This document shows, piece by piece, positions 1 to 46,305 of a DNA stretch of 46,305 bases (positions are counted from its first letter, which is position 1; every line of letters starts with the position of its first letter). This DNA is from Gemmatimonadaceae bacterium (GTDB taxonomy: Bacteria > Gemmatimonadota > Gemmatimonadetes > Gemmatimonadales > Gemmatimonadaceae). A program made the position numbers and the translations under genes. The notes under the pieces are model-generated. The model did not search any database, was not told where the DNA came from, and worked only from the letters and a program-made list of their open reading frames with translations. The stretch lies in the NCBI GenBank assembly GCA_034666285.1, contig JAXDME010000278.1, forward strand, positions 1 through 46,305, read 5' to 3'.

Positions 1-78
1 GTCCTCCTGTCGCTTGGCGCAGGAGGCCGCGCCGAGCACGACGACCCCGACAATCGAGAACACAACCATTGATCTCAT
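1..78 (-). CDS. Lipoprotein, 5' end only (runs off left edge)
   Basis: Not in the ORF track. The reverse complement reads MRSMVVFSIVGVVVLGAASCAKRQED: basic N-terminus, hydrophobic core, lipobox-like GAAS-C. AGGAG RBS at ~89-93 (- strand). Confidence 0.7.
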   Translation of the reverse strand, partial: MRSMVVFSIVGVVVLGAASCAKRQED

Positions 79-197
79 AAAGCCGTCACTCCTGTAGGCG
101 AACCTGTATGTGTCGCCAATCGACCCCTTGTTGAATTCTCTGAGCCTGATGATGTAGAGGCAATGGCCGTACTCGGCCCGGTCCGATCTGCATGACA

Positions 198-228
198 TCG
201 CACTAAGGTCTGATGAACCAAGGTGTGA
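198..228. promoter_or_regulatory. Tandem putative transcription-factor sites (TCGCAC-TAAG-GTCTGA at 198-213; ATGAAC-CAAG-GTGTGA at 213-228)
   Basis: Matches the 6-4-6 inverted repeat that recurs at 20562, 23446, 23887, 24689 and 25981. Lies in the divergent intergenic region upstream of the tolC-RND operon. Confidence 0.55.
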
Positions 229-1641
229 TTGTTGGTGATTCCAAGGGCGGCGACCATTCGGGCGATGATAACGCAACGGGATGCAATCGCCGCGCTGAGT
301 GTCGCGCTCACCATGTACGTCGCGCCGTGGGTCGTGCCCGTAGTCGCGGGTCAGGGTATCGGGATCCCACGGCCAGTTCCGCCAACTCCGGCGTTGAGCG
401 ATTCCATCGTTTCCTATCCGTTACTGACCCTGGACGAAGTTGTCGAGCGTGCACTGGCAGTGAGCCCATTGGTCGCCTCGGGGACTGGCGGGGTTGAGGT
501 AGCTCGGTCGTTCAAGCGGACGACGATCGGCGCCTACATCCCGACAGTCCTTGCAACCTCCGCTGCAACACGCGCCGGTCCGGCCGCGGCCCAAACAACG
601 TCTGGCGTTGGTGGGCCCACACCATCGAGCAGTCAGACATTCGGCCTCGCCGCCGCTGTGGACCTTTTTACGGGAGGACGCCGGCAGGCGAACGAAGCAT
701 TGGCCCGAGCTGATCTTCGCGCGGCGGGATCGACACTCGTGTCGGACCGTTTCGTTGTCATGCTCGCGGCCCAACAGGGGTTCTTTGAAGTAGTTCGGGC
801 GACAGATCTCGTACGCGTCGCGCGTGCTGCGTTGGCGGAAGCGAATCAGCTACTGCGTTACACGGGAGACATGTTCCGGGCAGGCACTGCGATGAAGTCG
901 GATTTTCTTCGCGCGCAGCTCCAGTCGACGACGATGCAGGAGCAGCTACTCGCTGCAACCGATACGCTCGTGACCGCTACGTATACGTTGGGATGGATCG
1001 CGGGCACGGACGGACCCGTTGGAGCGCGCGACGACAGCGCGACCGAGGCGATACGCCCGCTGGTGCTGGACGACAGTGCCATAGTTCGCCTGGCGGTCGA
1101 GGCATCACCCGGGGTAGCCGTCGCAAATGACGCGGCCGCTGCGACTAGCGCGGCGCTTCGCGCCGCACGCACCCAATACGTTCCGACTATAAGCGCGAGC
1201 GCCGGCCGCAATTGGGCGGGTAGCTCCACCGTCGTTTCCGGGGCGCCGCGCCCGGGGTGGACAGTAACTGTCGGCACGAGCTACCCGGTGTTCAACGGCT
1301 TTCAGCGCGAGGATGCTATCGTGCGCGCCCAAGCCGCCGCATACGTGGCCCGGGTGGCCGTGGCAGACACCCGCCGGTCTGTTCGGGCGAGCGCGGCGCA
1401 GCTTCTGGCTGCTCTCCGCACAACCGACGCAGCCATTGTGCTCGGAGTCGAATCAGTTCGCTCGGCGCGCGAAGATCTGCGCGTTCAGACGATGCGCTAC
1501 CGCGCCGGCATCTCCACAATGCTCGACGTGCTCACATCGGAGGCTGCCCTGCTTCAAGCGGAGCACAGCCTGTCGGCGTCGCAGCATCGTTATCACACCA
1601 CGCGCGCCGCCCTCGAAGCGCTCGTCGGGAGAAAGCTCTGA
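229..1641 (+). CDS. TolC-family outer membrane efflux protein
   Basis: Two OEP-like repeats (DLFTGG..., YPVFNGF..., YRAGISTMLDVLTSE). Its TGA overlaps the RND ATG. The true start may be ATG 265 or 313. Confidence 0.85.
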   Translation: MLVIPRAATIRAMITQRDAIAALSVALTMYVAPWVVPVVAGQGIGIPRPVPPTPALSDSIVSYPLLTLDEVVERALAVSPLVASGTGGVEVARSFKRTTIGAYIPTVLATSAATRAGPAAAQTTSGVGGPTPSSSQTFGLAAAVDLFTGGRRQANEALARADLRAAGSTLVSDRFVVMLAAQQGFFEVVRATDLVRVARAALAEANQLLRYTGDMFRAGTAMKSDFLRAQLQSTTMQEQLLAATDTLVTATYTLGWIAGTDGPVGARDDSATEAIRPLVLDDSAIVRLAVEASPGVAVANDAAAATSAALRAARTQYVPTISASAGRNWAGSSTVVSGAPRPGWTVTVGTSYPVFNGFQREDAIVRAQAAAYVARVAVADTRRSVRASAAQLLAALRTTDAAIVLGVESVRSAREDLRVQTMRYRAGISTMLDVLTSEAALLQAEHSLSASQHRYHTTRAALEALVGRKL

Positions 1642-4600
1642 TGTGGATAGTCCACCTGGCTCTTCGCCGGCCGTACACGTTCGTGTGCGTCGCCATTCTG
1701 ATGCTCGCGTTCGGTGTGATGGAGGCCCTCAGGATGCCGGTGGACATTTTCCCCGCCATCAACATCCCGGTCGTGTCGGTGATCTGGAATTACGGAGGGC
1801 TGTCCCCGCGGGACATGGAGCAGCGCATCGTCTCGCCGTCGGAGCGCGCGTACTCCTCGACCGTGAATAACGTCGAGCACATTGAATCGGAATCGCTGAA
1901 CGGCACCGCGCTGATCAAGGTCTACTTCCAGCCCAACGCCGACATCGCTACCGGTGTCTCGCAGATCACCGCTGTATCCCAGTCGGTGGTCCGTTCGATG
2001 CCGCCAGGTATCACGCCGCCATTCATTGTTCGCTTCAACGCCACCGACGTACCGATCCTCCAGCTCGGGATCAGCAGTCCGCAGCGGACCGAAGCCCAGC
2101 TCAACGATCTCGCGAACAATTTCATTCGCACTCCGCTGGCGACCATCCAGGGCCTCACTATCCCGGGTGCAAACGGGGGCGCGGGACGGGTGATCAACAT
2201 CGACATCGATCCGGCTGCGCTCTACGCCAAGGGAATCTCGCCGACAGACGTCACCACCGCGCTCGGATTGCAGAACGTGATCCTGCCGTCCGGCACGGTG
2301 AAGATGGGCTCGCTCGAATACTTCGTACGACTGAACTCGACTCCTGACTCGATCAACGTTTTGGGCGACATGCCGATCCGTGAAGTGAACGGAGCGATGA
2401 TTTACATCCGCGACGTTGCACAAGTGCGGGACGGCTCGGAGATCCAGACGAGTGTCGTGCGCAACAACGGGCATCGCGGGATTTACCTCACGATGATCAA
2501 GAACGGAGGTGTGTCGACGCTCAGCGTCGTGAATTCTGTGAAGGCGATGCTGCCCTCGCTCGAGGCAACCCTGCCACCGGATGTAAAGGTGCAGCTCCTG
2601 GCGGATCAATCCATTTACGTGACCGCAGCGGTGAGCGGCGTCATTCGCGAGGGCGTGATCGCAGCGTGTCTGACGGCGCTGATGATTCTGATCTTCCTCG
2701 GCAGCGGACGATCGACGGTCATAGTTGCGACGTCTATTCCGCTTTCGATCCTGACATCGATCATCTGCCTGTCGCTATTCGGTCAGACACTCAACGTCAT
2801 GACGCTTACCGGACTGGCGCTCGCGGTGGGGATTCTCGTCGACGACGCGACCGTGGCAATCGAAAACATCCATCGGAACCTGTCACAGGGGAAAGAGCTG
2901 GTTCAGGCGATCGTCGATGCATCCGACCAGATCGCTCTTCCCGCTCTCGTGTCGACGTTGGCAATCTGCATCGTGTTCCTGCCGATCTTTGCGCTGTCCG
3001 GGCCGGCTGCGGCGCTCTTCCGCCCACTCGCAATGGCGGTCGTATTCGCGATGCTCGCGTCGTACTTCCTGTCGCGAACACTGGTGCCGACGATGGCGAA
3101 GTACATGCTCCGGGAGCCCAAGCCGAACTCCGCAGCGTCGAGAGGCTGGTTCAGTCGAGCAGCCGCCGGCTTTCAGCGCGGCTTCAACGCGTTCCGTGGT
3201 GGCTACCAGTCGGCGCTGGCTTGGGCGGTAATCCACCGTCGTGGAGTACTGGCGGTGACGGGTCTCATCCTCGTCGGGACGGCGCTGATGGTGCCGCGAC
3301 TCGGACAGGATTTCTTTCCACAGGTGGACGCGGGGCAATTCCAGCTTCACGTGCGTGCTCCGACCGGGACGCGCGTGGAAGAAACCGAGCTGCTTATCGC
3401 CGATGTCGAGAGTGCGATTCGCGAGACTATCCCCGCGAACGAGGTCGCGCTGGTTCTCTCCACGATCGGATCCACTGCAAACTCCATAAATCTGATCCTG
3501 GGGTCCAGCTCTGTAGGCCCGGCCGACGCGGACATGCTGGTGCAGCTCACAGCCACGCACGGCTCGACTCCCGGCTATCAACGCGCGCTCCGCGCCACAC
3601 TGCCTCAGCGATTTCCCGGCGTCACCTTCTTCTTTCAACCGTCCGACATCGTGAACCAGGTGCTGAACCTCGGTCTTCCAGCCCCCATTGACGTGCAGAT
3701 CTCGGGAGCAAACCTGACGGGCAACTTCGCCATGGCGCAGCGCGTTGCCATGCAGCTGCGCACCGTGCCAGGCGCCGCGGATATTCGCGTTCAGGAATTG
3801 ATGGACGCTCCGCAGCTCACGCTCTCGGCGGACCGAACGAACCTGACGCAGCTCGGGCTCACGCAGAGCAACGTCGCCTCGAACCTGCTCATCTCGCTCT
3901 CCTCCAACGGCTCGACGGCGCCGAACTATTGGCTCGACCCGAAGAACGGCGTTCAGTATCCCGTGAGAGCCATGACGCCGCAGTACAAGAATGCGACCAT
4001 GGACCAGTTCGAGGCGACCCCGGTCTCGGTGGTTGGACTTCCGCAGCCACAGCTATTCGAGAACCTGACATCGGTCACACGTACGACGATTCCCGCCGTA
4101 GTCAATCATTACAACATCACACCGGTGGTGGACGTGCTCCTTGGCGCGGACCAGCGCGACCTGGGCGGTGTTGCGAGCGGCGTCGATGCGGTGATGGCCA
4201 AATTGCAGTCATCACTCCCGCGGGGCTCGACGTTCGTGTTGCGCGGCCAGGTGAACAGCATGCGCACTTCTTTCACCAGTCTCGAGATCGGGATCGTGTT
4301 CGCGGTGCTGCTCGTCTACATCCTCCTCGTCGTAAACTTTCAGAGCTGGCTCGATCCGCTCATCATCGTCGCCGCGTTGCCCGGTGCAGCCATCGGGATC
4401 GTGTGGATGTTGTTCGTGACCGGCACGACACTGAACGTGCCGTCGCTGATGGGAGCGATCATGGCGATGGGTGTCGCGACGGCCAATAGCGTGCTCCTCA
4501 TCACCTTTGCGGAGGGGCAGCGCCGCGCCGGCCGGAGTGCCATCGAAGCGGCGACCGACGCCGGGTTCGCACGGCTTCGTCCCGTATGCATGACGGCGCT

Positions 4601-4787
4601 TGCCATGATCATCGGCATGACGCCGATGGCTCTCGGATCGGGGCAGGGCGGAGAGCAGTACGCGCCCCTGGGTCGCGCCGTGATCGGCGGGCTCCTCGTT
4701 GCCACCATCTTCACTCTGTTCGTCGTGCCGCTGCTGTACAGCGTCCTGCGAGGAGAACGGCGCCACGCGGCGCAGGAGGTTGTATGA
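1641..4787 (+). CDS. RND efflux permease (AcrB/AcrD/AcrF family)
   Basis: Start reassigned to ATG 1641 (MWIVHLALRRPYTF). About 1048 aa; TM4 GILVDDATVAIENI, RLRPVCMT, PLGRAVIGGL. Confidence 0.95.
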   Translation: MWIVHLALRRPYTFVCVAILMLAFGVMEALRMPVDIFPAINIPVVSVIWNYGGLSPRDMEQRIVSPSERAYSSTVNNVEHIESESLNGTALIKVYFQPNADIATGVSQITAVSQSVVRSMPPGITPPFIVRFNATDVPILQLGISSPQRTEAQLNDLANNFIRTPLATIQGLTIPGANGGAGRVINIDIDPAALYAKGISPTDVTTALGLQNVILPSGTVKMGSLEYFVRLNSTPDSINVLGDMPIREVNGAMIYIRDVAQVRDGSEIQTSVVRNNGHRGIYLTMIKNGGVSTLSVVNSVKAMLPSLEATLPPDVKVQLLADQSIYVTAAVSGVIREGVIAACLTALMILIFLGSGRSTVIVATSIPLSILTSIICLSLFGQTLNVMTLTGLALAVGILVDDATVAIENIHRNLSQGKELVQAIVDASDQIALPALVSTLAICIVFLPIFALSGPAAALFRPLAMAVVFAMLASYFLSRTLVPTMAKYMLREPKPNSAASRGWFSRAAAGFQRGFNAFRGGYQSALAWAVIHRRGVLAVTGLILVGTALMVPRLGQDFFPQVDAGQFQLHVRAPTGTRVEETELLIADVESAIRETIPANEVALVLSTIGSTANSINLILGSSSVGPADADMLVQLTATHGSTPGYQRALRATLPQRFPGVTFFFQPSDIVNQVLNLGLPAPIDVQISGANLTGNFAMAQRVAMQLRTVPGAADIRVQELMDAPQLTLSADRTNLTQLGLTQSNVASNLLISLSSNGSTAPNYWLDPKNGVQYPVRAMTPQYKNATMDQFEATPVSVVGLPQPQLFENLTSVTRTTIPAVVNHYNITPVVDVLLGADQRDLGGVASGVDAVMAKLQSSLPRGSTFVLRGQVNSMRTSFTSLEIGIVFAVLLVYILLVVNFQSWLDPLIIVAALPGAAIGIVWMLFVTGTTLNVPSLMGAIMAMGVATANSVLLITFAEGQRRAGRSAIEAATDAGFARLRPVCMTALAMIIGMTPMALGSGQGGEQYAPLGRAVIGGLLVATIFTLFVVPLLYSVLRGERRHAAQEVV

Positions 4788-6223
4788 TTTCGTCAGCTCC
4801 CAACGTTGCATCGAACGGTCAGGCGACAACGGGAACAACGCGGACTCCACCCGAAGCCGGGACCCGGCCGCCCACCTCGCAAGAAACGCCAGCGCCGCCC
4901 GAAGTCGAGACGGCGCCGCCAGTCGCTCCGATGGAAAATCGGCGGGTAATGCAAATCGGCGTCGCCTTCGCCGTCGTGCTCATCGGTCTCCTTGTCCTCG
5001 GCATCCTGCCCCGGCGTTCGTTGCAGCGGCAGCTCAGCGCCGAGGTCGTGACGGCGACGACCGCATTGCCGATCGTTGCCGTTGCGAAGGCGCAGCGGCC
5101 GACGGCTGCGAACACGCTGCTACTTCCCGGAACGATGGAGGCGCTGCACGAAGCCGCGCTTTATGCGCGCGTGTCAGGATACGTGCGTCGGTGGTACGCC
5201 GACATCGGGGCACCGGTGCGCGCCGGACAGGTCCTCGCCGATATCGATGTTCCGGAGGTTCAGCAAAGTGTGTTGCAGGCGCGCGCGCAGCTGGCGCAGA
5301 CACAGAGTGCGCTAGTGCTCGCACGCTCGAATCTGGAACGGTGGCGGCTGCTCGCCGCCGACAGTGCGGTGACTGCTCAGGAGCTCCAGATGATGCAGCA
5401 GGCGTACGACGCGGCGGTCGCGAACGTCCGCGCGGCCGAAGCGTACCTGAGGGGATTGATCTCGACGCTGCAGTACGCGCAGGTGAGGGCACCATTCTCT
5501 GGAATCGTAACGGCGCGAAATGTCGAGAATGGCGCGTTGATCACCGCCAGCGGATCCTCCTCGGCACCGCTCACCGCGGGTGGATCTCAATACACTCCCG
5601 CGACCAGCGTCACCGCGGCCAGTCTCTTTCGCGTCGCGCAGACCGATACCATGCGCGTGTACGTCAGCATTCCACAGCTGTACGTCTCCTCGGTACGCGC
5701 TGGCCTGCCTGCAGACCTCGTGATCACGAATCTGAACAATCAGGCTTTCCGCGGAACCATTGTCCGCACCTCCGGAGCGGTAGACCCCAGTACTCGGACT
5801 CTGTTGGCAGAGGTCGACGTGCCGAACCCCGCGCGTGTGCTGCTCCCCGGCATGTATGCGCAGCTGCGCATCACGGTTGATCGGGTCAACGCGCCGCTGG
5901 TGATTCCATCGACTGCGCTCGTGAATCGGGCCAACGGTCCGCAAGTAATCGAGCTGGTCCCGACGGGCAACGGCCGCGGGACCGTCCACCTTCGCAGCGT
6001 ACAGGTGGCTCGCGACTACGGCGCGACACTGGAGGTCGTCTCCGGCCTAAGCGATGGGGCGCTGGTCGCGACTATCGGAACGCTGATACTCACCGACGGG
6101 CAGACCGTGCGCATCGCTACATCAACAACAGACTCGACGGGAGTAAAGACGGTCGCTCCCACGAAGGGAAGTGCTAACCCAACTCGCACGGCTTCAGTCG
6201 CTTCGCGAGTCACCGCGCGCTAG
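4784..6223 (+). CDS. RND periplasmic adaptor (membrane fusion protein)
   Basis: ATGA overlap at 4784. Pro/Thr-rich N-terminus, one TM, ARVSGYV...GQVLA, VRAPFSGIV, VDPSTRTL, LLPGMYA. Confidence 0.92.
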   Translation: MISSAPNVASNGQATTGTTRTPPEAGTRPPTSQETPAPPEVETAPPVAPMENRRVMQIGVAFAVVLIGLLVLGILPRRSLQRQLSAEVVTATTALPIVAVAKAQRPTAANTLLLPGTMEALHEAALYARVSGYVRRWYADIGAPVRAGQVLADIDVPEVQQSVLQARAQLAQTQSALVLARSNLERWRLLAADSAVTAQELQMMQQAYDAAVANVRAAEAYLRGLISTLQYAQVRAPFSGIVTARNVENGALITASGSSSAPLTAGGSQYTPATSVTAASLFRVAQTDTMRVYVSIPQLYVSSVRAGLPADLVITNLNNQAFRGTIVRTSGAVDPSTRTLLAEVDVPNPARVLLPGMYAQLRITVDRVNAPLVIPSTALVNRANGPQVIELVPTGNGRGTVHLRSVQVARDYGATLEVVSGLSDGALVATIGTLILTDGQTVRIATSTTDSTGVKTVAPTKGSANPTRTASVASRVTAR

Positions 6224-6241
6224 TCAAAGCGCGAATGGAGA

Positions 6242-7639
6242 ATGGTCATGTCGAGAATCGAAGGGTATTCGCTCAAGGTCCTCTATGCCGCGGCTTGCTG
6301 TCTGAGCCTGCTTACCGGTCAACGTGCATCTGGCCAGGTGCTACAGGGTGCGGCGGCCTTCGGCGGCTGGCGCGATGACAAGCCGGGCGTAAGGCGTCTG
6401 ATCACGGCGCAGGATCTGCCGCCTGTCTCCAAGGAGTCCCAGGGCCTTGCTCAGGTCGTGCCGATACCGGCGGGTGCAAAACCCCAGCTTCCTCCGGGCT
6501 TTTCTGCCGAGCTCGTGACACCAGCGCTGCGCAACGCGCGCGTGATTCGCGTCGCACCGAACGGCGATTTGTTCGTGGCCAGCAGCATGTCCAACTCGGT
6601 GCACGTGTTGCGCATTCCGCCTGGTAGCGCCAAGCCACTGACGATTTCGGAATTTGCGACCGGCCTGCGCCAACCATTTGGCATCGCGTTTTACCCGCTC
6701 GGACCAAATCCCAAATGGGTATACGTCGCCAACAGCGACGGAGTGGTGCGCTTTTCCTACAGCAATGGCGATCTCAAGGCAACCGGACCAGCGGAACGCC
6801 TCGTCTCAGGAATCCCAACAGCCCACCACTGGGCGCGTGACATCGCCTTCTCGCCGGACGGCCAGCGACTGTACTTCTCGGTCGGGTCCGGATCCAACGT
6901 TGCGCAGGACATGTTCCCTGTGCCGCACCTGGTCTCGACTCCGGAGCCGCGTAACATCGAGAGTCTGACCGACTGGCTCAAGGTGAGGCCGGCGGGCTCC
7001 GCGTGGGACACCGAGGAGCTTCGCGCCAATGTCCTGTCGTTCGACCCGAGCGGTAAGGATATGAAAATCGTCGCCACTGGCCTGCGCAATTGCTCGGGCA
7101 TCACGATTCAACCCGAAACCCAGCAGCTGTGGTGCGTCGTCAACGAGCGCGATCAGCTCGGTGACAACACGCCATTCGAGTACGCGACGCACGTCGTCGA
7201 CGGTGCTTTTTATGGTTGGCCGTGGTACTACACAGGCTCACACGAAGATCCGCGGCAGGCCGGCATGCGACCCGACCTCAACGGGAAAGTCACCGTCCCC
7301 GACGTCTTCATGCAGGGACACTCGGCACCTTTGCAGATCGCGTTCTATCAGGGCAGCAACTTTCCCGCCGAGTACAAAGGCAGCGCCTTCGTCACGATGC
7401 ATGGCTCGTGGGATCGCAGCAACCGCACGGGTTACAAAGTCGTGCGACTCCTCTTCGACGCGACTGGAAAGCCCACCGGCGAGTACGAGGATTTCATGAC
7501 CGGCTTCGTTGTCTCGGATAACCAGGTTTGGGGACGCCCGGTTGGTGTAGCCGTCGCGAATGATGGCTCGCTGTACGTGACGGAGGATGGCAACGGGACG
7601 ATCTGGCGGATCACCTACAACGGCAGCGCAACCCGCTGA
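6242..7639 (+). CDS. Glucose/sorbosone dehydrogenase family (PQQ-type beta-propeller), exported
   Basis: Signal peptide; ATGLRNCSG, VNERDQLGD, FYGWPW, HGSWDR, GRPVGVAVANDGSLYVTED. GGAG RBS directly upstream. Confidence 0.85.
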   Translation: MVMSRIEGYSLKVLYAAACCLSLLTGQRASGQVLQGAAAFGGWRDDKPGVRRLITAQDLPPVSKESQGLAQVVPIPAGAKPQLPPGFSAELVTPALRNARVIRVAPNGDLFVASSMSNSVHVLRIPPGSAKPLTISEFATGLRQPFGIAFYPLGPNPKWVYVANSDGVVRFSYSNGDLKATGPAERLVSGIPTAHHWARDIAFSPDGQRLYFSVGSGSNVAQDMFPVPHLVSTPEPRNIESLTDWLKVRPAGSAWDTEELRANVLSFDPSGKDMKIVATGLRNCSGITIQPETQQLWCVVNERDQLGDNTPFEYATHVVDGAFYGWPWYYTGSHEDPRQAGMRPDLNGKVTVPDVFMQGHSAPLQIAFYQGSNFPAEYKGSAFVTMHGSWDRSNRTGYKVVRLLFDATGKPTGEYEDFMTGFVVSDNQVWGRPVGVAVANDGSLYVTEDGNGTIWRITYNGSATR

Positions 7640-7652
7640 CCGGTTGACGACG

Positions 7653-7856
7653 ATGATCAGGTCTCATCGAGGAACTCCATCGCGCATCCTCGGAATCCTC
7701 TCGGGGGGTCTCGCGGCGATCCTCGGGTTTCTCGCCTTCAACGTAATCGACGGCGTCTTCGGCTTCGGCAAGTCGCTCATCGGTCTCGCCGCTGGCATCG
7801 CAACGACGTTGCTGGTATTCACGCGCTCACCGCGGGGCCGCGACGCCGATGCATAA
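7653..7856 (+). CDS. Small two-TM membrane protein (67 aa)
   Basis: ATG 7653 follows the dehydrogenase stop. Two hydrophobic segments; the end overlaps the cydA start and it fills the gap in the operon. Confidence 0.55.
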   Translation: MIRSHRGTPSRILGILSGGLAAILGFLAFNVIDGVFGFGKSLIGLAAGIATTLLVFTRSPRGRDADA

Positions 7857-9258
7857 TCTCGATCCGCTGATCCTGGCACGAATACAGTTCGCGTTCACGG
7901 TGACTTTCCACATCATCTTCCCGACTATCTCAATCGGGCTCGCGCTGTTTCTGGCGATCGTGAAAGGCCTCTTTCTCAAGACGCGTGATCCGGTCTACCA
8001 GCAGATCTACAGATTCTGGCTCAACATCTTTGCGATGAGCTTCGCGATCGGCGTGGTCACCGGGATCGTGCTCTCGTTCCAGTTCGGGCTCACGTTCTCC
8101 AGGTTCGCGCAGATCGCCGGCCCCGTCATCGGACCGTTGATCGCGCTCGAAGTGCTGACTTCGTTCTTCCTCGAAGCCGGATTTCTCGGAATCATGCTGT
8201 TTGGGGAAGGCCGCGTTGGGCAGAAGCTTCACTTCTTCGCTACGTGCATGGTCGCGCTCGGCACCGTGCTTTCTTCCGCGTGGATCATGTCGGCGAACAG
8301 CTGGATGCAAACTCCAGACGGAGTCGCATGGGAGAACGGACGGCTAGTCGTCACCAACTGGTGGAAGGTTGTCGTCAACCCGTCGTGGCCTGTGAGGCTG
8401 CCCCACATGCTGCTGGCGGCCTACATCACGGCGTCGTTTCTCGTTTCCGGAGTCAGTGCGTGGTACCTGCTGAAAGGACGCGAGACTGTCTTTGCGCGGC
8501 GAACTCTGTCGCTCGCCATGGCGGCCGCGTGCATTCTGATCGCGACGCAGGTGATGATTGGCGATCGCCTGGGCGGCGTCATCGTGAAATATCAGCCGGC
8601 CAAGCTGCAAGCCGCCGAGGGGTGGTGGGACAAAACGACGCCATCGCCGACGCCATATCTGTGGGTGATCTGGCCCGATCAAAAGGCGCAGTTCAATCGG
8701 TTCGAGATGGGCACTCCGTACTTCGGCTCCATCTGGCTCACAAAAAGTTTGACGGGAAGCATCGGCGGTCTGCGCAACACTCCGGTCGCCGAGCAACCGA
8801 GGATGGTGCTCGTCTTCTACAGTTTCAAGCTGATGCTCGCGTTAGGGATGACCATGTTCGCGGTGGCGGTCACCTCGCTGTGGCTACGGTGGCACGGCCG
8901 GCTCTATTCGACGCGATGGTTCCTGCGCATTCTCGTGGTGATGACGCCGTCGGGCGTACTGGCAACGCTCGGCGGCTGGTACACCGCCGAGATCGGCCGC
9001 CAGCCCTGGGTGATCAACGGAATACTGCGCACCGCCGACGCTGTCTCGCCGGTGCCTGCGACGACACTGCTGAGCACGTTGATAACGTTCGTGTGCGTTT
9101 ATGCCGTGTTTTTCTTCGCGTTTCTGATCTTCACGCTGCGACTGATTCGTCGCGGGCCAGGCGGCCTGCCGGCTCACGCCCTTCCGTCGGGCTCGCTGAA
9201 GCGCGGACTCCGTCCTGAGATCGCCGGCGTGCAGCCGTACCTGGCGGGAGGGAAGTGA
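7849..9258 (+). CDS. cydA: Cytochrome bd-type quinol oxidase subunit I (short Q-loop, CioA-like)
   Basis: LARIQFA..FHIIF, FFLEAGFLG, ANSWMQTP, RLPHM, QPAKLQAAEG, EIGRQPW. Confidence 0.95.
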   Translation: MHNLDPLILARIQFAFTVTFHIIFPTISIGLALFLAIVKGLFLKTRDPVYQQIYRFWLNIFAMSFAIGVVTGIVLSFQFGLTFSRFAQIAGPVIGPLIALEVLTSFFLEAGFLGIMLFGEGRVGQKLHFFATCMVALGTVLSSAWIMSANSWMQTPDGVAWENGRLVVTNWWKVVVNPSWPVRLPHMLLAAYITASFLVSGVSAWYLLKGRETVFARRTLSLAMAAACILIATQVMIGDRLGGVIVKYQPAKLQAAEGWWDKTTPSPTPYLWVIWPDQKAQFNRFEMGTPYFGSIWLTKSLTGSIGGLRNTPVAEQPRMVLVFYSFKLMLALGMTMFAVAVTSLWLRWHGRLYSTRWFLRILVVMTPSGVLATLGGWYTAEIGRQPWVINGILRTADAVSPVPATTLLSTLITFVCVYAVFFFAFLIFTLRLIRRGPGGLPAHALPSGSLKRGLRPEIAGVQPYLAGGK

Positions 9259-10256
9259 CGATGAACCTTCCGCTGCTCTCGGCGCTGTTCATGTTGTTCG
9301 CCCTCGGGATCTACGTCGTTCTCGACGGTTTTGATCTTGGCGTCGGCGCGCTTCTGTTCGCACAGCGGGATCAACTGACGCGCGACCGGATGGTGGATGC
9401 GATTGCCCCGACGTGGGATGGAAACGAAACGTGGCTGGTGATGGCTGGCATCACGCTGCTCGCCGGATTCTCCATCGCCTACGGTATTCTCATTCCCGCG
9501 TTCTGCATCCCGGTAACAGCGATGGTTGTCGCGCTCGGAATGAGAGGCGTCTCTTTCGAATTCCGCCACAACAGCACCACGCTTCGCCGCCGGTGGGATG
9601 CAGTGTTCGCTGCGGGCTCACTCGTCGCAGCCCTGGCGCAGGGCGTGATCATCGGCGGATTGATTCAGGGTGTCGACATCGATCGAAACGAGTTTGTCGG
9701 AAGTCCGCTCGACACGTTCAGCCTGTTCACGCTTCTGACCGGAGTGACGGTTGTCGCCGGCTATGCCACGCTCGGGGCAGGCTGGCTTCGTCTCAAGGGA
9801 GAGGATGCGACGCGCACCTTTGCGAAAAGGCATCAGCGATGGCTGCCGCTGGCATTCCTTGGACTGACGATGATCACCAGCCTGGTCGCAGCAGCCGTGC
9901 AGCCCCGCCTGGTTGCGTCGTGGCCCGCCCACCGTGTCGCACTGTCGTGGTGTTTTATCACATTCATCACCTGCGCACTCGGGATCGCGTGGCTCGCACG
10001 TCGCGACGACGTCGATGATCGCATTGGATTCGGGCTCGCCCTCGCGATGATGCTGAGCGGAGTTGTCGCGCTCGGTATTTCGTTCTTCCCGAATGTCATT
10101 CCGTTCAGAATGAGTTTGTGGGACGCAGCCTCCGATCCGGAAACCCAGGAGTTCGTGCTCATCGGGGCTTTGATAGCCACGCCGGTCATACTCGGATACA
10201 CGAGTTTCGCGTATTGGGTTTTTCACGGAAGAACGCCGGCGGACGGATGGTATTGA
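9255..10256 (+). CDS. cydB: Cytochrome bd-type quinol oxidase subunit II
   Basis: YVVLDGFDLGVG, PTWDGNETWLV, RGVSFEFR, YWVFHG. GTGA overlap with cydA (alternative ATG 9261). Confidence 0.95.
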   Translation: MTMNLPLLSALFMLFALGIYVVLDGFDLGVGALLFAQRDQLTRDRMVDAIAPTWDGNETWLVMAGITLLAGFSIAYGILIPAFCIPVTAMVVALGMRGVSFEFRHNSTTLRRRWDAVFAAGSLVAALAQGVIIGGLIQGVDIDRNEFVGSPLDTFSLFTLLTGVTVVAGYATLGAGWLRLKGEDATRTFAKRHQRWLPLAFLGLTMITSLVAAAVQPRLVASWPAHRVALSWCFITFITCALGIAWLARRDDVDDRIGFGLALAMMLSGVVALGISFFPNVIPFRMSLWDAASDPETQEFVLIGALIATPVILGYTSFAYWVFHGRTPADGWY

Positions 10257-10384
10257 CGAAGAGCGTGGCGGTCTCTCCTTCACTGCGGCGATGGCTCTGG
10301 TTCGCGTTCCTTTACGCAGCCGGAGTCGCAACTATGACAGTGGTGGCGTACGGCCTTCGCGCGCTGCTGAAGCTGTTCGCTTAA
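10247..10384 (+). CDS. Small single-TM protein, DUF2474-like (cyd/cio accessory candidate)
   Basis: MVLTKSVAVSPSLRRWLWFAFLYAAGVATMTVVAYGLRALLKLFA. The pattern RxxWFxxxxxxGVxxxxxVAYxLR directly after cydB is typical of DUF2474. Confidence 0.7.
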   Translation: MVLTKSVAVSPSLRRWLWFAFLYAAGVATMTVVAYGLRALLKLFA

Positions 10385-10422
10385 ACCAAACCGTCGCTTA
10401 CGACCACAAGAGAGGAAACGCC

Positions 10423-11559
10423 ATGACCAGCAGACTCATCGCGACCGGAGATTTCGAGGAAGCTCCCCTAGCCACCGCAAATCCTCTCTGGAGCGCCCGG
10501 CTTGCCGACGAGCCGGAAGATTTTGCGAAACTCGGAATCGAGTCGGCGCACATCGAAGCCTTCGAAGACGGGATGCGAACGCGTGGCGGACCGGGCGGCT
10601 ACGAGTGGTGGTACTTCGACTCCCACCTGCAAGACGGCTCTTCTCTGGTGATTGTTTTCTACACCAAGCCACAACTGAACCCGGGCGGCGAGCTGGCACC
10701 GTTCGCCTCCTTGGATCTCACTCGGCCCGGACAATCACCGATCAGACTCGAAGCGCACGTTTCGCCCGATGCGTTCTCGGCCAGCCCGGACCGGTGTGAT
10801 GTCAGGATTGGGGGAAACACTTTTCGCGGCGATCTTCGCGACTACGAAATCCACTTCTCCCACGACGATGTAGCCGTCGACGTAAAATTGACGGGTCAGG
10901 TCCCTTCGTGGCGACCGAGATCGGGCCACATGTTCTTTGGCGAGCACGACGAGCACCTGTTCGCCTGGCTGGTCGCGGTGCCCCAGGGCGAAGTGTCGGC
11001 GGACCTGAACATTCGCGGAAAGAAAGAACATCTCCAGGGTGTCGGCTACCACGACCATAACTGGGGTGATGTGTCGATGGCGAAGCTTATCAATCACTGG
11101 TACTGGGGACGGGCGCAGGCCGGCGACTATTCGATCGTAAGCAGCTACATCTTCGCGGAGAAGGAGTTTGGCAGCGCGGAGTTGCCAATCTTTATGCTGG
11201 CCAGAGGTGGCAAAATCATCGCCGATGACGCCCACAAGGTCCATTTCCATCTCGAAGACGAGCATACCGATTCAAAAAGCGGTAAGCCGGTCGCGAACGT
11301 CGTTGTTTACGAATATGAGGATGGTCCGGAGCGCTATCGGGTGAGCTACCGCCGCTCCCGAACGATTGTCGACGCCGAGCTCATCGAGAGAGTCAGCGGG
11401 TTCAAGAAGCTCGTGGCCGAACTGGCGCGGTTCGATGGCGCGTACCTGCGCTTCACCGGCAGCGTGCGACTCGAGCACTTCATCGACGGCAAGTTGCTAG
11501 AAGATGTCAGCGATCCGGGAATCTGGGAGATGATGTATTTCGGTCACGTCCACCGCTAA
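10423..11559 (+). CDS. CrtC/AttH-like (carotenoid 1,2-hydratase / lipocalin-like fold) protein
   Basis: YEWWYFD and GYHDHNWG motifs, HWYWGRA. AGAGGA RBS before ATG 10423. Confidence 0.7.
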   Translation: MTSRLIATGDFEEAPLATANPLWSARLADEPEDFAKLGIESAHIEAFEDGMRTRGGPGGYEWWYFDSHLQDGSSLVIVFYTKPQLNPGGELAPFASLDLTRPGQSPIRLEAHVSPDAFSASPDRCDVRIGGNTFRGDLRDYEIHFSHDDVAVDVKLTGQVPSWRPRSGHMFFGEHDEHLFAWLVAVPQGEVSADLNIRGKKEHLQGVGYHDHNWGDVSMAKLINHWYWGRAQAGDYSIVSSYIFAEKEFGSAELPIFMLARGGKIIADDAHKVHFHLEDEHTDSKSGKPVANVVVYEYEDGPERYRVSYRRSRTIVDAELIERVSGFKKLVAELARFDGAYLRFTGSVRLEHFIDGKLLEDVSDPGIWEMMYFGHVHR

Positions 11560-11625
11560 TCGACACCTTCGCGGAAGAGTCCTGGTATCCCAGTCGGGTC
11601 GTGCTTCCTCGAGTTGCTGGCGGCG

Positions 11626-14600
11626 CTACGTGACGACGCCGATGGGGACAGTGAAACGGAAGAGCGCGCCATGTGGGACGCGCGGCGACACCCACAAGCG
11701 CCCGCCGTGAGCGTCGATGATCGAGCGGCAGATCGACAACCCCATGCCAAGACCCTCGGGCTTGGTCGTGACGAAGGGGTCGAAGATGCGCTGGGCGATG
11801 GCCGGATCCAGTCCCGGCCCGCTGTCCTCGACCGAGATCAGGACACTGCCTGCCTCGGTTAGTGCGGACGATACCGTCAACTCCGTCGCACGGTCCGTGA
11901 CCACTTTCATCGCGTCGATCGCGTTCAGGATCAGGTTCAGCAGCACCTGCTGTAACTGCACCCGGTCGCCCACCATGGCCTGATCGCCGACGGCGAGGTC
12001 GGTCCGCAGAACGACGCCGTGCCGCTGCACTTCACCGTGGGTGAGCGCCAGCACCTCGCGGATTGTCTGATCGATGTTGAACGTAGTGAGGCGTGGCCCG
12101 GATTTCGTTGCGAGCGAACGCAACCCGCGGATCACATCAGCCGCGCGCTGCCCGTCACTGACGATGCGCGCGAACGCGTCACGCGCTTCCTCGATCTCAG
12201 GCGTTTCGCGATCGAGCCAGCGCAACCCGGCGCTCCCTCGGCTCACGATGGCGGCGAGGGGCTGATTGATCTCATGCGCAATCGACGTCGCGAGCTCGCC
12301 CATTGTAGTGAGCCGCGCCGCACGTGCGAGCTCCGCCTGCGCGTCGCGCAGCGCTTCCTCGGCATTCCGACGCTCGGTGACATCCATGACGACGCCGCTG
12401 TATTCGAGCTCTTCGGACACTGACTCGTCGGGGCGCCCTACTATATGGAGGCACTTGATCGAGCCGTCGGGGAGCACCAGCCGATACTCGTGTTCGAACC
12501 GGAGTCGTTTGCGCACAGCCACGTCGAGCGCGTCCTGAAAGGCAGCCCGATCGTCGGCGTGAGTCATTGCAATGAAAGTCTCTGCTGGCGGCAGCGGTGC
12601 ATCCGGATCCACGGAAAGGATTCGCCGAAGCTCTGCGGACAGGGCGACCTCGCCGGTACTGGTCTTCCACCTCCAGCTTCCGGTATGGCTGATCTGCTGA
12701 GCCTCTTGAAGTGACGCTTCGCCCCGACGCAGTGCGTCTTCCGCCCGCTTACGGTCAGTTATGTCCACCACGATCCCAGCGAGGAGAGGCGTGCTCCCCG
12801 CCACCGGGATTGGAAAACCGCTGACCTCCGCCCAGACGACGCGACCATCCTTGTGCCGATACCGTTTCTCTACTCGCGTGGGCAGCTTTCCCGCTGCAGT
12901 TCCCACGATCATCGCCTCGGTCATAACGCGATCGTCCTCATGGGTGATGTCGGCGGCCGATCGGCCGCGCAGCTCCGTCTCGGAATAGCCCATCATTTTC
13001 TGGAGTGCAGAGTTTGTCGCGACGTAGTGCCCGTGAGTATCCGTCAATGCGACGCCAACGGGTGCGCCCTCGACCAGATTACGCCACCGCTCTTCGCTCA
13101 CTCGCAACGCGACTTCTACTGTCTGGCGCTCCCGGTTTTCATTGATCAGTTGCTCATAGAGGCGTGCATTCTCGAGTGAGATCGCGGCCTGCGACGACAG
13201 GAGCTCGAGCACAGCGATCCGCTCCGGTGTGAACACGTGCGAGGCCAGCGTGTTCTCGAGATAAAGAACGCCAACCAGCGTTGCCTGCTTCATAAGTGGC
13301 ACGCAAAGGACCGAGAGCGCGTGGGTCTGCGCGAAGTACGGATCCGCCGAAAAAGGGTTTTCGGCCAGGGCGTCATCAAGGATTACGTTTTCGCGAGTCC
13401 GGATTACAGTATGAAGCACGGACTCTGGCATGTCGATCGACGTCACCGTGTGATGCCGCAATTTCACATCGACTGTTTGCCGATCGGTGCTAGCCTCCGC
13501 TTCGAGTTTCGGGGTGTTCCCGCGCAGGAGAACGAGCAGGCCGCGCTCGGCGCCAGCGTGCTCGACCGCGATCGTCATCAGGGACTGGATGAGTCGGTCA
13601 AGCACGATCTCACCGGAGATAACCTGCGACGCTTTGACCACTGCGCCGATGTCCATCTGCCTGACGGACGCGTCTAACGCTGCATTAGCCCGCGTAGGGG
13701 GCACGTCATCGCGAAGCTCAGGGTACAGCTGCTCGAGCTGCCGGACCTTGCCGTCGGCGCCCCAGCGGCGATAGCAGTTCCGCGCGTTCCGGCGATACAT
13801 GCGAGTGAACGCCTCGAAATTGCGCGCGGCGTAGAACCGCGCAGCCACCTCGTAGGCCAGCCCTTCGTTCTGCTCCAGCCGATTTTCGTGCGCTGAGCAA
13901 ATGGCCTCTTCGTAGAGACGCATCGCCTCGGCATCTCGTCCTTCGAGGCGCGCGATCTCAGCCGACACGAGTGCGTGTTTATCCTTGAACGTCGGCGGAT
14001 AAGTGTCGGCCCACTCGCGCAGCCGCTCCTGGTGCTTCGTGAGGAGATCCCGCCACTCAGCCTGTTCGGCAGGCGGACCTTGCTCGAACAGTGCCGTAAC
14101 CGTCAATGCGGCATAGTAGAAGTAATCGAGCAGCTCGATCTGCGCGGTTGCGATCAAAAGGAGCGCCTTCGCTTTCTCAGCTGCGGCGAGAGCCTCCGCG
14201 TAATCACCCGACAGGAACCGCGCTTTCAGTTTGAGGATCCAATAGAAGCAGACCATCAAGGGCATTCGGTTCTCTGTCAGATGGGCCTCGAATGTCGCCT
14301 CGTCGAACTGCGCGTCACTGAACGTGGAGAAGCTCGCCGTCCTGCCCTGCATGGTAGCGACGAAGCGCTGTTGGCTCCGTATTATGTCCTCAGTGTCGCC
14401 GTACCTGGCTTGCCGGGCGACGTCCAGTGCCACCTCAGACTCGCGCCAAACCGCGTCGAGCGGATCGTTGCGGAGCAGAAGGCCCGGAACGATCTGGTGC
14501 ATTCCGTAGCAAGCGAAGGTCATATCGCCAATCTCGATCGCGGCGCGAGTCGTCGCGCGCATGTACTCGATCCCGGTCTCGACCGGCTGCGTCCAGAAGG

Positions 14601-17538
14601 CGACCGTCCCGGTCGCATGGTAGACTTTGGGGCGGTTGGCGATGAAGCCATGCTTCTCCACGAGATCGCAGGCGAGCCTGGCGAAACGATAGCCCTCGCC
14701 GTAACGGTGAAAGACCGGGCCGGAGATAAATCCGAGAAGGGCAAATCCGAGCGCGGAAGCGTCGCTGATTCCGTGTTGCATGCTGAGATTCACCATGCGA
14801 CAGGCAATCACGCAGAATGAGTGAAAGTCTGTGAAATAGGCCGGCGGACCGAGAACCGAGAGCATCTGCACGGCAGCCTGCAGCTCCGGATCGGTCATCA
14901 GCGGGAGATCGATCAGGCTGTCGGTTGATCGCCCCTCGAGACTTTGCCCAACACTTTCGTATTCGAGCTGCACTTGCTCCCACGTCGGATGCGGCGGGAT
15001 GTCGATGTCGAACAGGCGCAGACACGTGAGCGCGCTGGCCACAGCCTGGGGATTTTCCGACTTCACCGTATGGAGTAGAACCTTGATGTGATAGGCGGCC
15101 GCCTGATCGACATTCGACGCCGCGTGCCGCAGCAACTCCGCGCACAGTCGCTCCGTTTCGTCGAAGTTTCCGCTCAGAAATTCGCACTCCGCGCGTTCAC
15201 GCCAAAGATCGAAGGCCAGTTCGTAATGTCTTTCCCAATCCACTTCCTCGAGCAGAGCCATACCGGCTGCGAGATATACGGACGCCGACGCATACGCCGC
15301 CGAACCCTTGGCTCTCTGCCCGGCGCGGAGGGCTAGCGCCGCAACCCGCGGCTTCTCATCCGGGTCAACCACGCGGGCGATGCCGCGAATGAACTGATTT
15401 GCGACGTCGAACAAATGGTCTGAGAGCTCATCGCTCGTCATGCGCGACAGTAGGGCGCGTCCTATGCGCAGGTGTGCTTCCGCACGGCGTGTTTCAGGAA
15501 TCAGTGAATAGGCGCCCTGCTGTATCCTGTCATGCAGAAATGTGTAGGCGGTCTCCTGGCGGAGAATCAGCCCGGCATGAACAGCTTCCCGGAGCGATTC
15601 ATCAATCGCCTCTTCTTTTTCCCCGTGAACGAGAGTGAGCGTAGCGATTTCGACGGCGTTGCCAAGACAGGCGAGCTCTTTCAGTGCTTGCTGCGTGGGA
15701 GCCGGCAACCGCTTCAGTTTACCAGTCATGAGCTCCGCGACATTGTTGGCGTAGCTCTTGGCGCGGATGCGACCGATGTCCCACCGCCACGCTCCCGCGA
15801 CGGTGTCGAACGCAAGCGACCCATCATCCGCCAACGCTGTGAAAAAGTGGATCGCGAAGAACGGATTTCCGCCGGTCTTCTCATGAACCAGTTGCGCCAG
15901 CTCCAGCGCGCGCTCCGGTTCGCAGTGCAGCGCATTGGCCACGAGACGCCCGACATCGTCGAGCCGAAGGGGTGCGAGCACAATCTCGTCCACCCTCGCG
16001 CCGGAAGTACGCATCGCATCTAACGTGCGCCTCAGCGGGTGCGAGTGACCGACTTCGTTGTCGCGGTATGCGGCCACTAGCAAGAGATGACGTACCTCCT
16101 GATGCGCGAGCAGATGCTCGATCAGATCCAGAGTCGCCGCGTCGAGCCACTGGAGATCGTCGAGGAACAAGACGAGCGGATGCTCCTGCCGCGCGAAGAC
16201 CGCGACGAAACGGCGGAATACCATTTGGAACCGATTTTTCGCATCATGCGGCGGGAGATCGGCGACTGGAGCCTGCGGTCCAACGACGAGCTCCAGGTCG
16301 GGCACCAGATTCACGATCAGCTGCGCATTGGGCCCTAGGGCATCGCGCAGCGCATCGCGCCAGCGAGCGAGATCCTCTTCACTCTGACCGAGGAGCGGTC
16401 TCACGAGGCTCTGAAATGCCTGGGCCAGCGTTGCAAACGGGATATCGCGCTTGTACTGGTCGAACTTGCCGGACGCGAATAGCCCGCGTGACGGGGCGAG
16501 TACTTTGTGGAGCTCGTGAACCACCGACGATTTTCCGATGCCGGAATAACCGGCCACGAGCACAAGCTCCGGTGTACCTTGCGCGACGACACGATCGAAC
16601 GCAGACAACAACGCGTCGATCTCTCGCTCACGCCCGTAGAGTCGCTCCGGGATCAACAGCCGATTCGACGCGTCATGACTCGCGAGGGGAAAGGTCTCGA
16701 TGCAGCCGAACGCATCCCAGTCCGACAGGCATCGCCGCAGATCGAGAGCGAGTCCGGCGCAAGTCTGGTAGCGGTCTTCAGCCCTCTTCGCGAGCAACTT
16801 CAAAACGATTGCCGAGACCTGCGCCGGTATCGCCGGCACTCGCTCGCTAGGTGAGTCCGGTTGCCGGGCGATGTGGCAGTGAACCCACTCCATTGGATCG
16901 CTGGCGATGAACGGGAGCGATCCGGTGAGCATTTCGTAGAGGGTGACACCAAGCGCGTAGAGATCACTCCTGCTGTCTACTGATCGGTTCATCCTCCCGG
17001 TCTGCTCGGGCGCCATGTAGGCGAGCGTCCCTGCAATCACCTCTGGGGCTGCCGGCGTTTGATGCTCGCGCGGCAGGTGCGAGGCGATGCCAAAGCCTGT
17101 GAGCCACACGCCGCCTGACGCCGTATCTACCAGAATGTTGGCCGGCTTGACGTCCTTATGGATAAGCCCCTTCGCGTGCACATGCCCCAGGGCTTCCGTG
17201 AGTGGGATGGCGATGCGCAGAAATTCGCCAACGCCTAGCGGCTGGCCCACAAGCCGTTCGAGTGGCTCGCCCCCGCGGTCTTCGAGCACCAGTACCTGCC
17301 GCAAATCGCGCCTGAGCAGCTCCAGTGGCCGCGCTGCCCAGTCGGCGTTGAGCTCTGTGCGCAACGCGAATTCGTGCTCGAGGCGCTCGAGAGACTCCGG
17401 CCCGGGATGGTCTCCGCTGGGCGCGACGAGGAGGATCGGGGCAAGGCCGTCGCCCAGACCCCGCGACAATGTGAAGGGGCCTTCCCGCAACTGCGAGAAT
17501 TGGTACGCCGAGAGTTCGGTCACAGGGAGCCTTCCCAT
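11626..17538 (-). CDS. Multidomain Ser/Thr-kinase-like / AAA-type NTPase / GAF / 2xPAS / histidine kinase
   Basis: HKDVKPAN and YMAPEQTG; Walker A GYSGIGKS and Walker B LFLDDLQW; helical region; GAF (LVGVLYLEN); two PAS/PAC; H-box HEINQPL; NLILNA, DSGPG, FDPFVTTK, GLGMGL. Confidence 0.93.
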   Translation of the reverse strand: MGRLPVTELSAYQFSQLREGPFTLSRGLGDGLAPILLVAPSGDHPGPESLERLEHEFALRTELNADWAARPLELLRRDLRQVLVLEDRGGEPLERLVGQPLGVGEFLRIAIPLTEALGHVHAKGLIHKDVKPANILVDTASGGVWLTGFGIASHLPREHQTPAAPEVIAGTLAYMAPEQTGRMNRSVDSRSDLYALGVTLYEMLTGSLPFIASDPMEWVHCHIARQPDSPSERVPAIPAQVSAIVLKLLAKRAEDRYQTCAGLALDLRRCLSDWDAFGCIETFPLASHDASNRLLIPERLYGREREIDALLSAFDRVVAQGTPELVLVAGYSGIGKSSVVHELHKVLAPSRGLFASGKFDQYKRDIPFATLAQAFQSLVRPLLGQSEEDLARWRDALRDALGPNAQLIVNLVPDLELVVGPQAPVADLPPHDAKNRFQMVFRRFVAVFARQEHPLVLFLDDLQWLDAATLDLIEHLLAHQEVRHLLLVAAYRDNEVGHSHPLRRTLDAMRTSGARVDEIVLAPLRLDDVGRLVANALHCEPERALELAQLVHEKTGGNPFFAIHFFTALADDGSLAFDTVAGAWRWDIGRIRAKSYANNVAELMTGKLKRLPAPTQQALKELACLGNAVEIATLTLVHGEKEEAIDESLREAVHAGLILRQETAYTFLHDRIQQGAYSLIPETRRAEAHLRIGRALLSRMTSDELSDHLFDVANQFIRGIARVVDPDEKPRVAALALRAGQRAKGSAAYASASVYLAAGMALLEEVDWERHYELAFDLWRERAECEFLSGNFDETERLCAELLRHAASNVDQAAAYHIKVLLHTVKSENPQAVASALTCLRLFDIDIPPHPTWEQVQLEYESVGQSLEGRSTDSLIDLPLMTDPELQAAVQMLSVLGPPAYFTDFHSFCVIACRMVNLSMQHGISDASALGFALLGFISGPVFHRYGEGYRFARLACDLVEKHGFIANRPKVYHATGTVAFWTQPVETGIEYMRATTRAAIEIGDMTFACYGMHQIVPGLLLRNDPLDAVWRESEVALDVARQARYGDTEDIIRSQQRFVATMQGRTASFSTFSDAQFDEATFEAHLTENRMPLMVCFYWILKLKARFLSGDYAEALAAAEKAKALLLIATAQIELLDYFYYAALTVTALFEQGPPAEQAEWRDLLTKHQERLREWADTYPPTFKDKHALVSAEIARLEGRDAEAMRLYEEAICSAHENRLEQNEGLAYEVAARFYAARNFEAFTRMYRRNARNCYRRWGADGKVRQLEQLYPELRDDVPPTRANAALDASVRQMDIGAVVKASQVISGEIVLDRLIQSLMTIAVEHAGAERGLLVLLRGNTPKLEAEASTDRQTVDVKLRHHTVTSIDMPESVLHTVIRTRENVILDDALAENPFSADPYFAQTHALSVLCVPLMKQATLVGVLYLENTLASHVFTPERIAVLELLSSQAAISLENARLYEQLINENRERQTVEVALRVSEERWRNLVEGAPVGVALTDTHGHYVATNSALQKMMGYSETELRGRSAADITHEDDRVMTEAMIVGTAAGKLPTRVEKRYRHKDGRVVWAEVSGFPIPVAGSTPLLAGIVVDITDRKRAEDALRRGEASLQEAQQISHTGSWRWKTSTGEVALSAELRRILSVDPDAPLPPAETFIAMTHADDRAAFQDALDVAVRKRLRFEHEYRLVLPDGSIKCLHIVGRPDESVSEELEYSGVVMDVTERRNAEEALRDAQAELARAARLTTMGELATSIAHEINQPLAAIVSRGSAGLRWLDRETPEIEEARDAFARIVSDGQRAADVIRGLRSLATKSGPRLTTFNIDQTIREVLALTHGEVQRHGVVLRTDLAVGDQAMVGDRVQLQQVLLNLILNAIDAMKVVTDRATELTVSSALTEAGSVLISVEDSGPGLDPAIAQRIFDPFVTTKPEGLGMGLSICRSIIDAHGGRLWVSPRVPHGALFRFTVPIGVVT

Positions 17539-17687
17539 GCACGAGCACGCATACCCGCCACACGCCCGAGACTGAGGCGGCGGCGAGTTATTGCATACCG
17601 CATAGTCGTGAACGCATTGTGACTTTGCAAGCGCTGAGACGCCTTGTCGCTGTTGTCTGGCCTATGCGAGCACGGGAGGGTAGGTCG

Positions 17688-19334
17688 TTACCGGGCCATC
17701 ACGCTGTCCCGCGCGAGCACGGTACCGGAGACGTCGGCCATCGACTCGTAATACGAGACGAACCGGTCCGTCTCGGGAGCGCGCTGCAGACGGAGATTCT
17801 GCGCCCACCGAAAGCCAATAGGCTGGTACCAGAGCTCCACCAGGACCTTGAAAGGCCCCTGTCCTCGCGGGACGTCGATGTTGTAGCGGGTCAGAGCCGA
17901 GCCGCCGACGAACGCGGGATCGTTCGCCGCGTCACCTACGACGGCGATGTCGCGATCGGCCGTTGTCTTGTCGAAGCCGCGCGGCAGAATGCGACTGTCC
18001 TTCAGGTAGCCTATACCAGACACGATTCCGGTCGTGACGATGCCGTATGGATCGCGCATGATCGACTCGTAGATCTGCACCTGACCGGATTGCGTGATTT
18101 CGCGATAGTGCGGTTCGTACCTGAGGCGATCGTCATCGTTGTCGTTGCCGACAATTCGACCGGTCCGGGTCAGAGCGCCCGACTCAAAGACTATTGCGCC
18201 AGATCGGTCGCGCACGACAACGTGCAGCCAGGCGCGACGCGAGGGATAAGCCGTCGGGAGCTTGTGGCCGCTCAGGTTCGTCACCTCCACATCTGCCACG
18301 AGATGTCCCGAAGCGGCGTGCCCCGGTCGTACCGTCACCGTCGCAGCTTGCGCCAGGATCGCGCGCGTCTGCGACATCGCGAGATCGAGCTCCTGCGGGA
18401 ATGCCTCGACTGCCAGCTCCGCGCGGTAACGATTGAGCATGCCGAGCACGAAGAAATTTCCGCCTGGGAACCAGTGCCGCCGCACGTCGGGCCGCGACTG
18501 GCCACGAATCGCCGTGATGGGAACACTGTCGCCCGCGGCGACGACGCGCGGCATATGACACGACTGGCAGCTTTGCTCGTTGCGGTACGCGCTGTGTTTC
18601 CACTCGAGAAAGGGCATCTGCTCGGGCAATGTGCCGACACGGCGACCCGTCGAATCCAGGCTCGGTGTGTACAGCGTGTGACACGTCGCGCACAGCTCGG
18701 ATTGGCGAATATGTTCGCTCTGGGTCGGAACGAATCCGCTCGACGAGTGCATGATCGTCGTGTGTCCGCGATCCACCGCGTAAGGGCCGAAGATCGGCCG
18801 GCGACCCACGGGCGTCGTGGTGTCGATCACGAAGCCGCCGTTGAAGCTGGAGGAATCGCCGAGGCGCTCTGTTCCGATCTGGTGGCACATGGTGCAGGAA
18901 ACGCCATCCGCGGCGAGGCTGTCGAGATGATTGGTCCCTCCCCTGGTTGGGAACCGGTCGAAGACCAGTCCCCGGCCACCCGACGCGCGCGCGGCGAAGC
19001 GCTGCATGGGCATGTGGCAGGTGGAGCAGTCGTCCTGGATCAGAGCGCTCGCGGTCGGGTGATCGAGAACCTCGCGCCGCACGGACGCTTGCCAGTACGG
19101 ATCGCGTGACGAGTTGGCCATCATCGACGCGCGCCAGTCGAATCCGATCGACGCATCCCGTCCCGAGGGCGTGGTGAGACCGTTGTGACACGCGAGGCAC
19201 CGATCTGCAGTGAGGAAATGCGCCGGCCCAGCCTCACCCCCACTCGGCGCGGTGGTGTAGCCCATCGTCGCGATGAGCACGAGGATCGCGGCCACCGTCG
19301 CGACGGGCGCGCCGAGGCGTCTCAGTGCTCGCAT
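17688..19334 (-). CDS. Exported pentaheme c-type cytochrome
   Basis: Five CxxCH motifs (CLACH, CSTCH, CTMCH, CATCH, CQSCH). Signal peptide from ATG 19334 (MRALRRLG...). Heme-free C-terminal domain with GHKLPT. Confidence 0.85.
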   Translation of the reverse strand: MRALRRLGAPVATVAAILVLIATMGYTTAPSGGEAGPAHFLTADRCLACHNGLTTPSGRDASIGFDWRASMMANSSRDPYWQASVRREVLDHPTASALIQDDCSTCHMPMQRFAARASGGRGLVFDRFPTRGGTNHLDSLAADGVSCTMCHQIGTERLGDSSSFNGGFVIDTTTPVGRRPIFGPYAVDRGHTTIMHSSSGFVPTQSEHIRQSELCATCHTLYTPSLDSTGRRVGTLPEQMPFLEWKHSAYRNEQSCQSCHMPRVVAAGDSVPITAIRGQSRPDVRRHWFPGGNFFVLGMLNRYRAELAVEAFPQELDLAMSQTRAILAQAATVTVRPGHAASGHLVADVEVTNLSGHKLPTAYPSRRAWLHVVVRDRSGAIVFESGALTRTGRIVGNDNDDDRLRYEPHYREITQSGQVQIYESIMRDPYGIVTTGIVSGIGYLKDSRILPRGFDKTTADRDIAVVGDAANDPAFVGGSALTRYNIDVPRGQGPFKVLVELWYQPIGFRWAQNLRLQRAPETDRFVSYYESMADVSGTVLARDSVMAR

Positions 19335-20515
19335 CCCTGACACCAGCCTTTCCAGCCTTGCATTAGCGGTCCGTCCGCGATGTCCCACAACAAATAGGCA
19401 CGAGCGAGCGTCGAGCGCGTGTCGCGCTGCGTCAGCGGGATGTCGGCACCCAGGCCCAGGCGAACGTGCTGTAGCGCGCTAAGCGAGACCTGGAATTGCG
19501 GCACAACGCTCCAGTCGACCGGCGCACCTACGCCGAGGTCGTGCGACGCAGTCAGCTCGACAATCGGCGACCAGATGCGCGTGATCGGTCCGAGGCCGAA
19601 AGTCTTGCCGAGCGCGCCGCCGAAGTATGTCGACCGCGGCGCGCGAGACAAATCGACTGGCACTGTCAGACCGCCCTGAAACTGGAAGAAACCTCGTCCG
19701 GGGAATAGCTGAGCGCCGAGGATGAAGCCCTCGAACGCCGTTGTGCCGGTACCGAGTCCAATTGTTCGGTCGCCCGTTGGAAGAACTACGCCCGCCAGTC
19801 CGCTCACGATCGTGCCGCTGTTCAGGTTGGCGACGAACACGTGCTTGCCTGCGATAGAGATGTCACCCATTCCACCCGCCACCGAAGCGCCATTCGGACG
19901 CGCGACGAACCCGAACGGGATGTCGAGCTCGAGCTGACTGCGGATCCCGAAACGTTTCTCGTAGATGAGATGATTCTCGTCCGACCTCGGCGCGCGCGTT
20001 GCGAATGCGCTCGTCGCGACCCACTCATCCTCCGGAAATGCTTTCTCGGTGGTCTGCGCGAGCGCCACGTTGAACTCGCCGAGCGGATATCGACGATCCT
20101 TACACAAAGTCCGCATGTACGCGGTGACGTTTCGAATCTGCTGCGGGGTGAGCAGGTCGCGGAACGCAGGCATGATCCGGCTGAAGCCGCGCACCGGCCC
20201 GCCATCGCGAATGACCGCCGCCCAATCCACCGTCATCTCGGCAGTGGTGGCAACGCAGTCGTTGAATACTGGAAGTGGCTGCGCAAATCCCACTGTGCTT
20301 CGCGGAGCGCCCGCCCCGTCGAGGCCGTGGCACGCGGCGCAGGTCGTGCGAAAAATCTCCTCTCCTGCTTTCGGGTCGCCGAAGGGGGCGCCGATCGCAC
20401 CGCTCGCTCCCACGAGCAACGCGATAACCGGCACCGCCGCGACGAACAAAATCGCGGCGATGCGCATCGGCAACCAATATATGATTACAGCCAGGTAGGT
20501 TCGCATGTGTTCCAT
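19322..20515 (-). CDS. Monoheme cytochrome c fused to a predicted outer-membrane beta-barrel-like domain
   Basis: Signal peptide (start possibly ATG 20467); CAACH...MPAF class I cytochrome c; then ~230 aa of amphipathic strands with GMGDISIAGK and LPTGD...GLGTG. The barrel assignment is inferred. Confidence 0.7.
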   Translation of the reverse strand: MEHMRTYLAVIIYWLPMRIAAILFVAAVPVIALLVGASGAIGAPFGDPKAGEEIFRTTCAACHGLDGAGAPRSTVGFAQPLPVFNDCVATTAEMTVDWAAVIRDGGPVRGFSRIMPAFRDLLTPQQIRNVTAYMRTLCKDRRYPLGEFNVALAQTTEKAFPEDEWVATSAFATRAPRSDENHLIYEKRFGIRSQLELDIPFGFVARPNGASVAGGMGDISIAGKHVFVANLNSGTIVSGLAGVVLPTGDRTIGLGTGTTAFEGFILGAQLFPGRGFFQFQGGLTVPVDLSRAPRSTYFGGALGKTFGLGPITRIWSPIVELTASHDLGVGAPVDWSVVPQFQVSLSALQHVRLGLGADIPLTQRDTRSTLARAYLLWDIADGPLMQGWKGWCQGCEH

Positions 20516-20561
20516 TGCGAATGGCGAATGGAAGTGTGCGCACCACGAGGATCGGACACTA

Positions 20562-20577
20562 TCCTACTTTGGTAGGA
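20562..20577. promoter_or_regulatory. Putative TF site TCCTAC-TTTG-GTAGGA
   Basis: Perfect 6-bp inverted repeat with a 4-bp spacer, in the 87-bp gap upstream of the cytochrome-barrel gene. Same geometry as the other sites. Confidence 0.55.
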
Positions 20578-20602
20578 CGGGTCAGCAAGACGAAGCCGAT
20601 CG

Positions 20603-22027
20603 CTACGGAGGAGTTACCTCGATCGTTCCCATCATGCCCTTGTCTTCGTGCGAGAGTATGTGGCAGTGAAAGACGAACCTGCCGACGATCAACGGGTCGG
20701 TGAACGGGATGATTACCTTCACCTCGCCGCCGATTGGGACATCGACGATGTCGCGATGGTCGTCGACGGGTTGCGCAACGCCGTTGATCTCCACCAGCTG
20801 AAAAGGGCCCTGGTGGATGTGAAAGGTGTGCAGCTCGTCCGCCGAGTTGCGGATCGTCCACTCCTCGATTGCGCCGAGCTTGACGCGGACGTCGGTCCTG
20901 CCCGGATCGAAGGTCCTGCCGTTGATGAACAGAGTGTCACCATCCTTCGTTTCCGAGAACACGATGGTGCGCCGGTTGGTGACCTTTCCCCGGAGATCTT
21001 CGACGGACAGCAGCGCGGGAGGGAGGAGCACCGGCGTGGCCGGCGGTCCTTCCACGCGCACAGTTGCCATGACCGTACCGGCATACTGATTTCCTTCGCG
21101 CCCGGTGTCGACGTCTCCCGTCCGGAGCACGTAGACTCCCGGAGCACCGGCCGTCACGAGAACCTCCGCGCGGGCGCCCGGCGACAGCCTGACCGTGTCT
21201 GCCGTCGCTATTCTCGTCCGACGGTTCCCGTCGCGGGCCACCAGCCGAAACTGGTGGCTGTCGAGCGTGAGCACGAAGTAGAGATCGGCGGACAGATTCC
21301 CGATCCGCCACAGCTCGGTCGCGCCCGGGCGGAGCACGATCACCGGCTTTACCACGCCGTTGATGGTGCGGATGACGCGCTTGCCGATGTGGGTGATCAC
21401 GACGCGTTCATTTTCGAGCTGAAGACCTTTGAGCAGTAACAGGCGCTCCGGCACGTGGCGAAGTGTAGGGAACGAATCCAGGAGCCCATCGACAATCAGC
21501 GCTCCTGCCATACCGTTTCGGACCTGCTCGTCGGAGAAACCGTGAGTGTGCGGGTGATACCAGAAAAGTCCCGGGGGTTGATTGCCCGGAATCCGGATCT
21601 CGTAGTCCTGCGCTTGTCCCGGCGCGACGCGCAGGAAGACGTTATCAGAGTTGCCGCGCGGCGAAACCGTCAGGCCGTGAGTGTGCAGGTTCGTCGGCTC
21701 GGCAAGCGCGTTCGTCAGGCGAAGCCGGATAGTATCGCCCGGACGGACTCGCAGCGTTGGTGGTGCATAGAGCCCGTTGTAGGCCATGAGCGACGCGCGA
21801 TGTCCCGCTACCGTGACCAACGACAGCTTGGGTGTCAGCGAAGTTCGCAGCACGCCGGCCCTGCTGTTTATGACCGGCGGTTCACGAAACGTCTCCGCCG
21901 GCGCGTGCGGCTCGCGGTCATTGTTTGAAGCGGAGCTGCAGCCAGTCACGGCTAAGGCGACGAGCAGGAACACAGATCGAGTGAGTCCAACTTTTCGTCG
22001 CGACCTGATGGACACACACCTTTCCAA
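20603..22027 (-). CDS. Three-domain multicopper oxidase, lipoprotein
   Basis: All four Cu motifs present: NLHTHG, WYHPH, HTFHIH, HCHILSHEDKGMM. Lipobox AVTG-C. Exact start uncertain. Confidence 0.93.
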   Translation of the reverse strand: MERCVSIRSRRKVGLTRSVFLLVALAVTGCSSASNNDREPHAPAETFREPPVINSRAGVLRTSLTPKLSLVTVAGHRASLMAYNGLYAPPTLRVRPGDTIRLRLTNALAEPTNLHTHGLTVSPRGNSDNVFLRVAPGQAQDYEIRIPGNQPPGLFWYHPHTHGFSDEQVRNGMAGALIVDGLLDSFPTLRHVPERLLLLKGLQLENERVVITHIGKRVIRTINGVVKPVIVLRPGATELWRIGNLSADLYFVLTLDSHQFRLVARDGNRRTRIATADTVRLSPGARAEVLVTAGAPGVYVLRTGDVDTGREGNQYAGTVMATVRVEGPPATPVLLPPALLSVEDLRGKVTNRRTIVFSETKDGDTLFINGRTFDPGRTDVRVKLGAIEEWTIRNSADELHTFHIHQGPFQLVEINGVAQPVDDHRDIVDVPIGGEVKVIIPFTDPLIVGRFVFHCHILSHEDKGMMGTIEVTPP

Positions 22028-22044
22028 TCAGGGTTCTGACGAGC

Positions 22045-22593
22045 TCAAACGGGCGCCAATTCCGCGCGACGTCCTGCTTCAAACAGGAACCAGGAGCGTC
22101 GCTCGGTCTCGTCCACCCAGACCTCGATGAGGCTGGCGGTCGCGATGTCACCGTGCTCGTCGCACACATTGTGGGCCTGTCGCAAACTTCCCGCGAGCGT
22201 CCTGTTGTCCTCGGCGAGCTCGGCGAGCATGTCCGATGGCTCGACGTAGTCTGCATCATTATCCGATAGGCGCTGGGTGCGGGCGATATGGCCGATCGAT
22301 CTGATGGTGAGCCCGCCGACCTTTCGAACCCGTTCCGCGATCGGGTCGGTGATGGCGAAGATCTGATCGGCCTGCTCATCCAGCAGCAGATGGTAGTCGC
22401 GAAAGTGCGGTCCGCTCATGTGCCAGTGGAAATTCTTTGTCTTTATGTAGAGTGCGAATACATCGGCAAGAATGCCGTTCATTGCGGCCGTGATATCTCG
22501 CGTTGCGATCTGCTTGAGGTCGGTCGGCGTCGACAGCACCGCATCCCGCCTATGGCGCAGAGCTTCTGTTGTCAGCGATAGTGTCATTGTCAT
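22045..22593 (-). CDS. dps: Dps / DNA starvation-stationary phase protection ferritin-like protein
   Basis: KNFHWHMSGPHFRDYHLLLDEQ, DPIAERVR, ETERRSWFL. GAGGGA RBS. Confidence 0.93.
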   Translation of the reverse strand: MTMTLSLTTEALRHRRDAVLSTPTDLKQIATRDITAAMNGILADVFALYIKTKNFHWHMSGPHFRDYHLLLDEQADQIFAITDPIAERVRKVGGLTIRSIGHIARTQRLSDNDADYVEPSDMLAELAEDNRTLAGSLRQAHNVCDEHGDIATASLIEVWVDETERRSWFLFEAGRRAELAPV

Positions 22594-22650
22594 TGGCTGT
22601 CCCTCTCATGAATGTTGGATTGTCCTGTCGTCGGGCTCGATGGGTTAGCT

Positions 22651-22696
22651 CTGACAACCGACGGCGCCGCTGTTGGAGGCACCGTCCAGTTGTCGG
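22651..22696 (-). other. Intergenic stem-loop between the DUF4136 gene and dps
   Basis: On the - strand GACGGUGCC pairs with GGCGCCGUC (one G-U) and the outer GACAAC pairs with GUUGUC. No U-tract. Confidence 0.4.
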
Positions 22697-22708
22697 AACA
22701 GTCATTGG

Positions 22709-23368
22709 TTAGGGAGCACTTGCGAGCGGCTGCGGTGGCGCTTGCGGAAACTTCGCGACGATGGCGTTGACAACACCCTGGAGCTCACTCGAGTATGTCG
22801 CCGGATCGCTTGATACCGGCTCGACGCCCTGGCCCCGCCAGATCAGCTCGTTGGTCCGCGGGTCGGTGAAATCAACGATCACTTTTCCCTCAGTGGTCGA
22901 TGTCACGCTCGCTTGACCGCCGTAGGCCCACGGGTTCATCGCGCCATAGTATCCGGCACCGTAGTACGGCCACGCCCAGCTTCTGCGACCGCGGTAGGTG
23001 TAACGCCAACCCGGATCGAAGCTCGGGCCCCAGTATGTGGTGTCGAGCTTCTGACTGGTGCCGGCGTAATATGCGACGAGAAAATCCGCCGACTGACGCG
23101 GCGCCTGTGCGTAGCCGCGCGACTGTAGCGCCTGGGCCAGATCTCCGCGCAACGCACGATTGCTGATCGAGTTGTCGAGCATCGGATCGCTCGCGGAGAG
23201 CGGGGCCGCGTTAACGCTGCGCGCTGGCGGCGTAAGAACGTAGAAGGTGTGCAACGCGGTTAGGTCGGCGTTGGGTTCGACGGCAGTGCGCACTTGCACT
23301 CCGCCGGAGCTGCAGCCCGTAGTGATTGCCGTCGCGATGACGGCGCCGAGCAGTAGGGTGGATCGCAT
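22709..23368 (-). CDS. DUF4136-family lipoprotein
   Basis: Lipobox ITTG-C; L.SRGY...ADFLVAY; Tyr/Trp/Gly-rich insert; EGKVIVDFTDPRTNELIWRG; IVAKFP. AGGAG RBS. Confidence 0.8.
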   Translation of the reverse strand: MRSTLLLGAVIATAITTGCSSGGVQVRTAVEPNADLTALHTFYVLTPPARSVNAAPLSASDPMLDNSISNRALRGDLAQALQSRGYAQAPRQSADFLVAYYAGTSQKLDTTYWGPSFDPGWRYTYRGRRSWAWPYYGAGYYGAMNPWAYGGQASVTSTTEGKVIVDFTDPRTNELIWRGQGVEPVSSDPATYSSELQGVVNAIVAKFPQAPPQPLASAP

Positions 23369-23430
23369 CGATTACTCCTGTGTGAGTGAGTGACATCGGC
23401 AAGATCGCCGGGCGTCTGACACTCGCACCA

Positions 23431-23461
23431 TCGTCCCTTGGTATGTCGCACCTAGGTACGA
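23431..23461. promoter_or_regulatory. Tandem putative TF sites (TCGTCC-CTTG-GTATGT; TCGCAC-CTAG-GTACGA)
   Basis: 23439-23467 matches the 25974 palindrome at 24 of 29 positions. Intergenic, upstream of the DUF4136-dps-mco run. Confidence 0.65.
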
Positions 23462-23479
23462 CACGCCGCCGGGTGGTTG

Positions 23480-23851
23480 CTATCGATGCATTATCCGACC
23501 GAGCACTTCGAAGAGTGCCGAGTCGCTGAAAGGTTTGTACAACCGGGGGACGTCGCCAGCTTCGCGAGCCAGCTCCGTCGTCGCGGCATCGCGCCGTCCT
23601 GTGATGAGCACCGCTGGCAATCGGTGTCCGTTCCCGCCGAGTCCTTTGACGAGCTCTACTCCGCTCATTCCAGGCAGGTTGATGTCGGCGATGAGACAGT
23701 GCACCTGCTCTTTGCCTGAGCGGGCCAGAAAGGCCTCGGCTGATTCGAAGGTCAGTGCCTGGAATCCGGCCGATCGCAGTAACTGCTCGAGCGCGGTCCG
23801 AACTCCCGCATCATCCTCGACCACCGCGATCGTCTTGCTGCTGTTTGTCAT
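23480..23851 (-). CDS. Stand-alone response regulator receiver
   Basis: IAVVEDD, LIADINLPGMSG (phospho-Asp), LITG, YKPF; 123 aa. GAGG RBS. Confidence 0.9.
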   Translation of the reverse strand: MTNSSKTIAVVEDDAGVRTALEQLLRSAGFQALTFESAEAFLARSGKEQVHCLIADINLPGMSGVELVKGLGGNGHRLPAVLITGRRDAATTELAREAGDVPRLYKPFSDSALFEVLGRIMHR

Positions 23852-23886
23852 GCCTCAGGCTATAGGGTGTTGCAGGGTCGAAGCAA

Positions 23887-23902
23887 TGCTACCTTCGTAC
23901 GA
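23887..23902. promoter_or_regulatory. Putative TF site TGCTAC-CTTC-GTACGA
   Basis: One mismatch to the local consensus and followed by CA as in other copies. Intergenic, upstream of the receiver gene. Confidence 0.5.
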
Positions 23903-23924
23903 CAGGTTTTGTGCCGCGGGAGGT

Positions 23925-24569
23925 TCAGGATTCGTGCGCGCGAACGGAGCCGACCTGGCTATGGCCGGATGCTCTCTCGACCACCCGAACAAGCTCGGCG
24001 ACTGAATCGACCTCGAGCTTCCGCATCACGCGGCCCCGGTGCTGTTTCACTGTCTGCTCGGCGGTGCCCAGATCGGCGGCGATCTGCTTGTTCATCTTTC
24101 CTGCGACGACAAGATCCAGTACCTCGCGCTCTCGTGGGGTCAGTCGCTCGATGCGCCGCCGAGCCTCGGCCTGCTCTGAGCGGCCCGCTCTGATCAGCCG
24201 GTCGCGCTCCAGCGCGACGTCGATCGCGCCGAGGAGATCATCTTCGCGAAACGGCTTGGTCAGAAACTCGAGGGCTCCCGACTTCATGGCGCGGACGCTC
24301 ATTGGAATCGTTCCGTGCCCGGTGATGAAGATGATCGGGAGCGGCACGTCCAGATCGTTCAGCTCGTCGGGCAAGTCGAGGCCGCTACCGTCCGGCAGAC
24401 GAACATCCAGAATGAGACAGCTCGGCACGTCGTCGCGCGCTGACGCCAGGAACTCGTGCGCGGACCCGAAGGTCTCGACGCGCAGTCCGACCGATCGCAG
24501 CAGGCTGCTCAGGGAATTTCTGATGCCGGAATCATCGTCGACTACGTAAACGATTCGGCCACCGGTCAT
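23925..24569 (-). CDS. FixJ/NodW-type response regulator (REC + LuxR HTH)
   Basis: VYVVDDD, LILDVRLPDGSG, FITGHG, FLTKPF, LTPREREV...MNKQIA.DLG..EQTVKQHR. Start set at ATG 24569. Confidence 0.93.
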   Translation of the reverse strand: MTGGRIVYVVDDDSGIRNSLSSLLRSVGLRVETFGSAHEFLASARDDVPSCLILDVRLPDGSGLDLPDELNDLDVPLPIIFITGHGTIPMSVRAMKSGALEFLTKPFREDDLLGAIDVALERDRLIRAGRSEQAEARRRIERLTPREREVLDLVVAGKMNKQIAADLGTAEQTVKQHRGRVMRKLEVDSVAELVRVVERASGHSQVGSVRAHES

Positions 24570-24688
24570 CGGGCCCGTCCGATTCGTGGACACGACCGGG
24601 AGACCAACGTATGAACGAGTGGTGCGCGCATCATCCGTCCTTGCTTCGATCATATCATGCAGATAGCAGCAATCCCGCGGTCGCGATA

Positions 24689-24721
24689 TCGCACCTTAGT
24701 ACGACATACGAAAGGATTATA
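24689..24721. promoter_or_regulatory. Putative TF site TCGCAC-CTTA-GTACGA (24689-24704) plus a degenerate tandem copy; TATAAT on the - strand at 24716-24721
   Basis: AT-rich divergent region between the regulator and kinase genes. Motif match; exact -10 hexamer but no well-spaced -35. Confidence 0.55.
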
Positions 24722-24726
24722 TAACG

Positions 24727-25968
24727 TTGCGCGGGGCCGGCCGAGATTCAAGCCACCCCGGTCCAATCGAATCCCGCTTGCTTGACACCCAACGGCTGGC
24801 AACGATCTTCCCAGCTGTGCGATACGTCGTCGCGATCGTGTCTGTTGGCATCGCGCTGCTGATCTCGCGGCTCCTCGACGTCTATCTCGTCGCCGCGCCC
24901 GTATCCCTGTTGTTGTGCGCAATCATGATCAGCGGCTGGTTCGGCGGGATTCGTGGCGGATTGCTGTCGGTAGCATTGTCGGTGCTCGCCTTCGACTACT
25001 ACTACACCGCCCCGCTCCATTCGCTGTGGCCGGAGGAGAAGGAACTGCCGCGCATCCTCATCTTCGCCTTATCGGCGGTGTTCGTGGGGTGGCTCAGTGC
25101 CGCGCAAAGAAGTACGGCGGAATCCCTCAGAAACGCGCGCGATCAGCTGAGTGAAACAGTGCAGCAGCTGAGAACCGCCAACGAAACGTTGAAGGCCGAG
25201 GACGCCGAGCGCAGGCGAACAGCGGAGCAGCTGCGACAGGCACAGGCCGATCTTACGCGAGTCGGGCGCGTAACAGCGATGGGTGAGCTCACCGCTTCGC
25301 TCGCCCATGAAGTGAATCAGCCGTTGGCGGCGACGGTGATAAATGCGAACAGCTGCTCTCGCTGGCTGGCGGGAGACACGCCGAACATCGGGGAGGCTCG
25401 AGCTGCTGCCGCGCGGATCGTCCAGGAAGGCACCCGCGCCGCCGAGATCATCAGAAGGGTTCGCCTGCTTTTCACAAAGGGCGAGGAGAAGCGAGAGCCG
25501 ATCGATGTGAACGAAATAATCGACGGCATGATCGTCCTTTTGCGCGGCGAAGCGGCGCAGCATTCCGTTACGATCCACTCGGAACTGGCGACCGATCTTC
25601 CCGGGATCATGGGAGACCGCGTACAGCTCCAGCAGGTGATGATGAATTTGATAATGAACGGCATCGATGCTATGAAGGAAGCGAACGGACAGCGCGAGAT
25701 ATCAATCACGTCGCGGTGGCCGAGTCACGAACAAATCCAGGTATCAGTCAGCGATACCGGTGTGGGGCTCCCGCAGGACCAGGATCAGATCTTCAGACCG
25801 TTCTTCACCACCAAGAGCGACGGCATCGGGATGGGGCTTTCGATCAGTCGTTCGATCATCGAGTCCCACGGCGGTCGTTTGTGGGCGTCCAATGGCTCGC
25901 CGCGCGGCGCCACCTTCAACCTCACCCTGCCCGTTCCGGACACGCTCGGGGGCGGAGCGCCGCTGTGA
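24727..25968 (+). CDS. Membrane sensor histidine kinase (DUF4118-like input, FixL/NodV-like transmitter)
   Basis: Four N-terminal TMs (GWFGGIRGGLL); HEVNQPL, NLIMNG, DTGVG, FRPFFTTK, GIGMGL. Start uncertain (could be downstream of 24727). Confidence 0.9.
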   Translation: MRGAGRDSSHPGPIESRLLDTQRLATIFPAVRYVVAIVSVGIALLISRLLDVYLVAAPVSLLLCAIMISGWFGGIRGGLLSVALSVLAFDYYYTAPLHSLWPEEKELPRILIFALSAVFVGWLSAAQRSTAESLRNARDQLSETVQQLRTANETLKAEDAERRRTAEQLRQAQADLTRVGRVTAMGELTASLAHEVNQPLAATVINANSCSRWLAGDTPNIGEARAAAARIVQEGTRAAEIIRRVRLLFTKGEEKREPIDVNEIIDGMIVLLRGEAAQHSVTIHSELATDLPGIMGDRVQLQQVMMNLIMNGIDAMKEANGQREISITSRWPSHEQIQVSVSDTGVGLPQDQDQIFRPFFTTKSDGIGMGLSISRSIIESHGGRLWASNGSPRGATFNLTLPVPDTLGGGAPL

Positions 25969-25973
25969 GGGCG

Positions 25974-26003
25974 TGGTATGTCATACCTAGGTATGACATA
26001 CCA
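25974..26003. repeat. Perfect 30-bp nested palindrome TGGTATGTCATACCTAGGTATGACATACCA
   Basis: Read directly: 15-bp arms with no spacer. Each arm contains GGTATG-N-CATACC; the core is TCATAC-CTAG-GTATGA. Confidence 0.95.
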
Positions 26004-26067
26004 AATGGGGACTGCTGAATGCCGCGCCCACGGCGAAATTCGCATCGTACCGCACGGAGGCGATACG

Positions 26068-27324
26068 ATGTCGGAAAACGCCAGACGGTATGGCATTGCG
26101 CTGGTCGCGTCGGTCGTTGGTATCGGCGCGGTATTATCGCTGGGGAAGTTACTTCCTTTCGAGCCGTTCCTCCTTTTTGCGGTTCCGGTCGCGTTGACGT
26201 CCCGTTACGCCGGGCGCGGGCCGACGGCATTAACGGTTGTCCTGAGCGTGATCGGCATTGAGGCCACGCTGATACTGACGACCGGGCGGTTCAGATTCTC
26301 CGTGGGAGATCTGTGGATCCACGCGGCAATTTTCTCCCTTGTCGCGTGGTCGATAGACTCGACCACCGAAGCGCTGCGCAAAGCGCGCCGCTCCGCTGAG
26401 CGGTCCGCTGCGCATCTGGAGGACATGAACGTCGAGCTCGAGCAGCAAATGGAGCACATCCAGCTGCTATCGGACGATCTGCAGAAGACCAACGAGTCGC
26501 TGGCCGCCGCCCGCGACGTTGCAGAGAGCGCCTCACGGGCACGCGAAGAGATGCTCGCCGTCGTCGCCCATGACCTGCGCAATCCGCTCAACGTCGTGAT
26601 GATCGCGAGAGGGCTCCTGGCCGAGACGGAGCCAACCGGCGAAAGGCGCAATCAGCTGTTCGCGGTCATGCAGCGCGCCACGCAGCGGATGAACCGCCTG
26701 ATCGAAGATCTGCTCGAGGTGGTGCGGCAGGAATCGGGGCAACTGAAACTGGATTTCGAAGATGTGCCGGTGGCTTCTCTCGAAGCACAGACAATGGAGA
26801 TGTTCCAGAACTCTGCCGCGGAGAATGGTATATCCCTTCAGTTCGAGGAGACTGCACCCGGGCTGGCGGTGCGCGGAGACTCGGAGCGCATCCTGCAGAT
26901 CCTGAGCAACCTCATAGGCAATTCACTGAAGTTCGTCCCGCGAGGTGGAAGCGTCGTAGTCAAATGCGAGCGCAAAGGGACGGAAGTGGTTTTCGCCGTT
27001 ACAGATTCGGGGCCAGGCATCGCCGGCGAAGATCTCGAGCGTTTGTTCGAGAAATTCTGGCAGCGCCGTCGGTCTGACAGGCGCGGCGTTGGACTTGGAC
27101 TTTCAATTGCCCGCGGCATTGTGGAAGCTCATGGCGGGCGAATCTGGGCGGAGAGCCGTGTTGGCGACGGCTCGACGTTCTATTTCACTTTGCCGGCTGC
27201 CATCGAGTTCAGCGAAGAAGCACCGTTTTCCATGAACGGAACCCATCCTGGATCGGTCGGCAAAGCCCCGATGGGCGCGATACTGGCAGAGATGGCAGGT
27301 ACTTCTGCGACGGCGGGTGGATGA
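26068..27324 (+). CDS. Membrane sensor histidine kinase (HisKA + HATPase)
   Basis: GGAG RBS and ATG 26068; N-terminal TMs, coiled coil, HDLRNPL, NLIGNS.KF, DSGPG, GLGLSI. Confidence 0.9.
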   Translation: MSENARRYGIALVASVVGIGAVLSLGKLLPFEPFLLFAVPVALTSRYAGRGPTALTVVLSVIGIEATLILTTGRFRFSVGDLWIHAAIFSLVAWSIDSTTEALRKARRSAERSAAHLEDMNVELEQQMEHIQLLSDDLQKTNESLAAARDVAESASRAREEMLAVVAHDLRNPLNVVMIARGLLAETEPTGERRNQLFAVMQRATQRMNRLIEDLLEVVRQESGQLKLDFEDVPVASLEAQTMEMFQNSAAENGISLQFEETAPGLAVRGDSERILQILSNLIGNSLKFVPRGGSVVVKCERKGTEVVFAVTDSGPGIAGEDLERLFEKFWQRRRSDRRGVGLGLSIARGIVEAHGGRIWAESRVGDGSTFYFTLPAAIEFSEEAPFSMNGTHPGSVGKAPMGAILAEMAGTSATAGG

Positions 27325-28265
27325 TGGACATCGGGTTTATTGGTCTCGGGACCATGGGCTCTCGGATTGCCGCTAACCTGCTCAAGGCCGGCCATAAGGT
27401 TCGGGCGTGGAACCGGTCGCCCGGTGCTGTCGAAGCGCTCGCACGCGTGGGAGCGCAACCGGTGTCCACGGCCCGCGAAGCGTTCAGCGGCGATGCCGTG
27501 TTCTCCATACTCGCCGACGATGCCGCCGTCCACGAGGTCATCGACCCGCTACTCGATGGCGCGCCGAAGGGACTCGTGCACGTCAACATGGCAACGATCT
27601 CCGTTGCACTTGCTCGTGATCTTGCCAGACGCCACACGGAGCACGGATTGGCGTACGTCTCCGCTACGGTGTTCGGGCGTCCCGAGCTTGCGGCGGCTGC
27701 AAAGCTTACGATCGTCGCTGCCGGCGAAGCGGGTGCAATCGCCCGCGTACAGCCCCTTCTGGACGTGATCGGGCAACACACATGGCCCATGGGATCACAA
27801 CCCGAGCGCGCGAACGTCGTCAAGCTCGCCGGCAATTTCATGCTCGGCGCCGCGGTCGAAGGGATGAGTGAGGCAGCCGCGTTCGGGTCGCGTCACGGGA
27901 TCTCTCCAGCCGAGATCCTCGACGTGCTCACCAATGGCGTGTTCACTGCGCCGGCGTACCAGCTTTACGGCGCGGCAATCGCGAAAGAAAAATACGAGCC
28001 GCCGGGATTTCGGCTCGCGCTTACTCTCAAAGATCTTCGACTGGCACTGGCCGCCGCCGAAGAAGTCAGCGTGCCAATGCCATTAGCGGACGTCGTGCAC
28101 GAGAGTCTTCTCGACGCTGTTGCAAACGGCGACGGGGGACGGGATCTCGCCGTGCTGGCGAAAGTGTCGATGCGGCGGGCCGGCGAGATGGCATCCTCAG
28201 ATACCAGGCCCGTCCTCCGCGAACGGGCTGAGGGACCTTCCGCGGGAGAAGAGCAGCATGCCTGA
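27321..28265 (+). CDS. NAD(P)-dependent beta-hydroxyacid dehydrogenase (3-hydroxyisobutyrate/6PGD-like family)
   Basis: IGFIGLGTMG, WNRS, VKLAGN, KDLRLA. ATGA overlap with the kinase gene. Confidence 0.88.
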   Translation: MMDIGFIGLGTMGSRIAANLLKAGHKVRAWNRSPGAVEALARVGAQPVSTAREAFSGDAVFSILADDAAVHEVIDPLLDGAPKGLVHVNMATISVALARDLARRHTEHGLAYVSATVFGRPELAAAAKLTIVAAGEAGAIARVQPLLDVIGQHTWPMGSQPERANVVKLAGNFMLGAAVEGMSEAAAFGSRHGISPAEILDVLTNGVFTAPAYQLYGAAIAKEKYEPPGFRLALTLKDLRLALAAAEEVSVPMPLADVVHESLLDAVANGDGGRDLAVLAKVSMRRAGEMASSDTRPVLRERAEGPSAGEEQHA

Positions 28266-29220
28266 GAAGGCCATCGACGCCAGCACTCAATACCGTTCTT
28301 TGGGAAAGACCGGCGAACGGGTATCCCCGATAGGACTCGGAGGCTGGCACATCGGGCTGCCGCAGGTAGACGAGCAGCTTGGGTTTCGCATCGTCCGCAG
28401 CGCAATCGATCACGGCATCACGTTCATGGACAACTCGTGGGATTACAACGAGGGGAAGAGCGAGATCCGAATGGGCAGGGCCCTGCGCGACGGATACAGG
28501 GACAAGGCGTTTCTGATGACCAAGATCGACGGCCGCTCCAGGAAGGAGGCGACGCGACAGCTCGACGAATCGTTACGTCGTCTGCAGACGGATCGGATCG
28601 ATCTGGTGCAGCACCACGAAGTGATCCGCTTTGATGATCCACATAGAATCTTCGATACGGAAGGTGCCAACACGGCGCTGTCCGACGCGCGCAAGGCAGG
28701 AAAAATTCGATTCATCGGCTTCACCGGACACAAGGATCCGCGGATTCACCTCCACATGCTGGAAGTCGCAAAGGAGAACGGATTCTCCTTCGACACCGTT
28801 CAGATGCCTCTCAACGTCATGGATGCACATTACCGCAGCTTCGAGAAGCTCGTAGTCCCGGAGCTGGTGAAGCAGAACATCGGCGTGCTGGGCATGAAGA
28901 GCATGGGCAACGGAATCATTCTGAAATCCGGCACGGTGTCTCCGGTGGAATGTCTGCACTATGCGCTGAGTCTCCCAACATCCGTGGTCATCACTGGCTG
29001 CGACAGCACGGAGCTGGTGGACCAGGCACTGTATGCTGTCCACACTTTCCGCCCGCTGAGCGTTCCGCAAAGGGAAGCGCTGCTGGCAAAGACCCGCGCA
29101 GCTGCCTCGCGCGGGGAGTTCGAGCCGTTCAAGACGAGCTCTATCTTCGATTCGACCGCCAAACACCCGGACTGGCTTGGCGAAGAGCCTCAACGGCTTC
29201 GAGCCATGATGTCCGGCTAG
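28258..29220 (+). CDS. Aldo/keto reductase
   Basis: YRSLGKTG.RVSPIGLGG, DNSWDY, MTK, SLRRLQTDRIDLVQHH, GKIRFIG. Start ATG 28258. Confidence 0.9.
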   Translation: MPEKAIDASTQYRSLGKTGERVSPIGLGGWHIGLPQVDEQLGFRIVRSAIDHGITFMDNSWDYNEGKSEIRMGRALRDGYRDKAFLMTKIDGRSRKEATRQLDESLRRLQTDRIDLVQHHEVIRFDDPHRIFDTEGANTALSDARKAGKIRFIGFTGHKDPRIHLHMLEVAKENGFSFDTVQMPLNVMDAHYRSFEKLVVPELVKQNIGVLGMKSMGNGIILKSGTVSPVECLHYALSLPTSVVITGCDSTELVDQALYAVHTFRPLSVPQREALLAKTRAAASRGEFEPFKTSSIFDSTAKHPDWLGEEPQRLRAMMSG

Positions 29221-29222
29221 GA

Positions 29223-29495
29223 TCAGTATTCAGCGAACGCGTCGTCCGGGTAGCAATACAACCAACTCTCGCCGGACTCCGCCGACGCAATCACCGGATG
29301 TTTTGTCGCGCGCGCGTGTTTGCTCGCGTGCTTGTTCGGTGAAGAGTCGCAGCACAGCGTCTTGTCGCACTCCTGGCAGGTTCGCAGATGAACCCAGGTA
29401 GCGCCGATCTTGACGCACTCTTCACACTCGTGACGCTTGGCGGTTTTGACGGTTGTGATCCCGGCGATATGAGCACATGGGGCGTTAGGAGTCAT
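29223..29495 (-). CDS. Stand-alone UBP-type zinc finger protein
   Basis: CAH...CEEC...WVHLRTCQEC...CCDSSPNKHASKH...HP...WLYCYPDD. Confidence 0.88.
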   Translation of the reverse strand: MTPNAPCAHIAGITTVKTAKRHECEECVKIGATWVHLRTCQECDKTLCCDSSPNKHASKHARATKHPVIASAESGESWLYCYPDDAFAEY

Positions 29496-29560
29496 GATCA
29501 GTCAGAGTTGGTTGGATTTCCGCGTAACGATGGATTACTCGGATAGTTGGTCATCACAAT

Positions 29561-30340
29561 CTAGACCGAACCGCCGGTAGGACCGAAGCGCTCCGTCTTG
29601 ATGCGCGCAGGTTCGTGGCCAAGCTCGACCAGAGCCTGAGCGACGGATTCAACCAGAGGAGTCGGACCGCAGACGAATACCTGCGGCTTTTCTCTCGGCG
29701 GCCAGGCGACCTCTTCGAGCATGGCGCGATCGATTCGTCGCTTGAATCCGTTCCATCCTTCCGGCTGCTCGCGCGTCAGCGTATGCCTCACTTCGAGCGA
29801 CGTGTCTGCCTTCACCAGACGCGCCAGCTCGTCCCGATAAATCACTTCGTCCCATCCCCGCGACGAGTACAACAGCCGCGCTGGCACTCCATGCCTCTGC
29901 GCCTCGGGCGATCCGATCACGGCGTTGCGGTGGCGCAGCATCGCCATCAACGGGACGATTCCCGATCCTCCGGCAACGAGGAAGAGCGGCCCGCCAAGCG
30001 AGACGTCCCAGACGAAATACCCACCGATGGGACCTCGCAGCTCGAGTGTGTCTCCCGCACGAAGCTCCTCTGACAGGTAAGGAGAAACCTCTCCGTCCTC
30101 GAGCTGTTCCACTGTCAGCGATAACCGAGTCTCTTCCGGTGCGGACGCGATCGAATAACTGCGCTCTGCCTGGTAGCCATCCTCCGCGGTGAGTCGAACG
30201 TCTACGTGCTGTCCGGCACGATGCCCAGGCCAACCGGGCACATCCAGTACGAGCGTCCGTGTTCGTGGCGTTTCCGGGACCACGTCGAGAACTGTGGCGA
30301 GCCGCCAGGTAATTCTTGGCGTGGTGACATCCGGAATCAC
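29561..30340 (-). CDS. FNR-like ferredoxin reductase (FAD/NAD(P)-binding)
   Basis: RSYSIAS, GEVSPYL, RGPIGG, AGGSGIVP, VCGP, ERFG. The GTG start overlaps the upstream TGA. Confidence 0.88.
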   Translation of the reverse strand: MIPDVTTPRITWRLATVLDVVPETPRTRTLVLDVPGWPGHRAGQHVDVRLTAEDGYQAERSYSIASAPEETRLSLTVEQLEDGEVSPYLSEELRAGDTLELRGPIGGYFVWDVSLGGPLFLVAGGSGIVPLMAMLRHRNAVIGSPEAQRHGVPARLLYSSRGWDEVIYRDELARLVKADTSLEVRHTLTREQPEGWNGFKRRIDRAMLEEVAWPPREKPQVFVCGPTPLVESVAQALVELGHEPARIKTERFGPTGGSV

Positions 30341-30957
30341 TCGTCGCCGGCGTATCGCTGCTCGCGCCACGGATCACCATAGTTGTGGTAACCAAGCGAT
30401 TCCCAGAATCCGGGCGCATCGTTTTTCATCAGGCGCAGCTCACGCACCCACTTGGCGCTCTTCCAGAAATAGAGGTGCGGCACGAGCAGACGCGCAGGCC
30501 CGCCGTGCTCCGCCGGCAGCGGCGCGCCCTCGTACATGAACGCGATCCACGCTTTTCCCCCGGTCACATCGGCGAGCGGAAGATTCGTGGTGTAGCCACC
30601 GTCGCACGTGGCGAGCACGTACGGCGAAGGCTCGACTCCTTTCGCTGCGCCTTCCGAGAGAAGAGTATCGACCGAGATACCTTCCCAAACTGTTCCGAAC
30701 TTCGACCACTTGGTGACACAGTGGATGTCAGTGGTGGTGGTCTGACGTGGCAGCGCAATGAATTCGTCCCAGGTCCAGCGCGCAGTGCGACCGTCGGCTC
30801 CCTGGAGTGTGAATGTCCAGTCGGAGAGCGGTGAATGCGGCGTCGGCCCCGCTGAGAGAACCGGGAAGTCCCGCGTCTCGTACTGACCGGGCGGGAGACG
30901 CGCGGCCGTCGCGTCCGGTTGCCTTTTTCCTCGAAATCCCCGAGACACGGGTGGCAT
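30337..30957 (-). CDS. Sulfite-oxidase-like molybdopterin oxidoreductase (cytoplasmic)
   Basis: RLPPGQ, DIHCVTKWS (Mo-ligand Cys), GYTTNLPL, EHGGPARL, YFWKSAKW, GFWE..GYH. Confidence 0.9.
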   Translation of the reverse strand: MPPVSRGFRGKRQPDATAARLPPGQYETRDFPVLSAGPTPHSPLSDWTFTLQGADGRTARWTWDEFIALPRQTTTTDIHCVTKWSKFGTVWEGISVDTLLSEGAAKGVEPSPYVLATCDGGYTTNLPLADVTGGKAWIAFMYEGAPLPAEHGGPARLLVPHLYFWKSAKWVRELRLMKNDAPGFWESLGYHNYGDPWREQRYAGDE

Positions 30958-30960
30958 CGT

Positions 30961-32637
30961 CTATTCCTGCAGCGCCTGATGCACGAAGGAAATCGCTATC
31001 GAGCCCTCTCCAACCGCCGACGCAACTCGCTTGATATTGCCCGCGCGCACGTCGCCCACCGCGAATACTCCAGGTCGGCTCGTCTCGAGTAGATGCGGTT
31101 GTCTGGCGAGCGGCCACTTCGCGTCGGTCAGATCTTCACGAGAAAGATCGGGACCGGTCTTGATGAATCCCTGCGGGTCGAGCGTCACACAACCCCTGAG
31201 CCAGTCCGTGGTCGGCGCCGCGCCGGTCATGACGAACACGTGCTGGATGTCGCGAGTCTCCGCCGGACTGTGATCCGTTCGCCACTGAACACGCTCGAGA
31301 TGACCATTGCCCTCGAGTGCCGTGATCTCGGTGCAGGTTCGGAGGGCGATCGCCGGATTCTCTTCGATGCGGCGGATCAGGTACCGCGACATCGTGTCCG
31401 CCAGACTCTTCGATCTGATCAGCATGTGCACCATCTTAGCCGTCTGCGAGAGAAACACGGCCGCCTGCCCGGCGGAATTGCCTCCGCCAACTACTATTAC
31501 TTCTTCGCCCTCGCACAGCTGCGACTCGATGAACGTCGCGCCGTAGTAAATGCCGGCTCCCTCGAAGCGCGTGATGTTCTCGAGCGGAAGCTTTCGGTAT
31601 TCCGCGCCCGTGGCGATGACCACTGTTCGCGCCGGTACGCGCGGTCCGTTATCGATCTCGATCGTGTAGGCCTTTCGCGTACAATCAAGGCGAGTCGCAC
31701 CCTCGGAGATCACCACCTCGGCGCCGAATTTCTGCGCCTGCGTGTAGGCGCGAGACGTCAGCTCCTGACCCGAAATACCCGATGGAAAGCCGAGGTAGTT
31801 CTCGATCCTGGAGCTCGATCCGGCCTGTCCGCCTGGGGCGTTCGATTCGAGAACGAGGACATCCAGTCCTTCTGAGGCGGCGTAGACAGCGGCCGCTAGT
31901 CCCGAGGGTCCCGCGCCAACGATGACCACGTCGCGGACATGTGTCTGGTCGATCGAATCGTTGAAGCCGAGGCAGTCGGCGATTTCGCGATTGGTCGGAT
32001 TGCGAAGGACAGTTCGGCCACGACAGATCAGGACCGGAATCTCCTCGATGGTAAACTGGAAGCGATCGAGGAGTTGTTGAACGTCGCCATCCGTGTCCGG
32101 GTCGATGGATGCGTAAGGATGTGCGTTCCGCGTCAGGAATTCCTTGATGCGAAGAGTGTCGGACGAGTGATTCGAGCCGACCAGCACGACGTCGCCGTAT
32201 CCACCGGCGATCAGCTGTGCTCGGCGAAGAAGAAAAGCGCGCACGAAGATCTCGCTTAATTCCGCGTCCGTCTGGACGAGTGCCAGAAGCTGTTCGCGGT
32301 CCACTTCGATCACTTCGCCAGGCTCCCCGACGCGGAGGGTGACGAGAGCGCGGCGACCCGAGAGCATCGTGACCTCACCGGTGAACTGGCCAGGTCGAAT
32401 GGTGACGACTGTTTCCTCTCCGTCACCCGTCACGCGGATTGCTTCGATAGTCCCCGCGATTACGACAAAGAAGGTTGGAGTCGGCTTTCCCGCTGCAGCA
32501 AGTATTTCGGCGCGCTCGATGTGCCGCCGTCGACCGTGCGACGCGACACGCTCGATCTGCTCTGGGGTGAGTCCTGGAAAAGTCTGATCGACCTCCACTA
32601 CAGGTCGAGACGGAGCCGCGGCGATGGGCGTCGTCAT
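30961..32637 (-). CDS. cNMP-binding domain + thioredoxin-reductase-like FAD oxidoreductase
   Basis: N-terminal cNMP fold (GQFTGE); VGAGPSG, GGQA..SSRIENYLGFP, VGGGNSAGQ, FAVGDVR...KRVASAVGEG. Confidence 0.9.
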   Translation of the reverse strand: MTTPIAAAPSRPVVEVDQTFPGLTPEQIERVASHGRRRHIERAEILAAAGKPTPTFFVVIAGTIEAIRVTGDGEETVVTIRPGQFTGEVTMLSGRRALVTLRVGEPGEVIEVDREQLLALVQTDAELSEIFVRAFLLRRAQLIAGGYGDVVLVGSNHSSDTLRIKEFLTRNAHPYASIDPDTDGDVQQLLDRFQFTIEEIPVLICRGRTVLRNPTNREIADCLGFNDSIDQTHVRDVVIVGAGPSGLAAAVYAASEGLDVLVLESNAPGGQAGSSSRIENYLGFPSGISGQELTSRAYTQAQKFGAEVVISEGATRLDCTRKAYTIEIDNGPRVPARTVVIATGAEYRKLPLENITRFEGAGIYYGATFIESQLCEGEEVIVVGGGNSAGQAAVFLSQTAKMVHMLIRSKSLADTMSRYLIRRIEENPAIALRTCTEITALEGNGHLERVQWRTDHSPAETRDIQHVFVMTGAAPTTDWLRGCVTLDPQGFIKTGPDLSREDLTDAKWPLARQPHLLETSRPGVFAVGDVRAGNIKRVASAVGEGSIAISFVHQALQE

Positions 32638-32661
32638 GGCACCATTCGGAAACGAATCGGA

Positions 32662-33564
32662 TTACGCACGAATGTCTGGGCTGGTCGGGGCCTGTGAGGG
32701 CCTGTCGGGCACGAACGCCGCCTTCACATCGTCGAGAGTGACTTGCCCACGCGCGTGCACGTTCGCCCACTGGATCGCGAAATCCGCAACTTCTTCCCAT
32801 CCCTTCTGACCGACGGTGTGATGTGTGCGGTTCGGAAACTCTCTGTAGTCGGTGACGGCGGAAGAGCTCTTGATGTACTTGCGGACGTTTGCCTTGTTGA
32901 TCGCCGGCGGAGCGAGATGGTCGTTGCTTCCGGCGATGAACAGTAGAGGAGCACGATTACCCTTGTGATAGTCTACTTTGGAGGAACCGTTTGGGTTCAG
33001 CAGCGCCAGCGCGGCGTCCCAGAGGATGCTGTTCGCGGCCGGGATCGAGTATCGATCATAGACTTTCTTCGATTCGGCCGCGTTGAGCTCGTTCGTGAAA
33101 GCGTAGTTGAATTGCGTCGGACTCAACGAAGTCGTGCGACCGTAGCTGAACGGATTGCCAAGGATGGGAAGAGTCGCCCGGATTGTCGCGAAGGGCAGCA
33201 CCGGCACCCCCGCGGTCTGAGCGGAGTCCACGAGAATTCCGGCCGAGCCGAGCCCGCGATCGATCAGCATCTGCGTGATCAGGCCACCGAACGAATGACC
33301 GATGATTATCGGCGGAGTATCGAGCTTGCGAATGATGCGATCGTAGTGGTCGACGACTGTTTTGAGCTTGAGACGTCTGAGTGGTGACGGATCCTTGCGA
33401 ATTGCTTCGACTTCTCCCTCGAGACCAGGCCAGGACGGAGCGATGACGATATAACCAGCTTTCTGATAGCGGTCGATCCATCCTTCCCAGCTTCGTGGGG
33501 TGAGCCAGAGTCCGTGAATCAGAACGATGGTGGGCTTGCCCGCGGTTGCTCCGTTCGAGCTCAT
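32662..33564 (-). CDS. Alpha/beta hydrolase
   Basis: IHGLW, nucleophile GHSFG, GSND, RTHH. AGGAGA RBS before ATG 33564. Confidence 0.88.
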   Translation of the reverse strand: MSSNGATAGKPTIVLIHGLWLTPRSWEGWIDRYQKAGYIVIAPSWPGLEGEVEAIRKDPSPLRRLKLKTVVDHYDRIIRKLDTPPIIIGHSFGGLITQMLIDRGLGSAGILVDSAQTAGVPVLPFATIRATLPILGNPFSYGRTTSLSPTQFNYAFTNELNAAESKKVYDRYSIPAANSILWDAALALLNPNGSSKVDYHKGNRAPLLFIAGSNDHLAPPAINKANVRKYIKSSSAVTDYREFPNRTHHTVGQKGWEEVADFAIQWANVHARGQVTLDDVKAAFVPDRPSQAPTSPDIRA

Positions 33565-33650
33565 TGGTTCTCCTTGTGGTCCCGAGATCACGATGCCGAC
33601 AAACAAGTGATAGTGCCAGCCCCGATTGTGTGGCCCTTCCGGACAACCAT

Positions 33651-34598
33651 TTGAATCTGAGTCTCTGGCCGTGGGTGCTCTTTGGATTTCTGGTACTCTC
33701 GGCGCTCGCGCTCGACCTGGGACTCTTCCACTCCCATCGCACGCCGCGGCGGGAGCTCACTCTTCGGCAGTCCGCGGCGAGGACTATCGCCTGGGTCGCG
33801 CTTTCATTCGTGTTCGGCCTGGTTGTCCTGGCGTTGTACGGCGAGCACGCGGCGGTCACCTACCTCACGGCGTACCTGCTGGAGCAGTCGCTCTCGATCG
33901 ACAACGTCTTCGTCTTCCTGCTGATCTTCTCCGAGTTGCGCGTACCACCGGCTCAGCAGCGAGGGGTGCTCCTGTGGGGTGTCATCGGCGCCCTCCTTAT
34001 GCGCGGGCTGCTCATAGCTGCGGGACTGTTTCTGCTCAACCAGTTCCACTGGGTGGTATACCCTTTTGCCGCGCTCATCATTTTCGCAGCCTTCAGGCTT
34101 CTGTTCGGAGGGGAGAAACAGCGCGAGGTGGTAACCGCGGCGTGCGGCATCTGCACTACCTGGGTCGCGCGCATTATCCCCATCACTCCTCAGTACCATG
34201 GCACCCGCTTCTGGGTGCGCCAGGCTGAGCAAGGCGGACGGATCGTTGCAACTCCGCTTCTCGTAGCATTGATCATCGTCGAGACTACAGATATCGTCTT
34301 CGCACTCGACTCGGTTCCCGCTGTTCTTGCAGTTACGCGAGAGCCGTTCATCGTCTACACCTCTAACATCTTCGCCATGCTCGGCCTCCGCTCGCTCTAC
34401 TTCGTTCTGGCGGGAGTCGTCGGGCGATTCCGGTTTCTGCGTGTTGGACTCGCTGCGATTCTGATCTTTTTCGGCGCGAGGCTTTTGCTTGGAGACTTCA
34501 TCGATATCCCGAACGGACTCTCGCTGGGCGTAATTGCCATCGCGCTCGCACTCTCTGTCGTTGCGTCTCTCAAATGGCCAACCGCCGCGCCCACATGA
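33651..34598 (+). CDS. TerC/Alx family membrane protein
   Basis: LALDLG, EQSLSIDNVFVF, ETTDIVFALDSVPA, SNIFAMLGLRSLYF. A TTG start at 33651 is assumed. Confidence 0.9.
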   Translation: MNLSLWPWVLFGFLVLSALALDLGLFHSHRTPRRELTLRQSAARTIAWVALSFVFGLVVLALYGEHAAVTYLTAYLLEQSLSIDNVFVFLLIFSELRVPPAQQRGVLLWGVIGALLMRGLLIAAGLFLLNQFHWVVYPFAALIIFAAFRLLFGGEKQREVVTAACGICTTWVARIIPITPQYHGTRFWVRQAEQGGRIVATPLLVALIIVETTDIVFALDSVPAVLAVTREPFIVYTSNIFAMLGLRSLYFVLAGVVGRFRFLRVGLAAILIFFGARLLLGDFIDIPNGLSLGVIAIALALSVVASLKWPTAAPT

Positions 34599-35164
34599 CG
34601 GGTCAGCGTCGCTGTTCCTGGGCGGAGGGTGACTCGCTGATGCGAGACTATCACGACGCGGAATGGGGCGTCCCGCAGCGCGATGCGCGCATGCTGTGGG
34701 AAATGCTGATGCTGGAAGGCTTCCAGGCCGGCTTGGCCTGGATCACCGTTCTCAAAAAACGAGAAGCTTTTCGCAAGGCGTTCGCCGGCTTCTACCCGAA
34801 TAAGGTCGCTCGATTTGGAAAGGCGGATATCAACCGCCTGATGGGTGATGCGGGGATCATCCGCGCCCGGGCCAAGATCGAAGCGACAATCAGGGGCGCT
34901 CAGATCTTCTGCGAGATGGAAGACAGGGGCGAGAGCTTCGCTGACTTCTGCTGGTCCTTTACTGACCACAAAGTGTTGAAGGGCAACGGTCGCACGGTGA
35001 CCACATCTACGCCGCTGTCCGAGAAGATCTCGCGCGAGATGAAACACCGCGGCTTCAAGTTCGTCGGCCCGACCATCGTCTACGCCTGGATGCAGGCTGT
35101 CGGCATTGTCAACGACCACTCGGCCAGCTGCTTCCGTCGTGCTCAGGTCGCGCGGAGGGAATAG
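34595..35164 (+). CDS. tag: DNA-3-methyladenine glycosylase I
   Basis: RCSWA, YHDAEWG, LEGFQAGLAWITVLKKR, GFKFVGPT, NDHSASC. Confidence 0.93.
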   Translation: MTGQRRCSWAEGDSLMRDYHDAEWGVPQRDARMLWEMLMLEGFQAGLAWITVLKKREAFRKAFAGFYPNKVARFGKADINRLMGDAGIIRARAKIEATIRGAQIFCEMEDRGESFADFCWSFTDHKVLKGNGRTVTTSTPLSEKISREMKHRGFKFVGPTIVYAWMQAVGIVNDHSASCFRRAQVARRE

Positions 35165-35201
35165 TCAGATTAAGATGAAAAGCACCTCTGGAGGAGTAAA
35201 A

Positions 35202-35753
35202 ATGACAGAGCCAGACCTCGATGGAAGAGCCGCAACAATCCTTCCCGCCGGCACCCCCGCCCCCGATTTCGCGCTGAATTCCGCGCCCGACAAAACGATT
35301 CGTCTGAGCGAGCTTCGCGGGCATCCAGTCATCCTCGTGTTCTATCCGGCCGACTGGAGTCCCGTTTGCGGCGACCAGGTAGCGCTCTACAACGAGATTC
35401 TCTCGGAATTTCGCGAGTACGGCGCCGAGCTAGTCGGGATATCGGTGGATAGCGCCTGGTGCCATGCTGCGTTCGCAAAGGACCGGAACCTCCGGTTCCC
35501 GCTCCTCGCCGACTTTGAGCCCAAGGGTGCTGTCGCGCGGTTGTACGGTGCGTACCGCCAGCGGGACGGCACTAGCGAGCGCGCTCTCTTCGTGCTCGAC
35601 GGCGACGGCATCATTCGGTGGAGCTACTGCTCGCCGATCGGTGTGAATCCCGGCGCCGATGGAATTCTGAACGCTCTCGAATCGATCGCCGGTAAGTCTT
35701 CTTCGACCAAGGCTGAATCCTTCCGTACGGATTCGACGGAGGTGCGCCCATGA
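35202..35753 (+). CDS. Peroxiredoxin / redoxin (AhpC-TSA, AhpE-like)
   Basis: APDF, FYPADWSPVC (PxxxSxxC), GISVDS, ERALF. GGAGGA RBS. Confidence 0.88.
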   Translation: MTEPDLDGRAATILPAGTPAPDFALNSAPDKTIRLSELRGHPVILVFYPADWSPVCGDQVALYNEILSEFREYGAELVGISVDSAWCHAAFAKDRNLRFPLLADFEPKGAVARLYGAYRQRDGTSERALFVLDGDGIIRWSYCSPIGVNPGADGILNALESIAGKSSSTKAESFRTDSTEVRP

Positions 35754-36331
35754 GCGACGGCAAGCTCACTCCACCCGTTAGCGACAAGGATCACGCCGTG
35801 GGTCCCGATGATGCTCCGATCACATTGGTCGAGTACGGTGATTACGAGTGCCCCTACTGCGGCATGGCACACCCGATTGTAAAGTCGGTGCAGCGTGCAT
35901 TAGGGGAACAGCTCCGTTTCGTCTTCCGCAATTTCCCGCTCGCCGAGGCACACCCGCATGCGCGGCTCGCGGCACAGGCAGCTGAAGCTGCTGGTGCGCA
36001 GGGGCGATTCTGGGAGATGCATGACATGCTGTTCGAAAATCAGACTGCGCTCGAGCCTGGAGATATCGTCGGCTACGCGAAATCCATCGGGCTCGACGTC
36101 ACCCGGTTCGAGCGGGATCTGGAAGCAGGGACATTCATGAAGAAAGTGCGCGACGATTTTCGAAACGGCGTCCGAAGCGGCGTAAACGGAACGCCGACTT
36201 TCTTTGTGAACGGAGAGCGCTACGACGGATCGTGGGCGAACGAGGAAGGATTCATTCGCGCGCTAAGGCTCCACAACGTCGATGACTCTGCCCGCGTTGA
36301 TCGGACCAGCGACAGTCTGACGTCGACCTGA
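35750..36331 (+). CDS. DsbA-like thioredoxin-fold protein (no signal peptide)
   Basis: EYGDYECPYC, FRNFPL..HPHA, GVNGTPTFFVNG. ATGA overlap. Confidence 0.9.
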   Translation: MSDGKLTPPVSDKDHAVGPDDAPITLVEYGDYECPYCGMAHPIVKSVQRALGEQLRFVFRNFPLAEAHPHARLAAQAAEAAGAQGRFWEMHDMLFENQTALEPGDIVGYAKSIGLDVTRFERDLEAGTFMKKVRDDFRNGVRSGVNGTPTFFVNGERYDGSWANEEGFIRALRLHNVDDSARVDRTSDSLTST

Positions 36332-38233
36332 CGGCCAACGTACCTCAATCCGGTCGGCGTGGTCCGCGTTAGCGAGGCCGAAATAAAGAGGTAGGTCGCT
36401 CTGGGACAGGTATCCGGATTTTCCGTCGAACGGTTTGAGAATGCGACGCCCGTCGGGCAGAACCACCGTGACCTCGGCGCCGAGCCCTTCGCGATTCGAG
36501 TGGGTGCCGCGAAGACGGATCTTGAGGAAGTTCACGCGATGTCGCTGCGCAAGATCGCTGATGAGCACCTGGGGATATCCGTTGAACTCGTTGGTCACGA
36601 TGTCGAGGTCGCCATCACCGTCCAGATCGAAGGCGACCGCCGAGCGCGTGCCAAGCGAGCCCATCATCGTCAGGTGGTGCGAAGAATCGACGTGACACGC
36701 CGACTCAACCGAGTCCGGTTGAGAACACGCTGTACACAAGGGATTGAACGCGCCCTCTCCGCTGCAATCGAGCGTGAACCAGACCTGCGTGTTCCCTTTT
36801 GCCCGCGGCTCGACACCCAGCACGAATTCGCTCGGCAGGAAGTGGTGGCCACTCTCGTTTAGCAGTACTGAGTTGATGCCGTAACGGAAGGGAAAGTTCA
36901 TCCCGGCGGCGATGAAGATGTCGTCCCATCCATCTGCGTTGAGGTCGTCGACGGTGGGGCCCCACGGCCAGTACGTCTCGACGCCCAAGGAGTCGGAAAT
37001 TTCTTCGAAGCGACCTTGTCCCTGGTTCGCGAACAGCTCGTTTCCGAAGATGAATCTGGCTTTCCCCTCCGGAATCATGCCTGCGGCCACCTTCGAGGAG
37101 TCTGCCTTGCGAGTCTCCGCCGCCCAGTCACCGGGAGGAATGTTGACCCACATGTCGGGGTGCATACTGGTGACGAAGATGTCGAGCTGCCCATCGCCGT
37201 TGAAATCGAAGACCTTTGCGCCCATCGACCCCCAGGGGACTTTCGGAAACGATTTTGCGGTCGCATCGCGAAAATGCTTTCCGCCTTCGTTTAGCCAGAG
37301 GTGGTCGCCACCCTGCATGTCGAGGATATAAAGATCCGGGAACCCGTCGTGATTGATGTCGAGCGTGGTGGCGTCTCCACTCCAGCTCTTGTCCACAAGA
37401 CCGACTTCGCGCGAAACATCCTTGAACCGGTTGCCGCCCAGATTGCGGTAGAGAATGCTCTTCTCGGCGCGGTCGGGGTGTAGATGCCCCATGAACGCGT
37501 CGTCGAGGCCCACGTAGTAGCCGCCTGCTCCTTTCGTGTTGCTGGTGTAGACACCGACGTTGGTGACGAAAAGATCGAGCAGACCGTCGCCGTCATAGTC
37601 GAAGAACACCGCGCCCGAGGAGTGCCCGACATAGCCGACACCCGCGGTCTGTGTTATGTCGCGAAACTTTCCATTGCCAAGGTTCTCGAAGAGATGATTG
37701 CCGTGACGTACTGTCGTGACGAAGAGGTCGGGATCGCCATCGTTGTCGATGTCGGCGAAAGAGCAGGTGACCGCGATCGCGTCCGGCATCGCGAGCCCGG
37801 CCTGGTCGGTGATGTTCGCAAATCGGCCGTTCCCCAGGTTTCGCCACAGCTGGCTGGTGCCTAGCTGGGTGGCGAAGTAGAGATCGGGCAGACCATCGCC
37901 ATCCACGTCGGCGGCGCACACTCCATTTCCGTGGTCATAGTGAACGAGCTTGTACGACTTGCTTGCGTCGTCCACGACATGGTTTTCGAAAGTGATACCG
38001 CTGGCCTGCCTCTGATCCGTGAATCGGAAGTCGTGCAGCGCGCTCGACCGCGCGGCCAGCTCGTTTTCCTGCCGACCGCGCTCGGCCAGCCACGACGGCG
38101 TCGCGGAAGTCGAGGCCACCGCGTGCGCAGAGGAAGAATCCTTGCATGAAGGAAGGAGAGAAAGAGCAGAGGCGGCCCCTAGGAGCCGGAGACGTCGGGA
38201 GGTTGTTGTCGAGACAGCGACGCGGAAACCCAT
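36263..38233 (-). CDS. CRTAC1-like lipoprotein (FG-GAP/VCBS repeats + ASPIC/UnbV domain)
   Basis: Lipobox LLPS-C; repeated DxDGDG..D motifs; C-terminal SNREGLGA.V...GYLSQS...FGL...VRWPSG. Confidence 0.88.
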   Translation of the reverse strand: MGFRVAVSTTTSRRLRLLGAASALSLLPSCKDSSSAHAVASTSATPSWLAERGRQENELAARSSALHDFRFTDQRQASGITFENHVVDDASKSYKLVHYDHGNGVCAADVDGDGLPDLYFATQLGTSQLWRNLGNGRFANITDQAGLAMPDAIAVTCSFADIDNDGDPDLFVTTVRHGNHLFENLGNGKFRDITQTAGVGYVGHSSGAVFFDYDGDGLLDLFVTNVGVYTSNTKGAGGYYVGLDDAFMGHLHPDRAEKSILYRNLGGNRFKDVSREVGLVDKSWSGDATTLDINHDGFPDLYILDMQGGDHLWLNEGGKHFRDATAKSFPKVPWGSMGAKVFDFNGDGQLDIFVTSMHPDMWVNIPPGDWAAETRKADSSKVAAGMIPEGKARFIFGNELFANQGQGRFEEISDSLGVETYWPWGPTVDDLNADGWDDIFIAAGMNFPFRYGINSVLLNESGHHFLPSEFVLGVEPRAKGNTQVWFTLDCSGEGAFNPLCTACSQPDSVESACHVDSSHHLTMMGSLGTRSAVAFDLDGDGDLDIVTNEFNGYPQVLISDLAQRHRVNFLKIRLRGTHSNREGLGAEVTVVLPDGRRILKPFDGKSGYLSQSDLPLYFGLANADHADRIEVRWPSGRRQTVAGPINAGRVIDVVEP

Positions 38234-38369
38234 CGTGCGATTGATACGGACGGGGCATGCGTTACGTCAAGGGCAGCGGCTTGCGGCGTCGCTGCCCAGA
38301 CAAGAGTTTCTACCTACGTCGAGATACATCAAACAGATAAATGGACGGAGAATGCGAGGAATCAAACTC

Positions 38370-39539
38370 ATGGACCGACGCCAATCCTACTGCGTCGCAT
38401 CTGCGGCCTTTGCGCTGCTCGGTCAGACAGCCTGCATGACAATGCCGGGTGGCAGCAACGCGCCGCCTTCCGTCACAAGCGCGCCATTCGGTACTACAGC
38501 TGATGGACGGTCGGCGGAGCTGTTCACGCTCACCAACCCGCACGGTATTCAGATAAAAATCACCAACTACGGCGGGATCATCACGTCGCTGAAAACGCCG
38601 GACCGTTCGGGACGGCTGGATGACATTGTGCTGGGCTACGACAGCCTCGCCGGATATATCCGCAACAGTCCTTACTTCGGTGCAATCGTCGGCAGATACG
38701 GAAACCGAATCGCTCGCGGAATCTTTACGCTCGATGGTACGACTTACCATCTCGCCGTCAACAATGGGCCGAACAGCCTTCACGGCGGAATCCGCGGCTT
38801 CGACAAGGTTGTTTGGACCGCGCATCCGTTTCAGAACGCGGAAGGCACGGGAGTCGCGCTCGATTACACGAGTCCGGACATGGAGGAGGGTTATCCCGGC
38901 ACCCTACGCTCGCACGTCACGTACACGCTCACCAACGATGATCGGTTGATCGTCGACTATACGGCGACGACCGACAAGGCGACGCCGGTCAATCTCACGC
39001 AGCATACCTATTGGAATCTGGCCGGAAGCGCGAGGCGCGACATTCTCGGGCACGAGCTGACGATCAATGCCGACTCCATGACGCCGGTCGACACTACGCT
39101 CATCACGACTGGTGAGATCACTCCGGTCAGCGGAACGCCGTTCGATTTTCGTACTCCAATGCCGATCGGAGCGCGTGTTGATCAGCGCCAGGACGCCCAG
39201 ATCCGCTACGGCAACGGGTACGATCACAACTTCGTTCTCAATCGAGGAGGTGCCGCGGCCGACGTTCTGGTGCACGCGGCGCGCGTGGTAGAGCCGTCGT
39301 CCGGGCGAACGCTGGACATCTCCACAACCGAGCCGGGCCTGCAGTTCTACTCCGGCAACTTTCTGGACGGCACCATCACGGGCAAAGGAGGCGCCGTCTA
39401 TCGCTTCCGGTACGGCATCGCACTCGAGACCCAGCACTACCCCGACTCGCCGAACCACCCGAATTTCCCGTCCACGATTTTGCGACCCGGGCAGCAGTAC
39501 CACACACGCACGGTCTATCAATTCGGAGTGACGCAGTGA
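38370..39539 (+). CDS. galM: Aldose 1-epimerase (mutarotase) with lipoprotein-type signal
   Basis: GRYGNRI, LHGG, NLTQHTYWNL, GYDHNF, QFYSGN, LETQH. Start at ATG 38370 or 38352; GQTA-C lipobox. Confidence 0.92.
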   Translation: MDRRQSYCVASAAFALLGQTACMTMPGGSNAPPSVTSAPFGTTADGRSAELFTLTNPHGIQIKITNYGGIITSLKTPDRSGRLDDIVLGYDSLAGYIRNSPYFGAIVGRYGNRIARGIFTLDGTTYHLAVNNGPNSLHGGIRGFDKVVWTAHPFQNAEGTGVALDYTSPDMEEGYPGTLRSHVTYTLTNDDRLIVDYTATTDKATPVNLTQHTYWNLAGSARRDILGHELTINADSMTPVDTTLITTGEITPVSGTPFDFRTPMPIGARVDQRQDAQIRYGNGYDHNFVLNRGGAAADVLVHAARVVEPSSGRTLDISTTEPGLQFYSGNFLDGTITGKGGAVYRFRYGIALETQHYPDSPNHPNFPSTILRPGQQYHTRTVYQFGVTQ

Positions 39540-40750
39540 TGCATAGGCCTATGAAGGGGGCCCTCTTCGCCGCGCTGGCGTTGACTGGCGCCTTCGGCTG
39601 TGCTCCAACTGTCGCACAGCGAGCTCAATCACAGTCGCCCGGCTACGTTACCGTAGCAGCAAGCACGGGCCCGTTGGAGGCGTTTCAGGGCGGGCGAGCG
39701 GTCTGGACGCGCGAACGTGCGCGTGCCTGGGCCGATTCGACGGGTTGGCTCGTCGGCAGCAATTTCGGACCGAGCACCGCGATCAATCAGCTGGAGATGT
39801 GGCAGGCGGCCACCTTCGATCCGCAGACAATCGACCGCGAGCTCGGTTGGGCACAGTCGCTTGGATTCAACACCATGCGTGTTTTCCTCCACGACCTGTT
39901 GTGGCAGCAGGACTCCGTGGGATTCCTCAATCGCATGGACCAGTTTCTGGCAATTGCCGATCGGCACCACATAAAGCCGATGTTCGTGCTGTTCGATGCG
40001 GTGTGGGATCCGATGCCGCACCTGGGCCCGCAGCGCGCGCCGATCCCGCACATTCACAACTCCGGCTGGGTTCAGAGTCCTGGCGTGGCGGTCCTTTCCG
40101 ACACCGCGCGCTTCGAGCAGCTGCGTGGTTACGTGCAGGGAGTAGTCGGGCGTTTTCGTAACGACAAGCGCGTTGTCGCCTGGGACATTTTCAATGAGCC
40201 TGACAACACGAATCGTCCGGCATATGTCGCGTACGAGCCGCTAGACAAGGCAGCGCGCTCGCTCATTCTGCTGCGCAAGGCGTTCGGCTGGGCTCGTCAG
40301 AGGAATCCATCCCAGCCGCTCACCGCGGCGCCTTGGATGGGCGATTGGATCGATCCGAACAAGCTCTCTCCGCTCACCGCATACATGCTGGACAGCTCGG
40401 ACGTCATCACCTTCCACAGCTACGACGACAGCGCGAAAGTCGAGCGGCTCGTGACAGCGCTGGAGCGATACGGCCGGCCGATCATCTGCTCCGAGTACAT
40501 GGCTCGCCCGCGCGGAAGCACTTTCCAGAACATCATGCCCATTCTCGCTCGACGGCATGTCGGTGCCTACAACTGGGGATTCGTAGCGGGCAAGACGCAG
40601 ACGATCTATCCATGGGACTCATGGTACAGCGAGTACACCGCCGAGCCGAAGGTATGGTTTCACGACATTTTCAGGGGTGACGGGACACCTTATGACGCCG
40701 CCGAGGTCGCGTTCATTCGCTCGGTTACATCCGCCACGGTGAAGAGGTAG
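39536..40750 (+). CDS. Clan GH-A glycoside hydrolase (GH5-like), lipoprotein
   Basis: NTMRVFLH, WDIFNEP (acid/base), ICSEY (nucleophile), NWG; AFG-C lipobox. Start may be ATG 39551. Confidence 0.8.
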   Translation: MMHRPMKGALFAALALTGAFGCAPTVAQRAQSQSPGYVTVAASTGPLEAFQGGRAVWTRERARAWADSTGWLVGSNFGPSTAINQLEMWQAATFDPQTIDRELGWAQSLGFNTMRVFLHDLLWQQDSVGFLNRMDQFLAIADRHHIKPMFVLFDAVWDPMPHLGPQRAPIPHIHNSGWVQSPGVAVLSDTARFEQLRGYVQGVVGRFRNDKRVVAWDIFNEPDNTNRPAYVAYEPLDKAARSLILLRKAFGWARQRNPSQPLTAAPWMGDWIDPNKLSPLTAYMLDSSDVITFHSYDDSAKVERLVTALERYGRPIICSEYMARPRGSTFQNIMPILARRHVGAYNWGFVAGKTQTIYPWDSWYSEYTAEPKVWFHDIFRGDGTPYDAAEVAFIRSVTSATVKR

Positions 40751-40786
40751 GGCGAGAACTTCGCTGCGAGTCGATCCCTCCGAAAC

Positions 40787-41704
40787 TCAATTGGTCGCAG
40801 TTGCCGTACTTCGAGCCCTCGTTATCAACGCAACCGCGCAGATCACGATTGCCGCCGCCACTGCGGTGCGAGCCGAAAGCGCCTCACCGGCAATCGCCCA
40901 GCCAAGCAGCACCGCCACGATCGGATTCACATAGGCATAAGTCCCAAGGCGCGCCGGCGACACTTTGTCGAGCAGCCAGATGTACGACGTGAATCCCAGG
41001 AGCGACCCGAAAGTGATCAGATAAAGGAGCCCAATGGTCGACGCGTGCGACACGTGACGAACCTCGAACCCGGAAAGCTCACCGCTCAGCACTCCGACTA
41101 TCAGAAGCATCGCTCCCCCGCCCAGCATCTCCATCCCCGTCGTGAGAAGACCCGATTCGGGCAGACTCGCATCGCGCGACCAGAATGATCCGATCGCCCA
41201 GCAGAGCGAGCCGAGTATCAACACGATGGCCCCGAGCGGTTTGACATCGCCCTGTCCGCCCACGTTGCCCGGGCCGACAAGGACGATGATGCCGATGAAG
41301 CCCAGCGCCAACCCCATGAGCACCGCACCGCTCGGACGCTTCCTCGGTGGTCTCACCCACTCGATGATCACGAGCCAGAATGGAAGGATCGAGACGAGCA
41401 GAGCTGTAAGTCCCGACGGGACGAATTGCTCTGCCCACACCACCGCGCCGTTCCCGCCAAGGAGGAGAAATCCGCCAGCGATGATCGCGTTGCGCCAATG
41501 GAGTCTGGCGGGCCTAGGCGCGCCGCGATATCGAGCCCAGATGTATAGAAGGGCGCCCGAGATCAGAAAACGCACGCCGCCCATTATGAACGGGGGTATC
41601 GTCTCGACCGCGTAGCGGATCGCGAGATACGTCGAGCCCCAGATGATGTAGATCGAAGCGAACGCAGCTATGATCTGCGCGCGCGAGGCGTGTTTCTGGG
41701 TCAC
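40787..41704 (-). CDS. EamA/DMT transporter (YedA-like)
   Basis: IYIIWGSTYLAIR, YAYVNPIVAVLLG; about 10 TMs. Confidence 0.9.
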   Translation of the reverse strand: MTQKHASRAQIIAAFASIYIIWGSTYLAIRYAVETIPPFIMGGVRFLISGALLYIWARYRGAPRPARLHWRNAIIAGGFLLLGGNGAVVWAEQFVPSGLTALLVSILPFWLVIIEWVRPPRKRPSGAVLMGLALGFIGIIVLVGPGNVGGQGDVKPLGAIVLILGSLCWAIGSFWSRDASLPESGLLTTGMEMLGGGAMLLIVGVLSGELSGFEVRHVSHASTIGLLYLITFGSLLGFTSYIWLLDKVSPARLGTYAYVNPIVAVLLGWAIAGEALSARTAVAAAIVICAVALITRARSTATATN

Positions 41705-41750
41705 TCGGTAAACGAAAGAGGGTCGGCCAGCGGCGGGAATGACGGAGAAT

Positions 41751-42203
41751 CTAATCGAACGATTTTTTCTGCCGCTCGCGCTTCGTGTGCGACCGCCGCT
41801 TCTTTCCTTCTAGGCGCGCCTCCTTCGAAGCTTTCGTGGGCCGCGTTGGCCGCCTTCTCTTGGGAATTAGCAATGCGCGCCGTACGAGATCCGCGAGCTT
41901 TTCTTCCGCCAGCTCCCGATTCCGGCTTTGGCTCCGCATGTCGCTGGCAACGATCCGCACGCTGCCCTCTGTGGTAAGTCGCGAAGCAAGGCGGTCGAGC
42001 AGTCGCGCGCGCTGATCTTCGGTGAGCGCTCGCGATTCGCGAACGTTCCAGAAGATCTCTACACGTGACGAAGTCTTGTTGACGTGCTGGCCGCCGGCGC
42101 CGGAAGAGCGCGATACCCGCACGTCCAGCTCTCCACGGGGAATCGAGAGACTCTCATTGACCTGAAGAAGATTTTCGGAGGCCACTGGAGCAGAGTCGCT
42201 CAT
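41751..42203 (-). CDS. arfB: Alternative ribosome rescue peptidyl-tRNA hydrolase
   Basis: SSGAGGQHVNKTSS, RSQSRNR, basic tail RRPTRPTKASKEARLEGKKRR. ATG 42203 overlaps the upstream TGA. Confidence 0.92.
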   Translation of the reverse strand: MSDSAPVASENLLQVNESLSIPRGELDVRVSRSSGAGGQHVNKTSSRVEIFWNVRESRALTEDQRARLLDRLASRLTTEGSVRIVASDMRSQSRNRELAEEKLADLVRRALLIPKRRRPTRPTKASKEARLEGKKRRSHTKRERQKKSFD

Positions 42204-43321
42204 CAGCGCCAGCGAAACAGCTTGAGCGCGGCAACGAAGCTGACGATGCCCCACGTCAGGATGATGAGCATCTGTGGACTGACCGCGGCGAACGACGCTC
42301 CCTCGAGCATGTTGGCGCGCAGCGCATCATTGAGCGCGGTAAGCGGAAGCAGCCTGATGAATGGCTGTGCCGCAGCTGGGAAGTTCGCCGAAGAGAAGAA
42401 GACGCCGGAGAAGATCCACATCGGCAGCATGATGAAATTCATGATGCCCGATACCGCTTCCGTCGTGCGCGCGCGCGAGGCGGTGAGAAGCCCCAGCCCG
42501 CCAAAAGAGACTGCCCCGAGGACGGCGATCAGAAACAGCGTGGCGAGCGACCCGCGCAACGGAACGCCAAAAGCCCAGTGTCCAAATCCGACCAGAGTCC
42601 CGACCTCCAAAACCAGAAAGACCAGTCTCGAGCACATGAACGAGAGCAGGTATTGCACTCGAGACATCGGCGTCGCCATCAGCCGCTTGAGCAGCTTCTT
42701 GCTGCGCGCCGTAACAATGGCGAATCCCAGACCCCAGATGCTGCTTCCCATGAGATTCATTCCCAGCAGGCCGGGAACGAGAAAGTCTATGTAGCGCGAT
42801 CCTGCTTCCGTGACGTAACTGTCCGACACGCGAATGCGATCGATACGGCCCGCGCCAGACTGCACGGCACGATCGACCAGAACACGCGCGCTCACAGCGT
42901 CGCTGCGCCCGCGGTCGTAGACGTAGCGCACGCTATCCTTCGCCGATCCCGGCAGAACCAGAAGCGCAACTTTCCCGGTACGAAGCGCCAGCGCCGCCGC
43001 ACTGTCGTCATACGTTTTGACCACGAGTGTGGAATCTTTCCTGAGCCATTCAACAACCGTGGCGCTCGCAGACGCGCTTGTAACTACCCCGATCTGAACC
43101 TTGTCAGGCCCGCGCTGTCGGAAGGCTATTCCCAATCCCGCGGCGAGCAGGATCGGAAACACGAACGTCCAGAAAACGGCCTCCGGCTCGCGAATGAACT
43201 CGCGGAATCGCACGAGCGTGAGCTGCACCATCGAGCTCTTCATGAAGCTGCGCCGACGAAAAGATTGTCGTTCCGCCTGGAGCATCTCGTCGGTCGTGGG
43301 AAACGGAACTCGTTTAGTCAT
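42203..43321 (-). CDS. ABC-2 type exporter permease
   Basis: REP..VFWTFVFP, YIDFLVPGL, LKRL.ATP, SGVFF, LPLT. Start at 43321 or 43243. Confidence 0.9.
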   Translation of the reverse strand: MTKRVPFPTTDEMLQAERQSFRRRSFMKSSMVQLTLVRFREFIREPEAVFWTFVFPILLAAGLGIAFRQRGPDKVQIGVVTSASASATVVEWLRKDSTLVVKTYDDSAAALALRTGKVALLVLPGSAKDSVRYVYDRGRSDAVSARVLVDRAVQSGAGRIDRIRVSDSYVTEAGSRYIDFLVPGLLGMNLMGSSIWGLGFAIVTARSKKLLKRLMATPMSRVQYLLSFMCSRLVFLVLEVGTLVGFGHWAFGVPLRGSLATLFLIAVLGAVSFGGLGLLTASRARTTEAVSGIMNFIMLPMWIFSGVFFSSANFPAAAQPFIRLLPLTALNDALRANMLEGASFAAVSPQMLIILTWGIVSFVAALKLFRWR

Positions 43322-44096
43322 CGTGCAGTCCTCTCCCCGTGAGTGACACGAACACGTCTTCCAGAGTCGCCGAAGTCTTCCTCGGCTCCGGTGGAGGAAG
43401 GTTCGAGACATCGACGGCGTCTATCAGCTCGCGAGGCGTGCCCATCGCTATCACTTTCCCGTGATCGACGATCGCCACGCGATCGCACAGGCGCTCCGCC
43501 TCCTCCATGTAGTGTGTGGTGAGAACGATGGTCTTTCCTTCCGCCTGGAATTTTGAGATCAGCTCCCAGAGCTGGCGACGCGACACAGGATCGAGGCCCG
43601 TGGTCGGCTCATCGAGAAAGAGCAGCTGCGGATTGCCGACAAGAGCGCAGGCGATGGCGAGGCGCTGCTTCTGCCCGCCTGAAAGTCCGCCGACGCGAGA
43701 GAACCGCTTCTCGCCAAGCTCGACCTGGTCTATGACTTCGCCGATATCTCGGGCATCCCGATAGAAGCTCTGAAAGAGCGTAAGCGTCTCGTCGACCGTC
43801 AGCTTCTCGGAGAGCTGCGTATCCTGAAGCTGGATTCCGAGCAGCTCTCGCAAATCCTTTTCGTCCGTCTCCCACCGTCTGCCAAGGACTTCGACATCGC
43901 CTGAATCGGGGGACAGAAGTCCCTCGCAGATCTCGATCGTCGTCGTTTTTCCGGCGCCGTTTGGACCGAGCAGGCCGAAGCATTCTCCGGCGTCCACCTG
44001 GAGGTCCAGACCATCGACGGCGACGACATCGCTATAAGCTTTGCGGAGTCCTCGGACGCGCAATGCGGGAGTGGACAGCTCTGCATGTGTCATCAT
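43314..44096 (-). CDS. ABC exporter ATP-binding subunit
   Basis: GPNGAGKT, LSGGQ, LDEPTTGLD, TTHYMEEAE, LEDVF. Confidence 0.95.
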   Translation of the reverse strand: MMTHAELSTPALRVRGLRKAYSDVVAVDGLDLQVDAGECFGLLGPNGAGKTTTIEICEGLLSPDSGDVEVLGRRWETDEKDLRELLGIQLQDTQLSEKLTVDETLTLFQSFYRDARDIGEVIDQVELGEKRFSRVGGLSGGQKQRLAIACALVGNPQLLFLDEPTTGLDPVSRRQLWELISKFQAEGKTIVLTTHYMEEAERLCDRVAIVDHGKVIAMGTPRELIDAVDVSNLPPPEPRKTSATLEDVFVSLTGRGLHDD

Positions 44097-44240
44097 CGAG
44101 GGACGCGGGTATTAAAGGGCGGAATAGAGCTCGGTTTCTCTGAAACTCTCTATAACCCGTTATCGTAAAATGATATAGCATTGGCGCGTCACGGGATCAC
44201 CGAGCCCGCCAATTCTGGTTTGAAGCCAGAGGGAGAAAGT

Positions 44241-44966
44241 ATGTGGTTAAAGGCCGTGTCGGTACTGAGCACAGCTTCCATTTTCGCGTGCGCTTCAGCT
44301 GCCGAAGCGCAGATCATTCCGCCGACTGCGTCGGGCCCATCCCGATTTTCATTCGGAGGTGATGGTGTGATGTCGCAGCCGAAAGGAGAGTTCGCCGCTA
44401 ATGTCGGACGTGGATGGGGCTTCAATCTCAATGGTATGTACAACATCGACTACAAGGGGTTTCTCAGAATTCGCGTCGACGGTGGCACAATCCAATACGC
44501 GAGAGAACGGAAGGATGCGTCGTTCTTCGGAATCACAGGCAGAATTCCTCTCTACCTCGAGACGACGAACAATATCGCCTGGGGCGCCATCGGGCCGCAG
44601 ATCATGATTCCCGAGGGTCCGTTCAGGCCGTACGCGAACGCCGCGATTGCATACACCGACTTCTCCACGACATCCACCCTGAGCGACCCAAATGGACAAT
44701 TCCAGTCCATCTCGAACCAGAACGCGCATGACGGCTCACACGCGTGGATCTTCGGTAGCGGCTTCCAGATTCCGTTCGGCACGGCTGGAGCGTTCAATTT
44801 CGGCGGCAAATACTATTATGGTGGTCGCGCCACGTACCTGACGAAGGGCGACATCACTGACAATCCCGACGGTTCGATCACAATCCATCCGCGCAGCAGC
44901 AAGACGGATATGGTCATCTGGCAGCTCGGAGTCCAGCTAGCCCTCCCAGGAAGTACAGGACACTAG
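44241..44966 (+). CDS. Small outer-membrane beta-barrel protein (OmpA/OMP_b-brl-like)
   Basis: GAGGGAG RBS; signal peptide AEA/Q; about 8 amphipathic strands (RPYANAAIAY, WQLGVQLAL). Confidence 0.65.
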   Translation: MWLKAVSVLSTASIFACASAAEAQIIPPTASGPSRFSFGGDGVMSQPKGEFAANVGRGWGFNLNGMYNIDYKGFLRIRVDGGTIQYARERKDASFFGITGRIPLYLETTNNIAWGAIGPQIMIPEGPFRPYANAAIAYTDFSTTSTLSDPNGQFQSISNQNAHDGSHAWIFGSGFQIPFGTAGAFNFGGKYYYGGRATYLTKGDITDNPDGSITIHPRSSKTDMVIWQLGVQLALPGSTGH

Positions 44967-44969
44967 ATC

Positions 44970-46305
44970 ATGCTGCCTCTTCTCGCCGCCATCGTCTTTG
45001 CACAGTCCAGCATCACACTCCAGATCGGCAAGGAGAAGCAGGACAGTGTCGCCCGGGCGAAGCGTGATTCCATAGCGTTCATGCGGGATGAGCACCGGGA
45101 TTCCATGATGGTGAAGGCGCGAGTGAGAGATTCGATCCGCAAAGCGCTGCGGATCGCAAGGCGTCCTCAGGTGACACCCGCAATTCTGGCCTCGGCATTC
45201 AAGGACCCGCGCGCGAGAGATCTTCTCCTCCAGGCGCGCCAGGCGAGGCTCATCCAGGATTCCACGCTCACGGCTTACGATGCGAGCACGTATGCGCGTT
45301 TTTCCGTCGGAATGGGATTCAAGCGGATCGGCCGCGACCGCCTCTTGATGCGCGCCGAGCACTCCGCGCACGTGATGTGGCAGCGCGACAAGGGCGCGGT
45401 GATCGAAGTAACTGGCCAGCGCAGCGCATTGCCGATGATCGAAGGAATCGGAAAAGGGGACATCAATCTCTGCTGTGGTGGCGACATTCCTTATACGCCC
45501 GGCCGTGAGACTCTTTGGATCGGCCCCGGGGTCGCCAAGGTGGATGTGAGCGAGGATGAGATCATTCATCCACTCGCCGCTGGCGCGGAAGCGTACTACA
45601 CCTACGCCTCAGGCGATTCAGTCAGCTTTCAACTGCCAGGCGACAAGCGCATCGAGCTCCGCGAGCTCCTGATTCGCCCACGTCAGCCCAAATGGAATGT
45701 GGCGGTTGGCTCTCTCTGGTTCGACGCATCCACCGGACATCTCGTGCGCGCCGTCTATCGCATGGCGCAGGAGATGGACATCATGGCCGTCGCCAAGGAG
45801 ACGAGCGAAGACTCGAAGGACCCGGAAGACGACATACCGCGCTGGGTGAAGCCGATGATCACGCCGATGAAGGCGATGGTGAGCGCGGTAACGGTAGAGT
45901 ATGGGCTCCACGAGGGAAGATTCTGGCTGCCGCGCGCGCAGACGATCGAAGGCGATGCACAGGTCAGCTTCATGCGGATTCCGTTCAAGCTCGAGCAGAA
46001 GTTCAGCTACGCAAGTGTGAATGGAACCAACCCCATCCCCGATCTTGTGATTGCGGTCGGCGACACTGCGCGGGACTCGGCCTCGCGCGCCGCCCGACGA
46101 GAGCGCCGAACCTCCGAATGCAACAACGCAACGGAGCGGGTTCGCATGCGATACAGGGAGAATGAGACTCTGCGCGTCCGCGTGGTCACTCCGTGCGATT
46201 CGATAGCTCTCGCGCGCTCGCCCGACCTTCCGAAGTCGATCTACGACGATGGTGAGGAAATGTTCGGATCCGCCGAGCGCGACGCGCTCGTCTCGGAAGC
46301 GCTGA
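44970..46305 (+). CDS. Large exported hypothetical protein, truncated by right edge
   Basis: Not in the ORF track (no stop). Reads open from ATG 44970 (MLPLLAAIVFAQSS...) to the window end; contains IHPLA.GAE.YY.Y.SGDS, GSLWFD, GRFWLP. Confidence 0.75.
   Translation, partial: MLPLLAAIVFAQSSITLQIGKEKQDSVARAKRDSIAFMRDEHRDSMMVKARVRDSIRKALRIARRPQVTPAILASAFKDPRARDLLLQARQARLIQDSTLTAYDASTYARFSVGMGFKRIGRDRLLMRAEHSAHVMWQRDKGAVIEVTGQRSALPMIEGIGKGDINLCCGGDIPYTPGRETLWIGPGVAKVDVSEDEIIHPLAAGAEAYYTYASGDSVSFQLPGDKRIELRELLIRPRQPKWNVAVGSLWFDASTGHLVRAVYRMAQEMDIMAVAKETSEDSKDPEDDIPRWVKPMITPMKAMVSAVTVEYGLHEGRFWLPRAQTIEGDAQVSFMRIPFKLEQKFSYASVNGTNPIPDLVIAVGDTARDSASRAARRERRTSECNNATERVRMRYRENETLRVRVVTPCDSIALARSPDLPKSIYDDGEEMFGSAERDALVSEAL

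What the first reader, a model, noticed from the sequence alone, without database searches (positions are those of the whole stretch)
198..26003. Recurring palindromic operator TCNYAC-N4-GTANGA suggests a local regulon
Seen, all intergenic and upstream of genes: 198 TCGCAC-TAAG-GTCTGA, 20562 TCCTAC-TTTG-GTAGGA, 23446 TCGCAC-CTAG-GTACGA, 23887 TGCTAC-CTTC-GTACGA, 24689 TCGCAC-CTTA-GTACGA and 25981 TCATAC-CTAG-GTATGA. Weaker partners lie exactly 15 bp away at 213, 23431 and 24704, and a weak copy is at 24599. Established: NarL/FixJ/LuxR-HTH dimers bind short inverted repeats with TAC-containing half-sites. Inference: the FixJ-like regulator (23925-24569) binds these sites cooperatively and co-regulates the RND-cyd operon, the Dps/MCO/cytochrome run and its own signalling genes.
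Basis: partly seen in the sequence, partly recalled or inferred. Interest (0 to 1): 0.75.

Follow-up and report, generated by a model that had tools for sequence, protein, structure and literature searches.

The report
StyR-like regulator's operator and local regulon
Six copies of a 16-base DNA palindrome in this bacterial genome piece are real, recur beside the same regulator gene in related genomes and sit next to promoter-like sequences, so they are likely the docking sites through which the neighbouring StyR-like two-component regulator would switch on its own signalling genes and nearby stress genes; this is an ordinary kind of switch with a sequence I did not find in print.

Summary
All six boxes and three partners are at the stated coordinates. 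A matrix built only from eight other genomes' boxes, chosen by position behind regulators with the same DNA-recognition helix, ranks five of the six boxes 1-5 of 2.9 million genome positions. Matrices from five other helix groups do far worse. The consensus is better written TC(G/C/A)YAC-cWWg-GTR(C/G/T)GA. A box follows the regulator gene in 9 of 9 orthologous loci. The gene-proximal box abuts a TnG (-35-like) triplet, with an nAnnnT (-10-like) hexamer 23-24 bases on (9 of 10 here, 17 of 23 elsewhere). That is the -43.5 geometry of NarL at yeaR. The regulator's closest solved structure is StyR, whose published box ATAAAC-N4-GTTTAT shares the AC-N4-GT core. Weak points: binding, activation and cooperativity are untested; the RND box (198) ranks 36 and is absent from 12 of 12 homologous loci; 24599 is probably coding and is not conserved. 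Three more candidate targets lie on other contigs. The scan reported StyR/FixJ-type promoter boxes on other DNA several times before. Verdict: a new member of a known kind.

The parts
198..213 (.). Box, distal member of a 15-bp tandem in front of the OEP/RND-cyd run
   Evidence: rank 36, 15; not found in 12 of 12 homologous RND loci
213..228 (+). Weak proximal partner box; followed by TTGTTG (229-234) and GACCAT (252-257), with the ATG at 265 seven bases after the hexamer
   Evidence: promoter role inferred
265..11559 (+). Candidate target run: outer-membrane factor, RND permease, membrane-fusion protein, GSDH-type protein, small ORF, cydA, cydB, small ORF, CrtC-like protein; short gaps, co-transcription inferred
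11626..17538 (-). 1970-aa kinase: Ser/Thr kinase, AAA, GAF, two PAS and a FixL-like histidine kinase core; candidate partner kinase, 150 bp downstream of the cytochrome pair
   Evidence: pairing inferred
17688..20515 (-). Cytochrome c gene and multihaem cytochrome gene, downstream of box 20562
20562..20577 (-). Single box; followed by TAGTGT (20561-20556) and CACACT (20538-20533)
   Evidence: rank 1; near-identical box before the orthologue in G545
20603..23368 (-). DUF4136 gene, Dps/ferritin-like gene and multicopper oxidase, downstream of the 23446/23431 tandem
   Evidence: co-transcription inferred
23431..23446 (-). Proximal partner box; followed by TGGTGC (23430-23425) and GATCTT (23406-23401)
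   Evidence: rank 68; conserved in L125
23446..23461 (.). Strong distal box of the DUF4136 tandem
   Evidence: rank 2; identical in L125
23480..23851 (-). Receiver-only response regulator; ATG five bases after the -10-like hexamer (predicted leaderless)
23887..23902 (-). Single box behind the regulator's stop codon; followed by TTGCTT (23886-23881) and TAGCCT (23862-23857); the most conserved position
   Evidence: rank 3; equivalent box in 9 of 9 same-helix loci
23925..24653 (-). StyR/TodT-like response regulator (receiver + LuxR HTH, 242 aa, recognition helix EQTVKQHRGRV); predicted binder
24599..24614 (.).
   Evidence: rank 366; not conserved in L125
24689..24704 (.). Box in the divergent region; proximal for the regulator (TATCTG 24665-24660, ATG 24653) and distal for kinase 1
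   Evidence: rank 5; conserved in L125
24704..24719 (+). Weak proximal partner toward kinase 1; GAGATT at 24743-24748
   Evidence: rank 3507
24778..25968 (+). Histidine kinase 1 (DUF4118, FixL-like core; start uncertain, 24778 or 24817)
25975..26011 (+). Half-site 25975-25980, perfect box 25981-25996 and weak partner 25996-26011; GAAATT at 26035-26040
   Evidence: rank 4; equivalent tandem before the orthologue in L125
26068..29220 (+). Histidine kinase 2 (DUF4118; true start 26068), NAD-dependent dehydrogenase and aldo-keto reductase, downstream of the 25981 tandem

Best explanation
The palindromes are conserved 16-bp boxes that are likely operators of the StyR/TodT-like response regulator at 23925-24653, which would, once phosphorylated, bind as a dimer just upstream of the -35 region and activate transcription. 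Shown: the boxes, their conservation beside same-helix regulators, their helix-matched sequence, and a fixed spacing to -35-like and -10-like hexamers that puts the gene-proximal box at about -43.5. Inferred: phosphorylation by the FixL-like kinases (kinase 1, the 1970-aa kinase); activation of the NarL-yeaR type, in which the invariant A/T pair at the box centre would be where the RNA polymerase alpha C-terminal domain docks; two promoter designs, a single strong box with a TAnnnT hexamer (receiver-only gene, mostly leaderless) and a strong box at about -58.5 with a weak one at -43.5 and a poorer GAnnnT hexamer (kinases, DUF4136-Dps-oxidase, RND), which would need higher regulator-phosphate levels; positive feedback on regulator and kinases, with the receiver-only protein likely a phosphate sink. 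The target genes point to a redox or envelope stress response; the signal is not known.
For: Helix-matched matrix from 8 other genomes ranks 20562, 23446, 23887, 25981 and 24689 first to fifth of 2,899,206 positions; five other helix groups rank most of them tens to thousands. Box at the regulator's 3' end in 9 of 9 Q-helix loci, and an AC-nWWn-GT core there in 101 of 200 family members against 23.9 expected. De novo, ATAC-N4-GTAT is the top real palindrome in intergenic DNA of 94 loci from other genomes (44 against 1.3 expected, 31 loci). nAnnnT at offset 23 or 24 in 9 of 10 boxes of this genome and 17 of 23 in others, and in 55 of 101 family-wide boxes picked by position. T at -12 in 11 of 16 single-box and 0 of 11 tandem promoters. 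Only one regulator of this type was found in the genome. StyR, TodT and TmoT may recognise ATAAAC-N4-GTTTAT (PMC5874301, passage); StyR-P activates from a site at about -40 (PMC2442086, passages); NarL binds at -43.5 and alpha-CTD binds the central minor groove (PMC10853779, passages).
Against: No binding or transcript data. Box 198 ranks 36 and is absent from 12 of 12 homologous RND loci, including G545, which has the regulator; the cytochrome box is in 1 of 18 homologous loci and 1 of 3 from genomes with the regulator. A matrix from distant homologues ranks 25981 first, but the others 99-163 and 20562 at 4778. The -35-like hexamers keep little beyond TnG, and the regulator's own -10-like hexamer (TATCTG) lacks the last T. 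The promoter set was oriented by hand, and many single-box promoters are homologous, so those counts are not independent. The genome is 86% complete, so a second regulator could be missing.
Confidence: 0.8

Rival explanations
1. The boxes are read mainly by another regulator, either a sister StyR-like protein missing from this incomplete assembly or one of the other LuxR-type proteins, and the local regulator gene is only a target.
For: Assembly 85.8% complete. Four other LuxR-type HTH proteins exist. 20562 is ranked first by the matrix of another helix group too. An earlier scan note (e1-9785735, unchecked) reached this reading in another genome.
Against: The box sequence tracks this regulator's helix across 8 other genomes. 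The other LuxR proteins have different recognition helices. No second StyR-like regulator was found in G000.
Confidence: 0.08
2. The regulator binds these boxes but represses: it would block RNA polymerase next to the -35 region, or block a basal promoter running through the boxes.
For: A perfect TATAAT on the minus strand at 24721-24716 points through the 24704/24689 boxes toward the regulator (seen). StyR also represses from other sites (PMC2442086, passages).
Against: Boxes end exactly at the -35-like hexamer instead of covering it or the -10, and the core promoters are poor, as for activator-dependent promoters. The TATAAT is not kept in L125.
Confidence: 0.07
3. The true binding unit is the everted palindrome GTATG-N-CATAC formed where two boxes overlap, bound by a different protein.
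For: Such junctions occur at 23446, 24704 and twice at 25981.
Against: The most conserved sites (regulator 3' end, 20562) have no neighbour and no junction. Other clades space their boxes 17 or 21 bp apart, which destroys the junction.
Confidence: 0.02
4. The copies are leftovers of local promoter duplication or chance and have no present function.
For: The flanks of 25981 and C39:5168 are alike over about 40 bases, which suggests promoter duplication. The loose pattern is not significant.
Against: Conservation at the same position across 8 genera while flanks diverge; genome-wide ranks; fixed promoter geometry.
Confidence: 0.03

Closest known systems
StyS/StyR and TodS/TodT (also TmoS/TmoT) of Pseudomonas, box ATAAAC-N4-GTTTAT
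   Same: StyR (1YIO) is the closest solved structure, 188 bits over the full length. The published box is a 16-bp 6-4-6 inverted repeat with the same AC-N4-GT core (PMC5874301, passage). STY2 activates from about -40 and StyR-P binds several sites cooperatively (PMC2442086, passages). One helix group in my loci carries the StyR box itself (L090).
   Different: Outer bases are TC(G/C/A)Y instead of ATAA. Two of three putative contact residues differ (StyR K175/V176/H179, here K/Q/G). Partner boxes overlap by one base at a 15-bp period. No TodS-type double kinase and no aromatic catabolic genes are in the window; the targets are signalling, redox, stress and efflux genes.
NarL at the E. coli yeaR promoter (7-2-7 site at -43.5)
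   Same: 16-bp palindrome directly upstream of the -35 element, centred at -43.5; same LuxR-type HTH; base contacts through Lys188, Val189 and Lys192 (PMC10853779, passages), positions equivalent to K, Q and G here by my alignment to StyR and recalled NarL numbering.
   Different: The half-site sequence differs; NarL scores only 69 bits against a cut-off of 250; NarL's tandem sites at ogt are 33 bp apart, not 15.
FixL/FixJ of rhizobia
   Same: Best NCBIfam hits of the regulator and of two kinases are FixJ and FixL.
   Different: All are below the family cut-offs (205 of 255; 204 and 233 of 850). The reported FixJ sites (PMC4999443, passages) do not resemble this box. A haem PAS domain was not shown.

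Membership tests
NarL/FixJ (LuxR-HTH) response regulators | N-terminal receiver plus C-terminal LuxR/GerE HTH | tested here: met
   PF00072 35-144 and PF00196 170-224
NarL/FixJ (LuxR-HTH) response regulators | Intact phospho-acceptor site (acidic pair, Asp, Thr, Lys) | tested here: met
   All invariant in regulator and receiver-only proteins
StyR/TodT-like regulators | StyR as nearest characterised structure | tested here: met
   1YIO 188 bits against FixJ 5XSO 138 bits
StyR/TodT-like regulators | 16-bp 6-4-6 inverted repeat with AC-N4-GT core | tested here: met
   published consensus in PMC5874301
StyR/TodT proper | Recognition residues Lys175, Val176, His179 and the ATAAAC-N4-GTTTAT box | tested here: not met
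   K, Q, G at these positions; outer bases differ
StyR/TodT proper | TodS/StyS-type double kinase and aromatic catabolic operon | tested here: not met
   Kinases are DUF4118-type and Ser/Thr kinase-AAA-GAF-PAS; no aromatic catabolic genes in the window
FixJ | NCBIfam equivalog NF006900 cut-off | tested here: not met
   204.6 bits, cut-off 255
FixJ | Partner kinase with haem-binding PAS domain | tested here: inconclusive
   PAS region of the long kinase matches FixL only weakly (E 7e-6), below other PAS proteins; kinase 1 has no PAS hit
NarL-yeaR-type activator site | Palindrome centred near -43.5, abutting the -35 element | tested here: met
   By sequence geometry only: TnG at offset 0, nAnnnT at offset 23/24; start sites not mapped
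NarL-yeaR-type activator site | Phosphorylation-dependent binding and activation through alpha-CTD | not testable with these tools
   Needs EMSA, footprinting and transcription assays

The most novel reading that the evidence does not exclude
The family of StyR-like regulators has a readable specificity code: an invariant AC-nWWn-GT core, outer bases set by recognition-helix residues (chiefly the residue after the conserved Glu and the one after the conserved Lys), and a clade-specific tandem period (15 bp for this Q-helix clade, 17 and 21 bp for others). In this clade, single boxes with a TAnnnT hexamer drive leaderless signalling genes, while overlapping 15-bp tandems with a GAnnnT hexamer form a higher-threshold tier, so one regulator gives a two-tier response and the family offers a natural set of orthogonal switches.
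Probability: 0.35. Interest if true: 0.55.

Novelty: new member of a known kind. Interest (0 to 1): 0.33.

Why it matters
It gives a concrete, testable operator, promoter layout and target list for an uncharacterised two-component system in a probably uncultured Gemmatimonadaceae lineage. The box behind the regulator's own stop codon offers a simple way to read the operator of any member of this large family from its own locus (101 of 200 genes examined carry the core there). The mechanism itself is of a known kind, and the scan has reported similar boxes before, so the value is in annotation and in the possible helix-to-box code, not in a new principle.

Tried and rejected
(2) The matrix from distant homologues fits poorly except at 25981; this led to clade-specific matrices. 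(3) The 18-site matrix was trained on sites picked with a window-trained matrix, which is partly circular; one search repeats the test without that step and is the one I rely on. (4) Helix-to-base co-variation is strong in raw counts (0.95 bits for one pair of positions; 90 of 102 rows concordant), but only 4 phylogenetically independent pairs exist (median p 0.5), and a second coding gave 2 pairs with no trend; not shown as co-evolution. The hypothesis was formed on the same data. (5) Conservation of box 198 before RND homologues: none in 12. (6) Consensus promoter and terminator scans found nothing above shuffles and none of the proposed promoters. (7) Expression: no RNA holder listed; no reads were laid. 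(8) Same-helix regulators were not found in the 400 other genomes of the phylum-wide draw and were found in 7 of 400 of the family draw. (9) Two primary papers on TodT and TmoT were not held, so the Tod box rests on a secondary passage. (10) The Fisher test used a miscounted table (11 of 15; the correct count is 11 of 16) and non-independent promoters; I do not use its p value.
Full report
Observation. All ten 16-mers are at the quoted coordinates. The written consensus matches 4 of the 6 main sites exactly. A close variant with one mismatch gives 7 hits against 3.98 expected, reached by 9 of 100 shuffles, so the loose pattern proves little. The exact pattern occurs 9 times in the 2,904,291-base genome, 4 of them in this window (expected 0.08). 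I called genes with my own dicodon model and annotated them with Pfam and NCBIfam. The six main sites are intergenic once kinase 2 is started at 26068.

The regulator. 23925-24653 encodes a receiver plus LuxR HTH with an intact phospho-acceptor site. Its nearest solved structure is StyR (188 bits; FixJ 138), and it is below the FixJ cut-off. It is the only regulator of this type found in the genome; four other LuxR-type proteins have different helices. The helix QT(V/I)KQHR is present in 115 of the 120 closest homologues. Many of these keep the 242-aa N-terminus, which places 24599 in coding sequence. Two homologues at 80% identity are named Gemmatimonadaceae; the lineage of this genome is inferred from that.

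Independent evidence for the motif. In intergenic DNA of 94 loci from other genomes (80, 14), a de novo search gave ATAC-N4-GTAT as the top real palindrome: 44 copies against 1.3 expected, in 31 loci. Runs of N from one masked locus head the list and are artefacts. The refined matrix showed an A/T pair at the centre and neighbours at 17 bp (47 counts), 18 (6) and 21 (7), none at 15. It ranked 25981 first in this genome, but 198, 23887, 24689 and 23446 at 99-163 and 20562 at 4778. Using only the AC-nWWn-GT core, a site lies within -60 to +130 of the stop codon in 101 of 200 regulator genes, against 23.9 expected from shuffles. The outer bases differ by helix group, and one group carries the StyR box itself. 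Same-helix regulators were found in 7 of 400 family genomes, plus G373 and metagenome contig L125; all 9 loci have the box behind the stop codon.

Tying the boxes to this regulator. A matrix trained only on the 8 position-picked boxes from other genomes (L125 left out) ranks 20562, 23446, 23887, 25981 and 24689 first to fifth of 2,899,206 positions, C282:2906 sixth, C39:5168 15th, 198 36th and C322:1907 52nd. Matrices from five other helix groups rank most of the six sites tens to thousands, though single sites score well with one group or another. An 18-site matrix gave the same top five but was partly circular. In the same-helix set plus this genome, the neighbour offset is 15 bp (9 counts, no other offset above 2; 29 sites), including a tandem in G581 that serves divergent genes.

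Promoter anatomy. Oriented toward the downstream gene, the proximal box is followed by T in 8 of 10 boxes here and 19 of 23 elsewhere, mostly TnG. An nAnnnT hexamer lies at offset 23 or 24 in 9 of 10 and 17 of 23; no other pair of offsets exceeds 3 of 10, or 8 of 23, apart from pairs that include 23 or 24. Orientation and partners were set by hand. The position-picked family set gives 40 at offset 23 and 15 at 24 of 101; in 63 distant promoters TTG or TAG follows the box in 35. Six bases plus a 17-18 spacer is sigma-70 spacing (established knowledge), which centres the box near -43.5. NarL binds at -43.5 of yeaR, just upstream of -35, and alpha-CTD binds the minor groove between the two monomers (PMC10853779, passages); the invariant central A/T pair here fits that (inference). 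Of the promoters with a hexamer at offsets 22-24, -12 is T in 11 of 16 single-box and 0 of 11 tandem ones (G 8, C 3); many are homologous, so this is a pattern, not a test. The ATGs of the receiver-only gene, the regulator and the OEP gene lie 5-7 bases after the hexamer, which predicts leaderless mRNAs.

Targets. Best supported: the receiver-only gene, the regulator, kinase 2 and DUF4136 (boxes kept in L125) and the cytochrome pair. For the cytochrome, a near-identical box lies before the 76%-identical orthologue in G545; it is in 1 of 18 homologous loci examined, 1 of 3 from genomes with the regulator and 0 of 15 from the others. The RND box has the right geometry here but was found in 0 of 12 homologous loci, so control of RND-cyd may be specific to this lineage or wrong. 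In 54 of 63 distant box-led genes scanned with Pfam, receiver-only proteins and PAS/GAF kinases dominate, with hydrolases, YceI, DJ-1, crotonase-like and redox proteins. The conserved core of the regulon is thus the signalling module; effector genes vary.

Mechanism. Shown: boxes, conservation, helix-matched sequence, geometry. Inferred: kinases, phosphorylation-dependent binding, activation, cooperativity, a two-tier response and a phosphate-sink role for the receiver-only protein. The signal is open; a haem PAS was not shown.

What is known. StyR, TodT, TutB and TmoT may recognise ATAAAC-N4-GTTTAT through Lys175, Val176 and His179 (PMC5874301, passages). StyR-P activates from STY2 at about -40 and binds cooperatively (PMC2442086, passages). 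DosR contacts bases through Lys179, Lys182 and Asn183 (PMC4082495, passage); that Lys179 matches the Gln after the conserved Glu here is my recalled alignment. FixJ sites are different (PMC4999443, passages). The passages of PMC5596368 that I saw give no NodW box. Searches returned no description of this box in their listings; the one hit I opened concerned NikR (PMC545781, passage). The library lacks most subscription papers, two primary papers were not held, and I read no supplements, where regulon tables could list the motif. Earlier scan notes describe StyR/FixJ-type boxes at about -43 in other genomes; none matched this stretch.

The code hypothesis. The helix residue after the conserved Glu shares 0.95 bits with the third base of the half-site, and Ile/Val against A is concordant in 90 of 102 rows. 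On a receiver-domain tree only 4 independent pairs exist (about 2 same way, 0 opposite; median p 0.5). It stays a lead.

Verdict. A real, conserved operator set for a StyR-like regulator; new member of a known kind; confidence 0.8; interest 0.33.

Noticed in passing
G000 C282:2906-2921 (L259): A box with TTG and TAGCAT in the same geometry drives a second receiver-only gene (68% identical to 23480-23851) on another contig; rank 6 in the genome.
   Followed up: yes
G000 C39:5168-5198 (L261): A tandem box with a GACATT hexamer whose flanks resemble window 25975-26020 over about 40 bases, in front of a 159-aa protein with no Pfam hit; looks like a duplicated promoter.
   Followed up: partly
G000 C322:1907-1937 (L260): A 15-bp tandem with TTG and a CACCGT hexamer in front of an MFS transporter, divergent from a Na+/H+ exchanger gene; candidate regulon member, rank 52.
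   Followed up: partly
window 24716-24721: A perfect TATAAT on the minus strand points through the 24704/24689 boxes toward the regulator; possible basal promoter; not kept in L125.
   Followed up: partly
window 24778-25968 against L125: L125 lacks kinase 1: its boxes equivalent to 24689 and 25981 lie 125 bp apart in one intergenic region, so kinase 1 was gained here or lost there.
   Followed up: partly
L084, L090, L098, L099, L105, L107, L114 (Acidobacteriota): Loci with a second regulator of the KAHRG helix type carry several 17-bp tandem boxes, whose -10-like hexamer keeps AT at the end but lacks the -11 A, preceded by TGG.
   Followed up: partly
L118:5009-6655: In Geopseudomonas aromaticivorans a family box lies upstream of a phenol/toluene hydroxylase subunit gene, linking the motif family to TodT/TmoT-type aromatic regulation.
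   Followed up: no
G000 C6:2-2569 and C111:2088-3512: Two more kinases resemble the window's FixL-like kinases: a fragment of a second long AAA-type kinase (48%) and a MEDS-domain kinase (53% to kinase 1); possible extra inputs.
   Followed up: no
G013 (L037-L042): One genome of the same genus has at least six StyR-like regulators on short contigs, while most genus members searched have none above 40% identity.
   Followed up: no
window 29561-33564: A minus-strand redox run (alpha/beta hydrolase, cNMP-thioredoxin reductase, molybdopterin oxidoreductase, FAD/NAD oxidoreductase) of the kind seen near such regulators has no intergenic box scoring 5 bits or more.
   Followed up: partly

Follow-up and report, generated by a model that had tools for sequence, protein, structure and literature searches.

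Evidence for a conserved, putative outer-membrane redox pair, a cytochrome-barrel fusion and a pentahaem cytochrome, in a Gemmatimonadaceae bacterium

Two genes of this Gemmatimonadaceae bacterium, coding for a cytochrome-barrel fusion protein and for a pentahaem cytochrome, lie side by side in each of 34 genome loci. Five phyla are represented, by loci from Gemmatimonadota, Acidobacteriota, Myxococcota, Desulfarculaceae, and Gammaproteobacteria. Both genes belong to a row of four in the window (the whole stretch of 46,305 nucleotides that was analyzed), and only these two stay together across phyla. The evidence supports a conserved outer-membrane redox unit. No description of the fusion or of the pair was found in the literature searched, mainly the main texts of openly accessible papers. 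The initial annotation had suggested an uncharacterised electron-transfer or metal-oxidation system built from all four genes; an undescribed conserved redox pair remains of this proposal, and the four-gene module does not.

All four open reading frames are located on the minus strand: a Dps/ferritin-like gene (22045..22593, PF00210 at E 4e-25), a gene for a three-domain, laccase-like multicopper oxidase (MCO; 20603..22027, three Cu-oxidase domains matched), and the two core genes, those of the cytochrome-barrel protein (19322..20515, one CxxCH and a predicted barrel) and of the pentahaem protein (17688..19334, five CxxCH). Dps and MCO are separated by 17 bp and MCO and barrel by 87 bp, while barrel and pentahaem overlap by 13 bp. 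These spacings are exact given the starts TTG 22027 (MCO), ATG 20515 (barrel), and ATG 19334 (pentahaem); an alternative MCO start at GTG 22015 or GTG 21973 may widen the first gap. The co-orientation, motifs, and spacings first annotated are thus confirmed by the ORF calls and domain matches. A scan of the region for promoters and terminators gave zero promoter-like and three terminator-like sites, which is the chance level. Efflux, thioredoxin-like, Dps, and sensor-kinase genes surround the pair in the host. Maturation of the CxxCH motifs is possible in the host, as its genome has five above-cut-off matches to the cytochrome c assembly family PF01578.

The distribution of the pair is patchy. 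In the host family, the barrel occurs in 22 of 301 genomes (~7%) and the pentahaem protein in 23 of 301, and all 22 carry both; none of eight same-genus genomes has the pair. Among the Acidobacteriota genomes sampled, 15% contain the barrel. The best 25 of 34 pentahaem matches in this phylum all share a genome with a barrel, and eight distant Acidobacteriota pentahaem proteins (30-44% identity) have no barrel of this family nearby. No third gene recurs beside the pair in the 34 loci, be it a transporter, a regulator, or a catabolic gene, and no inner-membrane redox gene linked to the pair was found. Candidates for a conserved third gene were rejected, as recurrent neighbours were restricted to close kin. 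In one locus, a sulphur-transport gene (PF04143) adjoins the pair. The Desulfarculaceae are an anaerobic family, and since one pair locus belongs to it, O2 cannot always be the sink.

According to the first interpretation of the locus, Dps, MCO, cytochrome-barrel, and pentahaem proteins would constitute one envelope-spanning metal-oxidation system. In such a system, the type-1 copper of the MCO would be the sink linked to O2, and Dps would store the iron. The co-oriented genes and their short gaps are in agreement with this, as is the pairing of the barrel family with type-1-copper proteins elsewhere. However, the four genes are not co-conserved across genomes: MCO and Dps are each absent from all 34 pair loci, 29 of which extend at least 3.9 kb upstream, and the pair is absent from all 89 MCO loci, 69 of which extend at least 600 bp downstream. 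Dps is found in three of the 89, where it is convergent, and the usual neighbours of the MCO are DUF4136 (12/89) and sensor kinases (16/89). Moreover, ten genomes of the family contain a similar MCO, and the host alone combines it with the pair. A single four-gene system is, hence, very unlikely. Four JGI metagenome contigs of 14-25 kb (14271, 16290, 24229, and 24569 bp) recur among the relatives of the barrel and/or pentahaem protein and among those of the MCO (75-77% identity), although they were equated solely by their identical size in bp. Both the MCO and the pair seem to have close relatives on these contigs, a point in favour of the original proposal and a hint that the MCO stays near the pair in the closest relatives only. 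In five genomes from other phyla that carry the pair, a search for the MCO at 1e-20 was negative; it was run without a positive control and is not counted as evidence. The MCO and Dps genes are regarded as neighbours, within a stress/redox gene island that was reshuffled, and as dispensable for the pair. The cytochrome bd genes, earlier considered as a nearby O2 sink, were likewise dismissed: cydAB (7849-10256) lies on the opposite strand, ~7.4 kb from the four genes and beyond a 5.9-kb sensor-kinase gene, and it occurs in none of the 34 pair loci.

Taken alone, the MCO and Dps are ordinary. The MCO possesses the ligand motifs H115/H117, H158/H160, H400/H403/H405, H454-C455-H456, H460, and M465. 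Its best solved relatives are stand-alone laccases (E 7e-82 to 4e-79), including the Thermus thermophilus enzyme; such a grouping, like the lack of co-conservation, had been named in the initial annotation as speaking against its proposal. Like the latter enzyme (PDB 2XU9 and relatives; full-length E 4e-79), it has three cupredoxin domains with full T1/T2/T3 ligands; in contrast, it is a probable lipoprotein, judged from the lipobox-like VTG-C at Cys30, and lacks the Met-rich loop visible in the 6WCN alignment. A CueO-type Met-rich insert is also missing, with only 4-5 internal Met (81, 173, 320, 465, and 466). Against NCBIfam, the scores are far below the cut-offs for CueO (139.5 against 525 bits) and CopA (82.9 against 479 bits). 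The porin-MCO systems of the PcoAB type (He et al. 2017, PMC5566968) also place a barrel gene beside a periplasmic redox gene, but the window MCO is far from CopA/PcoA (83 vs. 479 bits) and not conserved beside the barrel.

The cytochrome-barrel protein counts 397 residues from ATG 20515; residues are numbered here from ATG 20467 (381 residues). Behind a putative signal peptide, recognized by eye, follow a cytochrome domain (residues 30-125, 20093..20380, minus strand as for all segments, CAACH at 43-47), a linker with a predicted plug (residues 126-147, 20027..20092, containing TEKAFPED), a putative beta-barrel with 12 predicted strands, assigned to the FapF/COG4313 (PF13557) type (residues 148-362, 19382..20026), and a periplasm-side tail ending in WCxGCEH (residues 363-381, 19325..19381). 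The cytochrome domain matches profiles of CcoP and cytochrome c6 domains with the Met aligned; Met99 in MPAF is the likely distal haem ligand, and the MP motif is kept in 87 out of 87 barrels. Two extra conserved cysteines, Cys71 and Cys122, likely form a disulfide. The haem of this class I domain is probably His/Met-ligated and of fairly high potential, and it is predicted to lie on the periplasmic side of the barrel.

The barrel-like domain of the initial annotation is borne out by the AlphaFold2 model, which predicts 12 strands over residues 148-362 with a block pLDDT mostly >90; the cytochrome domain is less confident (46-88). The best fold matches of the model are FapF (Z 23.1, rmsd 2.5, 223 aligned) and the COG4313 channel Pput2725 (Z 22.2, rmsd 2.7, 217 aligned), residues 139-363 aligning with 2-268 of 4RL8, plug segment included. 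The identity to these barrels is ~12%; the window protein itself has no PF13557 match, and 9 of 36 diverse homologues have one at E <= 0.01 (best 4e-7). The N-terminal segment of Pput2725 is described as plugging the lumen from the periplasm (PMC4493636). The residues from 139 onwards align with this occluding N-terminus, and the plug may close the lumen in the same way. The linker/plug has the highest mean conservation among the larger segments (0.70), and the inferred periplasmic face is more conserved than the outer loops (0.58 vs. 0.40).

The tail carries a CxxC extension in 19 of 20 Gemmatimonadota loci, whereas all 14 loci from outside this phylum lack it; the extension overlaps the start codon of the pentahaem gene. 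The second Cys codon is TGC in 19 out of 19 cases, fixed by this overlap. The first, by contrast, is TGC in 12 and TGT in 7.

The predicted fold and plug segment are shared with the COG4313/SphA/TcpY/FapF barrels (PF13557; PDB 4RL8, 5O65). Unlike these, the window barrel is fused to a c-type cytochrome, and neither amyloid genes nor genes of aromatic catabolism are linked to it. COG4313 barrels are presented as plugged uptake channels (PMC4493636), so the protein could serve uptake or detoxification, its haem being a redox gate or sensor, or reducing a bound metal chelate for release. In that case, the partner would do no more than recharge the haem, and energy would not be conserved. The patchy distribution, the stress-type surroundings in the host, and the lack of a linked inner-membrane redox gene fit such a role. 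A five-haem partner is, however, costly for simple gating, and no transporter, regulator, or catabolic gene is recurrent in the 34 loci. This function is considered quite unlikely.

The closest precedent is Cyc2 (Keffer et al. 2021, PMC8406198; review PMC13741234), with its signal peptide, single N-terminal CxxCH, and C-terminal barrel. In both, the haem is predicted to be periplasmic, so that a solute must enter the pore. On the contrary, Cyc2 has 16 strands of the OprO/OprP type, and the window protein 12 predicted ones of the FapF/COG4313 type. The cytochrome domain of the latter is of class I and full size, Met being a likely ligand, and its partner gene is fixed, coding for a pentahaem or a cupredoxin protein. 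Its family is found chiefly in soil bacteria that have not been cultured. None of the 104 and none of the 36 homologues inspected has the Cyc2 motif AXPXFAR[Q/K][T/Y] upstream of CxxCH (taken from PMC8406198), and the Pfam and NCBIfam scans yielded no Cyc2-named model. The pair also differs from MtrAB/MtoAB/PioAB, PCC3, and PCC4 (He et al. 2017, PMC5566968). These equally combine a barrel gene with a periplasmic redox gene, but the pair lacks a 26-strand barrel, a decahaem protein, and a conserved inner-membrane protein. The initial annotation was, thus, right in separating the locus from both the MtrAB and the Cyc2 types.

The second protein of the pair, 548 residues long, is putatively exported, as a hydrophobic N-terminal signal can be read by eye. 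Its only cysteines are the ten of the CxxCH motifs. The predicted fold, a haem domain followed by a C-terminal Ig-like domain, matches T. tepidum c552 (5ZE8; Foldseek E 3e-13, Z 22.4, rmsd 3.3, 350 aligned). With the PHC family (T. tepidum c552, Geobacter MccSep/ExtKL PDB 9WT8, the cable-bacteria PHCs, and PtdA), it shares five CxxCH, a helical haem domain with an Ig-like sandwich, a GH-x-x-P motif, and periplasmic export; it is ~100 residues longer. For ExtKL and PtdA, too, the genes lie close to those of porins. Unlike in the ext and ptd clusters, however, the porin beside the window protein carries a haem of its own, and no cytochrome b, Rieske, or decahaem gene is linked; the ptdABCDEFG set, with its tetrahaem, decahaem, and ferric-reductase-like genes, is not present at the pair loci.

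A porin gene adjoining a multihaem cytochrome gene recalls a wire of the MtrAB kind. The pentahaem protein would then be inserted in the barrel and conduct electrons to or from minerals. PHC-family proteins are linked to porins (ptdAB) and resemble archaeal nanowire cytochromes (PMC11976967). Yet, the barrel has 12 predicted strands against 26 in MtrB, and this predicted size already largely refutes the wire. Even the unplugged COG4313 lumen is given as only ~10-12 Å (PMC4493636), and here it is plugged by prediction. Moreover, the pentahaem protein is globular with its Ig-like domain, and no surface cytochrome is linked. This arrangement is scarcely credible; there is no room for a haem wire in a plugged barrel of 12 strands, and the term envelope-spanning is therefore unlikely to apply.

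MccSep was not among the fold-search matches of the pentahaem model and is linked to it by weak sequence matches (E 6e-4 and E 8e-3). The position of MccSep C239, the distal ligand of haem 2, is occupied by the invariant E238/Q239, so that a Cys ligand is missing. At the position of U325 (residue 363), 33 aligned sequences have Tyr (27) or Phe (6), never Sec or Cys, and R366/R367 are invariant at active-site positions. The tail CxxC was considered as a source of the missing thiols and set aside, being limited to Gemmatimonadota, with a second Cys fixed by the start-codon overlap. Invariant Met72 and Met195 replace His of the aligned MccSep motifs; two haems are, thus, probably His/Met-ligated and of fairly high potential. 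An open haem is at most a possibility, as one of the conserved spare residues H92, H208, and H409 could occupy the fifth axial site.

The invariant polar residues E238, Q239, R366, and R367 suit an enzyme better than a plain carrier. The pentahaem protein could, therefore, be an enzyme that receives its substrate through the barrel, in line with the proposal made for ExtI and ExtKL/MccSep of Geobacter. Small inorganic molecules (oxyanions of S, N, or Se, or else peroxide) would enter there and be turned over at haem 2, the barrel haem being an electron relay. MccSep, in the same fold family, is described as a polysulfide reductase (bioRxiv 2025.11.18.688581), and deletion of ExtI is said to impair selenite and tellurite reduction (PMC5877670). 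The E238/Q239, Tyr/Phe363, and R366/R367 positions, the close pentahaem proteins almost never found without a barrel, and the adjoining PF04143 gene also favour catalysis. Against this, both essential MccSep residues are missing, the spare His could close the fifth axial site, and half of the Acidobacteriota barrels (24/48) are without a pentahaem protein, often having a copper-carrier-type protein with no evident catalytic site. An enzyme of this kind is rather unlikely.

These 48 Acidobacteriota barrel loci comprise 24 with the pentahaem protein, 15 with a co-oriented cupredoxin-like protein, and 9 with neither; both partners together occur at no locus examined. The motif His...Cys-x-x-His-x-Trp-Met is kept in 10 of 11 inspected cupredoxin-like partners, and one aligns to blue-copper domains. 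On a quick tree, which has long branches, the cupredoxin label changes at least four times. In other lineages, the pentahaem protein is, thus, exchanged for a protein with a blue-copper motif. Such a pairing recalls that of Cyc2 with the blue-copper carrier rusticyanin. The host's own member of the cupredoxin-like family sits between a dihaem cytochrome and coxB/coxA. This exchange, together with the relative in the cytochrome c oxidase operon of the host, makes a Cyc2-like port with inward electron flow the best reading.

The pair would, in this best reading, be a Cyc2-like electron port for a small dissolved reductant, to which we give a little less than an even chance. The reductant would enter the barrel from the cell surface and be oxidised by the haem at its periplasmic mouth; for Cyc2, oxidation of a solute entering the pore by a periplasm-side haem is described (PMC8406198). 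The electron would then pass to the pentahaem protein, or to the blue-copper partner, presumably by direct contact, and end at O2 via the respiratory chain or at a catalytic pentahaem haem. The inward direction and the substrate are suggested by motifs and partners only. The most plausible candidates for the substrate are Fe(II) or Mn(II) in chelated form and small fragments, phenolic or quinol in nature, of soil organic matter. The fragments are included since a role as channels for hydrophobic aromatics has been proposed for COG4313 barrels.

Cyc2 is used as a marker of iron oxidation, and it is the sole fused single-haem cytochrome-porin found in the literature searched. It is possible, though doubtful, that soil heterotrophs (Gemmatimonadota, Acidobacteriota, and Myxococcota, all abundant in soil) carry a second, independently evolved class of such fusions on the 12-stranded COG4313 barrel. 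Dissolved metals or reduced compounds of humic and phenolic nature would be their electron source, and the electrons would reach O2 by way of the partner, pentahaem or blue-copper, which is exchangeable. In the host lineage, the lipoprotein laccase next to the pair would be a recent addition, serving as an O2-linked sink. The pair would also offer a system of only two proteins, compact and open to expression and assay. Its pentahaem protein is a natural version of the MccSep fold, free of the Cys/Sec and with His changed to Met, and a probe of the role of the pentahaem family in aerobes. A second fusion with an unrelated barrel, if true, would point to a redox capacity at the surface of dominant soil bacteria that has so far gone unrecognised.

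The four minus-strand reading frames of the initial annotation, with their motifs and spacings, agree with its description in both sequence reading and family scan: a Dps (22045-22593), a laccase-like multicopper oxidase (MCO, 20603-22027), a monohaem cytochrome c fused to a predicted outer-membrane barrel (19322-20515) and an exported pentahaem cytochrome (17688-19334). Their interpretation as one metal-redox module, with cytochrome bd (cydAB, 7849-10256, opposite strand) as a possible O2 sink, is only partly borne out: barrel and pentahaem form a conserved pair, whereas MCO, Dps and cydAB were beside it in none of 34 loci, 29 of which have at least 3.9 kb upstream. These loci come from a search in which each species was represented by a single genome, with patterns derived from a Gemmatimonadota-rich alignment (60 pattern matches giving 34 barrel loci). 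The pentahaem gene adjoins the barrel gene in all 34, 33 times in tandem and once divergently, and the flanking genes vary freely.

The window is one entire contig of the host genome (2.9 Mb, 86% complete), its GC content (61.4%) matches that of the genome (60.6%), and for the barrel, pentahaem and MCO proteins alike, the closest relatives with a name belong to Gemmatimonadota. Cytochrome c assembly genes, an ActA/QrcA-like pentahaem and aa3-type oxidase subunits are encoded in the genome, with cydAB additionally in the window. Around the pair, positions 229-27324 hold a run of stress and redox accessory genes: an RND efflux set, a GSDH-like propeller, cydAB, a CrtC-like lipocalin, a DUF4136 lipoprotein, a 1970-residue kinase-AAA-GAF-PAS-histidine kinase, two response regulators and two sensor kinases. 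Further on are co-oriented genes for cNMP-binding thioredoxin-reductase-like, molybdopterin oxidoreductase, ferredoxin-reductase-like and zf-UBP proteins (29223-32637), and AhpC and DsbA-like genes (35106-36331).

Of 301 host-family genomes, 10 encode a similar MCO (E ≤ 1e-60), and the host is the only one of the 10 in which the pair is present too. The 89 MCO loci compared comprise the top 80 of 553 confirmed matches from metagenomes and nine loci from the family. Barrel or pentahaem was found in none of them, a Dps in three (convergent), a DUF4136 gene in 12, and a sensor kinase resembling those of other parts of the window in 16; by gene content, the MCO is thus assigned to a loose, reshuffled gene pool. 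The surroundings of its relatives show the gene types of the 229-27324 run in changing order, like a reshuffled island. Contig sizes of 14271, 16290, 24229 and 24569 bp recur, to the base pair, in both the closest barrel/pentahaem clusters (representatives 86-88% identical) and the MCO relatives (75-77% identity), although short sizes also coincide by chance; further long contigs (11815, 11887, 12036 and 12811 bp) with close pair relatives have no counterpart among the 120 MCO representatives listed. These matching sizes, as distinct from gene order, suggest indirectly that the MCO shares a stretch with the pair in the nearest relatives only, and a functional system of all four genes is quite improbable.

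Of the 301 family genomes, which partly coincide with the 34 pair loci and give no independent count, 22 encode the barrel and 23 the pentahaem (21/300 and 22/300 without the unpublished genome G298). All 22 have both genes, adjacent in 21, with exceptions at contig ends. Neither gene was found in the eight same-genus genomes (0/8). The 13-bp overlap between the two genes is kept in 19/19 Gemmatimonadota loci examined, and 12 more distant tandem loci, read by eye, have a plausible pentahaem start near the barrel stop, which suggests translational coupling. The terminal WCxGCEH tail of the barrel protein reads across the pentahaem start codon (19322-19351); in the Gemmatimonadota loci, the overlap dictates its second Cys and leaves the first free. 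Single cases of other neighbours are a PF04143 sulphur-transport gene (L023:6331-7608, Desulfarculaceae) and NorB-like, SCO1 and FGE-sulfatase genes (L027:5580-11111, Steroidobacteraceae). Frameshifts break up the barrel or pentahaem gene in four loci (L017, L028, L034, L056), perhaps through faulty assembly or gene decay.

The AlphaFold2 model of the barrel protein (104-sequence alignment, mean pLDDT 82.9, pTM 0.81; numbering from ATG 20467) places a helical domain before 12 long strands (residues 148-362, the two segments at 196-214 being taken as a single strand). In Foldseek, FapF (E 2e-8) comes first, followed by Pput2725, a COG4313 channel (E 1e-5); an independent structure aligner concurs (Z 23.1 and 22.2). 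PF13557 matches were obtained for 9 of 36 diverse homologues, and with 355 clusters (50% identity) at E ≤ 1e-30 the family is a broad one. As a class I cytochrome, the haem domain resembles CcoP and c6, and the Met of "MPAF" aligns with theirs. As the strand number is even, both termini would be periplasmic, and the cytochrome would cap the inner mouth of the predicted barrel; conservation is higher on this presumed periplasmic face (0.58) than in the outer loops (0.40). In the independent alignment of the predicted model, residues 139 onward superpose on the N-terminus of Pput2725, a segment that blocks the lumen from the periplasmic side, according to the available part of PMC4493636. A narrow, plugged barrel with its haem at the inner mouth could not wire minerals, and an Mtr-like wire is extremely unlikely. 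A gating or detoxification role of the barrel is doubtful. The layout resembles that of Cyc2, but the fusion is not a member by two of its defining features, the 16 strands and the AXPXFAR motif, both of which are absent.

The pentahaem model (pLDDT 76.4, pTM 0.82; numbering from ATG 19334) aligns over 350 residues with pentahaem c552 of T. tepidum, and sequence searches weakly recovered this protein and MccSep. The protein belongs to the PHC family, which includes ExtKL/MccSep (PMC11976967, available sections); PtdA, whose gene adjoins a porin gene, is also reported as a c552 homologue (accessible text of bioRxiv 2023.11.21.568154). It is not an MccSep: the Cys ligand on haem 2 and the selenocysteine required there (bioRxiv 2025.11.18.688581, as far as accessible) are both absent, the aligned positions being E238/Q239 and Tyr/Phe363. 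Across 33 sequences with identities as low as 51%, M195, H287, H357 and H409 do not vary, and M72 is kept in each of the 32 rows that include its position. Since M72 aligns with the His of the MccSep W-x-x-S-x-H motif and M195 beside its H201 (the neighbouring H196 is not conserved), motif mapping points to two His/Met-ligated haems. Haem 2 may be open or, given the spare conserved His residues, closed. A distant relative is fused to a cytochrome P460 domain and has six CxxCH (L213:4204-6831). PCC3, PCC4, ptd and PcoAB were considered, and none fits the pair as they appear in the available part of PMC5566968; the literature searched, including the accessible parts of PMC13741234 and PMC13264449, yielded no description of the fusion or pair.

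In Acidobacteriota (301 genomes; the phylum of a Terriglobia record), the barrel occurs in 45 genomes with 48 matches: 24 adjoin a pentahaem, 15 a co-oriented exported protein of ~250 residues, and nine neither, two of these at contig ends with the genome's pentahaem on another contig. The type-1 copper motif is present in 10 of 11 inspected copies of this alternative partner, and one copy aligns weakly with blue-copper domains (E 1e-3 to 7e-3). This cupredoxin-like partner is found in 0/34 pentahaem loci, and a quick tree built from 87 barrels (omitting two partial rows, one duplicate and the partial L187) requires a minimum of four changes for its label. At L202:4462-7241, cupredoxin-like genes lie on both sides of the barrel gene, one copy with Thr for the axial Met. 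The host homologue (E 1e-57), a cupredoxin plus carboxypeptidase-regulatory-like protein, is encoded within the cytochrome c oxidase operon, flanked by a dihaem cytochrome gene and those for oxidase subunits II (coxB) and I (L207:1620-2408, host contig C241 of G000); it has no curated family match and is likely an undescribed oxidase-linked copper carrier. The 25 closest of 34 pentahaem matches in the Acidobacteriota sample all share a genome with a barrel, and barrels are often without a pentahaem; by this distribution, the pentahaem appears to depend on the barrel more than the reverse.

As a multihaem cytochrome and a blue-copper protein of respiratory type can each occupy the partner position, the barrel haem would be the reacting site and the partner its electron acceptor. 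The substrate would enter the barrel from outside, as for Cyc2, where it is argued to have to enter the pore (PMC8406198, available portion). The main alternative, an unlikely one, makes the pentahaem the enzyme, as for ExtI and ExtKL (PMC5877670, in part), and is favoured by its conserved pocket residues; both readings would combine if the pentahaem discharged electrons at its own catalytic haem. Oxidation of an entering solute by the barrel haem, which its Met ligation would fit, with electrons passing to the partner, is tentatively preferred as the possible function of this family.

Follow-up and report, generated by a model that had tools for sequence, protein, structure and literature searches.

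The outer-membrane protein Cyc2, whose gene is used as a marker of iron oxidation, is the sole fused cytochrome-porin family that we found described in the searched literature. Cyc2 has a 16-stranded, OprO/P-like barrel (10.1101/228056, PMC13741234), and the motif AxPxFAR[QK][TY] precedes its CxxCH (10.1101/228056). The heme of Cyc2 and Cyt572 is placed facing the periplasm and can therefore react only with substrates that are dissolved and enter the pore (10.1101/228056, PMC13741234). MtrAB and MtoAB are built differently, with a decaheme cytochrome inserted into a 26-stranded barrel (10.1101/228056, PMC10734462). COG4313 channels are described as taking up hydrophobic molecules and as having a lateral-gate patch with the PTG motif, and in both FapF and the COG4313 channel 4RL8 an N-terminal plug enters from the periplasm (PMC4493636, PMC5557850). 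The parts of these two reports that deal with the channels describe no redox cofactor.

We analyzed a 46,305-nucleotide stretch of DNA from a Gemmatimonadaceae bacterium (contig JAXDME010000278.1; hereafter the window) in which a monoheme cytochrome c is fused to a predicted outer-membrane barrel. The ATG of a pentaheme cytochrome gene overlaps the final 13 bases of the fused gene (Table 1).

Table 1 Features of the fused gene and its pentaheme partner in the window.
Feature	Coordinates	Strand	Basis or remark
Whole gene, monoheme cytochrome c and predicted 12-stranded outer-membrane barrel	19322..20515	-	397 aa
Signal-peptide-like N-terminus, residues 1-40	20396..20515	-	sequence by inspection
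Full-size class I cytochrome c domain, residues 47-138	20102..20377	-	Pfam PF13442/PF00034, conservation, fold match
Plug/linker, residues 148-163 (N149, KAFPEDE)	20027..20074	-	conservation and structural alignment
Predicted 12-stranded beta-barrel, residues 164-378, FapF/COG4313 fold	19382..20026	-	model, fold and profile comparison
PTG motif	19772-19780	-	within barrel, LPTGD P246-G248
C-terminal extension D378-x-x-D381-G382...W388, family-invariant	19352..19384	-	
Clade-specific tail KGWCxGCxH	19325..19351	-	overlaps pentaheme gene start codon
Pentaheme cytochrome, 5 CxxCH, C-terminal Ig-like domain	17688..19334	-	548 aa

The fused protein may truly start at M4 or M17, and by eye a hydrophobic stretch at about residues 17-40 resembles a signal peptide. 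A lipobox-like motif N-terminal to the heme motif was found in just 2 of 107 close homologues. The cytochrome domain carries CAACH at residues 59-63, the distal M115 within MPAF and an invariant E93, and structure comparison aligned 81 of its residues with 7o38 (Z 12.7, rmsd 1.8). C87 in FNDC and C138 in TLCK form a candidate disulfide. In an alignment of 146 sequences, C59, C62, and H63 were invariant, and conservation was high at M115 (98%), C87 (82%), C138 (84%), the Asp of the GMGD motif in the barrel (D218, 84%), and the PTG motif (P246 99%, T247 82%, G248 80%). The PTG/Asp patch is altered in the Pseudomonadota clade, and PTG is kept in the paired clades. A sequence-only reading of this DNA had picked out the signal peptide, CAACH, MPAF, the two additional cysteines, G.GD, and PTG, together with a full-sized His/Met class I cytochrome; each was found again, the heme, Met, Cys, Asp, and Pro positions are conserved in this alignment as given above, and the Pfam and 7o38 matches agree with the domain assignment. 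The same reading added the caveat that the last strand (AYLLW) is followed by roughly 20 residues instead of closing with an aromatic one. The 20 residues are present, and the extension they contain is invariant in the family; a C-terminal Trp ends 86 of 202 full-length relatives. The clade of the query has nine further residues, KGWCxGCxH, with both Cys in 75 of the 146 aligned rows. This CxxCxH tail can be taken as no more than a possible metal site because the second Cys codon overlaps the in-frame downstream ATG (three DNA examples).

Searches of Pfam, NCBIfam, and PDB sequences with the query matched the cytochrome domain alone, and the clusters found in the ESM Atlas had nothing but automatic names. 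The predicted structure has 12 strands (pLDDT 94.7), with FapF (PDB 5O65) as the top fold match (Z 22.8, rmsd 2.3, 220 aligned) and the COG4313 channel Pput2725 (PDB 4RL8) close to it (Z 21.7, rmsd 2.6, 217 aligned). Both alignments start in the linker, at residues 108 and 115 of the predicted model, and the FapF alignment begins there at FapF residue 92, within the plug helix. PF13557 was not detected in the query but was found in 24 of 96 family members at E<=0.01 (best 2.1e-7), and profile-profile comparison with 18 PF13557 proteins gave a probability of 59.8% (E 8.8e-5). The COG4313-like barrel claimed by the sequence-only reading is supported by the predicted structure, the fold search, and the PF13557 matches in 24 of 96 members. 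The family shares with COG4313, PF13557, and FapF a 12-stranded barrel and an N-terminal plug (both predicted here), PTG, and the conserved G.GD Asp, but its plug runs on into a heme domain, it has an invariant extension past the last strand, and identity is 11%. In the barrel, E164, E186, R188, K224, R313, and E320 are near-invariant. The carboxylates of FapF act in structural salt bridges (PMC5557850), and by analogy the conserved plug and lumen carboxylates, which are matched by invariant Lys/Arg, may do the same.

The fused protein could be taken for a highly diverged member of Cyc2, as both have one N-terminal CxxCH, a C-terminal outer-membrane barrel (predicted in the query), a signal peptide (recognized by eye in the query), and at least 365 residues in the same domain order. 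However, PxFxR was absent from the 16 residues before CxxCH in all 146 rows, whereas a true Cyc2 of the same genome carries an AxPxFAR-type motif. The query also has a full-size His/Met class I domain in place of the short heme segment of Cyc2, 12 predicted strands instead of 16, and usually a pentaheme partner. Comparison by hhalign with Cyc2, represented by 18 close sequences of low diversity from one phylum (a family also found in the genome of the query), gave probabilities of 2.0% and, with the complete protein, 5.1%; the barrel alone gave 0.06% (E 0.75), versus 59.8% with PF13557. OprO and OprP were not among the fold matches listed, an absence to which we give no evidential weight. Membership of the Cyc2 family is largely refuted and scarcely credible. 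That the protein lacks PxFAR and is apparently not homologous to Cyc2 had already been claimed in the sequence-only reading, and the motif and profile tests agree; together with the fold and the PF13557 matches they support a cytochrome-porin fusion that evolved independently. Literature searches over main texts, mostly outside the subscription journals, listed no paper describing such a fusion.

What the fused protein does is indicated above all by the partner gene, which is absent from the sequence-only reading. The closest structure to the pentaheme was T. tepidum c552 (5ZE8; E 3.5e-13; Z 22.8, rmsd 3.1, 349 aligned), described as low-potential in the structure title. With five CxxCH and an Ig-like domain it resembles the c552/PHC family (PHC of cable bacteria: PMC11976967). 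Mean column identity is 66%, and the motif GHKxPTAYPSRR is invariant. The fold is also that of MccSep, which has Sec or Cys at position 325, a Cys ligand to heme 2, and heme 1 as the proposed site of electron entry (10.1101/2025.11.18.688581). In the pentaheme, a Tyr invariant in 34 of 34 rows aligns with U325, and the heme-motif cysteines, ten in all, are the only invariant ones in that alignment. We therefore rejected a polysulfide reductase of the MccSep kind, as Tyr takes the Sec325 position and no Cys lies outside the heme motifs to serve as a ligand to heme 2. The ExtKL and PtdA clusters likewise hold a porin gene, PtdB in the latter (10.1101/2025.11.18.688581, 10.1101/2023.11.21.568154), but here the porin bears its own heme and the unit comprises two genes without a conserved inner-membrane part. 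The combination of an outer-membrane barrel with a periplasmic multiheme cytochrome is common to MtrAB and MtoAB. A conduit of that type was rejected because a plugged barrel of 12 strands cannot hold a heme chain.

The complex of barrel and pentaheme was predicted with a score of 0.77, versus 0.00 for the best of three controls; among solved complexes 116 of 157 attain the score mark, and among mismatched pairs 2 of 215 do so. The runs shared at least 96% of their contacts, and the partner pLDDT was at least 89. In the predicted interface, the heme-flanking loops of the fused cytochrome lie on the heme-1 motif of the pentaheme, and tail residues 393-394 also contact the pentaheme. As the tail that follows the barrel contacts the same protein as the cytochrome domain in the model, the heme is predicted to be on the C-terminal, periplasmic side, as in Cyc2 and Cyt572. 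Clade-specific conservation of interface residues, examined to check the complex independently, gave no clean signal.

Pairing of the two genes was found to be consistent outside Pseudomonadota. The pentaheme lies beside the barrel gene at 41 of 43 such loci, and the two misses stop at contig edges. Conversely, the barrel gene adjoins 79 of 80 pentaheme loci (the miss had 216 bases of flank); in a set of 301 genomes, 36 bear the pentaheme and 35 of these have the barrel gene too. Of the 301 Gemmatimonadota genomes sampled, 60 carry the fusion, which was also identified in Acidobacteriota and Pseudomonadota, with Lentisalinibacter and Elongatibacter records as cultured carriers; Lentisalinibacter sediminis has the paired copy. 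No pentaheme was found near the barrel gene at 37 Pseudomonadota loci; one of ten such genomes had a close pentaheme, which belonged to a second, paired barrel copy. Family f2 includes 16 genomes with the barrel and no pentaheme (two of their loci were inspected). No third gene, inner-membrane partners included, recurred at more than 7 of the 131 loci surveyed. Upstream of the unit the window encodes a multicopper oxidase, Dps, and DUF4136, which we rejected as parts of the unit because they were found at 0 of 80 loci. In the 131-locus neighbour survey, the oxidase occurred at one other locus and a weak Dps match in one other genome. Among 13 loci of distant pentahemes, examined with flanks of 1.5 kb, none had an adjacent gene with the Cyc2 motif, though these loci are few and poorly suited to the question.

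All nine genomes of family f6 that lack the pentaheme have a protein with the motif HN...CxxHxWM beside the barrel gene (alignment-checked in five of the nine). This predicted type-1 copper protein has 30-40% identity to a protein at 18 of 19 Cyc2 loci, so that one copper-protein family adjoins Cyc2 in this phylum and, in one clade, the fused gene. In the tree the nine genomes fall together as a single clade (SH-aLRT 97) that lies within the pentaheme-paired rows. They count as one observation, since the swap to copper was a single evolutionary event. Plug and lumen residues are near-invariant across the partner classes.

We propose, with a probability of about 45%, that the heme-barrel takes up electrons from a small dissolved reductant in its plugged pore and passes them inward, where both substrate and direction are what we infer. 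The usual five-heme (or copper) neighbour and a predicted narrow pore that is not that of Cyc2 point to a likely second, separately evolved route of electron uptake in common bacteria of soil and sediment. Following its motifs and fold, the protein would be exported, receive its heme, and insert as a barrel. At the conserved charged plug and lumen site a small substrate would bind and reduce the His/Met heme beneath the plug; the likeliest substrate is a reduced metal, dissolved or chelated, such as Fe(II) or Mn(II), and a hydroquinone or phenolic is possible. From the exposed heme edge the electron would pass to heme 1 of the pentaheme, as the complex model predicts, and might then travel to the heme-2 site where, by analogy with MccSep, Tyr replaces selenocysteine. 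In one lineage the acceptor would be the type-1 copper protein that adjoins the gene and belongs to the kind encoded in the operons of Cyc2 oxidases. A single heme cannot wire electrons across the membrane to solid surfaces. The 37 Pseudomonadota loci and 16 f2 genomes without a pentaheme, and the lack of a conserved inner-membrane link, stand against electron uptake, as would a structural role of the plug and lumen carboxylates or an uphill transfer to a low-potential pentaheme.

Several other readings were weighed against electron uptake. The redox-gated channel offered by the sequence-only reading is less favoured than a fusion for electron transfer, since the gene goes together with partners that carry electrons. 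A related and rather doubtful possibility is that the barrel is a gated import channel and anchor that brings a small, possibly hydrophobic substrate to a pentaheme enzyme, with no electron coming from outside and the heme either relaying between periplasmic carriers and the enzyme or controlling the plug. The uptake role of COG4313 channels, the retention of PTG in paired clades, and the enzyme-like conservation of the pentaheme with its invariant Tyr/Arg/Lys motif are consistent with import. However, the copper protein of one clade is predicted to be a pure electron carrier, which needs no imported substrate, and in the model the partner covers the heme edge. Electrons could also flow outward, from the pentaheme (fed by a periplasmic substrate or by the cell) through the fused heme to a dissolved Fe(III) or Cu(II) complex or a quinone in the pore, which would help the cell to acquire metal or to dispose of electrons. 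His/Met class I hemes usually have a higher potential than the bis-His hemes of multiheme cytochromes. Inward transfer from the His/Met heme could therefore be uphill, given the low-potential title of the closest pentaheme structure, and the CxxCxH tail, which could bind metal, and the upstream oxidase and Dps would also suit outward flow. We nonetheless consider it unlikely, since a copper protein of the Cyc2-operon type is more easily an acceptor, electrons are proposed to enter MccSep at heme 1, and among the surveyed loci the oxidase is almost confined to this one.

The linker might instead thread the barrel as in an autotransporter and place the cytochrome on the cell surface in direct contact with a mineral or electrode. 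Autotransporter barrels are also 12-stranded (Z 14.5-16.4) and the linker, at 24 residues, could span the barrel, but FapF and 4RL8 exceed them by about 5-6 Z units and their plugs are periplasmic, and the C-terminal tail and heme domain contact the same partner in the model, which makes a surface location very improbable.

Returning to electron uptake, the family would work like Cyc2 yet is not Cyc2. In its most specific form, which we put forward only tentatively and with the odds leaning against it, the family would be a convergent counterpart of Cyc2 with a COG4313/FapF channel and an ordinary class I cytochrome as its parts. Many uncultured Gemmatimonadota and Acidobacteriota, along with some Pseudomonadota, would use it at the outer membrane to oxidise Fe(II) or Mn(II) in solution or reduced organic compounds. 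The fusion would feed a Tyr-site pentaheme or a Cyc2-type blue-copper relay and be missed by Cyc2-motif surveys. The unit is directly testable, as it has two genes, cultured carriers, and a predicted interface. It would supply a redox partner for a widespread pentaheme family of mostly unknown function. A second fusion on another barrel fold would show that the design arose twice; if so, the outer-membrane redox chemistry of soil and sediment bacteria has been undercounted.

We found every feature that the sequence-only reading had listed for the cytochrome-barrel gene. Searches of the query in Pfam, NCBIfam and PDB sequences recognised only residues 47-137, as a class I cytochrome c. Residues 41-397 were folded with a 146-sequence alignment, obtained from 202 full-length relatives by an 85% identity filter and removal of two dubious rows. 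In the model (pLDDT 94.7, pTM 0.91) the cytochrome domain is helical, and a linker of 24 residues connects it to 12 predicted strands. Foldseek ranked FapF first (PDB 5O65, E 1.4e-8), followed by the COG4313 channel Pput2725 (PDB 4RL8, E 1.4e-5). A wide structure search also returned FapF (Z 22.8, rmsd 2.3, 220 aligned) and 4RL8 (Z 21.7, rmsd 2.6, 217 aligned), with KdgM (Z 18.9) and autotransporters (Z 14.5-16.4) lower. The FapF alignment starts in the query linker, at FapF residue 92 within the plug helix, which enters the barrel from the periplasm according to PMC5557850. Pput2725 is described in PMC4493636 as plugged like FapF, with a conserved Asp and a Pro-Thr-Gly patch; the family likewise retains D218 and P246-T247-G248. 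PF13557 matched 24 of 96 family members, the query not among them. The predicted barrel is thus COG4313-like, as had been proposed from motifs. Its conserved acids may be structural. The residues beyond the last strand (AYLLW), raised earlier as a caveat, are a feature of the family and no defect: D378, D381, G382 and W388 show no variation, and Trp is the final residue in 86 of 202 relatives. In the query clade the tail carries CxxCxH (both Cys in 75/146 rows), which may form a disulfide or bind a metal, or may arise in part from the overlap with the downstream start codon.

Features of the barrel-gene locus and of compared loci (G, C and L label genomes, contigs and loci)
Feature	Location	Strand	Remarks
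Cytochrome-barrel ORF	window 19322-20515	-	397 aa
CxxCxH tail	window 19325-19351	-	C-terminal
Pentaheme cytochrome	window 17688-19334	-	downstream of barrel gene, 13-base overlap
Multicopper oxidase, Dps, DUF4136 protein	window 20603-23368	-	upstream, same strand as barrel gene
1970-aa kinase/ATPase/PAS/histidine-kinase-like protein, several two-component genes	window 11626-17538 and 23480-27324		flank the locus; by eye
Cytochrome bd-like genes	window 7849-10256		by eye
Cyc2-motif gene (524 aa), then diheme cytochrome, copper-motif protein, heme-copper oxidase subunits II, I	G000:C241:1-4816 (L084)		same genome as window
Frameshifted barrel locus	L001:8001-10862		947-aa ORF, cytochrome half joined to pentaheme
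Partnerless f2 barrel-cytochrome	L085:4530-8345 (G057)		shorter, 327 aa; molybdopterin oxidoreductase- and cytochrome b-like genes (by eye) ~1.4 kb off, opposite strand

Cyc2, the known fused cytochrome-porin Fe(II) oxidase, is defined in 10.1101/228056 by three features: the PxFAR motif, a heme segment that is short, and a barrel of 16 strands. The query barrel has 12 predicted strands. PxFxR occurred in 0 of 146 alignment rows. The real Cyc2-motif gene in the window's own genome served as internal control. In profile-profile comparison, the family scored 5.1% against a narrow set of 18 Cyc2 sequences; the barrel alone scored 0.06% against the same set and 59.8% (E 8.8e-5) against 18 PF13557 proteins. 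The HMM comparison suggested earlier thus supports the proposed non-homology to Cyc2. Of 151 genomes sampled from the phylum, 19 carried Cyc2 homologues, each adjoined by the diheme gene (19/19).

Scoring 7998 candidates yielded 630 family matches, with 158 representatives at E<=1e-30. Among GTDB genomes 93 loci were confirmed (80 kept), mostly in Gemmatimonadota, Acidobacteriota and Pseudomonadota. Those close relatives that carry a name belong to Gemmatimonadota, as the host probably does. The distribution is patchy: the gene was present in 0/36 same-genus genomes, 2/24 same-order genomes and 60/301 genomes of a phylum sample. Apparent frameshifts split the barrel gene at L001, L035, L043, L119, G297:C2, G298:C1 and G074:C62, and are probably sequencing errors.

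The pentaheme gene directly followed the barrel gene at 41 of 43 non-Pseudomonadota loci, the other two ending at contig ends. At Pseudomonadota-clade loci it was adjacent in 0/37 (6 with <1 kb of flank) and no identifiable partner adjoined the barrel gene; a close pentaheme occurred in 1 of 10 Pseudomonadota genomes tested, beside a second barrel copy. Conversely, 588 metagenome loci carried the pentaheme, and the best 80 were compared, a sample biased to close homologues: the barrel gene lay directly upstream at 78 and was divergent at one, while the remaining locus had too little flank. Across the 301 genomes, 36 carried the pentaheme, 35 with the barrel gene alongside. The two genes adjoin divergently at L173 and G096:C107 (L216, L236). 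In the window, the multicopper oxidase set lies 87 bases upstream of the barrel gene and may share its transcript; this set was not conserved at other barrel-gene loci, and no conserved third gene or inner-membrane link was found across the loci compared.

The pentaheme model (pLDDT 83.3) resembled T. tepidum c552 (5ZE8; E 3.5e-13, Z 22.8, rmsd 3.1, 349 aligned), and its sequence weakly matched the pentaheme MccSep (E 6.4e-4). An MccSep-type polysulfide reductase was rejected because an invariant Tyr replaces the catalytic Sec325 and Cys is absent outside the heme motifs. The predicted barrel-pentaheme complex scored 0.77 (best of three controls, 0.00), against a mark reached by 116/157 solved complexes and 2/215 mismatched pairs that is rough here, the alignments being self-made. 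Runs showed contact agreement of at least 96% and partner pLDDT of at least 89. The prediction supports binding. The modelled interface joins fused-heme loops 57-62, 70-78, 105 and 113-121 and tail residues 393-394 to the heme-1 motif and an adjacent helix with an invariant Met. Barrel C-termini are described as facing the periplasm, and heme loops and tail share the partner contact, suggesting that the heme domain is periplasmic.

The barrel gene lacked a pentaheme in 25 genomes, 9 of family f6 and 16 of family f2. In f2 no adjacent partner was identifiable (two loci inspected). All nine f6 genomes have a different gene directly downstream, carrying HN...CxxHxWM (5 of 9 aligned), which we take to be a type-1 copper site. 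Pfam recognised only a carboxypeptidase-regulatory-like domain in its product, which shares 30-40% identity (E 3e-26 to 1e-43) with a protein at 18 of 19 Cyc2 loci. A quick tree was built from 142 rows, with two thirds of metagenome rows thinned out and one row (L016) wrongly labelled partnerless because its pentaheme is truncated. In it the f6 rows grouped as a single clade (SH-aLRT 97) that nests within the pentaheme-paired rows (support 84-93). The swap was therefore one event. E93, N149, K158, E164, E186, K224 and tail residues are essentially invariant across all partner classes. This suggested that the barrel-heme has its own function and hands electrons to exchangeable carriers.

Sequence features, conservation, gene pairing and the partner swap are observed here; fold, topology and docking are predictions, and the chemistry is inferred. 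We consider oxidation of a small substrate in the pore, with inward electron flow, the leading reading (roughly 45%). The substrate would enter the plugged barrel and meet the single heme below; it would have to be small because one periplasmic heme under a plugged barrel cannot reach solids, a limit argued for Cyc2 as well. Electrons would pass to pentaheme heme 1 or to the copper carrier. Inward flow fits both partners, through MccSep-like entry at heme 1 (proposed for MccSep in 10.1101/2025.11.18.688581) and through a copper protein like those encoded between Cyc2 and an oxidase. Two less probable readings are serious rivals: a gated channel that imports substrate for the pentaheme enzyme and, less probable still, outward electron flow.

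Protein clusters of about 450 aa, mostly from Acidobacteriota (ESM Atlas, rank 23), combine cytochrome c with DUF5777, presumably a membrane beta-barrel domain, and are possibly a further cytochrome-barrel fusion. Full-text searches of articles listed no paper that describes a COG4313/FapF barrel with a fused cytochrome; among published systems the nearest are Cyc2 (10.1101/228056), ExtI-ExtKL (10.1101/2025.11.18.688581) and PtdAB (10.1101/2023.11.21.568154). The family is real, widespread and uncharacterised, and is a variant of the fused cytochrome-porin design.
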